Source of the DNA: Methanothrix sp.
GTDB taxonomy: Archaea; Halobacteriota; Methanosarcinia; Methanotrichales; Methanotrichaceae
Assembly: GCA_963682135.1 (NCBI GenBank)
Contig: OY821645.1
Location: 1,536,001-1,600,000 of the forward strand
DNA length: 64,000 bases
Direction: 5' to 3'
How positions within the stretch are numbered: the first letter of the stretch is position 1; each line of letters begins with the position of its first letter. Below are positions 1-64,000 of the stretch, piece by piece. The notes under the pieces are model-generated. The model did no database searches and was not told the DNA's origin. It worked only from the letters and a program-made list of their open reading frames with translations. Made by a program: the position numbers and the translations under genes.

Positions 1-876
1 TTTGGGAACTCCCGGCGTGAGCTGCACCGAGGAGAAAACGAGCTGACCGCCCCGAGCGACCATCATCTGTGTCATCTCGTAGACGAACATCTGCATGAGC
101 TGAAGAATCTCATCGTAGTTCTTGCTCTCAAAGTAGGGGGCGATGAATGTGAGGAAGTTGTAGAAGCCCTGCCCTCCTGCGAAATTGGTCTGGGCGCTTC
201 CCAGGGCTTTTACAGCGTGCAGCATGGCCACTTCCGGCTTCTTGGCTGGACCCGCGACGCTGGCTTTGGTGCCGAGACCATCGGGCATCAGGCCGTAGTA
301 CAAGAAATAGCGCAGATCCCAATCCTGACAGAATGGTCTTGTTCCAAAATATTCCAGGTCGTGTATGTGCAGGTCTCCGGCCAGATGGCGATCGGCGAGA
401 TGGGGCGGCAGCAGCAACAGGTATTGCTCCTTGCTGATCTTGTCAGCCTTCTTCTTGTGGCTGGTCTCGGCATTTTCCTGGAGGTTGGCATTCTCCTTGG
501 ACTCAAAGCCCGTGCCGATATCGATGAGGTGGGCATCGAAGACAGGAGTCCCGACGCGAGTGCAGATGTTGCGCCACTCCGTGTGGTGCCTCTCCAGGAG
601 GACCACATTCATGATCTCGCGCACGAGCGGGCCGCTGAGGTACTGGACGTTCATCCACCGCACCCGGCGCTCTACCTCTTTAGCGATATCCTGGGCCTCT
701 TCCGCGGTTATGCCCGGCTCTTTGTAAAATTGTTCAGATAGCTTCGTCTCCTTGAGCAGCTGCTTGGCTATGGCTTCTCTATCCCAGTCCAGCAGATGGC
801 CGTCTGTGGTCCTAACTCTAGGCATGGCAGAGACAGCCAGGCCTTCCAGGGTCTGCTGCACAATTCTACTGCTCAA
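1..876 (-). CDS. nrdD: Anaerobic (class III) ribonucleoside-triphosphate reductase, N-terminal part (runs off window)
   Basis: Manual translation: ...MPRVRTTDGHLLDWDREAIAKQLLKET... (ATP cone) ...KENANLQENAETSH...HLAGDLHIHDLEYFGTRPFCQDWDLRYF. TTG start at 876 after a purine-rich RBS; in-frame ATG at 825. Not in the ORF track because it is truncated. Confidence 0.9.
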   Translation of the reverse strand, partial: MSSRIVQQTLEGLAVSAMPRVRTTDGHLLDWDREAIAKQLLKETKLSEQFYKEPGITAEEAQDIAKEVERRVRWMNVQYLSGPLVREIMNVVLLERHHTEWRNICTRVGTPVFDAHLIDIGTGFESKENANLQENAETSHKKKADKISKEQYLLLLPPHLADRHLAGDLHIHDLEYFGTRPFCQDWDLRYFLYYGLMPDGLGTKASVAGPAKKPEVAMLHAVKALGSAQTNFAGGQGFYNFLTFIAPYFESKNYDEILQLMQMFVYEMTQMMVARGGQLVFSSVQLTPGVPK

Positions 877-1198
877 AGCCCATCCCCTCTACCATAACGC
901 AACATAACTCATCATCTCGGCAATCAACTTATTACACCAGTATTTCATCATGGGTTTATTCGGGTTTCGCTCCGAACTCTATCAAAATCTTTTAGCAATT
1001 ATGTTCCATCTAATTAATAAAGGACGCGATTGATGATCTGCGTTCCAGGCTATAATTAAGAGATCCGTGTGGGGCGAAAGTGTTTTCGAAGCAGATAGCT
1101 TCCTGGATAAATTGCTCCATGGGAGTGCAAAAGCTGGATTAGTGGGATTCAAAGGTGCGAAAATTTCTACTTCAAAATATGTCTATATAAAAAAGTAA

Positions 1199-1825
1199 TT
1201 ACTTAATTATAGCCTCCAGCCTCTTATTGACCTCTTCCCAGTTCACAATGTTCCAGAAGGCCTCCACGAACTTTGGCCTCTCGTTCTTGTAGTCGAGATA
1301 GTAGGCATGCTCCCAGACATCCAGGACCATGAGGATGCGAAGGTGGGGGTAGACGTTCACATTATGCTTCTCGATCTGCATGATCAGCAGCCTGCCGGTC
1401 ATGCCGCACCTGGCCAGCGCCGCCCAGCCCGAGCCTTCCGCGCTGGCAGCCGCCGCAGAAAACTCCTTCTTGAAGCGCTCGAAGGATCCGAACTCATTCT
1501 TCAGAGCTTCTGCCAGAACTCCGCCCGGCTCCTTGCCGGCCTTTGCCGCCGGTGCCAGATTTCGCCAGAAGAGGTCGTGCAGAACATGCCCACCTACCTG
1601 GAAGGACAGCTCCTTCAGGGTGGCCTTCATGTCCACATCTGCTCCCGCCTGGCGGGCCTTATCCAGCTTCTCCAGTATGGCGTTGGCGGCGTTCACGTAG
1701 GCAGCGTGGTGCTTATCATGATGCAAGCGCAGCTGTGCCTCTGAGATAAATGGCTCAAGCGCATTGTAGGCATAGGGCAGCGGTGGCAAGGAATACATTT
1801 TCTTATCCGACATAGTTGACATCAC
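1199..1825 (-). CDS. sod: Fe/Mn superoxide dismutase
   Basis: [25 protein letters not shown] and DVWEHAYY motifs. Confidence 0.97.
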
Positions 1826-1932
1826 CTTGAGAATAACGATATGTCAAGGTGGGCTGACTATTTATCTTTTCTTCTACGATGTTTGAGACATACAAAAGAT
1901 TATTAAGGGTTTACGTGATAATTTAGTTCAGG

Positions 1933-4563
1933 ATGTCCATCAATATGAGGTCTGCCTTTGGAGTCTTTTTGGTTTTAATGCTTGTGTTTTTAAATATTGC
2001 TGCATCGTCTGCTGCCCTGGAGAGCACTCCCAAGAATATTCTCATTCTTGCCTCTTATCATCCCGGCATGGCCTGGGAGGACAGCATTATCTCTGAGATT
2101 AGGCTACACTTCGCGATGAACATGCCATCCGCGATTTTTTCTGTGGCATATATGGACACAAAACGGATTGCCGCCGATGATGGACGTTTTGCCGATCTGG
2201 AGGCGCTTTACCAAAATAAGTATAAAGATCAGCCTTTTGACCTCATCATCTCAGTGGATACAGATGCATTCCACTTCCTGCAGAAAAATAGAGATGACCT
2301 CTTTCCTGGGACGCCTGTAGTCTTTTGCGGCGTGGTGTACTTTGACGAGAAGATGCTGAGCGGAAAAAGCGGCTTTACCGGCGTTGTGGAAGCATATGAT
2401 ATCGAAAGCACAATCTCGTTGATGCTCAGTCTTCATCCCCAAACCAAGCACATTGCCATAGTAAAAGATCAGACCGCAACTGGCCAGTCCGCTCGAAAGG
2501 TTCTGGATGAGATCATCCCTCGTTTCGAGAAGAATGTCTCTTTCCAATATCTCGACAACCTCACCGTTGATGAGCTTCGCCAAAGCCTGGCCCTTCTATC
2601 CAATGACAGTCTCATCCTGCTTATGACCCTTAACCGCGACCGATCAGGGCTTTTCCTGACTTACGAGGACGCAGCCCAGTTGATCCTGGAAGCAAGCCCG
2701 GTTCCATTTTACAGCATCTACGATTTCTACCTGGGCTACGGCGTCGTTGGGGGAAAGATGATCCGCGGATATTTCCAGGGCGATGAGGCGGCAGAGATTG
2801 CCCTTCGCATCCTGCGAGGCGAATCCGCTGACAAGATTCCTGTGATGAGGGAGAGCCTCAATCGCTATATGTTTGATAATTTTGTTCTGACTCGTTTCAA
2901 CATATCTCCCGACCGCCTGCCACCGGGCAGCATCATCATCAATCAACCCTTCCAGGCGCGGGCTTATCTTGTGAATGAGAATCTCAGCTACCTGGAATTA
3001 AGCAAAAAAGATCTCAGCCAGTCCGATCTGCAGAAGTCGGATATGATAAGCACAAATCTGAGTCATTCCAATCTCATGCGGTCTAATCTATCCAATGCCC
3101 GGTTGGTGGAGGGCAACCTCAGCTATGCCAATTTGGAGGAGGCTGACCTGCATGGCTCCAACTTATCTCTGGCCGAGATCAGAGGTGCCAACCTCGTAGG
3201 GGCCAATATGATTGGATCAAATCTGGGCGGTGCTGACATGGGCGGGTCCAATCTCGATCAAGCTCGCATCAGTGGATCGATTCTCAGGGGAGCAAACCTC
3301 AGTGGCTGCCGATTGGAGGCCACAAACCTTAGCCTATCCGAGATGAGCGGTGCGCAATTCGTGGGCGCCTTCATGAATCGCGTCCGGCTCCGTGGTGCGA
3401 AACTGGTAGGTTCGAATCTTACAAGATCAAGTCTGGTCGGAGCCAATATCATTGATGCCGATTTATCCCATGCATACCTGGATGGTTCTGATATCTCCGA
3501 GTCTCGCATGGCAGGCGCGAATTTATCCGGTGCCAGGCTAAATAATATAAGGTCGATTTTCACCAATTTGACCCACTCAAATCTCAGCGGAGCAGACCTA
3601 TCCGGTTCGAGCTTCCTGGCATCAGGTCTATCGAGTTCCGACATATCCGATGCGAATTTATCGGGGTGCAATCTTGAAAACGCCTGGATCTACCAGTCTA
3701 ACCTTGTCGGGGCCAGGCTGAAAGGCGCAAGGCTCGCGGGATCTCAAATGAACGACTCCGATCTTTCCGGCTGCGATCTGAGTGAATCGGACCTGACGGG
3801 CGCTTATCTCAATAGTGCTAATCTCACCAAAGCCGATTTGAGCCAGGCAAGGCTCATCGGAGCAGATTTCACACTTGCTAAACTAAAGAATGCCTCTCTG
3901 AGCAAGACGAGCTTTCTTGGAGCAAAACTCAATTGGGTAGATATGAGTGAGAGTCGGCTGCAAAGCTGCCAATTTGCGAGGGCAGAGCTGTTTGGTGCCG
4001 ATCTCAGTCGATCAGACCTGAGCGGATCTGACTTTACCAGAGCATATCTCACCAGAGCCAATCTATCTGGCTGTATATTTGGCAAATGCATACTGGATTA
4101 TGCAGATATGTCCTACGCAAATTTGTCGGGGGCAGATCTCAGAGGTATTCATTTCTTGAATAATCAAATGAACTATGCAGACTTTTCGGGTGCCGATCTT
4201 AGGAATGCTACATTTTACGCTCTAAATGCAGAAGGTTTGATCTTCCATAAAGCAGTGCTCAGTTCGGCCATAATGGATGGAATGCTCCTGAGCGAGGTGG
4301 ATTTCAGCAAGGCAGACTTGAGGGATATTACAATCAGCAAGGCTACCCTGGAGAACATCAACCTATCCGGCTCAGATATGCGAGGGGCTAACCTAACAAC
4401 CGTATATCTAGTAGGCGTCGATCTGAGTGGTGCCAATATGCAAGGAATCAAGTACGATAAGATAACGCTTCCATTCATTGCAGCATCCAATCTGAGCGGC
4501 ACGAAAATGAGCCTGAACATGCAAAAAGATATTGAAGAACTGTCATTGGAAAGAGGCTTGTGA
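1933..4563 (+). CDS. Secreted protein: ABC-substrate-binding-like sensor domain fused to a ~520-aa pentapeptide-repeat region
   Basis: Signal peptide. Residues ~30-340 resemble the extracellular domain of many sensor kinases (ILILASYH...W...YMDTKR...PVVFCGV...TGVVE...GVVGG...LPPGSIIIN). Residues ~345-865 are A(N/D)LSG-type pentads. Confidence 0.85.
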   Translation: MSINMRSAFGVFLVLMLVFLNIAASSAALESTPKNILILASYHPGMAWEDSIISEIRLHFAMNMPSAIFSVAYMDTKRIAADDGRFADLEALYQNKYKDQPFDLIISVDTDAFHFLQKNRDDLFPGTPVVFCGVVYFDEKMLSGKSGFTGVVEAYDIESTISLMLSLHPQTKHIAIVKDQTATGQSARKVLDEIIPRFEKNVSFQYLDNLTVDELRQSLALLSNDSLILLMTLNRDRSGLFLTYEDAAQLILEASPVPFYSIYDFYLGYGVVGGKMIRGYFQGDEAAEIALRILRGESADKIPVMRESLNRYMFDNFVLTRFNISPDRLPPGSIIINQPFQARAYLVNENLSYLELSKKDLSQSDLQKSDMISTNLSHSNLMRSNLSNARLVEGNLSYANLEEADLHGSNLSLAEIRGANLVGANMIGSNLGGADMGGSNLDQARISGSILRGANLSGCRLEATNLSLSEMSGAQFVGAFMNRVRLRGAKLVGSNLTRSSLVGANIIDADLSHAYLDGSDISESRMAGANLSGARLNNIRSIFTNLTHSNLSGADLSGSSFLASGLSSSDISDANLSGCNLENAWIYQSNLVGARLKGARLAGSQMNDSDLSGCDLSESDLTGAYLNSANLTKADLSQARLIGADFTLAKLKNASLSKTSFLGAKLNWVDMSESRLQSCQFARAELFGADLSRSDLSGSDFTRAYLTRANLSGCIFGKCILDYADMSYANLSGADLRGIHFLNNQMNYADFSGADLRNATFYALNAEGLIFHKAVLSSAIMDGMLLSEVDFSKADLRDITISKATLENINLSGSDMRGANLTTVYLVGVDLSGANMQGIKYDKITLPFIAASNLSGTKMSLNMQKDIEELSLERGL

Positions 4564-4587
4564 ATATTCTGGTTCAGAGGTGATATC

Positions 4588-4875
4588 ATGTTTTTTGTTG
4601 GCGCCATCCGTCTCATGTCCATTCTGTTCCTTGGGATGATTGCATCAATGGCCCTTGTATGCAGCGCCGCTACTGATTATCAGGGCCTTTTGGACCTGTC
4701 CAGTGCTAACGAAGATGTGCGAATTAATGCACAGGATCTGGCCTTCTTGCTTGTCACCCACAATTTTGATGCCACGCCAAGAGGCGACCATGTTGATGTC
4801 AAGATCAATGGCTCTATTTACAGGATGACGCCCAATGCCGACAAGGCCGGTCTGGCCGACATAGAGCTTGTATAA
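4588..4875 (+). CDS. Small secreted hypothetical protein
   Basis: Hydrophobic signal peptide, GAGGTGA RBS, co-oriented directly after the pentapeptide gene. Confidence 0.65.
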   Translation: MFFVGAIRLMSILFLGMIASMALVCSAATDYQGLLDLSSANEDVRINAQDLAFLLVTHNFDATPRGDHVDVKINGSIYRMTPNADKAGLADIELV

Positions 4876-4951
4876 TTGGGCCGCTCTTTCTGACATGCGG
4901 CCCCGTCTGGCGGTGCCAAGGATTGCCGGGAAATACATCTTAATTATCTTT

Positions 4952-5797
4952 TTATGTTTTTGCCAGGCTATCTTTGATCGGCAACTGTATCTCAGTCAAA
5001 AGCTCCTCTGGGGCTGTCTTGCAGGGATCGCTCAGATAGAGCTCTCTGCCCGGTCCGGCAAACTCCATCCCATTTTTTATCATATGCTCATAGATATCCT
5101 TGTAGGTCAGGATGAGAGTGTCATAGCTTCCTTTGTGCACGACCGCCAGGACCCGGGCAGGAGGAAGATTCTTGACTTCCATACCCTCGTCTACTTCTAT
5201 CCTTCCGGTTATGGGTATGGCCACCTCTATATCGGCATCCTTTTCCTTATATTCCAGGTCGTGGTAAATCGCCATGCAAGGCCCGCTCATCTTCACGAGA
5301 TTTTTCTGGTTAACCGGACGGAAAAGCATTTCGCACAGCTCTCCAATGAAGCGACCGATGGTTTCGCCATAGCTTCCTTTATCTCTCTTGCTTACCACCC
5401 GCAGGGCGGGCACATCTTTGATAACCGGCTCACTTAATGCCATCTTTATCAGCTCCTTATCGCTCTGTTTGAGCAGGGCCTCGATCCTTTGCAGCCTGGC
5501 GATTTCGCCCCGGGTCCGGCTGAGATGTTTTTCTCTCAGCGCCTGCAAGGCATCCCTATCACCTTTCGCCTCAGCGTCGAGGTAGCTGGCTATCTCTTCC
5601 AGGGATATGCCCAAAGAGCATAATGTCTTTACTCGGACACCCCTCTCCAACTGGTCTGCTGTGTAGTAGCGGTAGCCGGTTAATGTGTCTTTAGCTGCCG
5701 GTACCAGCAGCCCCAACCGGTCGTAGTAGCGCAGGGCCTTGGGAGTGATTCTTGTAATAATTGAGAACCTGGTGATGGGAATCTGATCGACGGTCAT
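4952..5797 (-). CDS. MerR-family regulator with C-terminal GyrI-like effector domain
   Basis: KALRYYDRLGLLVPA...TGYRYY (MerR HTH); HKGSY...GPGRELYL..P....LLTEIQLP (GyrI-like). Confidence 0.92.
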   Translation of the reverse strand: MTVDQIPITRFSIITRITPKALRYYDRLGLLVPAAKDTLTGYRYYTADQLERGVRVKTLCSLGISLEEIASYLDAEAKGDRDALQALREKHLSRTRGEIARLQRIEALLKQSDKELIKMALSEPVIKDVPALRVVSKRDKGSYGETIGRFIGELCEMLFRPVNQKNLVKMSGPCMAIYHDLEYKEKDADIEVAIPITGRIEVDEGMEVKNLPPARVLAVVHKGSYDTLILTYKDIYEHMIKNGMEFAGPGRELYLSDPCKTAPEELLTEIQLPIKDSLAKT

Positions 5798-5914
5798 GGC
5801 TCACATTCAAGGAGATCGTTCTCATTTGTAAGGGCATGCAGTCTAACGCGGGGAAAGGTTTGGAGGAGATATCGGATAAGTCCTTGACGATGTTGCGCGC
5901 AGGATTGCCTTTGT

Positions 5915-6090
5915 AGTGATTTTGTTTGTACCCGCTGCGGTTCCTCAGCCGATGCAGACTACAACGCGGCTCTGAATATCAGAGCAAGGGTAGAAGCCAA
6001 CCTGCCCATCGTAGCGCGAATTTTTGCGCAGCTACAAGCCCCCAATATCGGCGGTGCTCATGCCCGCCAATTCATTGGTGGGTAGTTGAC
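5915..6090 (+). mobile_element. tnpB: IS200/IS605-family remnant: TnpB C-terminus plus right end (omegaRNA scaffold region)
   Basis: The frame from 5921 reads FVCTRCGSSADADYNAALNI...QFIGG* (TnpB Zn-ribbon and RuvC-III DxNAAxNI). It is followed by hairpins and ends in GGGTAGTTGAC at 6090. No upstream TnpB body is present. Confidence 0.85.
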
Positions 6091-6470
6091 CAGAGGACAA
6101 GGTAGACTGTGTCTCCTTCCCTCTTGCCTTTGAGAAGCTGGCAGTGGCGAAGGATGGCGAACTGGTTCTCCAGCTCCGGGGCAGGCAACTTAAAGTTCTC
6201 CATCAGCTCCGCTCTGGTGGCCTTGCCCTTCTCCCGGATGTACTCGTAGATCTCCTTTTGCAAATCCGTGAGTCCATCCGTTCCTTCCAGGCCGTGGCTC
6301 GTTCTGAATATCTTCTTTGACCTCTCTCCCCAGGGATCGCAGACGCGAATTCGGTGACCGACATCGATGTAGCAGTCTTCGCATAGGGTCTTGCCTTCCG
6401 TGGTGAAGACCTCATCCTCTGATATCGTCTTGCCACAATTTTGACACTTTATGCCTTCCAGCATCTTCAT
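6072..6470 (-). CDS. Hypothetical protein with N-terminal Cys Zn-finger and C-terminal winged-helix-like region
   Basis: CQNC...CEDC; LTDLQKEIYEYIREKGKATRAEL...QFAILRHC. The last codons lie inside the IS right end. Confidence 0.75.
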   Translation of the reverse strand: MKMLEGIKCQNCGKTISEDEVFTTEGKTLCEDCYIDVGHRIRVCDPWGERSKKIFRTSHGLEGTDGLTDLQKEIYEYIREKGKATRAELMENFKLPAPELENQFAILRHCQLLKGKREGDTVYLVLWSTTHQ

Positions 6471-6501
6471 CTACCTCTTTACCGTCCGAAATTTATCATT
6501 C

Positions 6502-6804
6502 CTAATCATCCAGCAGGGCTGCAGCCGCGTTGAAACCCGAGCCCATGCGCACTAAACCGGCAACTGCCGCTGCCTCCAGTATCTCTTCCCGGCAGGCTCC
6601 TAGCTTTCGGGCCGTTTCCTTGTGCCTCTGAATACAGCGCTCGCATCTGACTGCAACAGAGCAGGCCAGGGCAATTAAGGCCTTGTCCTTTGCGGTGAGT
6701 GCTCCATCCTTCAGTATCAAGGAGACGAGATTCTTGAAAGCAGAGTCCACTTCTTCGCCTACGGCCTGTGTGAACTCTTCTGTCGTTCTTTTTTGTTCAG
6801 CCAT
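6502..6804 (-). CDS. Carboxymuconolactone decarboxylase/AhpD-family protein
   Basis: [28 protein letters not shown] (CxxC-H). Confidence 0.9.
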
Positions 6805-6846
6805 TCATGAAAACCTTCTAATAGATAGAAGCTATTACGGAAAATT

Positions 6847-7554
6847 ATGAGGGCATGCTTAATATTAATACTAATCCCAATTCTGGTCCTGGGGTATGCA
6901 GATGCCACCAAGATAACAGTGGGGCCGAAGGATGCGGATTATTCGCATATTCAGCAGGCAATTGACAATTCCAGCCAGGGGGATATCATTGAGGTGCAGA
7001 GTGGACTTTATCGCGAGAACGTTTATGTCTATAAGACTCTCACCCTACAGGGCATCGATGCAGGCAGTGGTCTTCCAGTTGTGGATGCTGGTGGGTCGGG
7101 AAGCGTCATCAGCATAACATCCAACGATACGACTATTAGGGGTTTTAACATAACCGGTTCGGGCGGTTGCGGTTGCGGCAATGCCGGAATAAAGGTTCAA
7201 TCCAGTAATAATATTGTGCAAGGCAATATCATTCATAAGAATAAATATGGGATTTATGTCCAATCAGGCTGTGTAAACAACACCTTCCTTTCCAACGACC
7301 TGCTGGAGAATGAGATATCTGTAAGCGATAGTGGCACCAACAATCGATGGAATGGGAGCGCGCCAAATGCTGGATTGCAGAGCCTCCTGGCGATGATAAG
7401 CGGTTCGCAGATTGTAGGAAACCATTACAGCGATTACGATGAAGCGTCGGAGGGCTGTAATGATACCAATCAGGACAAAATCTGCGACCAGCCGAGGATG
7501 ATTGGAAGCGGTCCCGGCAAGGATGACTATCCCTCCGTCTCCTCCGAGAATTGA
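6847..7554 (+). CDS. Secreted NosD/CASH beta-helix surface protein
   Basis: Signal peptide, YSHIQQAID...GLYRENV, NN-rich parallel beta-helix repeats, GNHYSDY..GCNDTNQDKICD. Confidence 0.85.
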   Translation: MRACLILILIPILVLGYADATKITVGPKDADYSHIQQAIDNSSQGDIIEVQSGLYRENVYVYKTLTLQGIDAGSGLPVVDAGGSGSVISITSNDTTIRGFNITGSGGCGCGNAGIKVQSSNNIVQGNIIHKNKYGIYVQSGCVNNTFLSNDLLENEISVSDSGTNNRWNGSAPNAGLQSLLAMISGSQIVGNHYSDYDEASEGCNDTNQDKICDQPRMIGSGPGKDDYPSVSSEN

Positions 7555-8066
7555 TGCCAGAAGGATGGATGAAAATGGACTTTACCACCGCCCCCGTCTC
7601 GAAAGAGGATGGAGTAGCCGTAATTGACATTTTCAACTATTACGTGGAGAATAGCTTTGCCGCTTATCCGGAGGATCCGGTTGCTTACCAGTTCTTTGAT
7701 CTCTTCCTGAATATGTCTGCAGGCTATCCTTTCCTGGTGGCCAAAGACGGCGAAGGAAATGTGCTGGGCTTTGCATTGCTCCGCCCGCATAGCCCCATGC
7801 CCGTCTTTTCCAGGGCGGCAGAGATAACCTGCTTCATCTCCCCCCAGCACATAGGAAAGGGGATAGGAAAAGCAATGCAAGAGCGACTCGTGCATGAGGC
7901 CAGGGAGAAGGGCATGACAACCATTCTGGCAGGCATCTCCTCCCTCAACTCGGCAAGCCTTGCCTTTCACAAGAAGCGCGGCTTTCAGGAGTGTGGACGC
8001 TTCCAGAAGATCGGCCGAAAATGGGGCCAGGATTTCGATGTGGTCTGGATGCAGAAGATGATCTGA
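7551..8066 (+). CDS. GNAT acetyltransferase (YncA/phosphinothricin type)
   Basis: IFNYYVENSFAAY, GKGIG, NSASLAFHKKRGF..GRK.G..FDVVWMQK. Confidence 0.9.
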   Translation: MMPEGWMKMDFTTAPVSKEDGVAVIDIFNYYVENSFAAYPEDPVAYQFFDLFLNMSAGYPFLVAKDGEGNVLGFALLRPHSPMPVFSRAAEITCFISPQHIGKGIGKAMQERLVHEAREKGMTTILAGISSLNSASLAFHKKRGFQECGRFQKIGRKWGQDFDVVWMQKMI

Positions 8067-8144
8067 AACTTGGATGATGATGAATCTAAAGAATCATCCT
8101 CTCTGCGTTGTTTTTATATCCTCTTGATGCTCTTTGCTAATAGA

Positions 8145-8792
8145 ATGCTCGATTTGACTGATTGCAGTCCAGGCAAGTGGTCATCCGTCCACTCTTCCAT
8201 CGAATTTTCCGGCGTGCTGACCCCGGAGGACTCGGCAAGAAAAAGCGGGTTCTGCCGAAAGCTGTGCCGCCTCTTCGACCGGCTGCAAGAGGGTTTCGAT
8301 CGCCTGGGGGCGGCGGAGAAGGCGAGATGCGGCATGGATGGTGTGGCAGCAGAAGTCTTTTTGCAGATCGATCTGGAAAATAGGAAAATCGTGCTGGATA
8401 AGCTCTTTAAATACTGTGAGATGGATTTTCATCTATTCACAGAGCTTCTGGAGATACTGCAGCTCTATTTTCCCAATTGCGATCTGGTAGTCCCCTCTCT
8501 GCAGGGATATGAGCTGGCCAGGGAGATCCGCCAATTTCTCGGTGTGCCCGAGGTGGAGTGTGTCTTCCTGAAAGGGGATAGCGAGGAGCGGCTGCTCATG
8601 GGCGAGGCTCTTCTGGGGCTGAGCTTCGATGACATCCTGAAGGATACGCAGAGGCACTACGAGGAGCGGGGTGGTGTGGAGAAGAAGAGTCAGATACTGG
8701 GGCAGGGCAGAGAGCTTCCCATGTACTGGCAGGGGATGGAAGGGGAGGAATCAGTCTTGTGGATACAGGTGAGAATTGAATTGTCGAGATAA
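8145..8792 (+). CDS. Hypothetical protein
   Basis: Long ORF with host-like codon usage; in-frame ATG at 8145 preferred; no motif recognised. Confidence 0.6.
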   Translation: MLDLTDCSPGKWSSVHSSIEFSGVLTPEDSARKSGFCRKLCRLFDRLQEGFDRLGAAEKARCGMDGVAAEVFLQIDLENRKIVLDKLFKYCEMDFHLFTELLEILQLYFPNCDLVVPSLQGYELAREIRQFLGVPEVECVFLKGDSEERLLMGEALLGLSFDDILKDTQRHYEERGGVEKKSQILGQGRELPMYWQGMEGEESVLWIQVRIELSR

Positions 8793-8892
8793 GTTGTTTG
8801 ACATTCTCGCTCACATCTCAAAATAGGACTACAGGCTCTTTGGAGATGAGAAAGGCTAAATGCAATAAGATAGTTCTAGAAGAAGATCCGAG

Positions 8893-9651
8893 ATGGAAGA
8901 ACAAGAGATGGGGGAGCTATTCTGGGAGATCCACAGCGGCAATCCAAGAGAAGGCCCCGGAGAGTTTCAATCCACAAAAAGGGCCTTTGATATGCTAAAA
9001 GATTTGCCATCCCATCCCTGGATACTGGACATTGGTTGTGGACCAGGCACACAGACTATAGATCTGAGCCTTTTAACCGATGGAACTATCATGGCAATCG
9101 ACAACCATCCACAATTTTTGGAGGATTTGGGCAAAAAAATCAGGCTAAGCGGGCTAATTGATAGGATAACCCCCCTTATCGGGGATATGTGCGATCTGCA
9201 TTTTGAAGAAGGCACCTTTGATATTATCTGGGCGGAAGGTTCCATTTACATCATAGGCTTTGAAAAAGGGTTTCTGCAATGGCGCACATTTCTGAAGGAC
9301 AGAGGATATCTTGTCGCCTCGGAGCTAACCTGGCTTCGAGCCGATGCTCCTGAAGAGATCAAGGGATACTTTATAAAGGAATATCCTGGCATGCAGGATA
9401 TCGAAGGTAATCTGAGGATTATTCAAGGGGCGGGCTATCGCCACATCGGTCACTTCGTCATTCCAAAGTCGGCTTGGTGGTGCTACTATTCTCCATTGGA
9501 AGAGAAAATCTCTCAACTGAGACAGAAGTACGAAGGTCTTCCGGGTGCTCTTGCAGTATTGGAGGATCATCAGAGAGAGATCGACATTTTCAGGCAGTAT
9601 TCTGAATACTATGGTTTTGTATTCTATGTGGCTCAGCTCGATTCAGGTTAA
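8893..9651 (+). CDS. Class I SAM-dependent methyltransferase
   Basis: ILDIGCGPG, FDIIWAEGSIY motifs. Confidence 0.92.
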   Translation: MEEQEMGELFWEIHSGNPREGPGEFQSTKRAFDMLKDLPSHPWILDIGCGPGTQTIDLSLLTDGTIMAIDNHPQFLEDLGKKIRLSGLIDRITPLIGDMCDLHFEEGTFDIIWAEGSIYIIGFEKGFLQWRTFLKDRGYLVASELTWLRADAPEEIKGYFIKEYPGMQDIEGNLRIIQGAGYRHIGHFVIPKSAWWCYYSPLEEKISQLRQKYEGLPGALAVLEDHQREIDIFRQYSEYYGFVFYVAQLDSG

Positions 9652-9778
9652 TGGATGATAATAATAGAATGAAACAGATAAACGCCTGATGGTGACGCAA
9701 ACACGTACTGGCAATACAACAGTGTTTCGTTATCTTCGTTATCATTGGGTGAAACAGGCAATTTAACGGGGTGAGAGC

Positions 9779-10303
9779 GTGATTTTCATTCGAGAAGAGG
9801 GACCTAAGGACATCGAAGAAATCAGGAAGCTAAACGAAAAAACTTTCATGCAGGCCTTCGGCCAAGCCTCAGAGGCAAATGTGATCGATAGTCTGCGTGA
9901 GAACTGCACAAACATCCTTTCTTTAGTGGCGGTTAAAGATGATCAAGTCGTAGGTCATATCCTTTTTAGTCCGGTCAAGGTTGACGGTGATAAGGTAATA
10001 GAGGGCACGGGGCTGGGCCCCATGGCTGTCCAGCCCGAGCTTCAGCGTCAGGGGATCGGCACCCAACTAGTCCAGGCAGGCATAGAGATACTCAAGCGTC
10101 GAGGAGATCCCTTCATTATCGTGCTCGGGCATCCAGAATATTATCCTTGCTTCGGCTTTGTGCGCGCCTCTGTGCACGGCATTCGCAGCCAGTGGGAAGG
10201 AGTTCCCGATGAGGCCTTCATGATCCTGATTTTGAATGATGAGGCCATGTTCGGTGCGTGTGGCGTTGCCAGATACAGAAACGAGTTCGATGAAGCCATG
10301 TAG
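9779..10303 (+). CDS. GNAT N-acetyltransferase (YhbS-like)
   Basis: VVGHILFSP, LGPMAVQPELQRQGIG, VLGHPEYY..FGF. Confidence 0.92.
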   Translation: MIFIREEGPKDIEEIRKLNEKTFMQAFGQASEANVIDSLRENCTNILSLVAVKDDQVVGHILFSPVKVDGDKVIEGTGLGPMAVQPELQRQGIGTQLVQAGIEILKRRGDPFIIVLGHPEYYPCFGFVRASVHGIRSQWEGVPDEAFMILILNDEAMFGACGVARYRNEFDEAM

Positions 10304-10319
10304 TGGAAAGGCAGGGTGA

Positions 10320-11402
10320 TTGAATGGAGATGACGTTTTGGATCTTGTGTTGAGGAAGCTTGGCTGGAACGCATTTTTTGGCGAAAGTTTCCGAGAGCAT
10401 GTTGAAGGGCATGAGCCTGGAAGGATCTCCAGCGTAAATAAGAATGGCTGCAAAGTTTATACGAAGAACGGCGAAGTAAGGGCCAGGGTTTCTGGCAGGC
10501 TGCGCCAGGATGGCCAGTATCCTGCGGTCGGAGACTGGGTAGCAATTTCAGAGGATAATACAGGCACCTGCACTATACACGCCATATTGCCAAGGAAAAA
10601 CAAGATCTCTAGGAAAGATGCAGGGAGAGCGACTGGCGAGCAGGTGATCGTTACAAATATCGATATCGCATTCATCATGACCTCGCTCAACAGAGACTTG
10701 AATATGAGACGGCTGGAGAGGTACCTGGCCATTGTGAGACAGAGCGGCGTTGACCCTGTCATTGTATTAAATAAATCTGATATCTGTAGTGATGTTGATG
10801 CAAGGATAAATGATGTGTTGGCAATCGCGCCGGACGTGCCGGTACATGCAATTAGCGCGACAGAGGATGTCGGAATGGGATCTCTGTCACCATATCTTCA
10901 GGATGGCAAGACCGTTGTGCTGCTCGGCTCATCCGGTGTCGGAAAGTCCACCCTAATCAATGCACTAGACGGGGTTGAAAGGCAAAAAGTCGGTGAGATC
11001 AGGGAAGATGATAGTCGAGGACGGCATATTACGACTATGCGGGAGCTGATATTGCTAAAGAAGGGCGGAGTCATAATTGATAATCCGGGCATGAGAGAGC
11101 TCCAACTATGGGATGCCAGCGATGGGCTACTTACAACGTTTCTGGATATTGAGGAGCTTGCAGCAAAATGCAAATTTTCTGATTGCCGGCATGAGACTGA
11201 GCCAGGTTGTATGATCAAAAAGGCAATTGCAGACGGAACGCTTGCGGAAATCAGATTTGAAAGCTACCGAAAACTTCAGCGAGAGTTGCTGGCAGTCGAG
11301 AGACGGAAAAATCCTGATCTTCAGAGAGCCGAAAAGAAAAAGTGGAAAAAGATCGGGATTATGGCCAAAGAAATCCAGAATAGGAAAGAAAGAGGCATGT
11401 AA
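10320..11402 (+). CDS. rsgA: Ribosome small subunit-dependent GTPase A (circularly permuted GTPase)
   Basis: OB fold (PAVGDWV), G4 NKSD placed before G1 GSSGVGKST, G3 DNPG, Zn site CKFSDCRHETEPGC. Confidence 0.93.
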   Translation: MNGDDVLDLVLRKLGWNAFFGESFREHVEGHEPGRISSVNKNGCKVYTKNGEVRARVSGRLRQDGQYPAVGDWVAISEDNTGTCTIHAILPRKNKISRKDAGRATGEQVIVTNIDIAFIMTSLNRDLNMRRLERYLAIVRQSGVDPVIVLNKSDICSDVDARINDVLAIAPDVPVHAISATEDVGMGSLSPYLQDGKTVVLLGSSGVGKSTLINALDGVERQKVGEIREDDSRGRHITTMRELILLKKGGVIIDNPGMRELQLWDASDGLLTTFLDIEELAAKCKFSDCRHETEPGCMIKKAIADGTLAEIRFESYRKLQRELLAVERRKNPDLQRAEKKKWKKIGIMAKEIQNRKERGM

Positions 11403-11418
11403 AGGCCAGCCACCTTCT

Positions 11419-12192
11419 CTATGCAATTACATCTGACTGTGGAATTTCTCCAGAAACCTCCCTCATCAGCTCCTCAGCCCTCGCCAACTGCTCCTCGCTG
11501 CCCTGCAAGGCCAGCCAGACCGCTCCCTCCGCGCCGCCTACTCCGCCCGCGGCCAGCATCGCTGCTTCTGCTCCCGTGAGCAGCCGGATGGCCTCGATCT
11601 CAGTGAAGACCTCACCCGGCACGGGCAGCAGCCGAAAGCCGCTCTCACCGGGCGCATTGATTCGAGCGGCCAGCTCCATCAGGTCGCCAGGTACGCGCTT
11701 TTCCAGGCCCACAGGCAGGATGAGCCGCACTCTGCGGCCCACAGCCGCCTGCAGGGCGGTGATGGTCGTTCCCCCACGAGGATGGCCGATGAGCACAGCC
11801 ACCTGCTTTCTGGCCAGGTCCAGGGCATTAGCGCCCTTCAGGATGACATCGCCCTCACTCAAGCCTTCGGCGACGTCGAAGAGGGTCTTGCCCTTCTGCC
11901 AGACTCCTTTTACTATTACCACATCGCCGGGAAAATCGCTCTCATCTGGCAGCCTTCCTGTCTCGGTGGTCCTTCCCGGCGGCAGGACGATGCCCCGGAA
12001 AAATCTCTTTCGGGAAAACTCTTCTGCGTAGCCTGCCACTTTCAAGATCTCCTCAGCGACGTAACCGTTGGTGGTTCCGGCAATGATAACCAGTGTAGCG
12101 GAGGAAAGGGCCGTTCTGATGGTCGGGTGGATTGCCAGGGCTTTGCCTATGAGTCGCTTTGCTGCGGCGACAGTCAGGACGAATTGCATCAT
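11419..12192 (-). CDS. Conserved hypothetical protein
   Basis: [22 protein letters not shown] and GGVGGAEG motifs look like a conserved family; start at in-frame ATG 12192 or 12189. Confidence 0.7.
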
Positions 12193-12238
12193 GTCATTGG
12201 CGAAGATTTTTTGATAAAGATAAGCCCACCGGTGAGAT

Positions 12239-12949
12239 ATGCAAAGAAATGTCCTGGAGGCCATGCGCCTAGAGCTGCAGCAGAGCGCTGACGAGAAGAC
12301 CCGAGAGAGCGCTCAGCGCTTCTTCAAAGAGGAGGTTAAGTTCCACGGAGTGAAGAGCGCTGCCGTCAAGAAGATCGCCGCCAAGTATTTCCGGGAGATA
12401 AAAGGCCGAGACAAAAACGAGATTTTCTCTTTGTGCGAAGATCTCCTGCAGGCAAACTTTGGTGAGGAGGCCTTCATCGCCTTCGAGTGGTCCTATTCCC
12501 TGCGCAGTCAGTTCGTCCCCGAGGACTTTGCCGTTTTCGAGAGGTGGGTGGATCTGTACGTGGACAACTGGGCCAAGTGCGACACTCTCTGCAACCACAC
12601 CCTGGGAACCTTCGTGGAGATGTATCCCCAGTTCATCGATAACCTGGCAGTCTGGGCCCGCGCTGAGAATCGCTGGCTGAGACGCGCATCGGCGGTGACC
12701 CTGATCTTGCCGGCCAGAAAGGGGCTCTTCTTGAAAGAGGCTTTTGAGATCTCCGATATTCTCCTCATGGACAAGGATGATATGGTGCAGAAGGGCTACG
12801 GCTGGCTGCTCAAGGAGGCAAGCAAAAAGCATCCGGCTGAGGTCTTCGATTATGTGATGCGCAATAAGGCGCAGATGCCGAGAACGGCTCTGCGCTATGC
12901 CATTGAGAAGATGCCGGTGGAGATGAAAAAAGAGGCGATGGCGAGGTAG
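12239..12949 (+). CDS. DNA alkylation repair protein (AlkD-like HEAT repeat)
   Basis: [38 protein letters not shown]. Confidence 0.92.
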
Positions 12950-12959
12950 GCTGACCGTT

Positions 12960-13021
12960 CTTTGCGCCGCTACGTGAAATTTGGCCGGATCAGTTTCACG
13001 CGAAGGCGCAAAGCCGCGAAG
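12960..13021. repeat. REP-like intergenic palindrome between convergent genes
   Basis: CTTTGCGCC-GCTA-CGTGAAA...TTTCACG-CGAA-GGCGCAAAG hairpin. Related copies at ~25601, ~27862, ~39411, ~45454 and ~47475. Confidence 0.7.
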
Positions 13022-13032
13022 TCAAACGTCGG

Positions 13033-14016
13033 TTATTTCGGCCTGGCTGTACAAGTCTCCCTGAACTGGGCCGCCAGGCAGAGGATCTCAAACATAATCG
13101 TGGCTCCGGCCAGAGCCGTAATCCCTCCGGCATCGTAAGGTGGTGCCACCTCCACCAGATCCCCGCCGATGACATTCAGCCCGGATAGGCCCCGCAAGAC
13201 CTGGAGGGCCTCAAAGCTGCTCATGCCACCGACCACCGGGGTTCCGGTACCTGGGGCAAAGGCCGGGTCCAGGCAGTCAATGTCGAAGGAGATGTAGACC
13301 GGACCGTCACCCACCAGGCTCCTGATCTCCGAGATTACTTTTCTCCAACCCAGCTCATAGAACTCTTCGATATGAATTACTCTCATGCCGCTATCGTAAG
13401 AGAACTGCCAGAGCAGCTCAGCCGTGCCGCGAATGCCGATCTGCACCGTGCGCTTTGGGTCCACCAGCCCTGCCTCAACGGCATTTCTCATGGGGCAGCC
13501 ATGCTGCAATCCGCTTCCGTGGAAAGGTGCCGACGTATCGCAATGCGAGTCGAAATGGATGAGCCCGACCTTCTCTTTTGGAGAGAGGCCTTTGAGAATG
13601 GGAAAGGTTATGGAGTGATCCCCGCCCGCGGTTATGGCCAGGACATTGGCTGATGACAATTTCCTGTAGAATGATTCGATATCCGCGTGAGCCTCTTTCA
13701 GATCATACGTGGTCTGAAACGGCACGTCTCCAGCGTCCGCTACTCGATGAGTGGCAAAGGGCGACATGCGGCTGTAGTGGTTGTAGACACCCACCAGCCG
13801 GGACTGGTTTCGGATCTCCCGCGGGCCCAGGCGCGTGCCGCTGCGGTTGGTCACGCCCAGGTCAAAGGGCACGCCCACCAAAGCAATGTCCAGGCCGCTC
13901 GTCTCCCGCTGGTAGGGCGCACCGAAGAATGTGGTGATGCCGCTGTAAGGGGGCTGCATCATCTCGGGCGCGAAGGTCTTTGCGATCTCTGCGAGCCTTT
14001 TCAATTTATCGTCCAT
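13033..14016 (-). CDS. Agmatinase/ureohydrolase family protein
   Basis: GVPFD, GPREIR, GGDHS, HFDSHCD, SFDIDCLDPAFAPGTGTP, DLVEVAP. Confidence 0.92.
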   Translation of the reverse strand: MDDKLKRLAEIAKTFAPEMMQPPYSGITTFFGAPYQRETSGLDIALVGVPFDLGVTNRSGTRLGPREIRNQSRLVGVYNHYSRMSPFATHRVADAGDVPFQTTYDLKEAHADIESFYRKLSSANVLAITAGGDHSITFPILKGLSPKEKVGLIHFDSHCDTSAPFHGSGLQHGCPMRNAVEAGLVDPKRTVQIGIRGTAELLWQFSYDSGMRVIHIEEFYELGWRKVISEIRSLVGDGPVYISFDIDCLDPAFAPGTGTPVVGGMSSFEALQVLRGLSGLNVIGGDLVEVAPPYDAGGITALAGATIMFEILCLAAQFRETCTARPK

Positions 14017-14064
14017 AACATTTCACCGTAGATTCCTGCGCGAATGTACCGCCACTTTTTTTCA

Positions 14065-14316
14065 CTATCTATACGCCTTGCTGCGATTTTTTATTCGCAA
14101 TATCAATACTCCGTCCTGTTTCTTGGAATAGACGACCCGGTAATCTCCAATGCGCAGCTTGAAAAGTCCTTTGAACTGTCCGGTGAGCGCCTCTCCGCAG
14201 TCCGGGTTACAGGATAACTCCTCTTCCAGTTCTTTGATTACTCTCTTAGCAACCGACTTATCCAGATTCTTCAGGTCGTGGGCCACAGATGATTTGTACT
14301 CAATCAGGCAGGCCAA
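14065..14316 (-). CDS. RelE/ParE-family toxin
   Basis: LTGQFKGLFKLRIGDYRVVY...RIKNRSKAY; overlaps the upstream antitoxin. Confidence 0.9.
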   Translation of the reverse strand: MACLIEYKSSVAHDLKNLDKSVAKRVIKELEEELSCNPDCGEALTGQFKGLFKLRIGDYRVVYSKKQDGVLILRIKNRSKAYR

Positions 14317-14533
14317 GAAGCACCCTCATCTCTTCGCTAGATACCACGTTGTCGTTTTTATCGTTCAAACGCTCCTGGGCAATCAGGTAATCTGAATAAT
14401 CCTCAAGATATGCCTGCAACGCTTTCTTGATGATATACGCCTTGGAGCGATCTATGGTTTCAGAAAGGCTCTTCAGGCTATCTGCCATGTCGTCTGGAAG
14501 CCTGATCGATACTGATGTGGAGATCCTAATCAC
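14300..14533 (-). CDS. Ribbon-helix-helix (RelB-like) antitoxin
   Basis: VSIRLPDD...RSKAYIIKKALQAYLEDYSD; directly upstream of the RelE toxin. Confidence 0.88.
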   Translation of the reverse strand: MIRISTSVSIRLPDDMADSLKSLSETIDRSKAYIIKKALQAYLEDYSDYLIAQERLNDKNDNVVSSEEMRVLLGLPD

Positions 14534-14653
14534 CTTGTATTACAATGAATTACAAATATATCAATGTCTCTACGTTCTGGCATAAGCCCACAAGGGCCTT
14601 GATGATATGGCTCTTGCTAGCATTGGACCGGATATGAAGTTGGTTAATCATGA

Positions 14654-15760
14654 TCATACTATATCCCAAAATAGGATGAACCAACAGCTTCCTGGTCCGC
14701 GAACGGCAGGTTTCCCATCGGCACCATAATTCATCATGATGAATTCGACCGTTTTTCCTACTTGATTGCCAAATTCTTCATAGACGAGATTCGTTTGTAT
14801 CACCGTTCTTGCTGCTGCTGTGTCTCGAATCCCGTTGAACTCAAATGATTGCAGGTGCTTCGAATTATATATTTCTCTTATGCGCGCAGGCATTGCATTT
14901 TTATTGTCGCCAGAATTCAATAAGATGCAATCAGCCATGGTACGGTAATCCGGCCTAGCCTTTTTCCAGTCTGAAAGGAACTCTGCGAGCTTCCTTTCTG
15001 GCGTCCCTTTTTCATAATCATCTGGGCCTCCGGTTGCGGGAATATTTTGGCCGAGTTTAATAACCCTTGGTTTCCATTCTTGCAGCTTTAGCTTCTCTGC
15101 TTCGTCATTGATGAACTGCGTGATCACTTGACTCAACGTTATTGGCTTTTCCGGAGGTTTTGGATCTAGTTTTAGAGTTTCCACTTCTACTGGGCCACGG
15201 GCTGCGGGGATATTTTGGCCGGGTTTAATAATTCTTGGTCTCCATTCTTGCAGCTTTAGCTTCTCTGTTTCGTTATCGTTGATGGGCTTGATCACTTGAC
15301 TCCAAGATATTGGCTGTTCCAGAGGGTTTGGGTCTAGTTTTAAAGTTTCCACTTCTTCTCGCAGGCAAGCTGTCTGGAGATCTGCATAAGCCTTCTCATT
15401 TGGCACCCTCCAGTCAATGTGTGCGAACTGGGCGATGACATCGGGCGGATTACAGTCAGCGATAAGGAGCGGGATAAAACGGCGCTGGGCATTGGTCGGA
15501 TCACGGAAGAGCAGGGTGTAGTGCTCCAGTTTTCCCCATTCGGAGGCGAAATAATCTCGGGACATGCACATGAGGAGAGTGCAGGACTGCTCAATGCCGT
15601 GCTGTATTTTTAGGGGAATCAAATCCCCTGGCTTGATGACCCAGTCGTCCAGCCAGACTCGCAGGCCATCTTTTTTCAAGCGCTCGGCCAGAGAATGGAC
15701 GATCTTCCTGTCTTTAGAACTGTAGCTGAGAAAAACGTCATATTCGAACTCACTGCTCAT
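14654..15760 (-). CDS. TIR-domain protein with internal 56-aa duplication and uncharacterised C-terminal domain
   Basis: YDVFLSYSSKD...VWLD..IKPGD...SEWGKLE (putative catalytic Glu)...RRFIPL. Confidence 0.9.
   Translation of the reverse strand: MSSEFEYDVFLSYSSKDRKIVHSLAERLKKDGLRVWLDDWVIKPGDLIPLKIQHGIEQSCTLLMCMSRDYFASEWGKLEHYTLLFRDPTNAQRRFIPLLIADCNPPDVIAQFAHIDWRVPNEKAYADLQTACLREEVETLKLDPNPLEQPISWSQVIKPINDNETEKLKLQEWRPRIIKPGQNIPAARGPVEVETLKLDPKPPEKPITLSQVITQFINDEAEKLKLQEWKPRVIKLGQNIPATGGPDDYEKGTPERKLAEFLSDWKKARPDYRTMADCILLNSGDNKNAMPARIREIYNSKHLQSFEFNGIRDTAAARTVIQTNLVYEEFGNQVGKTVEFIMMNYGADGKPAVRGPGSCWFILFWDIV
15023..15358. repeat. 168-bp in-frame tandem duplication within the TIR gene
   Basis: Diverged units 15023-15190 and 15191-15358, each encoding VETLKLDP..P..EKLKLQEW.PR.IK.GQNIPA..GP. 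Confidence 0.92.
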
Positions 15761-15804
15761 TGCTCAATCGCCTTCGTTTCTGCCCCGCAAGTTTTGCTTG
15801 CGCC

Positions 15805-16641
15805 CTATTCACTTTCTTGGTCAAATAATCCTTGCTCAGCTTTCATAGCCCAATCGCGGATAGAAAACAGCGCCGCCCAAGCTTTTGCGGCGACCATCTT
15901 ATTATCGTAGCCAAGATCCATGCCGTGCAGTATGCCGTTTCGATACGGGATGGTTATCTGATCTGATGTTGTTTTATAGCGACCTTTATTGAAAACCCCA
16001 GCCAGTGATTTCAATCCTTTGCTATGGCCAGAGATAGAATTCCATGCATCCATGTTAGCATTTTCGACAAAGAAGCCGAGTTTCGATCCTCTTCCTTTCT
16101 CGTGCGCGTCATTGACTATTCCATTAAGCAGAGCAAGAACAACAGGGACACAAGCATGATAACGCGCCTCACGATAATCAATTCGTGCCTTTTGTGCCAG
16201 ATGCCACCTTGCGCTGAATGCATCCACACGTTTCATATTCTTTATATTCCACCCAACTTTCTCGTCATCATAGTAATTTACAAGGTCAGTTTCGGCACCA
16301 TCAATATCCCCCGACTCTGCTTTCTTTATCGCAGCCTTAGCAACTTCAAGATTCATAAGTTCATAGATGATCCAGCCGCGCTCTGCGAATAGATCATTGA
16401 ATCGATCTGGGATCGATGCCAGCTCTTCAGCCGAGCTACTTAGCGCCTCTACCTTTGCCAGCTCTAAATCGATTTTATCCACCTCAATTCCAAATTGCTT
16501 TAAGAATGGTTTTAAAAGAGGCAAAGCGTCTTTCGCATTTTTAAGATTTTGAATGTCTCGAATTGGCTTGTTAATTGTTGGTATATCCCGAATGCTTGGC
16601 TCTTTTTCCATAGTATTTCGCCTGGAATCGCACTCTGACAA
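15805..16641 (-). CDS. Hypothetical protein with HEPN-like R-x4-H motif
   Basis: Helical protein with YHACVPVVLALLNG...PYRNGILHG; AT-richer than the core genes. Confidence 0.7.
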   Translation of the reverse strand: MSECDSRRNTMEKEPSIRDIPTINKPIRDIQNLKNAKDALPLLKPFLKQFGIEVDKIDLELAKVEALSSSAEELASIPDRFNDLFAERGWIIYELMNLEVAKAAIKKAESGDIDGAETDLVNYYDDEKVGWNIKNMKRVDAFSARWHLAQKARIDYREARYHACVPVVLALLNGIVNDAHEKGRGSKLGFFVENANMDAWNSISGHSKGLKSLAGVFNKGRYKTTSDQITIPYRNGILHGMDLGYDNKMVAAKAWAALFSIRDWAMKAEQGLFDQESE

Positions 16642-16698
16642 TCTATAACAAATTGATTCGTTGTCTTGCGAATTATGTCATTGTTCGGGGAGGGACTA

Positions 16699-16875
16699 TT
16701 ACATCTCCCATCCCACATCGTACCTCGCCCCGCACTCCGGGCAGATGAGAATGATCTTGTAACCATCCTCAGCCCGCTGAAAAGAGCTGTGAAAGCCCAG
16801 CTCATAGCCGCATTGCGGACAGACCCTAAACTCTTCTCCCAGTTCTACCTTAACAATCTCTTCAGAAGCTTTCAT
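16699..16875 (-). CDS. 58-aa zinc-ribbon protein
   Basis: Manual translation MKASEEIVKVELGEEFRVCPQCGYELGFH...ICPECGARYDVGWEM; GGTGA RBS; below the ORF-track length cutoff. Confidence 0.8.
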   Translation of the reverse strand: MKASEEIVKVELGEEFRVCPQCGYELGFHSSFQRAEDGYKIILICPECGARYDVGWEM

Positions 16876-16901
16876 GATCTCACCTTAGGAGTTGATCGTA
16901 G

Positions 16902-17735
16902 TCATGCATCATCTTCTTCTTCCTTCATCATAACATAATCGCCTATGTACCTGTGGCAGTGCGGGCAGATCATCTTCTTCCGATGCTTCTCTTTTCTTCT
17001 CTGCAACACCTCGTTGAATCCCGAGGCCAGAATGCCTGCCGGAAGGGCAAACAGGCCGACTCCTGCTATTACCACAAAAGAGCCTATGAATTTCCCTAGC
17101 GGCGTCTTGGGATAGATATCTCCGTAGCCCACAGTGGTCAGGGTGACCACTCCCCACCACATGGCATCGGGAATGTTGGCAAAAGCCTCCGGTTGAACCT
17201 CGTTCTCTGCTTCATAGACCATGCTGGATGCTACCGTGAGCATAATCAGGGTGGCAAACAATGTCACACCCAGCTCTTCCTTCTTGAGGTTGAGGACTTC
17301 GGCAAATGTCTTGAGCGCATCGGAATACCTGGCCAGCTTCAAGATCCGGAAGAGACGGAAGAGGCGTAAGGCTCGAACGAAGCGCAGGTCCGGGATGACG
17401 AATGGAAGGTAGAAGGGCAGTATGGCCAATAGATCAATAATCGCCATGGGAGTAATAAGATAGCGCAGCCTCCCCGAAATGGGCGCTCTGAACTTGGGAT
17501 TTTCGGTGCAGCTCCAGGCGCGCAGGATGTATTCCACTGTGAAGATTGCGACGGAAAAGAGATCGAAGGCACGAAATAGCCGCCCATAACTGGCATTAAT
17601 CCAGTCTACCGTCTCCAGGACCACAGCGGCTACGTTTAATACTATCAGTATCGTTATGAATGGATCGAAGTACTTGCTGTCTTCGTCACCCGGCTCTAGT
17701 ATGCCGAAGATTCGCGTCTTGAGCTTCATATTCAT
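16902..17735 (-). CDS. Voltage-gated K+ channel (6TM)
   Basis: S4 RFVRALRLFRLFRILKLARY; selectivity filter TTVGYGD. Confidence 0.95.
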   Translation of the reverse strand: MNMKLKTRIFGILEPGDEDSKYFDPFITILIVLNVAAVVLETVDWINASYGRLFRAFDLFSVAIFTVEYILRAWSCTENPKFRAPISGRLRYLITPMAIIDLLAILPFYLPFVIPDLRFVRALRLFRLFRILKLARYSDALKTFAEVLNLKKEELGVTLFATLIMLTVASSMVYEAENEVQPEAFANIPDAMWWGVVTLTTVGYGDIYPKTPLGKFIGSFVVIAGVGLFALPAGILASGFNEVLQRRKEKHRKKMICPHCHRYIGDYVMMKEEEDDA

Positions 17736-17787
17736 TGTCCGGAATTAGGAAGTGCTTTTTTGCATTTAAATTCTTTCCCGCGTAATT

Positions 17788-18588
17788 TTATGGGCCATCT
17801 TCGCCGTCCACTCTCTCCTGAGCATCCTTCTCCTCCCGCCGCCGCTCCAGCTCATCCACGAAACCGGATGTGAGAATCGACGTGGGCAGCGCGAAGGTGG
17901 CCACGCCTAGAATTATGATCAGCCCGCCTGCCAGCTTTCCCAGAGGAGTTATGGGGTAGAAATTGTCTCCGACGGTGGTCATGGTCAGCACCGCCCACCA
18001 CATGGTGGCAGGTATGTCAGGAAAACGGTGGGGCTGCGCTTCATGCTCCAGGAAATAGATCAAAGTCGAGGACAGCACCATGAAGAACATGATGGCTGAG
18101 AAACTCATGATCAGCTCGCGCTGTTGGGCGCGAATCACATCCATTATGGTCTGCAGGGACTCGGAGTAGCGGCTGAGCTTGAGCAGCCGGAAGGTCCAGA
18201 GAACGCGAAGGCTTCGCAGGAGAATATGATCTGCGGGAAAGGCCAGGGCAGCTAAGGTTGGCAATATTACCAGGAGGTCTATCAGCGCCAACGGAGTCAG
18301 TGCGAAGCGAAGCCGTCCCGAAAATGGAGGCCTGTATTTGGGGTCCACATCGCATGACCAGATGCGCAAAATGTATTCGATGGTGAAAATTATCACAGAG
18401 ATATCTGCGAAGTAATGAAACAGAACTTTATGGGCCGCATAGATGCTCTCCACAGTCTCCAGGACCACGGCGGTGACATTGAGGACCACCAGTACCAGCA
18501 TAAAGAGATTTACCGCCTCAGCGGTTTTATCCTCGGCATCGGTCGACTCCAGGATCTCATAAATGCGGACCTTGTAGCTTCTGGTCAT
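17788..18588 (-). CDS. Voltage-gated ion channel paralogue with non-canonical filter
   Basis: 6TM; S4 LRSLRVLWTFRLLKLSRY; filter TTVGDNFYP. Confidence 0.92.
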   Translation of the reverse strand: MTRSYKVRIYEILESTDAEDKTAEAVNLFMLVLVVLNVTAVVLETVESIYAAHKVLFHYFADISVIIFTIEYILRIWSCDVDPKYRPPFSGRLRFALTPLALIDLLVILPTLAALAFPADHILLRSLRVLWTFRLLKLSRYSESLQTIMDVIRAQQRELIMSFSAIMFFMVLSSTLIYFLEHEAQPHRFPDIPATMWWAVLTMTTVGDNFYPITPLGKLAGGLIIILGVATFALPTSILTSGFVDELERRREEKDAQERVDGEDGP

Positions 18589-18654
18589 AAAACACGCTCA
18601 CTTTTGGCTATGGTATGTCTATCTTAATATATCCGAACTTGCCCTATTTTTAGT

Positions 18655-19425
18655 ATGCGAGCTGCCTGCCTTCAGCTACAGGTTGAGCCCTGTAAAACCG
18701 AAGAGAACCTCTTTCGAGCATTGCAGATGGCAGGCTCTGCCCTGGCTGAAGGAGCCGAGATCCTGGTATTTCCTGAGCTCTTCCTGACCGGCTTTTGCTA
18801 CGAGCCATCTTTGCAGTCCACTTCCTCGGCACAAGATCTGCCGCCCTATCCTTCGCTTGATTCCTTCCAGGCGCTGGCCGAGGAGCACGACTGCCTGATC
18901 ATGGGCTCGCTGCGCAGCGGTCGCCAGAACCTGGGATTTTGTCTCGACCGGAGCGGCCTGCAGCTTCGCTCCAAGATCCATCCCTTTGGTGAGGAGAAGG
19001 AACACTTCGATGGCGGCGGCGCCATATCGCCGATAGATACAAGGTGGGGCCAAGTAGGCCTGCAGATCTGCTACGACCTGCGCTTTCCAGAGGTGGCGCG
19101 CTCTCTTGCCCTGCAGGACGCAGATTACTTGGTCAGCGTGGCCCAGTTTCCCGCCCTGCGTCGCGAGCAGTGGCGCACGCTGGCCATGGCCCGGGCCATA
19201 GAGAATCAGATGCCTCATCTGGCCTGCAACTGGGCCTCTGGCGGCGGATCATTGATTATCGATGCCCGTGGGCGGGTCTTGGCCGAAGCCGGCTTCGAGC
19301 AGACGGTCATTCTGGCCGATATAGACCTGGCTGATCGGGATCTATTCCGTCGCGAGGTCTCTTGCTTTGCCGATCGTCAGCCAGAGGTCTACGGAAGGTG
19401 GGATACTGAACGCTCTAACCCATAA
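18655..19425 (+). CDS. Carbon-nitrogen hydrolase (nitrilase family)
   Basis: FPELFLTG, KIHP, ICYDLRFPE, ARAIENQ. Confidence 0.93.
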   Translation: MRAACLQLQVEPCKTEENLFRALQMAGSALAEGAEILVFPELFLTGFCYEPSLQSTSSAQDLPPYPSLDSFQALAEEHDCLIMGSLRSGRQNLGFCLDRSGLQLRSKIHPFGEEKEHFDGGGAISPIDTRWGQVGLQICYDLRFPEVARSLALQDADYLVSVAQFPALRREQWRTLAMARAIENQMPHLACNWASGGGSLIIDARGRVLAEAGFEQTVILADIDLADRDLFRREVSCFADRQPEVYGRWDTERSNP

Positions 19426-20611
19426 TTTCCTGGTCTCCAAGTTCCGGGGCTATTACCTTGAATCCTCCCTGGATGCTCCGCCCAGCCTCGCCTCTCGCGA
19501 GTGGGGCTTTCTCTTCTTCGACGACTCAGGTATGCGCCGGCACAAATCATTCTTCTCGCAGGGTGAGCTTATCGATTATGTGCGGGCCATGGTGCCGCGC
19601 CACGTCTATCACTCCGCAGCCTACTACCAGCGGCCCGGTGCTCCCACCATGAAAGAGAAGCTCTGGCAGGGTGCGGACCTCATCTTCGACCTGGATGCCG
19701 ATCACCTGAGAAATGCACCCAAGAGCTACAGCGAGATGCTGGACCTCGTAAAGAAGGAGACGCAAAAGCTGCTGGGATTTCTTACAGCTGATTTTGGCTT
19801 TAGCGAGAGCAGAATGAGTGTGGTCTTTTCCGGAGGCCGAGGCTATCATATTCACGTTCGAGACCCGCGTATCTTCGGCTTGGGCGGCGATGAGCGGCGG
19901 GAGATCGTGGATTACCTGGCAGGCCGGGGCCTGGCCATGGATCGGTTCATTCACATGTCCCCTATGGAAGGCGACTGGGGGAAAGACCGGGCTTTTCGGC
20001 TGCGTGCGCCCCCTGCGGGTGCTTCAGGCTGGGGGGGCAGGATCAATCGAGCCATCATCTCCTTTGTAGAAGATCTGCGCCGTCTAAACGAGACAGAGGC
20101 TATAGCTCTTCTCTCTAAACGCAAAGGGATCGGACCCAAAAAAGCTGCCAGCTTTTATCGGAGCCTGCAGGGTTCAAATGTTCTGGCTGAGATTGCCGGG
20201 GGAAATCTGGACCTCTTTCGAGGAAGCGCTTCAATCTGGAAGCTTCTTCTGGTGGAGTTCTTGGATAGCGAGGGCGTGAAGGTGGGCTTCAATTTAGATG
20301 AGGAGCGAGGCGAGACGGACGAGCCTGTGACAGCCGACGTGCGTCGGCTGATTCGCTGTCCAGGCAGCCTGCACGGCGGCTCGGGAATGCGCGTGACCCC
20401 ACTCACCCTGCGCGACCTGGAGGACTTCGATCCTCTGCAAGATGCCGTGGTCTTCGGGGAGGAGGCCGTGCCAATACAGATTTTAAAACCCTTCAAGACG
20501 GTGATGATGGGCGAAAGCTTCCATCTGGAGGAGGGGCCAACGGAGCTGCCGGCCTATGTCGCCGTCTTTCTCATGTGCCGGGGAGTAGCGGAAGCTCGCA
20601 CAAAGCATTAA
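19406..20611 (+). CDS. priS: DNA primase small subunit
   Basis: REWGF, DLIFDLDAD, FSGGRGYH, RLIRCPGSLHG. The start is uncertain (CTG at 19406 after GGTGGGA, or TTG at 19367). Confidence 0.93.
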   Translation: MNALTHNFLVSKFRGYYLESSLDAPPSLASREWGFLFFDDSGMRRHKSFFSQGELIDYVRAMVPRHVYHSAAYYQRPGAPTMKEKLWQGADLIFDLDADHLRNAPKSYSEMLDLVKKETQKLLGFLTADFGFSESRMSVVFSGGRGYHIHVRDPRIFGLGGDERREIVDYLAGRGLAMDRFIHMSPMEGDWGKDRAFRLRAPPAGASGWGGRINRAIISFVEDLRRLNETEAIALLSKRKGIGPKKAASFYRSLQGSNVLAEIAGGNLDLFRGSASIWKLLLVEFLDSEGVKVGFNLDEERGETDEPVTADVRRLIRCPGSLHGGSGMRVTPLTLRDLEDFDPLQDAVVFGEEAVPIQILKPFKTVMMGESFHLEEGPTELPAYVAVFLMCRGVAEARTKH

Positions 20612-20669
20612 TCTATATATTATTTGGTCTCAGATAACAGTCCCGAACAGGGGCATGAAGGTGTAAGAA

Positions 20670-21236
20670 TTGGATCTGGCCAATGCGCTCCGAGAGGAAC
20701 GCAAATCCGCAGAGCTTCAGCATCTGGATAGGAACTTCTACCAGCAGGTGGGTGTTTATCTGGCAGGCCTGGGGCAGGAGCTCTCCAAGGTGGAAGACTC
20801 CTTTAGCGTAGAGGCTCAGATTCTGCAAGACACCCTCAAGAGCGAGAAGAACAGTGTTAACAAGCTCATTGACCAGAGGGTGAAAAAGATAGTCCGCAGA
20901 GCGCTACGCAGTGCCAGATCAGCTTCTCGAGAAGAGGCCCTCCCCGGCATGACTGAGGAGGAGGAAGAGATCTACCGGCAGATGCTCTCTGCCATAGCCT
21001 CTGGACGCGAGGCCATCCTAGCCCATGTAGCTCACACCGAAAGGCCTTTAATGGGCAAGAAAGATATACCTCGGGAATACGAAATTGTGCGGTTGCTGGA
21101 TAGTGTTCCTCTGTTCGTGGGAGTTGACGGGAGAAATTACCTTCTCGGGAAGGATGATGTGGCTGTGCTCCCGGCCGTTCACGCCAGAAATCTGCGCAAC
21201 AAAAAATTAGCTTCTGAAGTGAAGATTGAGAGATGA
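20670..21236 (+). CDS. GINS complex subunit (Gins51-like)
   Basis: ERKSAELQHLDRNFY...R.KKIV; C-terminal FVGVDGRNY.L...DV..LP B-domain; located next to priS. Confidence 0.82.
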   Translation: MDLANALREERKSAELQHLDRNFYQQVGVYLAGLGQELSKVEDSFSVEAQILQDTLKSEKNSVNKLIDQRVKKIVRRALRSARSASREEALPGMTEEEEEIYRQMLSAIASGREAILAHVAHTERPLMGKKDIPREYEIVRLLDSVPLFVGVDGRNYLLGKDDVAVLPAVHARNLRNKKLASEVKIER

Positions 21237-21242
21237 TGTGTT

Positions 21243-21524
21243 GTGAAGATGCCAAAAAAGCTTAACGCTTACTGTCCGTTCTGTAAAAAGCATACCCCCC
21301 AAACGGTGGAGAGGGTGAGAAAAGGCCGCGCTTCCTCGATGACTCATATCACGAGGCAGAAGGCGCGGGCCAATGGAATAGGAAATCAGGGCAAGTTCTC
21401 CAAAGTGCCGGGCGGCGACAAGCCCGTCAAGAGGCTGAACCTGCGCTACCGATGCAACACCTGCAAGAAGGCCCATAACCGTCCGGGCTTCAGGGCAGGC
21501 AAGTTCGATCTGGTGGAGGGATAA
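21243..21524 (+). CDS. rpl44e: 50S ribosomal protein L44e
   Basis: YCPFCKKHT...[19 protein letters not shown]. Confidence 0.96.
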
Positions 21525-21526
21525 AT

Positions 21527-21694
21527 TTGCCATCCAAGTTCGTCAAGGTAAAGTGCAACGACTGCGAGAATGAGCAGGTAATATTCGCCCATGCCTCTAC
21601 GGTTGTCAAATGTCTGGTCTGTGGGCGTACTTTAGCTGAGCCCACTGGCGGCAAGGCTGAGATCAAGACTACCGTTGTAGAAGTCTTAGAGTGA
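21527..21694 (+). CDS. rps27e: 30S ribosomal protein S27e
   Basis: Manual translation [40 protein letters not shown]; TTG start. Confidence 0.95.
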
Positions 21695-21700
21695 TCAATA

Positions 21701-22474
21701 ATGCAACGTGAGGGCTGGCCAGAGGTCGGATCTCTAGTCGTCTGCACCGTGACTCAGGTAGTGGACTTCGGAGCTTTCGTCTCCATGGACGAGTATTCCG
21801 GTAAGCAGGGCCTGATTCATATCTCGGAGGTGGCCAGCGGATGGATCAAGTACATTCGCGACCACGTGCGAGAGGGGCAGAAGATCGTCTGCAAGGTATT
21901 GAATGTAGACACGTCCAGGCATCACATCGATCTTTCTCTAAAAGATGTCAATGAACATCAGCGTCGCGAGAAGATTCAGGAGTGGAAGGCAGACCAGAAA
22001 GCCTGGAAATGGTTGGAGATGGCTTACAAGGATCGGCCCGAGGACGTTAAGCGTGTCGCTGATGTTCTGGTGGCAGCGTACGACAGCCTCTACCTGGCCA
22101 TGGAGGAGGCGGCGATCAGTGGAGTCGATGCCCTGAAGGAAGTCGATCTGACGCAAGAAGATCTGAAGATGCTGGAGAGCCTCTCCAAGGATAATGTCAA
22201 GATACCCTCCGTTGATATCAGCGGTTATGTGGATATCACCTCTCCTGCTCCGGACGGCGTGGAGGTCATCAGGAAGGCCCTCAAGCAGGTCAAGCGCATA
22301 AAAGACAAAGATGCTACGCTCTTCATCACCTATATTGGAGCGCCGCGCTATAGAATTCATGTAACTGCGCCGGACTACAAGCATGCTGAGTCTGTTCTCA
22401 AGAAGTCTGCTCAGGCTGTGGTGAAATATATAGAACAGCACGGCGGAGAAGGCACTTTCCTTAGAGAGGCATGA
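21701..22474 (+). CDS. eif2a: Translation initiation factor aIF-2 alpha
   Basis: S1 domain WPEVGSLVVCTV...GLIHISEVASGWIKYIRD; YIGAPRYRI. Confidence 0.96.
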   Translation: MQREGWPEVGSLVVCTVTQVVDFGAFVSMDEYSGKQGLIHISEVASGWIKYIRDHVREGQKIVCKVLNVDTSRHHIDLSLKDVNEHQRREKIQEWKADQKAWKWLEMAYKDRPEDVKRVADVLVAAYDSLYLAMEEAAISGVDALKEVDLTQEDLKMLESLSKDNVKIPSVDISGYVDITSPAPDGVEVIRKALKQVKRIKDKDATLFITYIGAPRYRIHVTAPDYKHAESVLKKSAQAVVKYIEQHGGEGTFLREA

Positions 22475-22632
22475 GATCCAAAATCCTGAGGTGTACGGCT
22501 TGCCACCGCTACACCCTTAAGGATATCTGCTGCGTTTGTGGGGGCCATACTGCTATTACTAAGCCCGCCAGATTCTCTCCCGATGACCCTTACGGTAAGT
22601 ATCGGAGAGCTCTCGGCCAGGAGGCAAAATGA
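22471..22632 (+). CDS. nop10: H/ACA RNP protein Nop10
   Basis: Manual translation MRSKILRCTACHRYTLKDICCVCGG...PARFSPDDPYGKYRR. Confidence 0.95.
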   Translation: MRSKILRCTACHRYTLKDICCVCGGHTAITKPARFSPDDPYGKYRRALGQEAK

Positions 22633-23399
22633 AGGAGACCCTGGTTTCCCGTATCAAAGAAGTAACCCTTAAGGACCCAATTCTGATAGAAGGTCTGCCG
22701 GGCGTGGGCCACGTGGGAAAGCTGGTAGCCGATCACATGGTGGAAGAGCTGAAAGCCGAGAAGATCATCGAAATCTACTCGCCTCATTTTCCGCCCCAGG
22801 TGATGGTAAAAGCAGACGGCACCATCAAGCAAGTCCGAAATGAGATTTATGCCTATCATGGCAAGGACGACGAGCCGGATCTGCTCATTCTCATTGGCGA
22901 CTATCAGAGTGCCACCAACGAGGGGCACTACGAGCTTTGCGACATCTTCCTGGACATTGCCCAGAGCTTTCATGTAAAGAGAATCTATGCACTGGGTGGT
23001 TACGGTACAGGCCAGTTCGTGGACAAGCCCACGGTCATGGGGGCAGCCACAAGTATCGAGCTTGTGGAAGAGATGAAACAAAAAGAGGTCATCTTTCACG
23101 AGAATGAGCCCGGCGGGGGCATAATCGGTGTATCGGGACTGCTCTTGGGCATGGGTGCCTTGCGGGGTATCGATGTCGTCTGTCTTATGGGGGTAACCTC
23201 CGGCTATCTGGTCGATCCCAAAGCCGCTTCCGAGGTTCTGCGCATTCTCTCCGGCATTCTGGGTATTGTTGTGGGTATGCAGGCTCTGGAAGAGAGGGCC
23301 AAGGAGATGGAGAAGATCATAGGCAAGCTGCAGGAGATGGAGCGGGCCCAGGCTCCTTATGAGGCGATAGGGGATGAAGATCTCAGATACATCGGATAG
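22629..23399 (+). CDS. Proteasome assembly chaperone (PAC2) family protein
   Basis: EGLPGVGHVGK, SPHFPPQV, C-terminal YIG; conserved position after nop10. Confidence 0.92.
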   Translation: MKETLVSRIKEVTLKDPILIEGLPGVGHVGKLVADHMVEELKAEKIIEIYSPHFPPQVMVKADGTIKQVRNEIYAYHGKDDEPDLLILIGDYQSATNEGHYELCDIFLDIAQSFHVKRIYALGGYGTGQFVDKPTVMGAATSIELVEEMKQKEVIFHENEPGGGIIGVSGLLLGMGALRGIDVVCLMGVTSGYLVDPKAASEVLRILSGILGIVVGMQALEERAKEMEKIIGKLQEMERAQAPYEAIGDEDLRYIG

Positions 23400-24717
23400 T
23401 GTCGATGCTCTCCTGGATTATGGACATAAGCTCATCTCCCTAGCTTTGCGGGAAGGCGCAGAGCAGGCGGAAGTCTACGGCATGATTGGCCGCTCTGTGG
23501 ACATTGATCTGCGCAGGGATGCTGTGGAGCTGGCCAGCGAGAGCTTTCATCGCGGCCTGGGGCTTCGGGCGGTAATCGCAGGCGGTGTGGGCTTTTCCAG
23601 TACCAGCGACATGTCGCTATTGCAGTATGTGGCCAATAGCGCTGTTCTATCCGCTCGGGCCAGAGGCAGGGATGAATCCTGGCGTTCTCTTCCACAGCCT
23701 GGAAAGGTGGTGCATCCGGAGGGCATCTTCGATTTTCGTTTGCAGGAAATCGGCCCTGAGGAATGCCTTGACGCAGCAAAAAGCATGCTTTCCGGCTGCA
23801 TGACTGTCAAGGAAGCTGAGCCTGTAGCCGGTAGTGTGGCCTGCGTTTGCGGCACACATTTTGTTATAAACTCTCTGGGAATGAGGCTCCTGGAGGACTC
23901 TACTCACATGCATGCCTCTCTGGAGACCATTGCCCGAGGTGCAGATGTGGCTACAGGGAGCGATTTTTTTATCTCTCGATCCTACCGGCCATCGCTAGAG
24001 GACGTCGGCCGCTCCGCAGCACAGCAGGCTCGATCTTCTCTGGGCGGGGTCAAGGCCGAGAGCGGAACCTTTGATGTGCTCTTAAAGCCTCTGGCGATAG
24101 CCGAGCTGCTCGATTATACCTTGCTGCCCGCAATTACTGCCGACAATGTGCAAAAGGGCCGGTCGTCTCTTAGAGGCAGGGTGGGCGAGAAGATCTCAGC
24201 CGAAAGCCTCGTGATCACCGATGACGGACTTCTCCCCGGGGGATTAGATTCCTCGGCCTTTGATGGCGAAGGTGTGCCGTCTCAAAGGACGATCCTGATT
24301 GATGAGGGCATTTTAAAGGGCTATCTTTATGACAGCTACACAGCTGGAAAAGATGGCCTCGCGTCCACAGGCAATGCCGTGCGCTCCGGCTACACAGGCC
24401 TTCCCGGTGTAGGAATTCGAAATCTCATTGTCAGCTCCAGAGAGCCCCAGGATCTTCTGGAGGAGACAAAAGGCCTTCTGGTGGGCGGTCTCATTGGGGC
24501 TCATACTGCTAATCCTATCTCCGGCGACTTCTCAGTGGAGGCAAAAAATGCCTTCCTGATTGGCCCTGGTGAAGTGGGAAGACCAATTAGCTCTTTGATG
24601 CTGGCCGGAAATTTCTTCGAGCTCTTAAAGGATATCGAGGTTGGCAGAGATGTGCGGGCCGTGGGGGCAATAGTTACACCCACTGTGAAGGTCAGAATGA
24701 AAGTAGTAGGAAGCTAA
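23374..24717 (+). CDS. TldD/PmbA-family protein
   Basis: FDGEGVP, STGNAVR, HTANPISGDFS. Confidence 0.92.
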   Translation: MKISDTSDSVDALLDYGHKLISLALREGAEQAEVYGMIGRSVDIDLRRDAVELASESFHRGLGLRAVIAGGVGFSSTSDMSLLQYVANSAVLSARARGRDESWRSLPQPGKVVHPEGIFDFRLQEIGPEECLDAAKSMLSGCMTVKEAEPVAGSVACVCGTHFVINSLGMRLLEDSTHMHASLETIARGADVATGSDFFISRSYRPSLEDVGRSAAQQARSSLGGVKAESGTFDVLLKPLAIAELLDYTLLPAITADNVQKGRSSLRGRVGEKISAESLVITDDGLLPGGLDSSAFDGEGVPSQRTILIDEGILKGYLYDSYTAGKDGLASTGNAVRSGYTGLPGVGIRNLIVSSREPQDLLEETKGLLVGGLIGAHTANPISGDFSVEAKNAFLIGPGEVGRPISSLMLAGNFFELLKDIEVGRDVRAVGAIVTPTVKVRMKVVGS

Positions 24718-24727
24718 AGGTGATTTT

Positions 24728-25582
24728 TTGATGATTATTGGAGGGCCTGCCTCCCAGCTTCTCGCTGGCCGGGTAGCTACAATCTTAAATGAAACGCTTG
24801 CTCTTTGTGATTACAAGACATTTCCCGATGGCGAGTCGTACACGCAAATTGTAACGCCTCTTGATGATGAGATCGTAATAATCCAGTCGACACCTACAGA
24901 TCAGGACCTGGTCTATCTCTTGCAGCTCCTGGATGTCTGCCGGGATCGACATGTCTCTCTGGTCATACCTTACTTTGGATATGCCCGCCAGGATAAGATC
25001 TTCAAGCCGGGTGAGCCCATTACTGCCAGGGCGCTGGCTACGGCCTTGAATCCATTCTTGCAGAACGGTCGCGTCCATCTGGTAAACATTCATGCTCCTT
25101 CCATTATGGCACATTTCCAGTGCCACATCGAGAATTTGGATGCGACAGCTCTCTTAGCGGAGCGGATCGGCAGCATGGGGCTCGCAGACACTGTGGTCAT
25201 CTCTCCAGATAAAGGTGCGATGGCCATGGCCCGCACGGCGGCTGACTGCCTGGGCTGCGAGTGCGACTTTTTGCAAAAGACCCGTCTATCGGGGACGGAG
25301 GTCTCCATGGCCCCCAAAGAGGTGGCGGTGAAAGGCAGAGATGTGGTCATCTTCGATGATATGATCGCCACGGGCGGCACCATGGCTACGGCTATAGCGC
25401 TACTGCGCCAGCAGGGTGCCAGTCGTGTCTATCTGGCGGCGGTGCATCCCGTCCTCACCGGATCGGCAATTCTCAAGCTCTATCGCTCCGGAGTGGAGGC
25501 GGTGCTGGCCACGGACACCCTGGACAAGGGCGTGAGCACCGTATCGGTGGCGCCACTGATTGCCAGAGCGCTTAGGGCCTAG
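24728..25582 (+). CDS. prs: Ribose-phosphate pyrophosphokinase
   Basis: FPDGE, PYFGYARQD, SPDKG, DDMIATGGT. Confidence 0.96.
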   Translation: MMIIGGPASQLLAGRVATILNETLALCDYKTFPDGESYTQIVTPLDDEIVIIQSTPTDQDLVYLLQLLDVCRDRHVSLVIPYFGYARQDKIFKPGEPITARALATALNPFLQNGRVHLVNIHAPSIMAHFQCHIENLDATALLAERIGSMGLADTVVISPDKGAMAMARTAADCLGCECDFLQKTRLSGTEVSMAPKEVAVKGRDVVIFDDMIATGGTMATAIALLRQQGASRVYLAAVHPVLTGSAILKLYRSGVEAVLATDTLDKGVSTVSVAPLIARALRA

Positions 25583-25600
25583 AAAAAACATAACGGGAAT

Positions 25601-25641
25601 CTTGCGCCTTCGCGTGAACGGGGGCCTTGCGCGAAGGCTAA
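25601..25641. repeat. REP-like palindrome
   Basis: CTTGCGCCTTCGCGTGAA...TTGCGCGAAGGCTAAG, same family as the 12960 copy. Confidence 0.6.
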
Positions 25642-25801
25642 GAAAGGGTGGGCGAGAGGAAACATGGCCTCAATTATCGCTTTTTTTAAAAGCTCGCCGG
25701 AGGCTTGCCAAGAGCCAAAAAGAGCTGGATTATATGAGGGCAATATACCGAAATGCTATATATTATGGGCGCAACTTCATTAGAAAAAAGAGGAACCTTT
25801 T

Positions 25802-26524
25802 ATGAGATTAATAAATTCTGGATCACTGATATTTTTGGCTGTACTGCTTGCCGTGTCCCTGGCGGGCCCGGTTCTTGCCGGCGAGGCCAATGCAGACGAT
25901 AACACGGGCATGATGTACGGCCTGGTTCTCGGCAACAGGATACCCTATGAGTACTTCGTCACCATGGGCCATAACGACACCGATTTAGGCCCAGGTGATG
26001 ATCCATGGGAGACGGGGTCTTACGATCTGGCTCTGATGGACGCCAGCATTGAGAACTTCAATGTGCTGAAGTACACCTCGGTGCTCCCCCCCGAATCAAA
26101 AGAGATCAACCTGAGCGAGGCCAGGGAGTATTTCCACCATGGCGCTGCCATTGAAACCATTATGTCTGATCTCAATGGCGTGCAGGGCGATACCCTGTGC
26201 ACCGGAGTAGGCAGGATATGGGTAAATACCACGGATGGATCTCTGGTCGGTGGGTTTGCCGCTGAGTACAAGAAGAAATACAATCAGACCGTCGTGCCTG
26301 AAGAAGAAGCCAGATCGGCGGCAAAAGAGGCATTGCATACCTCCCTGATGGGTGAGGTGAACAGAAGGTACAATGCCAGTGAGTATCAATTCTCTGAGCC
26401 AACCTATGCCATCGACTATCTCCAGGTGCAAAAGAAGTATGGTACCTCTCTGGTGGCACTATGCTGGGTGAACTACATATTTCCCCAGACCGAGATTAGT
26501 GGTGATGCATCGACAGAAGAGTGA
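25802..26524 (+). CDS. Pyruvoyl-dependent arginine decarboxylase-like protein with signal peptide
   Basis: GNRIP.EYFVT.G, SYDLAL..A.IENFNV.KY-T|S-VLPP autocleavage site, GGFAAEY, KKYG. Confidence 0.85.
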   Translation: MRLINSGSLIFLAVLLAVSLAGPVLAGEANADDNTGMMYGLVLGNRIPYEYFVTMGHNDTDLGPGDDPWETGSYDLALMDASIENFNVLKYTSVLPPESKEINLSEAREYFHHGAAIETIMSDLNGVQGDTLCTGVGRIWVNTTDGSLVGGFAAEYKKKYNQTVVPEEEARSAAKEALHTSLMGEVNRRYNASEYQFSEPTYAIDYLQVQKKYGTSLVALCWVNYIFPQTEISGDASTEE

Positions 26525-26763
26525 CCGAGAAGGATGATCGGCTGAATGGGTTGAGGCTTCAAGTGTGTGCAACCTTCATGCTGATGACCCACTTTTTCAA
26601 AGTCCATTAGAAACGCAAAATTTTTCTATTTCCCTCATTTCCCTCTACTGAATAGTGCGATTGCTCTTGCAGCCATTAGAACGAAAACATGGCAGAAGTT
26701 ATTAATGTGCAGAAAATGAAAGTCATAATCTCATAATATTATAAATCATGGGAGCTAATAATA

Positions 26764-27852
26764 ATGTCCGGAAACACCTTTGGCACCATATTTCGCATCA
26801 CCACCTGGGGCGAGTCGCACGGCAGAGCAGTGGGCGTGGTCGTGGACGGCTGTCCGGCCGGATTGGCCCTGACCGCAGAGGATATTCAAAAGGAGCTGGA
26901 CCGGAGAAAGCCCGGCCAGAGCCGCGCCTCTACCGCTCGTAAGGAAGAGGACCGGGTGGAGATACTCTCCGGCATCTTCGAAGGCCGGACGACTGGTACG
27001 CCCATCTCTTTGCTCGTCTGGAACAAGGACGCCGACTCTTCGGCTTACGATCTTCTGCGCAATAAGCCCCGGCCTGGTCACGCCGACTATGCCTATCAGA
27101 TGAAATACGGCCTGCGTGATCATCGAGGTGGAGGCCGGGCCTCGGCTCGGGAGACGGTGGGCCGGGTCGCAGCCGGGGCTGTTGCCAAGAAGCTGCTGCA
27201 TGCCGCTGGCATCTTGGTCGTGGCCTATGTGACAGAGCTGGGCGGAATAAAGGCGGAGATCGCATCTTCAGATTTACTCCAGCTTCAGGCTAAGGCTGAG
27301 TCCAATGCGGTTCGCTGCCCTGACCCCGCTGCTGCGCAAAGGATGATGGGGCGGCTGGATGGCGTGCGCGCAGAGGGCGACAGCCTGGGTGGCGTAGTGC
27401 TAATAAACGCAACGGGCGTGCCTGTCGGCCTTGGCGAACCGGTCTTCGACAAGCTGGATGCAGACCTTGCTCGGGCGCTCATGAGCATTGGCGCAGTGAA
27501 AGCCGTAGAGATCGGCGCGGGCCGGGAGTGCGCCGGAATGAAGGGCAGCGAGATGAACGATCCGCTGCTACTGCGGGACGGCAAGGTCGATTTTGAGAGC
27601 AACAACGCGGGAGGCATCCTGGGGGGCATATCCACCGGGGCTCCCATAGTCTGCACAATCTCAGTCAAGCCGACGCCTTCCATCGCCAAACAGCAGAAAA
27701 CGGTTGATCTTGCCCAAGGCGAGGCGGCGGAGATTGCGATCAAAGGAAGGCATGACCCGGCAATCCCGCCCAGAATTGTTCCCGTGGCCGAGGCCATGGT
27801 GGCCCTGGTGCTGGCAGATCACCTGCTGCGCCAGAGGGCGGGGAGGCTGTAA
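26764..27852 (+). CDS. aroC: Chorismate synthase
   Basis: [42 protein letters not shown]. Confidence 0.98.
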
Positions 27853-28031
27853 TTCTTTTGGCTTCTTCGCGTGAGGTTCCTCATTAAATCTCAAGGAGCA
27901 TACCTTTCTAATCTCGGATCTAGCTCTATCATAGATGCTGATGTTGCTTAACTCATTGTCTACTATAGGGGTTCACTCCCACTTATCCCTTATAACAAAT
28001 TACATATATGTGTGGCATACATTAAGATTAT

Positions 28032-28868
28032 ATGTTCTCGCGGGGTCTGAGTTCCGTATTGCTCTTCCTTCTCGTAGGATCGGCGGCGGACTTAAACGTG
28101 CCTTTTATCTTAGAATTGAATGCCAACGGTTCACATAGTGTTTTAGCATCAGTGAACTCGACACTTGGAACTCAGATCATTCCAGAATATTCTGCTGATG
28201 TCACACACGCACGTTGTGGCCAAGTTCCAGAAATTGAGTATAACATAGTAAAGATAAAAGATCTCAAAGAAATGCTAAACACGAGGATAGAACCGGATAA
28301 TTCACTAATACATGATGAAGCACTTTTGATGGTGGCAAGATTATCAGGACCTGGAGATTCTAAAATTAATCAAATATGTTCAATTTATGAATATCTGAAA
28401 AATGGTAACCCGCCGGTAAAGGGTTGGATTTATATAAATGACCCGAGAGGCTTAGATTACCTCAATTATGCAAATGAATCCGTGAGGATAGGCGACAAAA
28501 CCGATTGTACCGGAGATGGTGATTGCGATGATTTTGCTGTTCTGATAGCTTCCCTCATGGAGTCTATCGGAATGACTACTCGAATTATTCTGGCTAATAA
28601 CAACAGCACAAGTGAACATATCTACGCAGAGGTCTATTTAGGAAATTTAAACTCTCAGGGAAGCCAGGTAAACGATGCTTTAGACTGGCTTAAGCAAAAA
28701 TACAGTACCAATAATATTTTCACGTATAATGATACGGATACTGGTGACGTCTGGCTGAACTTGGATTGGGGGCAGGATGAAAAGGGGAATGAACACCCAG
28801 GGGGGGCTTTTCGTCAAGCAGACGGAAAAATGGTCATCTGGACGAGTAAATATTCTCATCTGGGTTGA
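28032..28868 (+). CDS. Secreted transglutaminase-like protein
   Basis: Signal peptide; GDCDDFA...HIYAEV...WLNLDW Cys-His-Asp triad; close paralogue of the N-terminus of 31754-34291. Confidence 0.85.
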   Translation: MFSRGLSSVLLFLLVGSAADLNVPFILELNANGSHSVLASVNSTLGTQIIPEYSADVTHARCGQVPEIEYNIVKIKDLKEMLNTRIEPDNSLIHDEALLMVARLSGPGDSKINQICSIYEYLKNGNPPVKGWIYINDPRGLDYLNYANESVRIGDKTDCTGDGDCDDFAVLIASLMESIGMTTRIILANNNSTSEHIYAEVYLGNLNSQGSQVNDALDWLKQKYSTNNIFTYNDTDTGDVWLNLDWGQDEKGNEHPGGAFRQADGKMVIWTSKYSHLG

Positions 28869-29084
28869 ACTATACGCCATTGATCTCATGGATGACGCAA
28901 ACGAAGTTGATTGCACTTGATTAGTGCTCCTTATTTGGCCCCTGAATTGACAGGTTTTCATTTTCAACAACTCAGATTGATAGAGCGCCTGCCAAAAATG
29001 AGGATATCATTGCATGAGGTGGCAATAGTTGCTGGGTGCGTGACCACCCAAAAGTTTTTCTATATAGTAAGATGTTGAACATAT

Positions 29085-30563
29085 TTGATGCTTGATCATT
29101 ACTACCATCTTAAGCATGCTTTCAAACGGATCAAAAAAAGGATACCATCTCTAAAAACAATCGAGCAAATGTCTTTTTCTCTTCTCAAGATTATTATAAT
29201 TCTCTTTACGCTTTTCTTTGTGATTGTTGTTACAGTCTGGATATTCGATAAAGAAGACGGCATAGTTGTCCAGCCATTTGAGACATTTGGGATTGATGAA
29301 AATGTGGACGGAAAATCTCTTGCAACCCTTCTTAGTTTTGATCTACAAAAGATTAAAAATATCTATGAACCCGCCCCGAGGATAACAGTCAACCCCAAGA
29401 ACAGTAGCGTGAATAAGATAATCTCAAGACCGCTTGATGAATTTTGTATAACTAATCTTTCTATCAAAAATGCTCATAGTACGCCTTTAGAATATAGCCT
29501 CTCGCAGGTTGGGACTGTAGGCGCTCAAGGAACATCAATATCTATCGGTAATTTGCTCCTTTCCATGAAGGAATTTCTTGGCAATAAGGCGAATGTTATC
29601 ACCTGTAGCCTCCAACGATATAACTCCACCATAATTGCAGTAGCAATTCTTGAAGACTATCATTCCACGAATAGCGTTATGACTTATGAGGATGAAACTT
29701 ACATATCCAAAGATGAGCAAATTCCTTCCTTGATAGACGATCTTGCCTATATGATAGCTCTTGAACAGAGTAAACGAAGGGCTCAGCTAAAAGGGGACGA
29801 TATATTTCCACAAACTTGGCAAACTTTCAAATATGTGACCGAAGGGCGAGATGCTTATAACAATTACATAGAAAAGAAAAATATTAACGACACAAATAAA
29901 CTTAATTATCTAAATAAAGCAAAGAATATGGCTATATTAGCCACATTATCTGAACCTGGCTACAAGGGTTCGTTTGAGCTGCTTTCAGGTCTAGGTTTTG
30001 CACACCTAGAGATGGGAAAATACGATGAAGCGGAAGAAATTTTCAAAAAAATTACTCTGGCCAAGCCATTTGAAAGTGTATTGGGCCTTGGATTGGTTTA
30101 CAGTATGCAGGGCCGCTATGCTGACGCTCTGAATGCGTTCGACGAGGCCACCAGACTGAATCCACGAGATGCAGATGCCTGGAATTACAAAGGCATAGTT
30201 CTTGGCAAAAATGGCAATTACCGTGAAGCTGCTGAAGCCTTTAAAAACACTACGCTGCTAAATCCTCAATATGCAATGGGCTGGAAATATGAAGGCGATG
30301 CACTTGCTAATTTGGGACGTAATAACCATAGCAGGTACAACGAAGCCATCCAGGCTTACGACAAGGCCATCGAGTTAAATCCACAATATGCAGATGCTTG
30401 GAGCTACAAAGGCATTGTGCTATATAATCAGGGCAAGTATGATGAATCTATTCAAGCTTTCGACAAGGCTATCGAACTAAATCAATCTGATCCAAATCCA
30501 AGGACCTATAAAGCCACCGCCATTGAAGGATTAAATGTGCATAATGAATCGGTTAAAGAGTAG
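29085..30563 (+). CDS. Membrane-anchored TPR protein
   Basis: N-terminal TM helix; C-terminal AW.YKG..L...G.Y.EA..AFDKAIELN repeats. Confidence 0.88.
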   Translation: MMLDHYYHLKHAFKRIKKRIPSLKTIEQMSFSLLKIIIILFTLFFVIVVTVWIFDKEDGIVVQPFETFGIDENVDGKSLATLLSFDLQKIKNIYEPAPRITVNPKNSSVNKIISRPLDEFCITNLSIKNAHSTPLEYSLSQVGTVGAQGTSISIGNLLLSMKEFLGNKANVITCSLQRYNSTIIAVAILEDYHSTNSVMTYEDETYISKDEQIPSLIDDLAYMIALEQSKRRAQLKGDDIFPQTWQTFKYVTEGRDAYNNYIEKKNINDTNKLNYLNKAKNMAILATLSEPGYKGSFELLSGLGFAHLEMGKYDEAEEIFKKITLAKPFESVLGLGLVYSMQGRYADALNAFDEATRLNPRDADAWNYKGIVLGKNGNYREAAEAFKNTTLLNPQYAMGWKYEGDALANLGRNNHSRYNEAIQAYDKAIELNPQYADAWSYKGIVLYNQGKYDESIQAFDKAIELNQSDPNPRTYKATAIEGLNVHNESVKE

Positions 30564-30599
30564 CTGGGATTTAAAAGCTAGTTCCCGTAAGGTAGCCAA

Positions 30600-31664
30600 T
30601 GTGTAGTCCCGAAACCTTTGATTTTATATACCCATCAAAGGGGCATGGGAAAGAAGAATAAAGTTGTAAAGCTAACAGATAGGAAGATCAGATATATCAT
30701 TCGGGCCAAAAAGAGAGGCGAGAGCACCAAAAGAATCGCGAAGGATATGAAGTTAAGTCCGTCCTCTGTGAAACGTGTCTGGATGCACTGGACGAAAACC
30801 AAGATGCCCCTAAACATTAAGAAATTTGGGCGAAATAGAAAGACCCTGGATGAAGAGTCAGTTAAGCTGATACTTGAAGTCCACAAAGAGCAAAATTTAG
30901 GCGCAAGACGACTCGAAAAGATCATCGAGTTCACACATGGAACGCATATCCCTCACAATGCTATTCATAAGGAACTGCTATCTCATGGCTTGGCCAATGT
31001 GAACCGCAACAAATCGAAGCGCAGAAAACCCTGGATTAGGTTCGAACGCAAGCACAGCCTGTCCATGGTGCATATGGATTGGCATACAAGCATTCACGAT
31101 GGAAAAAAGGTGTTCATCTGCTTGGTCCTTGATGATAGTTCGCGGCGCATTCTCGCGGGCGGGGAGTTCGATGCCGAAACAAAAGATAACGCTTTGCTAC
31201 TCCTCAAAGAAGCCATGGGCAGATTTGGCTGGCTGACAAGTATTGAGCAGGTGCTGACCGACAGAGGGACACAATTCTATGCAAACAAGCGAGACAAGAA
31301 CGGCGATGCTGATAGCAGATTTGAAGATTTTCTTGAGGCGAATAAAATCAAGCATATCAAGGCTCGCGTTAAGCATCCTCAGACCAATGGAAAACTGGAA
31401 AAATGGAACGACACTTATGAACGTAACAGGTTTAGATTCGAGAATTTTGACAATTTCATGAATTGGTATAATACAGTTAGATTTCATGAGTCCCTTGATA
31501 CAAAATGGTATCTACAGACGCCAGATATCGCATTCTGGTCAAGACTGCCAGAAGGATGCAAATTAGGAATGTTCCTGAATCGGATGGAGACTGAATTAAA
31601 TGGTTGATAAAGAATTTAATTTGCGGACCGGAGTATATAAAGTCCAAACATTCGGGACTATACA
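30600..31664 (+). mobile_element. IS481-family element, apparently intact, 1065 bp
   Basis: TIRs TGTGTAGTCCCGAA / TTCGGGACTATACA; 15-bp direct repeat CCGTAAGGTAGCCAA at 30585-30599 and 31665-31679. Confidence 0.93.
30645..31607 (+). CDS. IS481-family DDE transposase
   Basis: HTH, HMDW, DDSSR, TDRGTQF, HPQTNGKLE, WYN..R.H.SL. Confidence 0.93.
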   Translation: MGKKNKVVKLTDRKIRYIIRAKKRGESTKRIAKDMKLSPSSVKRVWMHWTKTKMPLNIKKFGRNRKTLDEESVKLILEVHKEQNLGARRLEKIIEFTHGTHIPHNAIHKELLSHGLANVNRNKSKRRKPWIRFERKHSLSMVHMDWHTSIHDGKKVFICLVLDDSSRRILAGGEFDAETKDNALLLLKEAMGRFGWLTSIEQVLTDRGTQFYANKRDKNGDADSRFEDFLEANKIKHIKARVKHPQTNGKLEKWNDTYERNRFRFENFDNFMNWYNTVRFHESLDTKWYLQTPDIAFWSRLPEGCKLGMFLNRMETELNG

Positions 31665-31753
31665 CCGTAAGGTAGCCAACCATAAACTTAAATAGTCAAT
31701 CTCACCACAAGTATATATATTATTAGTTAAGATGGAAGGTATTTGAGGTTATT

Positions 31754-34291
31754 ATGTCCTCGTGGGTTCTTTGCGTGCTATGTGCAGTAGTTCTTTTAGG
31801 GCTTGGATTAGCCGCAGCTTCTACTAACTCCTCTCGGGAAATGATTTTTCCTGATGGCTTTCGTATTAATGTTCCACATCTCGGATCATCCACGGAGAGT
31901 GGCGGCCAAGGTACGGGCGTCGAATATCATGTGGTAACGATAAAAGATCTCAAGGAAATGTTAAACACAAGGATAGAACCAGATAATCCGCTAGTCCATG
32001 ATGAGGCACTCTTGATGGTGGCAAAATTATCATCAGGGCCTCGCGATCCTACTATTAATCAAATATGTTCAATTTATAGCTATTTGAAAAATGGTGACCC
32101 TCCGGTAAAGGGTTGGATTTATGTAAACGACCCAAGAGGCTCAGATTACTTCAATTATGCAAATGAATCCGTGAGAATAGGCGACAAAGCCGGTTGTACC
32201 GGAGATGGTGATTGCGATGATTTTGCTGTTCTGATGGTTTCCCTCGTGGAGTCTATCGGGAAGACGACTAGAATTATTCTGGCTTATGACAACAGCACGG
32301 GAGGACATGCCTATGCAGAGGTCCTTTTAGGAAATTTAAACACTCAGGGCAACCAGGTAAACGATACTTTAGACTGGCTTAAGCAAAAATTCAATACTAA
32401 CAATATTTTCACATATCTTGATACGGATACTGGAGATGTTTGGCTGAACTTGGATTGGGGACCAGATGAATATGGGAATGAGCACCCAGGGGGTCCATTT
32501 TGCCAGGCAGATAAAAAAATAGTTGTCACTGTAGGAGACACGCATAACAAAATCCCCATTGTGATGCCTCCCACCAATACGAATAAAGAAGTATTACAAG
32601 TTCCCGCTGTTCGGTTAAATATCACGACGACCGTGATTGAGAGCGATTCTGCAGAAGTATGGTTCAATAAAGGAGTTGCTCTTGTTGATTTAGGTAAGTA
32701 TGATGAAGCCATAAAGGCTTACGAAAAGGCTATCGAGATCAATCCACAAAATGCAGATGCAAGGAACAACAAAGGCGTTGCTCTCTTTGCTCTAGGCAAG
32801 TACGATGAGGCCATAAACGCATTTGATAAATCCATCGAGATCAATCCACAAAATGCAAATGCATGGAACAACAAAGGTGTTGCTCTCTTTACTCTAGGCA
32901 AGTACGATGAGGCTATAAAAGCATTTGATAAGGCCATCGAGATCAATCCGCAAAATGCAGAAGCTTGGTCCAACAAAGGTGATGCTCTCGATGACAAGGG
33001 CAAGTACGATGAGGCCATAAAAGCATTTGATAAGGCTATCGAGATCAATCCCAATTATTCTTATGCCCGGATCGGCAAGGGATTTGGTCTCAATAATCTG
33101 GGCAAATACGATGAGGCTATAAATGCACTTGATAAGGCTATCGAGATCAATCCAAAATATGCAGATGCATGGATAAACAAAGGTGATGCTCTCAATAATC
33201 TGGGCAAATACGATGAGGCCTTGAAAGCACTTGATAAGGCTATTGAGATTGATCCGCAAGATGTATATGCATCATATGCCTGGAACAACAAAGGTACTAT
33301 TTTTTTTAATCTGGGCAGGCACAATGAGGCAATACAGGCTTACAATAAGTCCATTCAGCTTGATCCCAATTTTGTATATGCCTGGGACAATAAAGGTAAT
33401 GCTCTTGATTATCTGGGCAAATACGATGAGGCCATACAGGCCTACGACAAGGCCACAGAGATCAATCCAAAATATGTAAATGCATGGATAGACAAGGGCA
33501 TTGCTCTCGATAAGCTGGGCAAGCACGATGAGGCCAAAAAAGCATACAATAAGACCGTCGGGATCAATTTGTCGAGATCAGTCTACAACATACCGGAACA
33601 TAGAACAACAACGGCAATGGCCATAAAAACCTCAAATCAATCCATCGAAAGCGATCAAGGGTATGCAAATACCTTGATCGGCATGGGATTTGCTCTTAAT
33701 ATGTTGGGCAAGCACGTTGAAGCCATTCAGGCTTACGATAAGGCTATCGAGATCAATCCAAAATATGCAGATGCTTGGAATAGTAAAGGCGATGCTCTCT
33801 GTTTCCTGTATAGATACAATGACTCAATATATGCCTACGACCAGGCTATTAAGCTGAATTCCTCCAATCCCCTCTACTGGAACAGTAAAGGCGATGCTCT
33901 CTATTTCCTGTATAGATACAACGACTCAATATACGCCTACGATCAGGCTATTAAGCTGAATTCCTCCAATCCCCTTTACTGGAACAATAAAGGCAGTGCT
34001 CTTGATTACCTGTATAGATACAACGACTCAATATACGCCTACGATCAGGCTATTAAGCTGAATTCGTCCAATCCCCTTTACTGGAACAATAAAGGCAGTG
34101 CTCTTGATTACCTATATAGATACAATGACTCAATATACGCCTACGATCAGGCTATTAAGCTGAATTCGTCCACTCCCCTTTACTGGAACAATAAAGGCAA
34201 TGCTCTCAGATTGCTTGGACGCACTGCTGAAGCCTATGCAGCTTTTATTAAAGCACACAGGTTGATCCTAGATAGGTGCCTGACGGGCTGA
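31754..34291 (+). CDS. Secreted transglutaminase-like domain plus long TPR array
   Basis: Signal peptide; GDCDDFA...GHAYAEV...WLNLDW; roughly 15 TPR units. Confidence 0.9.
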   Translation: MSSWVLCVLCAVVLLGLGLAAASTNSSREMIFPDGFRINVPHLGSSTESGGQGTGVEYHVVTIKDLKEMLNTRIEPDNPLVHDEALLMVAKLSSGPRDPTINQICSIYSYLKNGDPPVKGWIYVNDPRGSDYFNYANESVRIGDKAGCTGDGDCDDFAVLMVSLVESIGKTTRIILAYDNSTGGHAYAEVLLGNLNTQGNQVNDTLDWLKQKFNTNNIFTYLDTDTGDVWLNLDWGPDEYGNEHPGGPFCQADKKIVVTVGDTHNKIPIVMPPTNTNKEVLQVPAVRLNITTTVIESDSAEVWFNKGVALVDLGKYDEAIKAYEKAIEINPQNADARNNKGVALFALGKYDEAINAFDKSIEINPQNANAWNNKGVALFTLGKYDEAIKAFDKAIEINPQNAEAWSNKGDALDDKGKYDEAIKAFDKAIEINPNYSYARIGKGFGLNNLGKYDEAINALDKAIEINPKYADAWINKGDALNNLGKYDEALKALDKAIEIDPQDVYASYAWNNKGTIFFNLGRHNEAIQAYNKSIQLDPNFVYAWDNKGNALDYLGKYDEAIQAYDKATEINPKYVNAWIDKGIALDKLGKHDEAKKAYNKTVGINLSRSVYNIPEHRTTTAMAIKTSNQSIESDQGYANTLIGMGFALNMLGKHVEAIQAYDKAIEINPKYADAWNSKGDALCFLYRYNDSIYAYDQAIKLNSSNPLYWNSKGDALYFLYRYNDSIYAYDQAIKLNSSNPLYWNNKGSALDYLYRYNDSIYAYDQAIKLNSSNPLYWNNKGSALDYLYRYNDSIYAYDQAIKLNSSTPLYWNNKGNALRLLGRTAEAYAAFIKAHRLILDRCLTG
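33776..34208 (+). repeat. Near-identical 102-bp tandem repeats (4+ TPR units)
   Basis: Unit starts at 33776, 33878, 33980, 34082 and 34184, encoding WN(S/N)KG(D/S)AL..LYRYNDSIYAYDQAIKLNSS.PLY. Confidence 0.93.
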
Positions 34292-34814
34292 CTGATCAAG
34301 ATTGAAGGGGGGGACATGAACCAGATCTCTTTTACCTATTAGATTTAGGGATTTAGGCAAACATTTATAATCTGTAGAGTCCTGAAAGTATTTCGCACCT
34401 GCTCCGATTTCATTTTGTGTGAAGAATTCATATTTCCTCTTATAGCCCAAACAGCCTGTGGCCAATGGCAAAATACATCTCCAGTCGCATCTTTCGTCTA
34501 AATACCCGTTCTGGGGTTTCGAGATGTTCAAACTCCAGGCTACCATGCGGTCTGTTGTTGTACCATTCCCTAAACTCCTCAAATGAAGAAAAGGCTAATC
34601 TATGTCGTTGATATTCGCCAAACCATCGTTCTGGCTTTCCATTTGTCTGTGGATGTTTAACCCTCGCCAGGATTGGTTTAATGCCATGCTTTTCAAGATG
34701 GTTTTTAAATTCACTGTCCCATTTACCGTCTTCATGAACGCGGTGGGCACCGAATTCTGCACCATGATCCAAGATAAGCTCTCGCATGGGGCAGAGCCAC
34801 CAGTATCCTTCAAC

Positions 34815-36545
34815 CCCAACCTCCCGGATCAAGTAGACACATTAACCGGTCGATCTCAATTATAAAGCTCCTATTTTGAAAAACAACCCTGACTAAGCCC
34901 ACTTAGCGAAAGATATTTATACTATATGCGCCTACTATTATTGAGGCGCATAATGCAAACCACTCGACGAATCAAAGTGAAAAATGGGATCGAATATTGG
35001 TACGAAGAAACACCTTACTATGACAAGGAGAAAAAACAGATCAGACATAAATCAAAATATTTAGGAAGAAACGTAGATGGCCAGCCGGTCCGGATGCGTT
35101 CCGCCCCTGACGAGGTCAAAGAGAAGACGAAAAAGAAAACAGAGGCGATCAAGTCATCATTTGATTATGGCTCCATATTCGTTCTTCAGTCAATTATGGA
35201 AGAGCTTCATATGGATCGCTATCTGGAAGTTTTGTTGTCTCCTTCGGAAGTGTCCATGGTTCGCGCATTGGCATTTAACCGGATTATACGACCTACTGCA
35301 ATGAGGAATGTAGATTCATGGTACGAAGGAACCTCTCTTGCCCTCGAATCTCCGCAAATCAATCTTACCAGTCAGCGAGTAAGTGAGCTTCTCGGTCGAT
35401 TGGGTGAAAGCAATATTCCAGACAGATTCATGTCCCAGCTTATCGAAGGAACCGGTACGAAAGACACACTCATTTACGATATTACGAGCCTGTCAAGTTA
35501 CTCTCAACTCATCAATATTCTTGAGTACGGGTACAATCGTGATGGCGAGTCTCTTCCGCAAATCAATCTGTCCCTGATTCTGGATAAGGATAAAGGGATA
35601 CCCGTGATGTATGACATCTTCCCCGGCAGTATTTCCGATGTCAGTACGCTTTCCGGCACTCTAAAAAAGATAAAAGCGCATGGCATCCAAAATTATGTTG
35701 CTGTGATGGATCGTGGATTTTTCAGCTTGAGCAACCTTCGCGAGCTGATGACGAATAAAATCTCATTTATTATGGCGGCCAGATTGCAGTTGAATGATTT
35801 GAAGCACCTGCTGACGGAAGTGCAAAAGGATCTTGATGATGTAAAATATCTCCACAAGTTTAACAAGGATCCCATTTTTGCCAAACCAATTTCATATATT
35901 ATTGATTCAATTGAAATCAGGGGGTATGTTTATTATGATCCCAAATTAGAGCAAACCGAGAAGCAGACACTCCTAAGCAGACTCTATGATATTCGTGAAG
36001 AGTTGCTCAAGGTGCGCTTGAATAAGAACAGTAACCCCCACGTAGTTTTCAAAGATAAAGCACACGGATTTGGAAACTTCTTCGACTGGAATGTTATGGA
36101 TAATCGCTTTGAAGTTACGATAAAACAAAACGCAGTTGCACAAAGAATGAACAAAATGGGCAAGTATATTATATTCTACTCAGGAAACTTTGACGAGATG
36201 AAGTGCCTTTCTCTCTATCGCGAACGCGATGAAATTGAAAAGAGCTTCAAGGCATTGAAAAGCGAAATTGACATCCTTCCATTGAATACTCATGGCGAAG
36301 AGACAACAAGAGGATTCATTTTTATCGCTTTCCTGAGTCTGATTATAAGGTCACGACTGATAAATATGATGAAGGATGCAGAGATACTAGACAAATATTC
36401 TGTTGAACTTCTTCTGCTGCAATTGGAGAAATTAAGAAAAATTGCTCTTGCAGACGGACAGATAATAGTCACCGAAATGACAAAAAAACAGAGGGAAATT
36501 CTTCAGGCGCTAGACTTGTGCGCCTGAACTTTTCGGGAGGTTGGG
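34815..36545 (+). mobile_element. IS1634-family element, 1731 bp
   Basis: TIRs CCCAACCTCCCG / CGGGAGGTTGGG; 6-bp direct repeat TTCAAC at 34809-34814 and 36546-36551. Confidence 0.9.
34926..36527 (+). CDS. IS1634-family transposase
   Basis: YDITSLSSYS, YGYNRD, PGSISD, MDRGF, YRERDEIEKSFKALK. Confidence 0.9.
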   Translation: MRLLLLRRIMQTTRRIKVKNGIEYWYEETPYYDKEKKQIRHKSKYLGRNVDGQPVRMRSAPDEVKEKTKKKTEAIKSSFDYGSIFVLQSIMEELHMDRYLEVLLSPSEVSMVRALAFNRIIRPTAMRNVDSWYEGTSLALESPQINLTSQRVSELLGRLGESNIPDRFMSQLIEGTGTKDTLIYDITSLSSYSQLINILEYGYNRDGESLPQINLSLILDKDKGIPVMYDIFPGSISDVSTLSGTLKKIKAHGIQNYVAVMDRGFFSLSNLRELMTNKISFIMAARLQLNDLKHLLTEVQKDLDDVKYLHKFNKDPIFAKPISYIIDSIEIRGYVYYDPKLEQTEKQTLLSRLYDIREELLKVRLNKNSNPHVVFKDKAHGFGNFFDWNVMDNRFEVTIKQNAVAQRMNKMGKYIIFYSGNFDEMKCLSLYRERDEIEKSFKALKSEIDILPLNTHGEETTRGFIFIAFLSLIIRSRLINMMKDAEILDKYSVELLLLQLEKLRKIALADGQIIVTEMTKKQREILQALDLCA

Positions 36546-37176
36546 TTCAACCAGTTCGTCAACTACCAATATGCTGTTCTCGGTATTGATATTCCTGAAC
36601 TCACCGCCGGCAAGGATCATCCTGGATGCGTCATCAATGATAACGCAAACCTTGAGATCAGACCAACCTGATTCATGCCAATCGATATGTCCTGCGGACA
36701 GGCTATGCTTGCGTTCGTACCGAACCCACTTGCGTTGCTTTTGTTTTTTCGGATCTTCATGAGCCAGGCCTGCTGCCTTGAGATACATGTGAATACGGTT
36801 ATGAGAGATGCGGACTTTAAACACCTTTCTTACAGCAACCTCCAACATCCGAGCTCCAAATCGATAAAGCCGATACCCATCGCTAATCACTTGTGCCTCT
36901 TGCTCATCAAAAGGCTTCCTGGGCCGCCCATCTTCTCGCCAATCGCAGGCTCTTGCTTGCACTCCACATAGATTTTCCAGATTTGCTGCACTCGCCTCCG
37001 CGATATTTTCATGTCAAGAGCGATCTGCTTTGTGGTCACCCCCTTTTGCTTTTGCCGGATAATCCAATGGATTTTACGCGGATTTGATTTCATAACCCGT
37101 GTTACGGGTGCAGGGGTAAAGCGTGTGCGAAATACTTTCGGGACTACACACAAACATTTATAATCATAAACAAGAA

Positions 37177-38148
37177 ATGAGTGATGAGGAGGAATGTATA
37201 ATCAGAGCGTTTCTTATAATTGTAATCCTGATGTTAGCGGGATCTGCACAGTCAGCTACTTTGTCAGTTTGTCAAGAAGGATGCAACTATACGAGCATTC
37301 AAGCAGCAATTTATGCAGCAAAAATCAATGATACAATTGAGCTGCATAGTGGCACATATAATGATAGTGCAATTTTAACTAAGGAACTAAAATTTATCGG
37401 CAAAGATACAGGTAGTGGGGAACCTGTCGTTGTAGGAGATTTATATACAAATGGTCTTAGGTATTCTCTGAGAGGGTTTGGTTTTAACTCAATTAAATCT
37501 GATATGTCCTCATATTCAGAGACCAATAACTCATTGTACTACTGGATGGGAAAGGCAAGAGATTATTATTCAGCTGAATCTTATGCCAAGGCTCTAGATG
37601 CTATTTCCAAAGCACTAAAAATAGATCCTCAAAATGCAGTGGCTTGGAATCGAAAGGGCATATACTTGGCTGCTCAACACAGAGACGAAGAGGCTACAGA
37701 ATGCTATGATAATGCCCTTAAGATAGACTCATCATACAGCCCAGCGTTGTATAACAAAGGAGGTCAATTATATAACCAAGAAGAATACGAAAACGCTATC
37801 TTTTATTATGATCAAGCGATCAATGCAGACCCGAGAGATATAGAATACCTATCCTCAAAGGCCTCTGCATTAATGAAGATGGCCAAATTTGATGATGCTC
37901 TTAAGACGATTGAAAAAGCTATTGAGATACAACCACAAAGTACTGATTATTTGAACCGAAAGATCGCTATTCTATTTTCCTGGGGCAAATATGAAGATGC
38001 TCTTACTGCGATCGATAAATCCTTAGATTTGAATCCATCACAAATTGAGATCTGGCAAATGAAAGGTACTATTCTTCAGAAAATTGGCCGCAACAAAGAA
38101 GCCGATATGGCTTTCGCCAAGGCCAAGGAGCTGAGTTATACAGGATAA
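37177..38148 (+). CDS. Secreted protein: short NosD-like N-terminus plus TPR repeats
   Basis: Signal peptide; CNYTSIQAAI...SGTY; TPRs; ends AFAKAKELSYTG. Start uncertain. Confidence 0.85.
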   Translation: MSDEEECIIRAFLIIVILMLAGSAQSATLSVCQEGCNYTSIQAAIYAAKINDTIELHSGTYNDSAILTKELKFIGKDTGSGEPVVVGDLYTNGLRYSLRGFGFNSIKSDMSSYSETNNSLYYWMGKARDYYSAESYAKALDAISKALKIDPQNAVAWNRKGIYLAAQHRDEEATECYDNALKIDSSYSPALYNKGGQLYNQEEYENAIFYYDQAINADPRDIEYLSSKASALMKMAKFDDALKTIEKAIEIQPQSTDYLNRKIAILFSWGKYEDALTAIDKSLDLNPSQIEIWQMKGTILQKIGRNKEADMAFAKAKELSYTG

Positions 38149-38240
38149 CTCCAGATCGAGTTAAATGCGTAACCTGTACTCTATCAACCTTTTTTGTATT
38201 TCTAACATTATATGACATTAATATGACATAATATTGATTT

Positions 38241-38338
38241 CTTCATGGAGAGATTGCCGAGCAGGCGGAGGAGACCTTGGCGGCCATGGAAAAACGGCCC
38301 AGTCAGCCTGCTCCTGGCTGGCAGCGTGCCCAGGGGCC
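38241..38338 (+). pseudogene. Decayed moeA 5' fragment
   Basis: CATGGAGAGATTGCCGAGCAGGCGGAGGAGACCTTGGCGGCC...CTGGCTGGCAGCGTGCCCAGGGG aligns to 45712-45809 and to moeA 47722-47819. Confidence 0.85.
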
Positions 38339-38358
38339 TTCTAAAATTATGTCCTGAT

Positions 38359-39171
38359 CTATTGAGTCCGGTTCTGCTTCCTGAGAGCCTCTTTCTTGGC
38401 ATCCTCAGCCCTCTCGAAATCGGGCTTAATCCCCAGGGCTCTATCATAGCAGACCAGCGCCTCATCATATCTGCCCAGTCTTGAAAGTGCATCGCCTTTC
38501 CCATACCAGGCCATGAAGTTTGATTGATTGCGAGCTATTACCTTGTCATAAAACGGCAGTGACTCGTTGTACAGGCCCATGCTCTGTGAGACGCCCGCGC
38601 TCTCCAGGTCGCGCAGATCCTGCGTGGCCGCTCCCTGTGGGCTGTTGTCCGGAACAGAGCCGATAAAAAGCAGACCGATCATGACCATAAGCAGCACTCC
38701 CGTAAAGAGGAGGCTATAGAGGACACGGCCCAGGAAGCGCCTCCTGCTATTATCACTATTGAGAAGAGGAAGTGCGGAGGTGATTTTATCCGGCCCGGCA
38801 AGGGATATGACCCCTGCTGCTGTCAGCAAAACCCCAGGGATGATCCAGCCTGTCCAGCCCATACTTGCATAAGATCCTGAGGCATAGCCAACTGGAAATC
38901 CGAGCAGCCCACATAAAATTATCACCCCGCCCAAATTCACCTTTTTCATGGGATAGAGCAAAGAGGATATGCCGCCCATTATGCCCAGCAGGATAAAGAC
39001 ACTGGCTCCTATCTCTGGTGAGATGAAGTTTCCTTCTATCCAGCTCCCTGGCATGTGTGAGGAGGCTGCAGAAACAATAAACCATAAAAGCTCAGCACCG
39101 CCAATAAGGATGCCAAAGAGTCCCCCAATAACGCCTGGGATGGTCACAATTGCTTTCACGATGAAAATCAA
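38359..39171 (-). CDS. Multi-pass membrane protein with C-terminal TPR
   Basis: About 5 hydrophobic helices; AWYGKGDALSRLGRYDEALVCYDRAL. Confidence 0.85.
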   Translation of the reverse strand: MIFIVKAIVTIPGVIGGLFGILIGGAELLWFIVSAASSHMPGSWIEGNFISPEIGASVFILLGIMGGISSLLYPMKKVNLGGVIILCGLLGFPVGYASGSYASMGWTGWIIPGVLLTAAGVISLAGPDKITSALPLLNSDNSRRRFLGRVLYSLLFTGVLLMVMIGLLFIGSVPDNSPQGAATQDLRDLESAGVSQSMGLYNESLPFYDKVIARNQSNFMAWYGKGDALSRLGRYDEALVCYDRALGIKPDFERAEDAKKEALRKQNRTQ

Positions 39172-39332
39172 CTCTCTGCTTCTCAGATTCGGTCCATATC
39201 AACGCACGGTTAGATGCTTTCGCCAAAGCTATATTGAGTCACTTTTCATAGATTTAGTTTTTGATTGTAGCAACGTACTTGCGAGGTAGCGTGCTACAAT
39301 TGCGACTTGGCTAGGCGGCTGCGGGGGCAGCT

Positions 39333-39389
39333 GCCCTGGTGATGGCCGATCACTTTATCCGCCAGAGAGCGGCGAAGCTGCAAATTTAA
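39333..39389 (+). pseudogene. aroC 3'-end relic
   Basis: GCCCTGGTGATGGCCGATCACTTTATCCGCCAGAGAGCGGCGAAGCTGCAAATTTAA = ALVMADHFIRQRAAKLQI*; matches aroC 27802-27852 and 45921-45977. Confidence 0.85.
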
Positions 39390-39409
39390 TTGTACATCCC
39401 TCATCGGTA

Positions 39410-39482
39410 TTTCACGTCTTTGCGCATTGGCGTGAAAATGTGTCGCGTCTCAACGCGAAGACGCGAAGGGCGCGAAGAAGAC
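39410..39482. repeat. REP-like palindrome cluster
   Basis: TTTCACGTCTTTGCGCATTGGCGTGAAA followed by CGCGAAG x3. Confidence 0.6.
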
Positions 39483-39555
39483 AACCATGATCACTCGCAT
39501 TTAGGTGAAGACCAAAACGCCAACCAAATATTGCATCACGATTGCGATCAAGCTT

Positions 39556-39641
39556 CAATAAAAAGCTCAGGCCATCGCTTGTGTTATATCATAATATGAG
39601 AGAAGGTAATCCGGGCCTTACCTTTGGCCCTTGCCATCTGA
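39556..39641 (+). pseudogene. Internally deleted PemK/MazF toxin relic
   Basis: AATAAAAAGCTCAGGCCATCGCTTGTGTTATATCA matches 46212-46246 and is joined directly to a match of 46460-46499. Confidence 0.85.
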
Positions 39642-39869
39642 TCTGCCCGGACGGTGGCCACTGGCGGGCGCTCGGGCCCCGGAGAAGAGGACCCAGCAAA
39701 GATGTCTGGCCTGAGGTCAAGGCCGGGTGCGATGAAAGCGCCCTCTGCTGGGTCTTGCGGCTGCTCGTCCCTACGCTCCCTCGGGATTTCTGGCGGCATC
39801 CGCTCCTGCAGCCGGGTGTCATGCACTTGCGAAGGTTCTGCCCCCCGGAGGCCCGTAAATGGATCTATG
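39641..39869. ncRNA. Candidate structured non-coding element, copy A
   Basis: Diverged duplicate of 46499-46719 with non-triplet indels, an identical 30-nt core at 39715-39744 and compatible stems (folded by eye). Confidence 0.45.
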
Positions 39870-39912
39870 AAGTTCAAATACATTCATGGCGGTTTAACCA
39901 TATCGCAATCAT

Positions 39913-40836
39913 TCACAGGGAGTAGATTCCTGCTCCCAACCACCAGGTATCATCCACCTTCGTGACATAGCTAAGCTTGAATCCTGGCGTCATGTTTCTT
40001 GCGGGATCTGGATAGATATAGTAAGTGAATCCACCTCCGCTTTTGGCCAGAGCTATCATATCTCGATTGAGTTTAACGCCATTAGGATCCTCAATATCAA
40101 TCCTGTTCTTGCCAATTAAGTCTGGCTGAGTAGGAAGCGCCAGGGCGTTACCAGCGAAGTCAAAGGCGAACACATAAAGACTTTCCTTGAAGAACGTACC
40201 ATTCTTGTCATTGAATGCCTTCAATGCCTTATCTTTCCCATTATCTTTGCAATATTTGACTGCCCCCTCGACGAAATTTGTGAGATTATTCCTAGACTCC
40301 GGACTGAAGTTCGCAGACATGTTGGACAGATAGATTCCAGAGGCCAGCCACCAGGTATCATCCACCTTTTCGACGTAAGTCAACTTCAGCTCCTGCTTAT
40401 TATTATGGGCAGGATTGGCAAAAACGTAATAGGCATACCCGTTACCTCTCTTTGCTACAGAAACCAGGTTCTTTTTATATTCAATTCCATTGGCATCCTT
40501 CAGATCCAGAAGGCTCTTGCCGACGAAATCCGGTCGGTAGGGGTTGGCAAGACCGATGGCATTGAAATCTTCGGCAAAAATATAGCGCTCACCCTTAATG
40601 AACTCTGCCGACTTGTTATTATTAAACTCTTTAATGGCAGTCTCCTTTCCATTAGCTTTGGCATAGGCGACAGCATTATCCACAAATGCAATAAGGTCTG
40701 CATGAGATATGTCAGTAGATGCCGCCGATACACTCGCAATTGAGTTGTTATTCCCTGGAGCGGCCTCGGCACAGATGCCGGGAGAAATCACCACTCCCAG
40801 GAAAAATATAATTACAAAGATGTTAAGCAATTTCAT
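39913..40836 (-). CDS. Secreted tandem Cache (sCache_2-like) domain protein
   Basis: Signal peptide; two repeats of FV..AV.Y.K.NGK..A.K.FN...YIFA.DF...LA.P..PD..GK..D..D.NG...KL.YV.KVDDTWWL..GIY; no TM anchor or output domain. Confidence 0.88.
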   Translation of the reverse strand: MKLLNIFVIIFFLGVVISPGICAEAAPGNNNSIASVSAASTDISHADLIAFVDNAVAYAKANGKETAIKEFNNNKSAEFIKGERYIFAEDFNAIGLANPYRPDFVGKSLLDLKDANGIEYKKNLVSVAKRGNGYAYYVFANPAHNNKQELKLTYVEKVDDTWWLASGIYLSNMSANFSPESRNNLTNFVEGAVKYCKDNGKDKALKAFNDKNGTFFKESLYVFAFDFAGNALALPTQPDLIGKNRIDIEDPNGVKLNRDMIALAKSGGGFTYYIYPDPARNMTPGFKLSYVTKVDDTWWLGAGIYSL

Positions 40837-40987
40837 AAAGGTAATGCTTATCTATTAGATATAAATTTTATGATACCGACCAATGCTTTGACGCGACCCC
40901 AGGTTGACGTGAATTTGATCCCAAAATAATTACAGTAATATATTTATAAAACTTTGGCATAAATATGTGATCTGGAACAAATGGAGG

Positions 40988-41311
40988 TCAAAAAATCCTC
41001 TCAGCCAGCCAGAAGAGTATCATCCCGGAAATTACGGTTCCACCAAGCGATTTTGTCTTGAGTGCAATGAGAAACGTGGGAATTGCCACCAGCGATTTGG
41101 TCTGCAGCACATCCAGATGGCGCGGGCTGCCGGAAAGAAAGATCTCCGAGAATACCAGGGCGCTAAGAATCGCCACCGGGATCATGTCCAGCCACTCGAT
41201 GAACCAGCGTGGGAGATCTCTATGGGCCAGAAAGAATAGCGGAAGGTAGCGCGGAATGTAGGTAACCAGCCCCATGCCGACTATCAACAGGAGGTATTCC
41301 GTCTTAAGCAT
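40988..41311 (-). CDS. azlD: AzlD-family membrane protein
   Basis: GMGLVTYIPRYLP...WL..IPVAILSALV; overlaps the azlC stop. Confidence 0.88.
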   Translation of the reverse strand: MLKTEYLLLIVGMGLVTYIPRYLPLFFLAHRDLPRWFIEWLDMIPVAILSALVFSEIFLSGSPRHLDVLQTKSLVAIPTFLIALKTKSLGGTVISGMILFWLAERIF

Positions 41312-42005
41312 GCAATCCTCTATTTCTTTGAGCATACCTCTTAAGCCCAAATCCTGCGGTTGCGCCTAAGAGCGAAGCCATGATAACAAAGCCGTTTCCG
41401 GGAACGATAAGTGAGATGCCGACGGCCGCGGCTCCGGATATGATGGCCGTCAAGAAATAAATCCGTCCTCTGAGCTGAATTGTCAGCAGGCAAAGGAACA
41501 TGGCGCTCAGCGCATAATCAATTCCGTAGCTGCCTGCAAGAATAAACTGCCCGGTATAGCCGCCGAGAATTGTGCTCCCGATCCAGGCGAAATTGGATAA
41601 TTGGTTGACCATCAGGGCCTGGTAGCGATGCCATCCTCCTGCTCTAAATTTGACCAGATTCACTGCGAAGCTCTCGTCAGTGACGCCGTAAGCGAAGACT
41701 GATAGAAATCTTCTGCTCACCCCGTGCAAATAGACTGCCAGGGACGAGCTCATAAGCAGGTGCCTCAGATTCACAACGAATGTCGTCAGAATAATGGATA
41801 AGGGCAGAGCGCCGCTGCTCAGCATGGCCACGGCAATGAACTGAGAGCTTCCGGCATACACCAATATCGACATGAGGGCAATATCGAGTAAATCCAACCC
41901 CGCCTTCTGAGCCAGGACTCCGAAGGCAAAGCCGAGAGGAAGGTAGCCTACGCATATGGGCCATGCGGCTTTTATGCTCTGCAGGGCAAAGCCGAATTGA
42001 TTCAC
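41304..42005 (-). CDS. azlC: AzlC-family branched-chain amino acid exporter
   Basis: PICVGYLPLGFAFG, MS.LVYAGSSQF, VNLRHLL, VTDESFA; GTG start at 42005 preferred. Confidence 0.92.
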   Translation of the reverse strand: MNQFGFALQSIKAAWPICVGYLPLGFAFGVLAQKAGLDLLDIALMSILVYAGSSQFIAVAMLSSGALPLSIILTTFVVNLRHLLMSSSLAVYLHGVSRRFLSVFAYGVTDESFAVNLVKFRAGGWHRYQALMVNQLSNFAWIGSTILGGYTGQFILAGSYGIDYALSAMFLCLLTIQLRGRIYFLTAIISGAAAVGISLIVPGNGFVIMASLLGATAGFGLKRYAQRNRGLHA

Positions 42006-42206
42006 AAAGAGCCTCTTATCCGGGATGAGATATCCTTTTCGTCCCCCGATTGCTCGGGCCCGCGGGGCAGGGACCCGAGAAGATGAATGGGCCAAAGAGG
42101 GAAACGGATTCACTTCCCACCCCCATAAGCTTAACATATAATAAAGAATAATACAGAATATGGAGGGATTAAAATAACTAAGAGCACCAACAAAGCTCTG
42201 CTGATA

Positions 42207-42842
42207 ATGTTATTTACATCGATAATTTTGCCTTTATTCCTGTCTGTTGAAGCCGAACCGGGTATTTGTCCGAATTATTATGGTCCGTATGCGCAAAACC
42301 CCATTGGACAATCGGAGTACTGCGAAATTATGATACTCCCTGGAGTCTATGATATACAGTGGGCTCATGGTCCAGAGAGCAATTGGGATTGGCAGCATTG
42401 GGACCAATTGGATATGACGGAAAATAATAGATATGTGCTGACCTATGACTTCAATGGAAAGCTATCAATTGAAGAATATGAGGATTCGAGCTTAACCGGA
42501 TATACATTGATTTGCGGTAAAAACAATGGACCAGATGAACTCGTTTTCTGCCTTAAGCCTGCATCCCAGGAGGCTAGTAAAACAAAGAATGAATTGGTCA
42601 TGGGCTATGAAATAACAGGATATAAAGTATATTTAGATGGAAATTATGTTGGAACGGATGGAGAAAATGGCGATGCGCTTGATGGTAATTTCAAAGTCCA
42701 TGGTATTCCATGTTTGGGAAATCATTCAATCGTAGTCGATGATGGAGATCTCACTCATACCCTGGATTTTTACTTTGGCTGTGGTGAATCGTATTCAATT
42801 AACGTGGGCGATCCCCTCTTTGTATTGGAGAAATCTCAATGA
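42207..42842 (+). CDS. Secreted hypothetical protein with C-terminal PEGA-like domain
   Basis: Signal peptide; KVYLDGNYVGT..G.H.IVV. Confidence 0.7.
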   Translation: MLFTSIILPLFLSVEAEPGICPNYYGPYAQNPIGQSEYCEIMILPGVYDIQWAHGPESNWDWQHWDQLDMTENNRYVLTYDFNGKLSIEEYEDSSLTGYTLICGKNNGPDELVFCLKPASQEASKTKNELVMGYEITGYKVYLDGNYVGTDGENGDALDGNFKVHGIPCLGNHSIVVDDGDLTHTLDFYFGCGESYSINVGDPLFVLEKSQ

Positions 42843-45127
42843 GAATTGACTTAATAATAGCTATCGTCTTTGTCCTGATCAGTCTCGGAACTTGGTCTGC
42901 TATCGCACAAGATTCATCCAAAGGCGTCTGGGTGCTTACAGAAATAGGCAATTTCGAGGGCAATATCGACCAACCGAATCCGTTATCCACAAGGTATATC
43001 GAGCCATGTGGTACATTACGACCTAATCTAACAGCTTCCGGGACGACAGTTACTGGCAAAAATAGACGTTGTGCGAATTGCGATTGCTCCGAAAAAAGTG
43101 ATTGTGTATATTACCTTTACACTACCAGTAGTTGGACTCCTTTGCCCTCCAGATTAAAACCTGGGGACCAGCTCAAAATAACATTGACTTCAGAAGTACG
43201 TGTCGATAAGGAATGTGGTTTCAATAATGCCTGGTTCGCGGAGGTATCGGCGTCATATTGGACCGAAGATCAATTTCATAATGTCAATTCCAACAGCATT
43301 GGAAGAATCCTTTGCAGATTACCAGGAAGAGTTGGAGAGGGACCTTTTGTATTGTCGAATCAATCCACAGGAGCATTTACATATATGGTGCCTGATGGCC
43401 GCTCGGATGGGCAGAAGCTAGCTCTTATGTTCGAGGGAGCCGACTCTGTTCTCGGAAGGGCTAAAAAGAATTATTGGTATACCTATTCTCAGGGGCAAGA
43501 AGCCTCTGCGCCAGCGTCCAAGCTCCCTGATGAGGTAGATGAAAACCATTCGCCCACAGTGATCCTCTCCTATTCCCCCAGCAATCCCACGGAACGGGAT
43601 TTAATAGAGTTCACTGCCGAGGCTAGCGATCCGGATGGTGATGAACTGACCGATAGCTGGTTCATTGACGATGAAGAGCAAGCAGATACTGGTTCGACCA
43701 TGAGCACAACTCTTTCTCCTGGCGATCACACAGTCATTGTGAAGGTATCCGATGGAAAAGGAGGTACCGATGAAGACCACTTACATCTGACGGTGACCCT
43801 CTCATCGGGCATCACCGGCAATGTCATCGAGGCAGTTTTATTGCTGCCCATAACTGATGCGACAGTGACTGTGGAAAACTCCGAGGGAAACATCATACGC
43901 CGGGTATCCGTAGATGGGGACGGGAAATACTCCGTCCTTCTGCCGCCTGGCACCTACCGGGTCTGGGCCTCTGCGCCGGGCTATCTGCCTTCCACGGGGA
44001 TGTCCGGGGAGCATGTGGAGGTTGAACCGGGGATACTTGAAGAGGATGTCAACTTCCGATTGGTGATGGAGCCTACCAATGGAGGAAAAACCTCCGGTGC
44101 AGAACCTATTTTGAGCGGTGGAGCAAGCGGGTCGGAGTTTGGCACAAAGAGCTTCGAATTTGCTGCCTGGGGAACGTACAGGTTTGCAGATATCTCTGGC
44201 AAGAGGTATTTCGCAGCATATCTGGTGAATACCACTCAAGAAATGTTGGATGCAGGCGAATCTGCGCCTTATCTCTGGCTAAAATCCGACAATTGGGATC
44301 TGCTGAAAAATGGGCAGCTCAGCGAGGTTCTGATCGATAATCGCAAAGAAGTGGTCATAACATCCAATAATCCTCTCAAACTGAAAGATGGCTATGAACT
44401 GGCCATTAAGTCCATCGACATCGAGGGAATAAAAGTCTACCTCGAATTGTCCAAGGACGATGCTGTAGTAGACAGCAAGGTCATATCGCCGTTAGAGGCA
44501 GGAGCTACCATGGCTGACAGGACCTACTACTACAAGTCGGATGTAGGGCGGGCAAAGAAAATGGTGCAGATAGCTGTTTACTTCAAGAACACCTTTAAGG
44601 GTATCGATCAGGACCTAGCCAACATCGGAGGAGTGTTCCAGATATCCGAATCGCCTCTGGATAGTGCAACTACGCAAACGGGAGCAGCCAGCATCTCAGG
44701 TCCTAATACAGCAATTGACTGGGTCAGCAAAGGCAATGCTTTCAGGAAACAGGGCAAGCACGACGAGGCCATCAAGGCTTATGATGAAGCCATCAGGTTA
44801 GATCCCAATGACGCAGATGCCTGGTACAACAAAGGCGAGGCTCTCAATTACATGGGCGAAAGCAAGTACGACGAGGCCATCAAAGCTTATGATGAAGCCA
44901 TAAGGCTCGATCCACAGTTAGCTGAAGCTTGGTTTTGGAAAGGCAATCTTCTCAATGCCCAGGGCAAGCACGACGAGGCTCTCGAGGCTTATGATGAAGC
45001 CATAAGGCTCGATCCCAATGACGCAGATGCCTGGGTCGGCAAAGGCGTTGCCCTCAACGCAGTTGGAGATAATACCGAAGCAGAGAACGCCTTCGCCAAG
45101 GCTTTAGAGCTGGGGTATACTGGCTGA
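42839..45127 (+). CDS. Mosaic surface protein: Cys-rich N-terminus, PKD/Ig-like, carboxypeptidase-regulatory-like, S-layer (DUF1608-like) and TPR domains
   Basis: ASDPDGDEL...VSDGKGG; DGDGKYSVLLPPGTYRV.ASAPGY; YFAAY...LSEVLID...LKDGYELAIKSIDIEG.KVYLELSKD..VVDSKVI; TPRs; ends AFAKALELGYTG. Confidence 0.88.
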   Translation: MRIDLIIAIVFVLISLGTWSAIAQDSSKGVWVLTEIGNFEGNIDQPNPLSTRYIEPCGTLRPNLTASGTTVTGKNRRCANCDCSEKSDCVYYLYTTSSWTPLPSRLKPGDQLKITLTSEVRVDKECGFNNAWFAEVSASYWTEDQFHNVNSNSIGRILCRLPGRVGEGPFVLSNQSTGAFTYMVPDGRSDGQKLALMFEGADSVLGRAKKNYWYTYSQGQEASAPASKLPDEVDENHSPTVILSYSPSNPTERDLIEFTAEASDPDGDELTDSWFIDDEEQADTGSTMSTTLSPGDHTVIVKVSDGKGGTDEDHLHLTVTLSSGITGNVIEAVLLLPITDATVTVENSEGNIIRRVSVDGDGKYSVLLPPGTYRVWASAPGYLPSTGMSGEHVEVEPGILEEDVNFRLVMEPTNGGKTSGAEPILSGGASGSEFGTKSFEFAAWGTYRFADISGKRYFAAYLVNTTQEMLDAGESAPYLWLKSDNWDLLKNGQLSEVLIDNRKEVVITSNNPLKLKDGYELAIKSIDIEGIKVYLELSKDDAVVDSKVISPLEAGATMADRTYYYKSDVGRAKKMVQIAVYFKNTFKGIDQDLANIGGVFQISESPLDSATTQTGAASISGPNTAIDWVSKGNAFRKQGKHDEAIKAYDEAIRLDPNDADAWYNKGEALNYMGESKYDEAIKAYDEAIRLDPQLAEAWFWKGNLLNAQGKHDEALEAYDEAIRLDPNDADAWVGKGVALNAVGDNTEAENAFAKALELGYTG

Positions 45128-45443
45128 TCCAGGCTCTGTGTGTAACCTGTATTCTCTCTCTTTCTTTTTCGATATGTATTAACCCACAGAATATTATTAT
45201 AATGAGGCGTCCGATCTCAAACCCTCTTCTGATGGTGCGCCCCAGTTTATAGATACAGCGGTTTTCTATTCCCAATGATGGCGAAAATCCGGAATCACAA
45301 TCGTCGAAGATCCATTCCATAGGGTAATGGGATTAGGCAGTTAGACCAAAGCCAAATTTTAGCCGATTAGTTGGGTTTGTATGCGCCGCTATGAACAACA
45401 TGCATGTTCTGGGCGTGCGCCCTCAATTAGTTCTCTTCTCCTC

Positions 45444-45977
45444 ATATCCTGCAAACTTCGTTCCTTCTCGTGAACCGTGATCACTCGCGAAGCCTTGACT
45501 GGCGCGAAGAGCCTTTGATATCTTCTTGTGCCCAAAATACCTCTCATGCGTAAGGAGTTTCGTAGCCTCATCTCGCTGGAAGAAGCCCTATCGATAGTTC
45601 AAAGCCGCCTTCCCCTGACTAGCGTTGAGACCGTCCCGCTGCCGCTGGCCCAGGGCCGCATCCTGGCCGAGAAGATCGTCTCCTCTCTGGATGTGCCGGG
45701 ATTTGCTCGCGCCTCCATGGACGGCTTTGCCGTGCAGGCGGAAGACACCCTGGAGGCCAGGGAAGACCGGCCCGTCTGCCTGCGCCTGGCCGGCAGCGTG
45801 CCCATGGGCGCGCTCCCCCACGTGCGCGTGGCCCAGGGCGAGGCGGCGGAGGTCGCGATAAAAGGACAGGCACGACCCGGCAATTGCGCCCCGAATTGTG
45901 CCCGTGGGCGAGGTATGGTGGCCCTGGTGCTGGCCGATCACCTGCTGCGCCATAGAGCGGCAAGAATGCAAATTTAA
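45444..45977 (+). pseudogene. moeA-5'::aroC-3' chimera including the moeA upstream region (ORF 45528-45977)
   Basis: 45444-45851 is homologous to 47463-47861; 45831-45960 is homologous to aroC 27712-27840; joined at GCCCAGGGCGAGGCGGCGGAG. Confidence 0.93.
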
Positions 45978-46003
45978 ATAGAATAAGCTATGAGATAATA
46001 TCC

Positions 46004-46156
46004 ATGTGTGAGATCTTGGAGCGTAAAGATCGAAAGCTGAGCCGTCTCTATGAGTCTGACGCAGACAAGACCGACGAGGAGATTGTCGAGGGCCTGATGG
46101 AGATAACTGCCCTTTCTCTTGCAGATTTGCTAGCAGATGAGCCCGCCTATGAATGA
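46004..46156 (+). CDS. Putative antitoxin (50 aa, acidic)
   Basis: Manual translation MCEILERK...SLADLLADEPAYE; overlaps the toxin start. Confidence 0.6.
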   Translation: MCEILERKDRKLSRLYESDADKTDEEIVEGLMEITALSLADLLADEPAYE

Positions 46157-46499
46157 GGAACTGAAAAAAGGCGACATCATCTTAGCACCTCTTTCTTATT
46201 CCGATTTGGTCAATAAAAAGCTCAGACCATCGCTTGTGTTATATCATGATATGAGCGTAATGCAACTCACAGTCGCATACATATCAAGCAAGGTTCCCGC
46301 CGAAGCAGGACCTTATGACATTGTTATTCCCACAGGCACACCCATGGGCACCAAGGCAGGTCTGATCTACCCTTCTGTGGTTAAGGTCTGTTGGATCGCG
46401 ATGGTTAAGAGAATCCTGGTAAAAAGAAAGTTAGGCGAAGCCGATGAAGATCTCAGAGCAAAGGTAAACTGGGTCTTACCTCCTGCCCTTGTCATCTGA
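46149..46499 (+). CDS. PemK/MazF-family toxin
   Basis: KGDIILAPLSYSDLVNKKLRPSLVL...VAYISS...GL.YPSVVK. Confidence 0.88.
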   Translation: MNEELKKGDIILAPLSYSDLVNKKLRPSLVLYHDMSVMQLTVAYISSKVPAEAGPYDIVIPTGTPMGTKAGLIYPSVVKVCWIAMVKRILVKRKLGEADEDLRAKVNWVLPPALVI

Positions 46500-46719
46500 T
46501 CTGCCCGGACGGTGGCGGGCCGTTGGGCCTCGCAGGGCATGGGACCTGGCGAAGATGCACGGGTCTGGGGTCAAGGCCGGGTGCGATGAAAGCGCCCTGG
46601 GGGATCTTGCGCCGTCTCGTCCCAACGACCTATCAGGATTGCGGGCAGCATCGGCGAGCGCCGCCGGGTGGTTCGCTCTTGGGGAAGGACGGCCCCCCCC
46701 GGAGGCTTGGATATCTATG
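46499..46719. ncRNA. Candidate structured non-coding element, copy B
   Basis: See copy A; identical core GGTCAAGGCCGGGTGCGATGAAAGCGCCCT at 46569-46598. Confidence 0.45.
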
Positions 46720-46785
46720 TCTGACCGCCAGCATTGTGTAGTCGGAAATTGTTCACCTCGTCTGCGAGGGGCTGGCTTACATGTT

Positions 46786-47421
46786 TCAGATTTTTGTATT
46801 ATCAATCTTTGCAATAAAATTACCAATTGATTCAAGATCCTTTTTGGATAGATTACTTACCGGCCTTAAATTTACAACATAATTAAATAATTTATCTGCC
46901 TTTAAAATTTTGACACTCGGTTCGTTAAGTTCAAGATGTAATCCTGGCTTTGTAAAGACAACCAATCCTTCTACCCATACACTGAAAGTATCATGGAACA
47001 CCTCTGATTTTATTAGCTTGCTTAAATTAACGGCATTCTTCTTAACTTGCTTGCTAGGGCTATCTGTCTCATAATCCTTGTGGAAAAAAAGGCCCTTTTG
47101 CTTCCTTTGAACCCATTCATCGCCGTGACATATTATCGTTCCAGCCCAATGCTTGGTTTCTATGGCGAAGATGCCTTTTGGAGTGAGCAGAACGTGGTCT
47201 ATATTGCCCCATGAAGATGGCAGAATAACGTCATTAACCAAATAATTGGAATCGTTAAGGCTTTTGAGCGTATTGATGACGATGTCTTCGCCAAGTCTAC
47301 CTTTGTTGTGATCCCTAGCTCTCTTTGAGAAAAAACGTATAATTCTTCCGACCCAGCCGTCGCCCCCAGATTTTTTATCTAGGTAATCACCTCGCTTTTT
47401 GAGTATTATCATGACAATCAA
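46786..47421 (-). CDS. NERD-domain (nuclease-related) protein
   Basis: GRLGED.V...ND...GNIDHVLL...GIFAIETKHW...SP.KQ. Confidence 0.88.
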   Translation of the reverse strand: MIVMIILKKRGDYLDKKSGGDGWVGRIIRFFSKRARDHNKGRLGEDIVINTLKSLNDSNYLVNDVILPSSWGNIDHVLLTPKGIFAIETKHWAGTIICHGDEWVQRKQKGLFFHKDYETDSPSKQVKKNAVNLSKLIKSEVFHDTFSVWVEGLVVFTKPGLHLELNEPSVKILKADKLFNYVVNLRPVSNLSKKDLESIGNFIAKIDNTKI

Positions 47422-47546
47422 TTCGGTCTTAGTTCCCGTTAATCTATATAGAATCTATACTAATATCCTGCAAACTTCGCGCCTTTCCGTGACCCGACCC
47501 CGTTGATGAATCTGCGAAGAGCCTTTTATATCTACTCGCGCCCAAA

Positions 47547-49337
47547 ATGCCTCTCATGCGTAAGGAGTTTCGTAGCCTCATCTCGCTGGAAGAAGCCCAA
47601 TCGATAGTTCTTAGCCGCCTTCCCCTGACTAGCGTGGAGACAGTCCCGCTGCCGCAGGCCCAGGGCCGCATCCTGGCCGAGAAGATCGTCTCCTCTTTGG
47701 ACGTGCCGGGATTCGCCCGCGCCTCCATGGACGGCTTTGCCGTGCAGTCTGATGACACTTTGGCAGCCAGGGAGGACCGGCCTGTCTGCCTGCGCCTGGC
47801 CGGCAGCGTGCCCATGGGCGTGCTCCCGCGCGTGCGCGTGGCCCAGGGCGAAGCGGCGGAGGTGTCCACCGGCTCCATGATGCCGCCGGGCGCGCAGGCA
47901 GTGGTCATGATTGAATACAGCCAGGCCGAAGGGGATCAGGTTCTGATCAGAAGGCCCGTCTACGGCGGCGAGAATGTGCAGGCGGCAGGAAGCGACATCT
48001 CTTTTGGCGAAGCTGTGCTCTTTCCCGGCACAAAGCTTGCAGCGCGCGAGATGGGGGTTTTGGCTGCCCTTGGCCGAACGAAAATGCCAGTGCGCTGCCT
48101 CAAGGTTGGCCTGGCCTCTACCGGCAATGAGCTGGTGGCGCCCGGCGGGACTCTGGCTGCGGGCCAAATATACGACATCAACACCTACACCATCGCTGCG
48201 GCTGTAACCGACTGCGGTGCGCAGGCCGTCCCCTACGGCATCCTGCCGGACGAAAAGAGATCAATGGCAGCATTGCTGCAAAAGATGGCCGAAGAGTGCA
48301 ACATGATTCTGGTGAGCGGCAGCACCTCAGCAGGCGTCGGAGACATGATCTTTCAGGTCTTAGAGGAAGTAGGCGAGCTGATATTTCACGGCGTGAACCT
48401 CAAGCCAGGCAAGCCCACCATCTTCGGCCAGATCAATGGCAAGCCCTGCCTGGGTCTGCCCGGCTATCCCACCAGTGCTCTGACCGTCTTCTCCTGCCTG
48501 GCAGCTCCTGCCATTCGTGCCGCTTTGGGCCAGAAGCATTCCCGAAAGAGAGTGACGGGACGGCTGGCCGGACCGCTGCGATTCGATGGTCGCCGCCAGG
48601 TGCTGGCCGTGGGCCTCTCGAACAGGTTGGTCTATCCCGTGGACAAGGGAAGCGGCTCTATCACCACTCTGGCCGGAGCGGATGGCATTATCGACATCCC
48701 TGTGGGAGTTGAGTATCTGGAGAAGGGTGAGAATGTAGAGGTGGAGCTATTTGGTGAGATGATGCCAGCCGACCTTGTGGTGGCGGGTGAAAACGCTCTC
48801 CTCCTGGAGCAGTTGGCAGAAAGGGCGTCCGGGCGTATCTTGCTATTGAATAGCGGCTCGGTGCGAGCCAGGCTCTACCTGGAGGACGGCGTGGCTGACC
48901 TGGCCTGCATCTCTGGTCCGCAAGCGATGCCGCCGGAAACGGTCGCGAAAGGCATGTCGTTGATCGGGAGTTTTAAAAGAGAGCTGGGCCTGGTCTTCCG
49001 GGATGCGAGCGCTTTGTCGAACCTTGCCGACCAACGCATCGTGGGCTGGCAGCGGGACTCTGCCATGCATGGCGCATTTGAGAGACATCTGTTGGCTTTA
49101 GGACTGACTCATCCCAGCTACGTGCGAGCGGCCAGGACCCATTCGGCTGTGGCTGCGGCGGTCGCCTCCGGACGGGCGGATGTGGGATTTGCGGAAAAGC
49201 GAGCTGCTGCGGATGCGTCTTTAGGTTTCCGGCTACTGGAACAAGACGAGATTAGGCTGCTGACCAGGCAGGAGAATGTCGATGACGACCGGCTCAAGTC
49301 CCTGGTTCTGGCGATTTCTCAGGCAGGAGGGGCTTGA
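47547..49337 (+). CDS. moeA: Molybdopterin molybdenumtransferase MoeA with C-terminal PBP-like domain
   Basis: ASMDGFAV, STGNEL, SGSTSAG, KPGKP, GLPGYPTS; C-terminal THSAVAAAVASGRADVG. Confidence 0.95.
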   Translation: MPLMRKEFRSLISLEEAQSIVLSRLPLTSVETVPLPQAQGRILAEKIVSSLDVPGFARASMDGFAVQSDDTLAAREDRPVCLRLAGSVPMGVLPRVRVAQGEAAEVSTGSMMPPGAQAVVMIEYSQAEGDQVLIRRPVYGGENVQAAGSDISFGEAVLFPGTKLAAREMGVLAALGRTKMPVRCLKVGLASTGNELVAPGGTLAAGQIYDINTYTIAAAVTDCGAQAVPYGILPDEKRSMAALLQKMAEECNMILVSGSTSAGVGDMIFQVLEEVGELIFHGVNLKPGKPTIFGQINGKPCLGLPGYPTSALTVFSCLAAPAIRAALGQKHSRKRVTGRLAGPLRFDGRRQVLAVGLSNRLVYPVDKGSGSITTLAGADGIIDIPVGVEYLEKGENVEVELFGEMMPADLVVAGENALLLEQLAERASGRILLLNSGSVRARLYLEDGVADLACISGPQAMPPETVAKGMSLIGSFKRELGLVFRDASALSNLADQRIVGWQRDSAMHGAFERHLLALGLTHPSYVRAARTHSAVAAAVASGRADVGFAEKRAAADASLGFRLLEQDEIRLLTRQENVDDDRLKSLVLAISQAGGA

Positions 49338-50316
49338 AGAGCCTCATCCTTCTCTCGTAGTAGCTGAGGGGGTGCCTTATCTTGCGACAGAGTTCGTCTT
49401 CGCCCGGACAGTTGCCGTAGGTGGCCATAGTGGCACAGGCGGGTGGCTTGTAGCTGGTGCCGGAGGCTCCTGCGATGTGCTCTACCTGGTAGCGTGTCCT
49501 CTCCTCGTCGAAGTCCGGACTGGTGTTGAAAAGAGATACAACCTCCTCCGGCTTCATATTGATCTGCAAGAGAAAGCTGACCAGAGCAAAACGCGCACTA
49601 TGGGCCAGGTTGGTGCCCTTGGCAACATCATTGAGCATCTTCTTGATGCAGGGCGGAAAGGCCCCTTCCTCCACATGCCCCAGGTCCACCCTATCTCGTG
49701 CTCTAATAACCGCGAGCTGCTCTTTGAGGGGCCCCAGGTATTCCTGGAGAGAGGCGCAGGTCTTCTCATCCACGGGCAAAGGCAGACCTTTCAGGATCTT
49801 CTCCCGGGCTGCCTCTTCCATGATTCGTTTCAGCTCTTCTCCGGTAATGGTGAGGTAGCCCTGCTGGAGATCACGGTTGGTCAGCTTCCATTTAGGGCTG
49901 TGCATGCGGTGCGCCGCTCGAATATATTCGGAAAAATGGATCTTGTAGGGCCCCTGTCCCTGGGGATGAAGCCCCAGGTCCTCCGCGATGGTCTCCAGCC
50001 CTTCCTTCTCTTCTTGCATCCTTTCATAGGCCAGCTTTGCCTCGGCCAGGGCATAGCGGCGCAGCAAAATGGAATCGTCAAGGCATGAGACCATGATTCT
50101 TGCCAGTGGATAAGAGAGAAGCTCAGTCAATTGCTCCGCCTCTGTATTGGCCGCGCTTTCCGAGATAGTGCCACTGATGGCCTCGGCTACCCTTTGCGCT
50201 GCCCGCCCCCGTACCGTCTTAAAAGAGGTCTTGCCGAGAAGGCTTTCTAAAGAATATCCTGCGTCTCTAACCTGGCTAGCTGCGGCTTCAGTAAAAGGGT
50301 AATCGGAGAATCTCAT
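49294..50316 (-). CDS. priL: DNA primase large subunit
   Basis: FPPCI...NLAHSARF...PDFDE..TRYQVEHI...Y.PPAC.TM.TYG.C...HPL.YY. Confidence 0.95.
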   Translation of the reverse strand: MRFSDYPFTEAAASQVRDAGYSLESLLGKTSFKTVRGRAAQRVAEAISGTISESAANTEAEQLTELLSYPLARIMVSCLDDSILLRRYALAEAKLAYERMQEEKEGLETIAEDLGLHPQGQGPYKIHFSEYIRAAHRMHSPKWKLTNRDLQQGYLTITGEELKRIMEEAAREKILKGLPLPVDEKTCASLQEYLGPLKEQLAVIRARDRVDLGHVEEGAFPPCIKKMLNDVAKGTNLAHSARFALVSFLLQINMKPEEVVSLFNTSPDFDEERTRYQVEHIAGASGTSYKPPACATMATYGNCPGEDELCRKIRHPLSYYERRMRLFKPLLPEKSPEPGT

Positions 50317-51047
50317 TCCTGTTCGATTCTGGGAGCCAGGAGGTAATTGATCTCCACATGCTGACCGAGCTTGAGGTGAATGCGCAGCGGGTAGTCTATG
50401 CCCATCTCCAATGTGACCTCGCCTGCTTTGCTTATGGATTTGGACATATCCTCCAAATAGTCCAGAGAGAAGAGGCTTCTGGCCTCGCCTGGCTTCATAC
50501 CCAGGAGTTCTGTGCTGGGAATCTTTAGCTTGAGCGAATCGATGTCTCCTTTGGCTTCCATGTAAAAGCCTTCATCTGAGACGCCCAGTATTACGTGATC
50601 GCTGACCTTTTCGGCAGCTTTTACCGCCCGGCGCAGCTCCACCCCGGGAAGTGTCACATGGGCCGGCAGATCCAGCTCGGGTATGCGCGGCTCTTTGCGG
50701 ATGGCGGTAGGATCGATCAGACTTAAGGTGTAAGAGAGAGAACCCACTCCAATCTTCAGCTTGTGGCTCTCTTCTTCCAGCTCCAGTTGAACATTCTCGC
50801 CCTTATCGGCCATGCTCAGAACATCACTGAGCCGAACCAAATCTATGCCGATTTCACATGCATCGGCTTTGAAGTATTCGAAGGCCTGATTGCCAATCTG
50901 AAGCGACACCATAGCCACGTTCGCAGGGTCCACAGCCTTCAGTTCCAGGCCATTTTCCGATATGGAGAACTTGACCTCATCCACCAGAGAAGAGACTGAA
51001 TCGATTGCATCTCGCAGAGCTTCTGCGTTGATTACTGCCTTGAACAT
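50313..51047 (-). CDS. pcn: DNA polymerase sliding clamp PCNA
   Basis: AVDPANVAMV, SLFSLDYL, YLLAPRIE. Confidence 0.97.
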   Translation of the reverse strand: MFKAVINAEALRDAIDSVSSLVDEVKFSISENGLELKAVDPANVAMVSLQIGNQAFEYFKADACEIGIDLVRLSDVLSMADKGENVQLELEEESHKLKIGVGSLSYTLSLIDPTAIRKEPRIPELDLPAHVTLPGVELRRAVKAAEKVSDHVILGVSDEGFYMEAKGDIDSLKLKIPSTELLGMKPGEARSLFSLDYLEDMSKSISKAGEVTLEMGIDYPLRIHLKLGQHVEINYLLAPRIEQE

Positions 51048-51097
51048 TCCTTGAGCCTCATCCACCAGAACCGTTTTATATTTAATATAGTTGATGC

Positions 51098-51412
51098 CTA
51101 GTCATACTCTCGCCAGGTTCTGCTGCATTTGGTGCAACGGAAGAACCGGACCTCGCTCTCATCAGCAGAACGAAGCTGGCGAAGCCACCAGTATGCGATA
51201 TTATTACCGCATTCCGGACATCTGCAATTGGTAGTAGGCAGGCCCGACGACTCCTGCTCTAAGACTGGAACGACGCGATCCAGCTGCTTGGTCTTGCTGA
51301 GCATGGATTCGCCGGTGGTTTTCGGCATCTTGTGGCCGCACTTTCTGCAGACCATCATGCCATCCTTGGGCATCATCATGCTCTTACATTGGGGACAAAA
51401 TTCCATCGGCAT
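51098..51412 (-). CDS. tfs: Transcription factor S
   Basis: FCPQC...CRKC; CPECG..AYWW.RQLRSADESEVRFFRC..C...WREY. Confidence 0.95.
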   Translation of the reverse strand: MPMEFCPQCKSMMMPKDGMMVCRKCGHKMPKTTGESMLSKTKQLDRVVPVLEQESSGLPTTNCRCPECGNNIAYWWLRQLRSADESEVRFFRCTKCSRTWREYD

Positions 51413-51460
51413 AAAGTAGACCACTCGTCATATTAAAGTTTCCCGACACCCTTGGGGAAA

Positions 51461-52138
51461 ATGAGGCATGAAATGAGCACAGCGTTTAATGTGATATGTT
51501 TGGATCGCCCGGGAATGCTGCGCGACATCGCGGGGGCGGTGGCCAAGAGGGGCGGCAACATAGTTTATACTCAACAGTTTGTTGTGGAAAGAGGCATGAA
51601 CCGGGGCAAGGCCTCGGTTTATATGGAGGTAGACTGCCCGGCAGAGGATGTCTTAGGGATAGTGGAGGAGTTGAAGGCTTTTGATTCCATCTCAGAGGTC
51701 TCCATTCACAAGCCTTTTGAGAAGATATACGGCTCCCGGGTGATCATCATAGGCGGAGGTGCTCAGGTAGCTCAGGTCGCAGTGGGAGCTGTGAGCGAGG
51801 CTGACCGGCATAATCTGCGAGGTGAGCGCATCAGCGTGGATACCATTCCCCTGGTGGGAGAGGATGCTATTGCCGATGCCGTGAGCGCTGTGCGCCGACT
51901 GCCGCGTGCTTCAATACTGGTATTGGCCGGGGCCCTTATGGGTGGACGTATTACCAAAGAGGTGAAAAGGCTACAGGAGGAAGGTATACCGGTTATCGCC
52001 CTGAAGATGGCCGGCTCGGTTCCCGATCAGGCGGATCTGGTAGTAACTGATCCCATTCAAGCCGGCACCTTCGCGGTAATGCACGTGGCCAGCACAGCTG
52101 TTTTCAATATAAGTCGAGTGCGAGGCAGGGAGTTTTAG
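51461..52138 (+). CDS. ACT-domain protein (methanogen DUF5612-like)
   Basis: DRPGMLRDIA ACT domain; GGGAQVAQVA.GAVSEADRHNLRGERISVDT. Confidence 0.85.
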   Translation: MRHEMSTAFNVICLDRPGMLRDIAGAVAKRGGNIVYTQQFVVERGMNRGKASVYMEVDCPAEDVLGIVEELKAFDSISEVSIHKPFEKIYGSRVIIIGGGAQVAQVAVGAVSEADRHNLRGERISVDTIPLVGEDAIADAVSAVRRLPRASILVLAGALMGGRITKEVKRLQEEGIPVIALKMAGSVPDQADLVVTDPIQAGTFAVMHVASTAVFNISRVRGREF

Positions 52139-52380
52139 CTTTTGAGTATCTCGGCCAGGTCAACAAGCTTCTCGCCGGAAAATAGCTCCTCTACGGTGTA
52201 GAACTTGTCATCTGCCTGAAACACGGGCGCGGAAAGTGTGAATACCCCGTTAATGCGCAGCTCCGTGAGGGCTTCGGGGGTGCTCATATTCAGGTTTTCA
52301 AAAGAGATGCCTGCCTTTCCCAGTGCCGCTTTGAGCTGTTCGCATTTGGGGCAGGACGGTGTGGAATATACTCTGTACAT
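52135..52380 (-). CDS. Glutaredoxin/NrdH-like protein
   Basis: VYSTPSCPKC...SAPV. Confidence 0.85.
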   Translation of the reverse strand: MYRVYSTPSCPKCEQLKAALGKAGISFENLNMSTPEALTELRINGVFTLSAPVFQADDKFYTVEELFSGEKLVDLAEILKS

Positions 52381-52402
52381 CAATCGCAATACCTCTTGAT
52401 CT

Positions 52403-52741
52403 TTAGCGCAGTGCTCGCGGATAAGATTTCCGGGCATAGGTCGCGTATCCTTCCGTTACTGCTTTATCAGCACACTCCGAGCAGCAGGAGAAGTTGGCCA
52501 TGTACTCAATGCCGTCCATCTCATGCTCAAAGACATTATTGCAGGAGAATCCAGAGGTTCTCCTGAAATCAAAGCCCTTGCAGAATTCGTCCTGCTCCGC
52601 CTGGGGGGGACGCTCCACCACGACCCAGTCTCGGGGAAGAAGTACGGGCAGCGTGGCCAGGTTCATACCGCATCCACAGGGACCATAGACATCTTCTATA
52701 TCTTTATATATAATCGCCTTACATACCTGCTCGCTCATCAT
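52403..52741 (-). CDS. Cys-rich hypothetical protein
   Basis: PCGC, CC..C motifs; co-oriented with the glutaredoxin gene. Confidence 0.6.
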   Translation of the reverse strand: MMSEQVCKAIIYKDIEDVYGPCGCGMNLATLPVLLPRDWVVVERPPQAEQDEFCKGFDFRRTSGFSCNNVFEHEMDGIEYMANFSCCSECADKAVTEGYATYARKSYPRALR

Positions 52742-53013
52742 CTGCTCCTCTCTTGCTAATGGTAATAATGGCCCATTAAATAACATTTTCCATCCGCTTT
52801 TTGGATTTTTCCAATCTTCTGGCTTTATTTTTTAAATAAACCCATAATGTTGGTGCGATTTTTTAATAGGTTCTAATAATGGATAACTTTGCCCAACAAA
52901 AATTATATATGGAATTGCAGGATGATAGGATGCTTATTCTGGCTTGTAGCACTCGAAGGAATAAGTTTTTCCTCTTCTGGCTGCAAAATCCGGATTTATG
53001 AGGTGTATGAAGA

Positions 53014-53244
53014 ATGCCGATACTTCCTGTTGCCCCGGTGAGCAGACTCATCCGCGAGGCGGGGGCCAATAGAGTGAGCGAAGGCGCGAGGGATGCGCTG
53101 GCAGAGGTTTTGGAGAGCTATGGCTTAGAGGTAGCCCGTGAGGCGGTCGGCTGGGCAAACCATGCCAAAAGAAAGACAGTCAAGTCCGAGGATATCAGAG
53201 AAGCAGTCAAAAGAGTTAAACCTCCCCTGGTCTCAGAAAGGTAG
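53014..53244 (+). CDS. Archaeal histone (HMf-like)
   Basis: LPVAPVSRLIREAGA.RVS...A.HAKRKTVK.EDI. Confidence 0.95.
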   Translation: MPILPVAPVSRLIREAGANRVSEGARDALAEVLESYGLEVAREAVGWANHAKRKTVKSEDIREAVKRVKPPLVSER

Positions 53245-53248
53245 ATCA

Positions 53249-55132
53249 ATGGCATTAGATTACCGTGCTTTAGGACTGATATGCGGCATTGAGATTCACC
53301 AGCAGCTTGACACCGCTTGTAAGCTCTTCTGCGGTTGCCCCACCAAACATCGGGAGGTGGAGGAGTCCAATTTCGAGTTCTTCCGGTATCTGCGACCTTC
53401 GCGAAGCGAGCTTGGCGAGATAGACCGGGCCGCTCTGGAAGAGGTCCTGGTTACGAGGAGGTTTCATTACAAGTCCTATGACAGCACCTGTCTGGTAGAG
53501 GCCGATGAGGAACCGCCTCGCGAGATAAATGCAGAGGCACTTGAGATATCTCTGATCATTGCTCGGCTACTCAATATGAAAATCGTGGATGAGCTGCAGA
53601 CCATGCGCAAGATGGTGATAGACGGCTCCAATACCTCGGGTTTTCAGCGCACCGGCTATATCGGCTCGGACGGCTACATCGAGACCGCAGAAGGTGCTGT
53701 GGGCATAGGCATCCTCAGCCTGGAGGAGGAAGCGGCGCGCATCATTGAGGATCGTGGGGACAGTGTGGTCTACTCTTTGGACCGGCTGGGAATACCTCTG
53801 GTGGAGATCGGAACGGCTCCGGATATAGTCTCTCCCTCACACGCCCGGGAGGTAGCATCCTATCTGGGAATGATCCTGCGTTCTACCGGTCGCGTAAAGA
53901 GGGGCCTTGGCACCATCCGCCAGGACGTAAATGTCTCCATCAAAGGCGGAGCGCGCGTGGAGATCAAGGGCGTGCAGGCCCTTAACCTGGTCGATAAGGT
54001 GGTGGAGTTTGAGGCTTTGCGCCAGGTGCGACTCTTGGAAATCAGAGATGAACTGGTCCGGCGCGGGGCATCGGTTGATGATGCAGTCTGGGAAGTATCT
54101 GACATATTTGCGGCTACCGGCTCCAAGGTGCTGGCTCGATCCCTCAAGAGCGGTGGCGTGGTCTTGGCTTGTCGGCTGGCGGGATTTGCCGGACTGGTGG
54201 GTCGGGAGATTCAGCCCGATCGCCGTTTGGGCTCCGAGATGTCGGACCGAGCCAAGAGAGCGGGCGTAGGCGGGATCTTCCATACTGATGAGCTTCCTGC
54301 TTATGGTGTGACTGCAGAGGAGGTCGAGGCTGTGCGCGCCCTGCTGGCAACAGCCGAGAGCGATGCAGTGATCATGGTCACCGGGCCGCGGGAAAGAGCC
54401 GAAAAAGCCCTGCAAGCCGTGCTGGTTCGAGCTCATGAAGCGCTGGCCTTCGTGCCCGAGGAGACGCGCCGGGCTCTGCCCAACGGCTGCTCGGAGTACA
54501 TGCGGCCACTGCCCGGCTCGGCCCGCATGTATCCGGAGACAGATGTGCCTGCGGTGGTGATCACGCCGGAGATGCTGGATAGTCTGCAGATGCCTGAGCT
54601 ATTCGCAGACAGATCGAAACGCTATCAAAAGGATTACCATCTGTCCGCAGAGCAGGCTTTTGTCATGGCCGCTTCTCCCAACTATCCGCTCTTTGAGGAG
54701 ATTATGAAGACGGATCTTTCCGCATCCATCGTCGTCAGGACTTTGGAGACCATTCCCATTGAGCTAGCCAGAGAGGGGGCACTCGTCTCCAATCTGACTG
54801 AGCAGCATTTCAAGGACTGCTTTGCTCTTGTGAGCCAAGGTCGCCTGGCCAAGGAGGGCCTGACGGATCTGCTGCGCGCTCTGGCCGCGCATCCGGAAAT
54901 GTCGGCTGATGAGGCAGCGGCGGCGGCGGGCCTGGCGGGGGTGGATGAGGCTGAAGTGGAGAAGGCCATACGGGCGATTGTGGCCAGCAAGGCGGATCTG
55001 GTGCGTTCCAAAGGCGAGAGGGCCGCAGCACCGCTGATGGGACTGGTTATGAAGGAATTGAGGGGCAAAGCCGATGGCAGCATTGTGAGCGCCATATTGA
55101 AGAAGGAAATACAAAATATACTCAGTCAGTGA
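53249..55132 (+). CDS. gatE: Glu-tRNA(Gln) amidotransferase subunit E
   Basis: GIEIHQQL, DEEPP, DGSNTSGFQRT, RGLGTIRQD, ARMYPETD. Confidence 0.97.
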   Translation: MALDYRALGLICGIEIHQQLDTACKLFCGCPTKHREVEESNFEFFRYLRPSRSELGEIDRAALEEVLVTRRFHYKSYDSTCLVEADEEPPREINAEALEISLIIARLLNMKIVDELQTMRKMVIDGSNTSGFQRTGYIGSDGYIETAEGAVGIGILSLEEEAARIIEDRGDSVVYSLDRLGIPLVEIGTAPDIVSPSHAREVASYLGMILRSTGRVKRGLGTIRQDVNVSIKGGARVEIKGVQALNLVDKVVEFEALRQVRLLEIRDELVRRGASVDDAVWEVSDIFAATGSKVLARSLKSGGVVLACRLAGFAGLVGREIQPDRRLGSEMSDRAKRAGVGGIFHTDELPAYGVTAEEVEAVRALLATAESDAVIMVTGPRERAEKALQAVLVRAHEALAFVPEETRRALPNGCSEYMRPLPGSARMYPETDVPAVVITPEMLDSLQMPELFADRSKRYQKDYHLSAEQAFVMAASPNYPLFEEIMKTDLSASIVVRTLETIPIELAREGALVSNLTEQHFKDCFALVSQGRLAKEGLTDLLRALAAHPEMSADEAAAAAGLAGVDEAEVEKAIRAIVASKADLVRSKGERAAAPLMGLVMKELRGKADGSIVSAILKKEIQNILSQ

Positions 55133-56250
55133 GCCCCGAAAAACCCGATATGCTCCTCTGGGAGGAGACACTCTTCAAAGACAGGGATCTGTTCGAGTTA
55201 GATCATCTGCCCGAGCACTTCTTGCACCGGGAAGATCAGATGAACAGCCTCAAATTCTGCATCCGCCCGGCTTTGCAGGGTGGCCGTCCCGTCAATGCCC
55301 TTTGCCTGGGTCCACCGGGCACGGGCAAGACAACGGCTCTTTTCAAGCTCTTTGAGGAGATCGAGGAGCATTCTACAAAGATCATTCCGGTTCATGTAAA
55401 CTGCCAGATGGACTCCACCCGGTATTCTGTATTCTATCAGATTTATAAAAAGGTCTTCGATCATGCTCCACCCTCCAGCGGCATATCCTTCAAACGCATC
55501 TTCGAGAAGGTAGCTATGGCCGCAGCTGACCAGGATAAGGTGCTGGTGGTGGCTTTAGACGACATAAATTATCTGTTTCACGAAAAAGAGGTGGATCACG
55601 TCTTATACTCCCTCTTACGGGCTCATGAAACCTGCCCCGGTGCCAGAATGGGTGTGATAGGCGTTATGAGCGAGCTTGCCTTGAACTATGTTCTCGACCC
55701 ACGCGTGGTCTCCGTCTTCCAGCCGGAAGAAATCATATTCCCTCTCTATACCCGATCAGAGACACGCGACATATTGGGCCGCCGGGCGCAGATGGGCTTT
55801 TATCCCGGAGTGATGGCTGATGATGTTCTGGAGGCGGTTGTGGATTGCACAGAGAGGTCGGGAGACTTGCGGGTGGGAATTGACCTTCTCAAGAGGTCCG
55901 GCCTGTCCGCGGAAAAGCGTGCCTCCAAAAGCGTCTCTCTGGTAGATGTGGCAGGCTCCTGCGATCGCTCCCGCCTGGTTCATCTCAGCTATGCCTTGAA
56001 AACCCTCAAAGACGATGAACTGGTTGTGCTGCGACTGGCAGCGGAGCAAAAAAGCTGGCGCGCAGGCGAACTGTTTGTTCGCTTTCATGAGCAGACTGAT
56101 GCGGGATACACTCGTTTTCATGAGATTCTCAATAAGCTTGATTCCATCCGACTGATAAACGCCGATTTTACCGGGACAGGGGAGCGGGGCCGAAGTCGCG
56201 TTATCAGCGTGCGCTATGATCCCGGAGAGATCTTAAGCCGGCTGAAATAG
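55129..56250 (+). CDS. cdc6: Orc1/Cdc6 replication initiator
   Basis: GPPGTGKT, VALDD, GDLRVGIDLL, C-terminal winged helix with GRSR. Confidence 0.95.
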   Translation: MSPEKPDMLLWEETLFKDRDLFELDHLPEHFLHREDQMNSLKFCIRPALQGGRPVNALCLGPPGTGKTTALFKLFEEIEEHSTKIIPVHVNCQMDSTRYSVFYQIYKKVFDHAPPSSGISFKRIFEKVAMAAADQDKVLVVALDDINYLFHEKEVDHVLYSLLRAHETCPGARMGVIGVMSELALNYVLDPRVVSVFQPEEIIFPLYTRSETRDILGRRAQMGFYPGVMADDVLEAVVDCTERSGDLRVGIDLLKRSGLSAEKRASKSVSLVDVAGSCDRSRLVHLSYALKTLKDDELVVLRLAAEQKSWRAGELFVRFHEQTDAGYTRFHEILNKLDSIRLINADFTGTGERGRSRVISVRYDPGEILSRLK

Positions 56251-56387
56251 TGATGTTTTTCCCCCTTATCATTTTCCTCTTATCATTATTGCAAAAGCTA
56301 TCTATATTTATCACAACAATTAATAGGTGCTCTATATAGATCCTATACGCAAGGGCTTTAACCCGTTAATGTGTCTTACCAAAGCGT

Positions 56388-57296
56388 ATGGATCGGCCGA
56401 GAATAAAGATGCCTCGCAAATATGGAGAGTTGTTCGTAGAGGCTCTGCTATTCGTGTCCGCCATTGCCTCTATCCTCATTATGCTTCTTATCTTCTATTT
56501 CCTCATCCATGAAAGCCTCCCTGCTTTTTTAAGTCTTGGCATATTCTCCCTGCTATCCGGCTCAAAATGGCATCCATCAGGCGATATTTATGGATTACTG
56601 CCCATTATCGCCGCCTCAATGATTATTACTCTTCTGGCCCTCTTTATAAATATCCTGATCGGTTTTCCTCTGGCCATTTACCTGGCAGAGCTGGCCGGGC
56701 CCAGGAGCAAGGCTGTGTTGAAACCATCCATTGAACTCCTGGCAGGCGTCCCATCCATAGTCTATGGTTTCTTAGGGGTGATAATTCTCGTAACCTACTT
56801 GCAGGACAGCTTTGATATGCTCACCGGCCGGTCGATCCTTGCCGGATCGATGCTTCTTGGGGTCATGTTCATTCCCCGCCTTACTACCATCTGCGAGGAT
56901 TCTCTGCGGGCTGTGCCCTCAGAATTCAAGGAGGGCTCACTTGCGCTTGGGGCTAATCGTTGGCAGACTCTGAGAAATGTAACTATACCGGCTGCGTCAT
57001 CAGGAATTACTGCGGCCATTCTCCTCAATATAGGAAGCATAATCGGTGAGACTATGGCTGTGCTCTTGGTGGTGGGAAACGTTGCCAGACTGGCCTCTCC
57101 TCCCTACGATATATTTGATCAGGGTGCATCCTTCACCTCGATCATAGCTGGTGAGATGGGAGAGGTGGCCAGAGGTTCAATGCATTACCATGTCCTTTTT
57201 GCAGTTGGATTCGTTCTTCTCATAGTAGTTACCCTTTTCAGTCTGGTGGCAGATTATGCCCGGATTCGTATCAGACGAAAATTCGGGGGATACTAA
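56388..57296 (+). CDS. pstC: Phosphate ABC transporter permease PstC
   Basis: ELLAGVPSIVYG, EGSLALGANRWQT, GETMAV. Confidence 0.93.
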   Translation: MDRPRIKMPRKYGELFVEALLFVSAIASILIMLLIFYFLIHESLPAFLSLGIFSLLSGSKWHPSGDIYGLLPIIAASMIITLLALFINILIGFPLAIYLAELAGPRSKAVLKPSIELLAGVPSIVYGFLGVIILVTYLQDSFDMLTGRSILAGSMLLGVMFIPRLTTICEDSLRAVPSEFKEGSLALGANRWQTLRNVTIPAASSGITAAILLNIGSIIGETMAVLLVVGNVARLASPPYDIFDQGASFTSIIAGEMGEVARGSMHYHVLFAVGFVLLIVVTLFSLVADYARIRIRRKFGGY

Positions 57297-58544
57297 ATGA
57301 GGGCCAAGCCTGTTTTGTGGGCGTCTCTTGCCATATCGGTGTTCTTGTTCGTCACATCTCTCGCATGCCTCATTCTTCAACCCAATCTGGAAAAGCTGGC
57401 GCCTGTGTGGCAGGCCAGCCTTTTCATAAGCCTGCTGCTGATTATCGCATCATATTTGGTCTCCAAAGCAGCCTCTCTTAAGACGGCTCCTTTCCTGGCC
57501 CTGGATATTATCATCTGTTCCGCCATCCTCTTTCTGATGTATTCCGGGACCATTCATGCCGGATTTGTCATCCGCCGGCCCCTTGGGGTGGGCGCATCCT
57601 TCGATTATGCTTTTATTCTTCCTCTTCTCATCTTTTTTGCCAGCTTGCTGTGCATAAAGGATGCTCTTAATATCATCTACGATTACAGCGCTCGGGGTCG
57701 AGAGGTCCTGGTATTTCTGGCCGTCAAGCTCTCCGCAGTACTATCGCTTCTCTTGCTGGGCGGAATACTCTTCATAATAATTTATAAAGGAATGGGGGTC
57801 ATCAGCTGGGATTTTCTGACCACACCCCACAGGCGCCTGGGCCAAGCGGGCGGGATCAGCACTGCCATATTGGGCTCTTTATGGATGGTTTTAGGTGCTA
57901 TGGTCATATCTTCTCCCCTGGGCATCGGGGCTGCCATCTATCTTCATGAATACTCCAAGAGCCAGAGGCTTAATCGTCTCATCACCATAGCCGTGAGCTG
58001 TCTAAATGGTGTTCCTTCTGTGGTCTTCGGACTCTTCGGCCTGGCTTTTTTGGTGACATACTTAGGTGTGTCTCTATTATCCGGCTCCATAATCCTGGGT
58101 CTCATAAATATCCCTACCATAATCCTGACCTGTCAGGAGGCCCTAAAGAGCGTCCCCAACTCCCTGCGGGAGGGGAGCATGGCTTTGGGAGCTACCAAGT
58201 GGCAGACGATAAGAAAGGTGGTCTTGCCCTCGGCCATGCCCGGCATACTCACGGGCGTGATCATTGGGGTGGCCAAGGCCTCAGGAGAGACGGCGCCTAT
58301 CATGTGGACGGCAGTGACCTTTACCGCTACGCCCGTGCAGATGATTTACGGAGTTATCCCCAATGTATTTCAGCCCGTCAATAATCTGGATTACCATCTC
58401 TTGAATCTGATCTACTTCCTGGGGGCATGGGATGTGGAGGCCAGGGCTTGGGGTACGGCTCTGGTGCTCATTGCCTTGGTGCTGGGCACCAATATGCTGG
58501 CCATTGTAGTAAGAAATCACTATCGAAAGAAGATATCCTGGTAG
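57297..58544 (+). CDS. pstA: Phosphate ABC transporter permease PstA with extra N-terminal TM segments
   Basis: GVPSVVFGLFG, REGSMALGATKWQTI, GETAP. Confidence 0.92.
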   Translation: MRAKPVLWASLAISVFLFVTSLACLILQPNLEKLAPVWQASLFISLLLIIASYLVSKAASLKTAPFLALDIIICSAILFLMYSGTIHAGFVIRRPLGVGASFDYAFILPLLIFFASLLCIKDALNIIYDYSARGREVLVFLAVKLSAVLSLLLLGGILFIIIYKGMGVISWDFLTTPHRRLGQAGGISTAILGSLWMVLGAMVISSPLGIGAAIYLHEYSKSQRLNRLITIAVSCLNGVPSVVFGLFGLAFLVTYLGVSLLSGSIILGLINIPTIILTCQEALKSVPNSLREGSMALGATKWQTIRKVVLPSAMPGILTGVIIGVAKASGETAPIMWTAVTFTATPVQMIYGVIPNVFQPVNNLDYHLLNLIYFLGAWDVEARAWGTALVLIALVLGTNMLAIVVRNHYRKKISW

Positions 58545-58596
58545 GCCTTCCAGAAATTTAGGTTGGTTTGCTGGGTGCTATTATGTAAATAAAATC

Positions 58597-59085
58597 TCAA
58601 AGGCAGGGTGCAAACCCTTGTTCCTTCCTTGTGATAAAGTCCTCCATTATCTGGTTAAGCATATTATGAATTCTGGGCACTTCATCTCTTTTGAGGTCGC
58701 ATGGCATTAGCGGCAGGGCAAGCATCATAGTTATGTCCAGCTGCATTGAGTTGATTGGACCACAATTATGCAGCATCATTTGAGCTTTTTCCGAAACCGC
58801 TGCGATGCAGCTGTGCATTGTCCTCATCTCCTCTTCACCTTGCCCAGACTTCCTGTTGCCGTTCATCTCCCAGCCGCTCAAGACTGAGGTGATCAAGTTG
58901 GACTTTAAATCCTCTGCGATATTTACCATTTTCAATAGATCCAGAGTCAATCCCAGTTTGAGGGATCTGAGTTCTCCCATTCTGGCTGCCAGTCCTTCTC
59001 GCTCCAAAATCGCCTCGTAATAACTCAGAAGGCCAAGCACGCTCTCGCTTTTTCGAGAATCCTCGCATCCGATCGCTTCAAACAT
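58597..59085 (-). CDS. Hypothetical protein
   Basis: 162-aa helical ORF preceded by GGTGAAAAAGG; no motif recognised. Confidence 0.6.
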   Translation of the reverse strand: MFEAIGCEDSRKSESVLGLLSYYEAILEREGLAARMGELRSLKLGLTLDLLKMVNIAEDLKSNLITSVLSGWEMNGNRKSGQGEEEMRTMHSCIAAVSEKAQMMLHNCGPINSMQLDITMMLALPLMPCDLKRDEVPRIHNMLNQIMEDFITRKEQGFAPCL

Positions 59086-59412
59086 CCTTTTTCACCAATT
59101 CCAATTTCCCAAGGTAACCAATTTCTCCTAATTCAAATCCGTCCAATATATTCCTTCGCTCATTAAAACACATATCTCTATTTTGTGAATATATTCTATA
59201 TACTTATTTGTCATAACCAATAATTTATGATAGAAGGAGATATCGCCAAATTTTTTTTAGTTATTTGGATTATGTTCTTCGAATAGGATGACCAAATTGG
59301 GATGAATATTGTATATAGTCTATAGATTTTACTACCACATAACATATGATTGAGCAGAACTATATTTTATTTGGCTTAACCTTACATATCAGTCCTGACC
59401 TCCCACTCGCTG

Positions 59413-60246
59413 GTGAATTCGTTGAGAAAGCTACTATGTGTTCTAGTAATCGCCTTGATCGTGGGCGCTGTCGGCACCTCTATGGTCATGGCCAAGGAGA
59501 CAGTTCGTGTCTCAGGATCGACAACCGTGTTGCCTCTGGCAGAAGGCGGAGCAGAGGCCTTCAATGACGACCAGTCCGATTTCCAGGTGCTGATAACCGG
59601 AGGCGGCACCGGTGTTGGCATGAAGAACATTGCCGAGGGCAATTCCGATATAGCAATGGCTTCACGCGAGGCTACTGAGGATGAGAAGAGCAATTTCGGG
59701 GACAAATTCCAGGAGAATCTGGTGGGCTACGACGGCATAGTCATTGGCGTTAGCAAGCAGATCTATGATGCCGGCGTGACTGCTCTGAGCAAGGATCAGG
59801 TCAAGAAGATCTACTCGGGAGAGACCACCAATTGGAAAGAAGTAGGTGGCCCGGATTCAGAGATATTGGTCGTCGCCAGAGAGCAGGGCTCAGGTACCAG
59901 AGATACCTTCAATGAGGATATCATGAAGGGCAAGAACGCTGAAACACCTGGAGTAAACACGGTAGCCGGCAGCAATGCCGAGGTCAGGACAGCCATTACC
60001 GGCAGCAATAAGGCCATAGGATACCTGGGATTTTCCTATGCAGAAGATGGGGCAGTCGGTGCTATAACTCTGGACGGCGTCAAGCCTACTGCAGAGACCA
60101 TAAAGGACGGTAGCTACGAGCTTGCTCGCAAATTGTACTTCTACACCTTTGGCGATGCCCTGCCTGGGGCCCAGGCCTTTATAGATTTCATGGTGGGGCC
60201 AGAGGGTCAGAAGGTTTCTGAGGAGTACGGCTTCGTACCACTGTAA
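59413..60246 (+). CDS. pstS: Phosphate-binding protein PstS
   Basis: Signal peptide; GSTTVLP, GGTGVG, DIAMASR, REQGSGT. Confidence 0.95.
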   Translation: MNSLRKLLCVLVIALIVGAVGTSMVMAKETVRVSGSTTVLPLAEGGAEAFNDDQSDFQVLITGGGTGVGMKNIAEGNSDIAMASREATEDEKSNFGDKFQENLVGYDGIVIGVSKQIYDAGVTALSKDQVKKIYSGETTNWKEVGGPDSEILVVAREQGSGTRDTFNEDIMKGKNAETPGVNTVAGSNAEVRTAITGSNKAIGYLGFSYAEDGAVGAITLDGVKPTAETIKDGSYELARKLYFYTFGDALPGAQAFIDFMVGPEGQKVSEEYGFVPL

Positions 60247-60297
60247 TAAATCAAGAATTTTATCTCATTTTTTTGCGGTCATCATTCATTGCCTTCA

Positions 60298-60987
60298 TCA
60301 GCCATCGTACTGATACTCATCCAATCCGTCTGTTGTTATGGTCATCAGGAAGTAGGCCAGACAATCCTTCTGGAAGCTGCTCTCTTCCTCGGGTAAACTG
60401 ACTCCCGTGATACTGCAGATCTGCTCAGCTTCCTCTATTTCACCCATCATGCGGCGCAGCCACATAAAGAGCATTATCTGCAGGGATTGCAACTTCTCCG
60501 CATCCCTGCTGAGGCTCTCTATGTCCTTTTGCACCTGTGAGTCAATTCTCTTTTCCTGTAGCATCTTAACAAAATGGGCAGTTCCCCTGCAATCAGAGTA
60601 GAAGCTTATTATTTCCTCAGCCTCTGTATCTGCGTTTAGCATGGGAAATGTCCGGCAAATACGGGGCCGATGGCTGTAGATTTTGCACTTTTTTGCCTGC
60701 GGATCAAGAAGGCAGCAGCTTCTTTCCGGCCCTATGCTCTTTAGGATCCGACATCCGGGATTTTTTCCCGGGTCCGGGTCCGTAAACCTGGCCCTAGCCT
60801 GAGATGGATTGATGCCAAGCGTTCTGGCGATCTCTGCTACATCCGCCTCATCAACCAGCGCGTAGCCTTCCCCCCGGCAGCATTCTCCGCAATTATCGCA
60901 GCAGAAGAGAACCTGGGCGGCAATCTGGGGGAAGAGGGTTTGCGGAATTTCGCTGGAAAACCATTGCATAAATGATTCTTTCTCCAT
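60298..60987 (-). CDS. YkgJ-family cysteine-cluster protein
   Basis: CDNCGECC...C..L.....C.IY..RP.ICRTFP. Confidence 0.88.
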   Translation of the reverse strand: MEKESFMQWFSSEIPQTLFPQIAAQVLFCCDNCGECCRGEGYALVDEADVAEIARTLGINPSQARARFTDPDPGKNPGCRILKSIGPERSCCLLDPQAKKCKIYSHRPRICRTFPMLNADTEAEEIISFYSDCRGTAHFVKMLQEKRIDSQVQKDIESLSRDAEKLQSLQIMLFMWLRRMMGEIEEAEQICSITGVSLPEEESSFQKDCLAYFLMTITTDGLDEYQYDG

Positions 60988-60991
60988 TCAA

Positions 60992-61639
60992 TCAAGCTCC
61001 TGCCATCGTCCGGTATAAATTCCAGACCCCTGTAGCCACAAAGCTCACAGCTACGGCACCTAAAATCAGCCCCATAATTCTGGTCATGACCATTATTCCC
61101 GTAATTCCCAGGGCTCTATCAATGTACTGCGAGAATTTAAGGATGAAGAATGTAGCCAGGAATGTTAGACTGATCGCGAGCAGCACCAGGCCTTTTTTTG
61201 CCAGGCTGTCTGCTGCGCCCATTAAAACCACCACGGTGGTTATAGCCCCGGGACCTGTGAGCAGCGGTATGGCCAGAGGAAATATGGAGACGTCTTCTCG
61301 CGAATTGGCATCCATCAGCTCCGCCTCAGTGACCTTGTTTTGCCGGCGAATGCCCCGCAGCATATCTATGGCTACCAGAAAGAGCAGTATGCCACCTGCC
61401 ACACGCAAGCTGTCCACGGTGATGCCGAAGATGCGCAAGACCGCGTCGCCGGCCAGGGAGAAGAGAATGGCAATGGCAAAGGCAACCAGAGTTGTGCGCC
61501 GGTAGATATGCGTCCTCTCTTTCGAATTCATGTTGCTGGTGAGGGTGACATAGACCAAAGTAGCTTCGACAGGGTTGACTATGATGAATATCGTAGTGAA
61601 TGCGTATACAAAGTGGATCAGCAATTCGCCTATTTCCAT
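60992..61639 (-). CDS. MarC-family membrane protein
   Basis: IVNP, FGIT...RVAGG, FPLAIPLLTGPG, RIMGLIL. Confidence 0.93.
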   Translation of the reverse strand: MEIGELLIHFVYAFTTIFIIVNPVEATLVYVTLTSNMNSKERTHIYRRTTLVAFAIAILFSLAGDAVLRIFGITVDSLRVAGGILLFLVAIDMLRGIRRQNKVTEAELMDANSREDVSIFPLAIPLLTGPGAITTVVVLMGAADSLAKKGLVLLAISLTFLATFFILKFSQYIDRALGITGIMVMTRIMGLILGAVAVSFVATGVWNLYRTMAGA

Positions 61640-61722
61640 TTTTTTACATCCTTTTGGCTGAGTAATCTTTTTATGGCCATTGCTTATCAGGATTATGAAG
61701 GAATGGCATTTTATACCGCCAC

Positions 61723-63636
61723 GTGAATCATGAGGTTTATATGAAGTGCATGCCAGAGCAGCCGCTAAAAATTCTCATCATAATGTTAGTGTTCATCCTG
61801 TTGGCCAATTGCGCGAATGCAGTCGTCGTTGTTATGCCGGGTGAGCGAATCCAGGCGGCCATAGACGCCGCACAGTCCGGTGAGACCATTGAGGTTTCCG
61901 GGGGCACCTACCAGGAGAGCCTGGTTATCGACGAACCGCTCATCCTCAAAGGCAATAGCTCCGGGGAGGATCTGCCTCGTGTGGAATCGGAAAACGGCCC
62001 GGCCATAACCATCAAAGCAAATGGGGTTGTTGTGGAAGGCCTATGGGCTAAGAGTGCAAGCGGCTGGACGGGAGATGCAGGCATATTGGTGCTCTCCAAT
62101 GACAATATAATTAGAAACAATATGGCAAGCGGCAACGGCAATGTGGGCATTTTCCTTCAAAAGTGCAGCAACAACACCGTCTTTGGCAATGTTGTTCAGG
62201 GAAACGGAAATGATGGGCTATTGCTGGAGAACAGCAGTCGAAATTTGTTGGAACGAAATGAGGTAAGCGATAACCGTTACGGCTGCAAGCTGGTAGGCAG
62301 CCAGGAAAACCAAATTATCGGAAATACATTCTTACAGAACAGAAATGATGCCATAAATTTGCAGGAAAGCCACGCCAACCTCATTGAAGGAAATAATGCC
62401 ACGGGAAGTGATAGTGCGCTGGCTATCGACAGCAGCCGCGACAACATCGTTCGCAAGAACAATTTTGTAGGAAACGAAAAAGGAATCTATCTCTCCTACC
62501 TTGACACGAGCAAAGATATGCAGTCCAAGGGAAAGGGTGTGGTCATATCCTATAACAGCATGCCCTCTTCAGAGACGGTCTCCACCAATAATTCCATTTA
62601 TCTGAATAATCTCTTCAACAAGAAAAATGCCCGCGATGATAGCCTCAATAACTGGGATAACGGTAAGATGGGCAACAACTACAGCGATTTCAATGATCCC
62701 GGCGAAGGCTGCAAGGGTATCAAGATTTGCGACAGGGAGATGTCCGTCTCCGGGGGGCCCAGCGTGGACCGCTATCCACAGGCGTCCCCTGTCCCTGTTC
62801 CGGGTAGATTTACGGGCGCGGGAGGGGCAGCTATGCAGTTTTCCGCCAAGAGCTATCTTCCCGGCAGCAGGATGGATCTGAACTTCACAGCACCAGTAGG
62901 CCAGGAGGTTTGGGTAAGGCAGATTGTACCCGCTGCCTCGGGCCGGAATGATTCGCAAGAAGATCTCTATTTAGGACAGAATATCACCGGGGATGCCTGG
63001 CTCACTGCTCCTCAAGAGGTGGGCTCTTATCAGCTGGAGATGCTCAACCGGAATGGCACAAAGGTTCTGTCTGTGCCCTTCAGCGTGGCAATACCCAGCA
63101 TTTCTGCAACCCCTGCATCAGTTTATACCTGTGTGAAGATCATCGTCTCCTTCCAGGGTGCCTTCGGCCAGAAGGATGACTGGATCGGCTTGTACCGGGA
63201 CGGCTCCTCGGATGCCATTGAACGTCAGACGCTGGGCAGCCGGGATTCGGGAAATGTCTCGTTCTCAGCATCCGACGCGGGCAGCTACCTGTTCAAGATG
63301 TTTGCCGGCGGAGCTAATCTCCCTCAGGCCACAAGCAATCTCGTTGAGGTAAAACCTAACGCTGGCCAAAAGGTGACTGCTGAGCCTTCAAGGGTAGCTC
63401 CTGGCGGAACTGTTACCATCACCTTCTGGGGCGCGGCCCCTGCCAGTGTGATCGGCATGTATGGCATGACCCGGCCGGACAGGTTCGATCTGGGGAAGGT
63501 CTCTACCGGAGGGCGAAGCTGCGGCACCATGGTCAGGCAGCTTCCTTTTGAGCCCGGCCAGTACGACTTCCGCCTGTTCCAGGATGACATCAACCGGCCG
63601 CTTCTGGCCCAGAGCAATGTGGTGACGGTGGCCTGA
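61723..63636 (+). CDS. Secreted NosD/CASH beta-helix surface protein with C-terminal Ig-like repeats
   Basis: Signal peptide; IQAAIDAA..G.Y.E; NN-rich repeats; DWIGLY / VIGMY...PGQYDFRLF. Confidence 0.87.
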   Translation: MNHEVYMKCMPEQPLKILIIMLVFILLANCANAVVVVMPGERIQAAIDAAQSGETIEVSGGTYQESLVIDEPLILKGNSSGEDLPRVESENGPAITIKANGVVVEGLWAKSASGWTGDAGILVLSNDNIIRNNMASGNGNVGIFLQKCSNNTVFGNVVQGNGNDGLLLENSSRNLLERNEVSDNRYGCKLVGSQENQIIGNTFLQNRNDAINLQESHANLIEGNNATGSDSALAIDSSRDNIVRKNNFVGNEKGIYLSYLDTSKDMQSKGKGVVISYNSMPSSETVSTNNSIYLNNLFNKKNARDDSLNNWDNGKMGNNYSDFNDPGEGCKGIKICDREMSVSGGPSVDRYPQASPVPVPGRFTGAGGAAMQFSAKSYLPGSRMDLNFTAPVGQEVWVRQIVPAASGRNDSQEDLYLGQNITGDAWLTAPQEVGSYQLEMLNRNGTKVLSVPFSVAIPSISATPASVYTCVKIIVSFQGAFGQKDDWIGLYRDGSSDAIERQTLGSRDSGNVSFSASDAGSYLFKMFAGGANLPQATSNLVEVKPNAGQKVTAEPSRVAPGGTVTITFWGAAPASVIGMYGMTRPDRFDLGKVSTGGRSCGTMVRQLPFEPGQYDFRLFQDDINRPLLAQSNVVTVA

Positions 63637-63709
63637 GCCCGGGAGCTGCTTTCGGGGCCCTCTTGCCGCAAGGATTATGGCTTTAAGGCAAGAGTGCGAA
63701 TCTAGGGCC

Positions 63710-64000
63710 ATGGATCTTGAGACCAAGGCGCTCCTGCTATCCGTGGGAACAGTACAGCTGGCCGGTCCCCACGCGGGCGGGCGCGCTTCCACCGCGGGAC
63801 CCGGAGCCGGGGGCCAGTCCGTCTTTTTTCAGTCCGGCCCTCACCTGGTCCGCCTATCGGTAGCGGAAAGCTCGCCGCTACATCTGGAGAGTCGTGAAGA
63901 TGGTGTGGCAATTATCAAGGACGGTCGAGAGATCGCCCGCGGCCAGCTGGCAGAGCCGCTCCTGCACTGTCCGGAGCAGGCCTACATCACTGTCTCGGAG
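63710..64000 (+). CDS. N-terminus of a probable radical SAM protein (runs off window)
   Basis: Manual translation MDLETKALLLSVG...STAGPGAGG.SVFF...HCPEQAYITVSE. This resembles the archaeal biotin-synthase-related family just before CxxxCxxC, but that motif lies outside the window. Confidence 0.6.
   Translation, partial: MDLETKALLLSVGTVQLAGPHAGGRASTAGPGAGGQSVFFQSGPHLVRLSVAESSPLHLESREDGVAIIKDGREIARGQLAEPLLHCPEQAYITVSE

Follow-up and report, generated by a model that had tools for sequence, protein, structure and literature searches.

When unequal or short-homology recombination duplicates a stretch of DNA in tandem, its distal end is joined head to tail to its proximal end and the flanking genes remain intact. 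In homology-facilitated illegitimate recombination, a process of transformable bacteria, one end is anchored by homology while the joint at the other end involves a few to tens of matching bases; we know of no demonstration of it in methanogens, and in the literature we covered we found no documentation of DNA uptake by Methanothrix. In the "genomic accordions" of poxviruses, near-identical units change in number rapidly and reversibly under selection. Oliveira et al. (2017; PMC5635113), studying bacteria, described transfer hot spots between core genes, diversified by homologous recombination in the flanks, and the tycheposons of Prochlorococcus are islands built by serial site-specific integration at tRNA genes (bioRxiv 10.1101/2020.12.28.424599).

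The locus described here, between aroC and moeA of a Methanothrix genome that is a single closed contig of 3.04 Mb, lies in a 64-kb window (the whole stretch of DNA that was analyzed). As in a tandem duplication, the 5′ end of moeA is joined to the 3′ end of aroC at a short shared sequence, here called the word, and the flanks are intact; however, the units are not full-length copies of each other, the halves of the joint are of unequal age, and one half is nearer another species' gene in a tree. Homology-facilitated illegitimate recombination would give the order native moeA 5′ end, word, foreign segment, moeA; the anchor point in moeA is here not sharply defined. The image of a locus gaining tandem units recalls the poxvirus accordions, but these units are old and mutually unlike, and the contigs of three sequencing runs show no variation in their number. 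In the part of their study drawn on here, the hot spots of Oliveira et al. are likewise variable intervals between core genes that adjoin in most relatives, with fast gene turnover among species, no recognizable integrative element, and one mosaic flanking gene, which is moeA in our case. Theirs are bacterial and ours archaeal, and a double crossover in the flanks is scarless, whereas dead copies of the flanking genes' ends border the layers here, two of them fused; such scars, the fusion of both genes included, call for a single or unequal crossover or a joint at short homology. In tycheposons too, in the portion of the preprint we rely on, partial copies of the target gene stand between cargo segments, older arrivals are displaced inward by newer ones, and decayed remnants occur. 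Here we see neither an integrase nor a fixed core site, the target is a pair of protein genes, and at one border the end of one gene is fused to that of another.

The left anchor, aroC (chorismate synthase; 26764–27852, + strand; Pfam Chorismate_synt, E 7e-143), is intact; its self match is 100%, and homologues with 69–90% amino acid identity occur in all 60 family genomes searched. The right anchor is moeA with its own upstream region (47460–49337, + strand), the gene itself occupying 47547–49337 with Pfam domains MoeA_N, MoCF, MoeA_C, and PBP_like. In 39 of the 60 family genomes the two genes lie on one contig with a gap of at most 200 nt; the gap is 0.4–1 kb in nine and 2.2 and 6.8 kb in two, and in 10 the genes are on separate contigs or one of them is cut. 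This tally was made by eye from match coordinates; each species is represented by a single genome, and many of these are fragmented MAGs with contig breaks exactly at this locus. Adjacency of aroC and moeA is ancestral, and the 19.7 kb (about 20 kb) of mixed cargo found here therefore marks an insertion hot spot. Gap content varies by species (a hydrolase, an acylphosphatase, a radical-SAM/ABC cluster, LCM/TetR genes, permeases, and toxin-antitoxin [TA] genes).

A profile search built from relatives found exactly three aroC-3′ copies in the window, in aroC itself (27713–27864), in an old relic (39331–39393, + strand; nhmmer E 2e-11 and alignment), and in a moeA-5′::aroC-3′ hybrid (45832–45983; E 2e-37), and exactly three moeA-5′ copies, in moeA itself (47549–47839), in an old relic (38241–38342, + strand; nhmmer E 6e-18), and in the hybrid (45541–45829; E 6e-93). 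An earlier note on this DNA, made from its letters, had described three cargo units bordered by duplicated ends of both flanking genes; the alignments and this search bear that out, and every sequence feature it named is there, its position exact or off by no more than a few bases.

Unit 1 (27853–38240) is low in GC (37–44%, against 53–60% in the flanks, by GC profile). Pfam matches identify a TGase-like gene (28032–28868), a TPR gene (29085–30563), an rve-type IS transposase (30618–31607), a TGase-TPR gene (31754–34291), a second rve-type transposase gene (34440–36962, − strand) interrupted by a DDE_Tnp_1 IS (34926–36527), and a terminal TPR gene (37123–38148). The unit contains an internal duplicate (28213–28639 and 31899–32328, 81–87% identical), and its IS have copies elsewhere in the genome at 97–99.9%. 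The earlier note saw no integrase; this holds for tyrosine and serine recombinases, of which a Pfam scan of 19 window ORFs found none, but unit 1 carries three DDE transposase genes. After it comes the old moeA-5′ relic (moeA nt 177–278), which ends 16 nt before the word and is 80–86% identical to relatives' moeA, and farther on the old aroC-3′ relic, the last ~60 nt of that gene. The relics had been described as the middle border; they are there, but the border is composite, since a TPR membrane protein gene (38359–39171, − strand; Pfam TPR) sits between them. This gene adjoins aroC in the relative G076, occurs in G061, and is 78–79% identical in nucleotides to G076 C209 and to G061; it is native to the gap.

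Unit 2 begins with a decayed antitoxin/pemK module (39394–39860, + strand) that has lost ~200 nt internally, the same deletion being present in G084, and with one copy of a dispersed ~200-nt repeat (39635–39838). Its core (39913–45127) encodes Cache (39913–40836, − strand), AzlD (40988–41350, − strand), AzlC (41304–42137, − strand), and S-layer/PKD/TPR (42839–45127) proteins recognized by Pfam, together with a 211-aa ORF (42207–42842). Nucleotide identity is 94% over 2547 nt to G084, 91% to azlCD of G033, and 82% to G061; aroC and moeA of G084 are ~87% identical to the genes here. Unit 2 is the gap's native content, vertically shared with relatives. Unit 3, exactly one 2010-bp repeat period, holds an antitoxin-like ORF of 50 aa from the ORF list (46004–46156, + strand) overlapping a PemK/MazF-like toxin gene (46137–46499, + strand; PemK_toxin 37.6 bits, cut-off 23.1), the pair (46004–46499) being intact, then another copy of the dispersed repeat (46493–46692, + strand), with no Rfam match, and a NERD-domain protein (46786–47421, − strand; Pfam NERD, E 6e-23). 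Homologues of the TA module, 77–84% identical in nucleotides, occur in many genus genomes at other chromosomal places; the NERD protein occurs in five of the 58 other genus genomes, at no more than 44% identity and never adjoining moeA. As previously noticed, units 2 and 3 have a pemK piece and the noncoding element in common (families D14, D17, and D19; alignment), and units 1 and 2 close with TPR genes that share a C-terminus and a 3′ motif, the latter 69% identical over 88 nt. A strict motif for the C-terminus has two matches genome-wide, both in these end genes.

The hybrid (45441–45983) aligns on its left to moeA and on its right to aroC, and an ORF within it (45528–45977) is still open, encoding 149 aa with a Pfam MoeA_N match over residues 15–110. 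Its left half (45441–45830, + strand), comprising the moeA upstream region and moeA nt 1–294, has no private changes in those 294 positions; the resident moeA 5′ end has three. The right half (45852–45983, + strand) is a decayed aroC 3′ end with eight private changes in 119 positions plus two indel columns, and it shares with the old aroC-3′ relic a changed stop codon (TAA to CAA) and the letters after it. The two halves are of unequal age. It is the hybrid's own upstream flank (45284–45503) that is homologous to the region upstream of moeA in G076 and G084. In a tree of 294 columns that includes one long branch (G061), the moeA half groups not with the resident gene but with G076 and G061 (support 95/97); it is 92.5% identical to G076 and 92.2% to the resident moeA, and the resident and G076 are 87.4% identical to each other. 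The relics had been suspected of being closer to other strains' genes, and for this half the grouping agrees: DNA of related lineages probably took part. Among 59 genus genomes the hybrid occurs in this one only, and a single pattern scan of JGI metagenome contigs gave a chance match only.

The young border is indeed a head-to-tail joint at the word, arranged as one would expect after unequal crossover or after excision and re-insertion of a circle. The word encodes AQGEAAE in aroC (27712–27732, + strand) and is identical there to the moeA copy (47841–47861, + strand) at 19 of 21 positions, as reported earlier; the third copy is at the joint (45831–45851, + strand). The 21-mer occurs three times in the 3.04-Mb genome (reversed control, none), and a 19/21 match arose in none of 297 random genomic segments and in one of 200 codon shuffles of moeA. 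An exact crossover inside the word is not demonstrated: in 16 of 19 relatives moeA, too, has the right-hand "diagnostic" G, and GTC, the next three bases, is moeA-like, which places the switch at or just past the word's right edge. Nor is the word supported as a dedicated site. Its silent sites, whose conservation the earlier note proposed to check, vary among relatives, and the aroC and moeA versions match at 15–18 of 21 positions in seven genomes counted by eye. Extra aroC-3′ copies, present in at least nine of the 58 other genus genomes (G033, G053, G084, G094, G099, G098, G069, G051, and G062), have start points spread over aroC nt 679–1038 and do not begin at the word. Pieces of moeA 5′ occur in two of the 58, G076 (moeA nt 22–75) and G098 (upstream region plus 52 nt), the order in G098 being aroC, moeA start relic, cargo, aroC end relic, moeA. 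In G094, the aroC-3′ copy adjoining moeA has no private changes in 120 positions and, in an alignment judged by eye, three differences in ~160 nt from the functional aroC 3′ end and spacer of G039, which identifies it as a displaced native end.

We favor, with moderate confidence, the view that the interval consists of layered recombination scars at a flexible hot spot, made without dedicated machinery. The young joint would have used a short sequence that aroC and moeA share by chance, because both encode A-x-G-E-A-A-E in GC-rich codons, and the work would fall to the cell's ordinary recombination and repair enzymes. A stretch reaching from inside aroC to inside moeA may have been joined head to tail onto the resident copy, so that aroC stays whole on the left and moeA on the right, with a moeA-5′::aroC-3′ pseudogene between them; with both flanking genes intact, the joint has no cost to the cell. 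The 5′ end of a then-working moeA would have been fused to an aroC relic already decayed, with the TA module already behind it. We infer the route and the DNA source: either an unequal crossover between chromosome copies, or DNA taken up from a related lineage, with its homology anchor in moeA and its other end joined at the word. Resident moeA is 87.4% identical to G076 before the word, 87.3% and 88.3% over the 600 nt after it, and 91–92% thereafter; with no identity step at the word, a simple picture of import up to the word fails. Runs of sites in moeA alternately favor G076 or G084; the best-supported break point lies close to 48080 (p 0.001, uncorrected for the scan). These runs, and the higher identity to G084 of unit 2 than of aroC and moeA, are signs of exchange with related lineages. 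Later changes of cargo may be due to inserted IS, to deletions between repeats, and to exchange with relatives. Counting against our reading, no donor with the compact interval aroC, TA, NERD, moeA turned up in any of the other 58 genus genomes.

If unequal crossover took place at the word two or three times within one lineage and cargo turnover followed, the junctions would need no foreign DNA; such a history would account for a head-to-tail hybrid at short homology, for the common left end of units 2 and 3 (aroC relic with changed stop, antitoxin/pemK, repeat), for the genome-unique TPR C-terminus ending units 1 and 2, and for G098, a plain boundary duplication. We nevertheless think such in-place amplification unlikely. 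The tree does not make the hybrid's moeA half a sister of the resident gene, the supposed pseudogene has fewer private changes than the resident 5′ end, the two halves are very unequally decayed, and the shared unit ends are only 69–96% alike, yet the moeA half is pristine. The pemK deletion common to unit 2 and G084 means that units 2 and 3 parted before it arose, and unit 2 is native to the gap. No copy-number form, circle, or deletion joint appears in contigs of the isolate-type runs X14, X17, and X18, which weighs little since contigs hide rare forms; skipping joints came from a wetland metagenome only, at a level too weak for use. Absence of the units in relatives is likewise weak evidence, the 300–400-nt repeats making unit loss easy. 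Against our preferred reading of layered scars, the same tree would result if an old in-place duplication had later collapsed in the G076 lineage, and gene conversion or selection on the open hybrid ORF could keep the moeA half pristine.

Cargo bordered by repeated 3′ ends of a target gene is, in the part of the tycheposon preprint used here (bioRxiv 10.1101/2020.12.28.424599), a classic mark of serial integration, the segment that entered G094 came with an aroC 3′ end of its own and displaced the native one inward, and TA, PIN, MNT, and NERD genes are frequent in cargo. It is nonetheless improbable that decayed integrative elements are stacked at an attachment site in aroC (and moeA), their integrase lost or acting in trans: 68 gap ORFs of relatives, like the 19 of the window, contain no tyrosine or serine recombinase by Pfam, the scattered relic starts define no single core, the word's silent sites differ between species, and a moeA 5′ end joined to an aroC 3′ end is not what site-specific integration into aroC would lead one to expect. 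We give even less credence to an integrase-free exchange of cassettes, in which circles carrying the hybrid joint re-insert through the word, are held by TA pairs, and vary the cell surface. The 19/21 match exceeds the controls and the seven relatives counted by eye, unit 3 is one whole repeat period with an intact TA pair, and much of the cargo encodes proteins with a hydrophobic N-terminal leader or with domains of surface type (S-layer, PKD, Cache, TGase-like, TPR). But G039 matches at 18 of 21 positions and has no insert, the hybrid occurs in one of the 59 genus genomes, unit 2 is content of the gap shared vertically with relatives and its TA pair is decayed, such cargo is typical of any flexible island, and excision at both words would wreck two essential genes of the donor chromosome. 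A purpose-built, TA-stabilized array of surface cassettes, as the earlier note envisaged, is not supported. Repeats at the locus, where several relatives' MAG contigs break, might suggest a strain chimera collapsed into one contig, which we find scarcely credible: the genome is closed, and all junctions are bridged by short-read contigs from public runs. Logan contigs of X14 bridge both old relics together with the whole of unit 2 (36718–45569), and the hybrid joint together with unit 3 (45781–47579), each with 0 differences, and runs from two studies under two organism labels, one of which may be the source sample, contain 97–100% of sampled words.

If the locus is indeed a set of layered scars, the boundary between aroC and moeA would be a recombination hot spot, or small flexible island, in this genus, and at least three layers would have accumulated in the genome described here. 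In other words, what we see looks like the record of ordinary recombination in a variable region rather than a mobile element of a new kind.

Both aroC (26764-27852) and moeA (47547-49337) are intact by Pfam, with 19.7 kb between them, and the layout of this interval proposed in an earlier note is borne out by Pfam, by a profile search of the window and by alignments of the hybrid described here. Profiles made from relatives' genes locate the aroC 3′ end exactly three times in the 64-kb window, at 27713-27864 (resident), 45832-45983 and 39331-39393, and the moeA 5′ end likewise exactly three times, at 47549-47839 (resident), 45541-45829 and 38241-38342. One copy of each lies in a single continuous hybrid pseudogene (45441-45983) that opens with a moeA upstream region and the first 294 nt of moeA, passes through a 21-nt word (45831-45851) and closes with a decayed 3′ end of aroC; 45528-45977 is a still-open frame of 149 aa with a GTG start, and its MoeA_N part is undecayed. 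The word, which encodes AQGEAAE, is also present in resident aroC (27712-27732) and moeA (47841-47861), whose versions are identical at 19 of 21 positions. The hybrid links a unit's distal end to its proximal end at this 19/21 match, a joint of the tandem-duplication type. Together with two older relics, of moeA at 38241-38342 and of aroC at 39331-39393, it borders three layers of cargo, units 1, 2 and 3.

Unit 1 (27853-38240) has a GC content of 37-44%, against 53-60% in the flanks, and carries a transglutaminase-like gene, three TPR genes (two of them related through internal duplication), an rve-type insertion sequence (IS) and another rve-type transposase gene, this one interrupted by a DDE_Tnp_1 IS. 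The latter IS, which has other copies in the genome at 97-99.9%, lies at 34926-36527, nested in the minus-strand rve-type transposase gene (34440-36962); this nested transposase and the oppositely oriented rve IS at 30618-31607 bracket a TGase-TPR gene in a composite-transposon-like arrangement. The TGase-like and TPR genes at 28032-30563 and the fused TGase-TPR gene at 31754-34291 are diverged duplicates within the unit, 81-87% identical in nucleotides over about 560 nt. Between the two old relics stands a minus-strand gene for a TPR membrane protein (38359-39171). In unit 2 a decayed antitoxin/pemK module, which has an internal deletion of about 200 nt, is accompanied by a repeat of about 200 nt and by genes for a Cache protein, AzlD/AzlC, a 211-aa ORF and an S-layer/PKD/TPR protein. 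Unit 3 comes exactly one 2010-bp period past the hybrid; an antitoxin-like ORF and a PemK toxin gene are found there, together with a further copy of the repeat and a gene for a NERD protein. The toxin scores 37.6 bits against a PemK_toxin cut-off of 23.1 (Pfam), and the 50-aa antitoxin-like ORF (46004-46156) overlaps the toxin start; the pair qualifies as a predicted type II toxin-antitoxin (TA) system of the PemK/MazF type. In the relative genome G042 (C1:1666313-1668985) an antitoxin-PemK homologue (78% nt) neighbours a NERD homologue (41% aa) far from aroC, which suggests that the cargo of unit 3 may travel as a small module.

The similarities reported between unit ends are confirmed. Units 2 and 3 have left ends with 73-96% identity, and units 1 and 2 match at their right ends at 69% over 88 nt. 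Units 1 and 2 each close with a TPR gene, and the C-terminal motif of these two genes, with a shared 3′ motif following it, is found in no other gene of the genome. The units are homologous only at these ends, and their remaining content differs. It is this unlikeness, and the lack of alternative joints in the contigs of three isolate-type public sequencing runs (X14, X17 and X18), assembled contigs in which rare forms could not be seen, that speak against the accordion, that is, against repeated amplification of the interval.

The GC-rich repeat of about 200 nt (46493-46692 and 39635-39838; L051-L070 among the extracted loci) is scattered through the genus; a genome can have as many as 9 matches, and this one has 2. 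In most genomes it is not linked to pemK. We considered a structured RNA and rejected it, there being no Rfam match at E up to 1 besides a chance lncRNA match and only a weak consensus fold for 15 copies (-10.2 kcal/mol, covariation term -0.19). In the relative G084, two copies flank Cache-AzlDC as direct repeats and could promote the deletion of those genes.

An assembly artefact is very unlikely, since spanning public-run contigs cover 36718-45569 and 45781-47579 with zero differences and sampled sequence words are present at 97-100% in runs from two studies, one run possibly being the source sample. Circles, deletions and extra copies were sought in four public runs, all as assembled contigs. 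Two apparent variants were rejected: X18, with a word share of 0.72, has contigs that are fragmentary but otherwise identical, and a joint that "goes back 17970" is the resident aroC contig aligned to the aroC half of the hybrid. A wetland metagenome run gave two weak, short-sided joints (sides of 20-50 letters), one from 39494 to 46022 (side 24, depth 2.8) and one from 42055 to 46525 (side 25), the second in agreement with the adjacency of azlC and repeat in G084; these might come from relatives with other arrangements, and they are too weak for use.

Both genes are present in 60 of 60 genomes of the family. When gap sizes are tallied by eye from the aroC and moeA coordinates, the two genes lie on one contig at most 200 nt apart in 39 of the 60 and 0.4-1 kb apart in 9, the gap is 2.2 kb or 6.8 kb in 2, and in the other 10 the genes are on different contigs or one of them is cut. 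It follows from this tally that adjacency of aroC and moeA is ancestral and that the gap is an insertion hot spot. Within the genus the interval differs in content from species to species, and it holds a secreted-hydrolase-like gene, acylphosphatase, radical-SAM/ABC, LCM/TetR, permease, PIN and PemK genes. Two radical-SAM genes with an ABC transporter are found in or beside the gap both in G009, of another genus (L014), and in G033 (L048/L012); the cluster is either old gap content or has moved between the same address in different genera.

Scars recur as well. An extra copy of the aroC 3′ end is present in at least 9 of the 58 other genus genomes and a moeA 5′ piece in 2 of the 58; the aroC copies begin at aroC nt 679, 687, 843, 857, 882, about 967 and 1038. 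For the moeA pieces the ends are at moeA nt 52 and 75, and these break points have no site in common. In G098 the order is aroC, a relic of the moeA start, 3.5 kb that includes the same TA module, a relic of the aroC end, and moeA. In G094 the aroC copy beside moeA has 0 private changes in 120 positions and, by eye, is nearly letter for letter what another species has as its functional aroC end and spacer; it is the displaced native end, the working aroC end having come with the cargo. The relic on contig C60 of G051 begins at the word, with a truncated nucleotidyltransferase-like ORF (so labelled by eye) and no moeA piece ahead of it. A moeA::aroC hybrid is absent from the 58 other genus genomes in a DNA scan for matches spanning both halves, and one degenerate-pattern scan of JGI metagenome contigs, where records near to this genome may be missing, found none; its single pattern match was rejected as unrelated and AT-rich.

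Two further scars were seen in passing. In G076, the closest relative (C98; L030, reverse strand, first 212 nt), a piece of moeA 54 nt long (nt 22-75), which has 98% identity with the window's hybrid, abuts a 5′-truncated azlC, and about 5 kb of duplicated LCM methyltransferase/TetR genes lie between the truncated azlC and moeA; this piece is a separate scar at the same address. In G055 (L011 5829-6154), intact aroC is immediately preceded by two fragments of an aroC 5′ end (nt 1-242 and 313-414), a duplication scar on the gene's other side.

Pfam finds no tyrosine or serine recombinase in 19 window ORFs or in 68 gap ORFs of relatives, where the only recombinase-type matches are DDE transposases (rve, DDE_Tnp_1 and ISL3); the earlier statement that no integrase is visible holds for those recombinase classes among the 19 window ORFs scanned. 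A protein of 450-500 aa that recurs beside aroC in five species belongs to no Pfam family and was considered as a hidden recombinase. We rejected it on its GGSGGG-type motif and hydrophobic leader, by which it resembles, by eye, a putative secreted hydrolase.

The word occurs three times in the closed 3.04-Mb genome (in aroC, the hybrid and moeA) and nowhere else, and among 297 random genomic segments none reached a match of 19/21, while codon shuffling of moeA reached it once in 200 trials. Throughout the genus both genes encode A-x-G-E-A-A-E with varying codons; the conservation at silent sites that the earlier note proposed to check is not seen. When aroC and moeA words were compared by eye within each of seven relatives, they agreed at 15-18 of 21 positions; G039 matches at 18/21, yet has no insert. 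In a profile search of the window both old relics lack the word. It is not a maintained site. Nor is an exact crossover inside it demonstrated: the base taken as diagnostic of aroC on the right is what moeA normally has (16 of 19 relatives), and the three bases past the word in the hybrid are moeA-like, which places the switch from moeA to aroC at or just past the word's right edge.

Three relatives indicate which parts of the interval are native. G084 has a pemK relic with the same deletion as unit 2, then the repeat, Cache, AzlD and AzlC, followed by an S-layer/TPR gene and moeA, and the region upstream of its moeA matches window 45285-45382, a flank of the hybrid and not of resident moeA. 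In G076 the TPR membrane gene comes directly after aroC and the region upstream of moeA matches window 45284-45503, and in G061 the order is TPR membrane gene, AzlD, AzlC, moeA. On these arrangements, unit 2 and the TPR membrane gene are inherited gap content of this subclade, the left half of the hybrid marks the former position of moeA, and unit 3 and the present moeA 5′ end lie to the right of it. Window 39558-42094 is 94% identical to contig C190 of G084 over 2547 nt, against about 87% in the flanking aroC and moeA, which suggests a recent exchange of the unit 2 core between lineages. The middle border, in which a native gene stands between two relics, may best be read as two separate scars: one would be a former hybrid that has lost its joint and its aroC portion, the other an aroC relic going with the TA module that follows.

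The two halves of the hybrid are of unequal age. Its moeA half has 0 private changes in 294 nt and its aroC half 8 in 119, with two indel columns besides; the resident moeA 5′ end has 3. In its changed stop codon and the letters after it the aroC half agrees with the old relic at 39331-39393, and the same TA module stands behind both. Identity of the moeA half is 92.5% with G076 and 92.2% with resident moeA, and the resident gene and G076 are 87.4% identical; in a tree of 19 rows (G057 and a second G073 copy left out) the moeA half groups with G076 and G061, with support of 95/97, apart from resident moeA. The earlier note had proposed to test whether relics are closer to other strains' genes than to the resident ones, and in this tree the moeA half is. 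By our count, 13 of the 23 differences between the hybrid and resident moeA copies fall at third codon positions, which suggests that most of their divergence arose while both were working genes. Taken together, the private changes, the shared stop change, the identities, the tree and the third-position differences say that the joint is probably young, a working moeA 5′ end having been fused to an already dead aroC relic, and that the two moeA 5′ ends are unlikely to have diverged in place.

As to how such borders form, we lean toward regarding them as scars of ordinary cellular recombination, in which an aroC-to-moeA stretch was joined head to tail at a short shared sequence. Unequal crossover between copies of the chromosome is one way in which a stretch reaching from inside aroC to inside moeA could be joined onto the resident copy at the word; the other is insertion of DNA that came from a related lineage and was anchored at one end by moeA homology and joined at the other at the word. 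Such joints would be tolerated because both genes stay whole, and the dead middle could then take in IS elements and other cargo. For the young joint, the sequence comparisons favor insertion from a related lineage over unequal crossover. A clean import is another matter: resident moeA shows no step in identity to G076 at the word, the gene is mosaic throughout, with runs of sites that alternately favor G076 or G084 (best split p 0.001, uncorrected), and no donor with a compact interval was found among the relatives, all of which count against that model. What the data show directly is the anatomy, the ancestral adjacency, the recurring scars with their scattered break points, the lack of a recombinase among the ORFs scanned and the unequal ages of the hybrid's halves; by which route the DNA came, from what donor, and in what order the older layers arose, we infer.

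Plain tandem duplication would explain the joint, but the units seem to correspond only at their ends, the two copies are not each other's closest kin and the halves differ in age. An accordion of the poxvirus type needs near-identical units that vary in number, and these units are unlike each other. The observation made in the earlier note is confirmed and its interpretation partly supported; among the parts that lack support are the accordion and a dedicated site. That the word serves as a recombinase-free docking site for aroC-to-moeA segments seems to us improbable. Circles or linear DNA from neighboring strains would, in this quite unlikely scheme, insert at either gene by means of the cell's recombination proteins; each docking would leave the hybrid pseudogene as its footprint, and repeated use would have homogenized the word to 19/21. 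Were it true, Methanothrix populations could trade defense and surface genes at one safe address without mobile-element machinery. Serial integration at an att site would call for a tyrosine or serine recombinase and a core repeat common to the borders, and neither was found. Tycheposons, described in bioRxiv 10.1101/2020.12.28.424599 as islands from serial integration at one site, resemble this locus, but the locus lacks both an integrase and a fixed core. In bacteria, transfer hot spots that need no integrase have been described between core genes (PMC5635113); the aroC-moeA locus is like them in having core flanks adjacent in most relatives, a variable interval and no integrase, and it differs by scars that a double crossover would not leave.

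A search on Methanothrix genomic islands and toxin-antitoxin systems found nothing in print on this locus. It opens no new class of element, and its practical value is modest: it could serve as a strain-typing marker and as a place to seek strain-specific surface and defense genes. Methanothrix is a major acetate-using methane producer, and to our knowledge little is known of how its genomes acquire new genes. The locus shows that two essential genes in tight linkage can turn into a landing site with no integrase involved, in that a duplication or joint with its ends inside both genes leaves the genes whole and creates a harmless middle in which cargo can build up. The dead gene ends are datable scars from which the order of events may be read, and they show that DNA from related lineages has probably been stitched in.

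Follow-up and report, generated by a model that had tools for sequence, protein, structure and literature searches.

A conserved non-coding element of Methanothrix next to variable accessory gene regions

Two element copies in an aroC–moeA array

The region analyzed here, referred to as the window, is a stretch of 64,000 nucleotides from the genome of a Methanothrix sp. (single contig of 3.04 Mb, 50% GC; positions preceded by C1 are those of the contig, all others those of the window or, where stated, of another contig). Genes detected in the window by Pfam search include those encoding PCNA, the primase large subunit and an S-layer protein. It also contains two copies of a non-coding segment of ~180–210 bp, hereafter called EL, both located on the + strand: copy A at 39641..39869, with the core defined by the family profile at 39680–39843 (nhmmer E 6.6e-37), and copy B at 46499..46719, with the core at 46527–46694 (E 1.5e-34). 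The copies share 72–73% identity, and the GC content, calculated in 200-nt windows, peaks at 0.65 over copy A and at 0.705 over copy B, compared to 0.50 for the genome. Within the best-conserved part of the EL family, a 30-nt block on the + strand (39715–39744 and 46569–46598) is identical in both copies; it has two matches in the window, while 0.00 are expected based on 100 shuffles. The indels separating A from B are not multiples of three. An initial annotation, made from the letters of this DNA, had already pointed out the two co-oriented GC-rich copies, their identical core and the non-triplet indels, and the alignment bears it out on all three.

Copy B begins at the end of a PemK/MazF-like toxin gene (46137..46499, + strand; PF02452, E 2.8e-9, 37.6 bits versus a cut-off of 23.1), whose TGA stop sits within the CTGATC motif forming the 5' end of the copy. 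The start of this gene is overlapped by a 55-aa ORF (45989..46153, + strand), a candidate antitoxin solely by its position, for which Pfam and NCBIfam searches gave no match. Upstream of copy A, the comparison of repeats within the window revealed two remnants of the PemK gene (39555..39640, + strand): 39555–39600 is 96% like 46210–46255, and 39598–39640 represents the 3' end of the gene, with ~200 nt deleted. Both copies had been described as starting at the PemK stop, with the toxin gene lost at copy A, and this is correct in the sense that B starts at the stop of the intact gene and A follows the remnants. Further upstream of copy A (39440..39500, + strand), short repeats of the CGCGAAG type are followed by CCATGATC, and the same module is found upstream of many other EL copies; at L068 (1880–1940) and L019, iteron-like GAGTCTAGAC repeats take the place of the CGCGAAG-type repeats.

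The two copies lie among displaced pieces of aroC and moeA, whose intact genes are located at 26764–27852 and 47547–49337, respectively. An aroC 3'-end fragment at 39327..39383 (+ strand; 74% like 27796–27852) opens unit 2 of this array and is preceded by a moeA 5' piece at 38288–38337. A second aroC 3'-end fragment at 45831..45977 (+ strand; 86–89% like 27712–27852) opens unit 3, and the 5' end of moeA has been duplicated together with its upstream region at 45504..45803 (+ strand; 92% like 47514–47813). A chimeric ORF of 149 aa (45528–45977, + strand) fuses MoeA_N, as recognized by Pfam, to the aroC tail. Overall, the 3' end of aroC and the 5' part of moeA each occur three times in the array, forming joints between a moeA 5' part and an aroC 3' part; the third unit is absent from the relative G094. 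Judging from the arrangement of these pieces, the array looks like the outcome of repeated single-crossover entry of a circle carrying such a moeA 5'/aroC 3' joint. The suggested tie between EL and the aroC–moeA array stands, as one case of recombination joints.

Unit 1 of the array also harbors two insertion-sequence transposase genes (30618–31607, rve integrase core; 34926–36527, DDE_Tnp_1), over both of which contig depth was raised in four runs, as expected of multi-copy elements. A segment of ~430 nt is duplicated at 28213–28639 and 31899–32328 (81–87% identical), the duplicates preceding a transglutaminase-like gene and a large TPR gene, and TPR genes with internal repeats of 102 nt occupy much of 29085–34291.

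Range, descent and conservation of the EL family

Using copy B as BLAST query, we obtained matches in 27/100 other genomes of the family, of which 25 belong to the 54 genomes of the same genus and two are weak matches in other genera; copies per genome are lower bounds in this search, with matches listed up to seven. Another copy used as query matched 21/53 Methanothrix genomes, 0/46 genomes from other genera of the family and 0/101 genomes from five other families of the class. Judged by these searches, EL is specific to Methanothrix. An iterated nhmmer profile identified 48 copies in 50 loci (L009–L058), and further copies emerged when loci from MAGs and metagenomes were added (84 profile hits, 71 distinct rows). 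Phage and plasmid collections gave no EL match, and at the level of literature listings no such repeat is described for Methanothrix or Methanosaeta. The view of the initial annotation that the family is an unrecognized one holds.

Three strong copies are present in the window's own genome, while relatives carry up to at least seven among the matches listed. The third copy, a short form missed by BLAST, lies downstream of topA on the - strand (C1:1185994–1186098), and the topA locus as a whole (C1:1185738–1186098, - strand) combines this short-form EL with a full AT-rich box module, a promoter-like block described below. The same order of topA, EL and box recurs in at least five other Methanothrix genomes. 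Weak EL remnants and a partial box module at C1:118814–124697 and 120391–120597 suggest another, decayed junction locus in the same genome.

Sequence conservation was assessed at the AcnX locus, where the first 100 EL columns are 88% identical across seven species. This is comparable to the AcnX coding sequence (~80–95% identical), whereas identity drops to 18–20% in the adjoining spacer and to ~25% past the TATA-like box of the box module. In a FastTree phylogeny of the 48 copies, AcnX-type, topA-type and 130-aa-ORF-type copies each formed their own group, and EL copies clustered by locus rather than by genome. Copy A is sister to its syntenic copy in G094 and copy B to its G094 orthologue, so that the split between A and B must be older than those two species. 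Array neighbors are sister copies in this tree.

What kind of sequence is conserved in this way was addressed at the level of RNA, DNA and protein. The initial annotation read EL as a multi-branch non-coding RNA or ribozyme linked to a toxin-antitoxin pair, or else as a folded single-stranded DNA site. Some features do point in this direction: EL is GC-rich in a genome of 50% GC, many stems can be drawn in each copy, and a hairpin with a GAUGAAA loop (helices 7 and 8) is kept in ~83% of cells. The Rfam covariance models, however, gave zero matches at gathering thresholds across the whole window, and only chance-level hits over both copies up to E 10. Fold energies were like those of dinucleotide shuffles, both for RNA (z-scores of -0.42 and +0.40 for the + strand, -0.33 and +1.08 for the - strand) and for DNA (-0.90, +0.62, +0.19 and +0.83); a folded DNA site is not supported either. 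For the consensus fold we used the 35/48 copies reaching profile position 170 or beyond, dropping 13 short forms; RNAalifold predicted three pairs with -0.21 kcal/mol for these 35 sequences. The structure conservation index amounted to 0.00–0.14 on both strands in the profile alignment, for the whole element as well as for sub-blocks, and to 0.00–0.065 with 71 distinct copies, while mean pair probabilities, averaged over 27 full-length copies, did not exceed 0.33 and 0.35 for the + and the - strand, respectively.

The six stems proposed in the initial annotation (30 pairs, 828 cells) were scored on the same number of family members (35). Each window copy indeed folds into similar stems, but not beyond chance: the stems were paired in 72.6% of cells versus 71.7% in shuffles (reached by 52/500 shuffles), the covariation score of the 30 pairs was 0.127 versus 0.118 (reached by 55/500), and 8 pairs had changed on both sides versus 10.4 expected from shuffles. 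High pairing relative to slid partners follows from sequence conservation when a structure derives from one member of the alignment. Most copies, moreover, have no toxin-antitoxin neighbor, and the proposed PemK linkage is not general, with other copies adjoining AcnX, topA, moeA, DUF790, DUF1016 or a 130-aa ORF. Since the lack of covariation in a larger alignment had been named beforehand as the outcome that speaks against it, the structured-RNA reading is refuted and we regard it as very improbable; a status as candidate ribozyme or riboswitch-like RNA does not hold up. EL is conserved in sequence, not in fold.

Similarly, a decayed fragment of a protein-coding gene appears extremely improbable. 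In a set of 29 copies, the three frames of the + strand are open 21, 20 and 11 times, and open frames span both window copies, as a gene relic would predict. Against this, column variability by codon position (0.74, 0.72 and 0.65) lacks a triplet period, indels of one nucleotide are found in every combination, and the frame common to copies A and B is limited to the core. Pfam assigned no family, and the 127-aa ORF over copy A found one match (69 aa) from 15 candidates in the 'near' length class among 5.77 billion proteins. The check for a decayed gene revealed neither codon periodicity nor a kept frame nor, for one frame of copy A searched in the 'near' length class, protein relatives.

Architecture and recombination signatures

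Across the family, EL occupies a fixed place: a conserved anchor gene is followed by EL (5' to 3'), often by an AT-rich block, and then by variable cargo. In 24 loci examined, the gene on the 5' side was AcnX (divergent) in 8 and topA in 3 cases, others being moeA, the shikimate dehydrogenase gene and DUF790, a nuclease family whose gene adjoins that of the XPB helicase. The 5' end of EL is a YTGATC motif in ~22/48 copies. Mean GC is 0.54 upstream, 0.64 in EL and 0.42 downstream; the high value of EL may reflect GC-biased gene conversion, as would be expected if the site recombines. Half of the copies (24/48) carry, within 400 nt of their 3' end and on the same strand, the box module, an AT-rich segment of ~260 nt that contains a TTCCATA..TATGGAA dyad and ends in a TATA-like box of the TTTATAAAA type (GTATTTATAAAAATAT). 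Cross-species homology ends directly after this box. Copies A and B have no box module beside them and face convergent genes; a partial module is located in the window at 45192..45344 (C1:1581192–1581344) on the - strand (nhmmer E 1.4e-11). A subset of copies is preceded by a further conserved extension of ~200 nt containing GGGTTCGACGGCTGGGCTGATTCAATGG.

The cargo comprises TPR and HEAT proteins, GmrSD, Schlafen/AlbA_2, Mrr, ParE, PIN, UPF0150, RHH and NERD. Wherever at least two EL copies occurred within 10 kb, all pointed in one direction (9/9 contigs: the window, G094:C190, G087:C75, G092:C1, G080:C39, G051:C13, G057:C65, L072 and one metagenome contig), with a spacing of 0.8–7 kb and commonly several genes per cassette. 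Several unrelated ORFs, namely PemK, the 130-aa ORF, DUF1016 and DUF790, terminate no more than 3 nt away from the EL 5' end. The idea that the TGA within the 5' motif consistently serves as a genuine stop codon was dropped: it does so for PemK, DUF1016 and the 130-aa ORF, but in AcnX- and topA-type copies it ends only short or antisense frames. The flanks are mosaic, as these unrelated 5' partners are joined to the same middle part, which in turn has two kinds of 3' continuation. Homology breaks off on the left at about -24, +26 to +33 and +47, and on the right at +111, +150, +165–172 and +180. A run of at least four T within 25 nt past the 3' end was present in 12/29 long copies, and an A/T 8-mer within 70 nt upstream in 0/17 copies with the 5' motif.

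The ORF of ~130 aa (L058:66–461, G080:C39 and relatives), often located directly upstream of EL, has a coiled-coil N-terminal half and, in its C-terminal half, a sub-threshold match to an Arm-DNA-binding domain (E 0.0065, 17 bits versus a cut-off of 27). Its family comprises 1575 matches, the best 120 of which measure 126–160 aa, and in four viral contigs a homologue lies 2–3 kb downstream of the large-terminase gene without EL. An SSV-type split integrase involving this ORF was rejected, as the ORF has its own double stop before EL and the four viral homologues are not followed by EL. Neither did the search for an IS200/IS605 left end or PATE, prompted by the TTGATC start, yield a match at any EL copy; the window's own genome has 12 TnpB and 7 TnpA matches, none of them at EL copies, and the 20-nt EL start is found in this genome, at up to one mismatch, only in the two window copies. 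EL thus bears no resemblance to the ends of the IS200/IS605 elements of this genome. A tRNA or tmRNA gene as integration target was discarded as well, since ARAGORN predicted no such gene in the window or in 32 loci.

Inserts next to EL are bracketed by long direct repeats. In G092, a cargo of 2.9 kb is enclosed by two copies of a segment of ~670 nt that contains EL (95.8% identity). The IMG/VR contig L076, from a tailed provirus, carries genes for terminase, portal and a UDG-XkdF protease, followed by iteron-like repeats and a low-GC block of 4.9 kb that begins with EL and further comprises the box module, an unassigned ORF and a HEAT-repeat protein. This block is flanked by duplicates of the protease 3' end (7168–7602 and 12075–12606 of the contig, 70–80% identical), and here the flanking duplication does not contain EL. 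Neither an excised circle nor an empty site was observed; contigs of four runs mapped to 26500–46400 gave only paralogous placements and loose ends from other EL copies, with no informative joint among them. The tyrosine recombinase domain PF00589 was found within 40 kb of 0/30 EL matches listed for five genomes, most of whose assemblies are fragmented, and in the window's own genome the nearest PF00589 match is 52 kb away from copy B and contains two stops. Among proteins without Pfam match, none common to the cassettes was found.

A putative junction module and its relation to known systems

Taken together, we tentatively favor, at slightly less than an even balance, the reading of EL as part of a DNA-level junction module at which recombination adds accessory cassettes and replaces them by others. 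That the arrays arise by recombination in or next to EL is our inference, and so is the mechanism proposed in the following. EL would be the constant left part of the module, which would also separate successive accessory cassettes in co-oriented arrays, and could act either as a portable stretch of homology or as the site of a putative recombinase. Circular or foreign DNA with accessory genes would be added by single crossover, and later be lost or swapped. Copies A and B are old paralogues belonging to two consecutive units of a tandem accretion, in which an aroC 3' fragment is followed by the antitoxin and PemK genes (where retained), EL, cargo and a moeA 5' fragment. With regard to the type of recombination, the scattered breakpoints and the long flanking duplications favor homologous recombination, while the clustering of three left junctions at +26 to +33 favors a site-specific enzyme. 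Several observations weigh against a junction module: no recombinase is linked to the copies examined, the breakpoints spread without a single crossover point, the 70–90% likeness of the copies is low for efficient homologous recombination, and the two copies in the window stand without a box module, opposite convergent genes. Furthermore, the tree indicates mostly vertical, locus-bound inheritance, so that the conservation may stem from a different function, be it regulatory or that of a sequence-dependent RNA.

Such a function would make EL a cis-regulatory DNA platform (protein-binding or insulator) or an unstructured transcript (3' UTR or sequence-dependent sRNA), whose conservation would reflect this role and whose presence in variable regions would be incidental. 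Coding-like conservation beside unalignable spacers, locus-bound inheritance, the fixed order with a promoter-like block, T runs after the 3' end that resemble an archaeal terminator and the position of several copies directly 3' of a same-strand ORF all agree with it. Yet EL appears to have no shared promoter, judging from the missing upstream A/T 8-mer in motif-bearing copies; the rest of the genome contains no long stretch complementary to it, its context is inconsistent (downstream of topA, DUF790 and PemK, divergent from AcnX and moeA), and truncated and mosaic copies are numerous, leaving this explanation unlikely. Rather unlikely is also an att-like site of a recombinase encoded elsewhere, integron- or CALIN-like and read as double-stranded sequence. 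It would account for the uniform direction of arrays in all nine contigs, the unrelated ORFs stopping at the EL 5' end, the three clustered left junctions, a common middle part of ~80 nt with differing flanks and a cargo of toxin-antitoxin and nuclease genes typical of chromosomal cassette arrays. It is at odds with the absence of a tyrosine recombinase near any of the copies examined, of a protein common to the cassettes and of a hairpin, with breakpoints that do not fall at one position, and with the TGA of the 5' motif, which usually ends only short, spurious frames. Finally, EL might be a neutral relic of an extinct or unsampled plasmid or virus, kept by recent copying or gene conversion. 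One copy does lie inside a provirus contig beside iteron-like repeats, and copies are modular and often truncated; nevertheless, the AcnX and topA loci have retained orthologous copies in at least 6–8 species, conserved to a degree similar to that of coding sequence, and phage and plasmid collections are free of matches, so that we consider a relic quite improbable.

Going beyond the junction module itself, EL could mark an integrase-less or putative-recombinase cassette system, that is, a hairpin-free archaeal functional counterpart of integrons with a sequence-conserved junction module of 0.4–0.6 kb formed by EL and the AT-rich block; we rate this extension as unlikely. In such a system, cassettes for defense, toxin-antitoxin and surface proteins would be anchored beside housekeeping genes, and circles might pop in and out. 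Among the methanogens of digesters and wetlands, Methanothrix is one of the major consumers of acetate, and to our knowledge it is poorly known how it acquires defense and accessory genes. A conserved joint specific to this genus would offer a handle for locating variable islands in the many fragmentary Methanothrix genomes from metagenomes, and EL would allow testing whether recombination can stack genes in archaea in the absence of a dedicated integrase.

In comparison to established mobile and repeat elements, EL resembles REP/BIME, ERIC, Correia and other MITEs in being short, non-coding, multi-copy, modular and intergenic. In contrast to these families, it has no palindrome or hairpin. 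Nor is EL MITE-like, as had been considered in the initial annotation: terminal inverted repeats and target duplications were not seen (the ends of the window copies show a weak mutual likeness by eye, which is not convincing as inverted repeats), neighboring copies are all direct and none inverted, and the copies are few, 70–90% alike and clustered by locus, with no cognate transposase found. The att repeats that bound tandem genomic islands at the 3' end of tRNA or protein genes, as well as Campbell-type insertion of circular DNA by a single crossover, have a counterpart in stacked units bounded by diverged copies of target ends (aroC, moeA, protease). EL differs from them in that it copies no gene end found, recurs at many loci and has no integrase next to it, and in that the duplicated segments reach 430–670 nt at 70–96% identity.

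Both parallels and differences exist to the attC sites of integrons and to CALINs, clusters of attC sites without an integrase. CALINs are defined by co-oriented attC sites less than 4 kb apart (PMC9668308), and a search for the terms Methanosaeta, Methanotrich* and Methanosarcin* in the main text of this paper on archaeal integrons found none of them. EL does not form an imperfect-palindrome hairpin (z near 0) or a shared helix, no IntI or other tyrosine recombinase is encoded near the copies examined, and EL units tend to bring their own promoter block. At 180–210 nt it also differs in length from attC sites, which measure ~55–141 nt. Like attC sites in CALINs, on the other hand, EL repeats are co-oriented and separate small accessory blocks with many toxin-antitoxin pairs, the 5' end of EL coincides with the stop of the ORF before it or lies close by, and the array lies beside a fixed platform, a likeness that extends to the long uniform repeats of chromosomal super-integrons.
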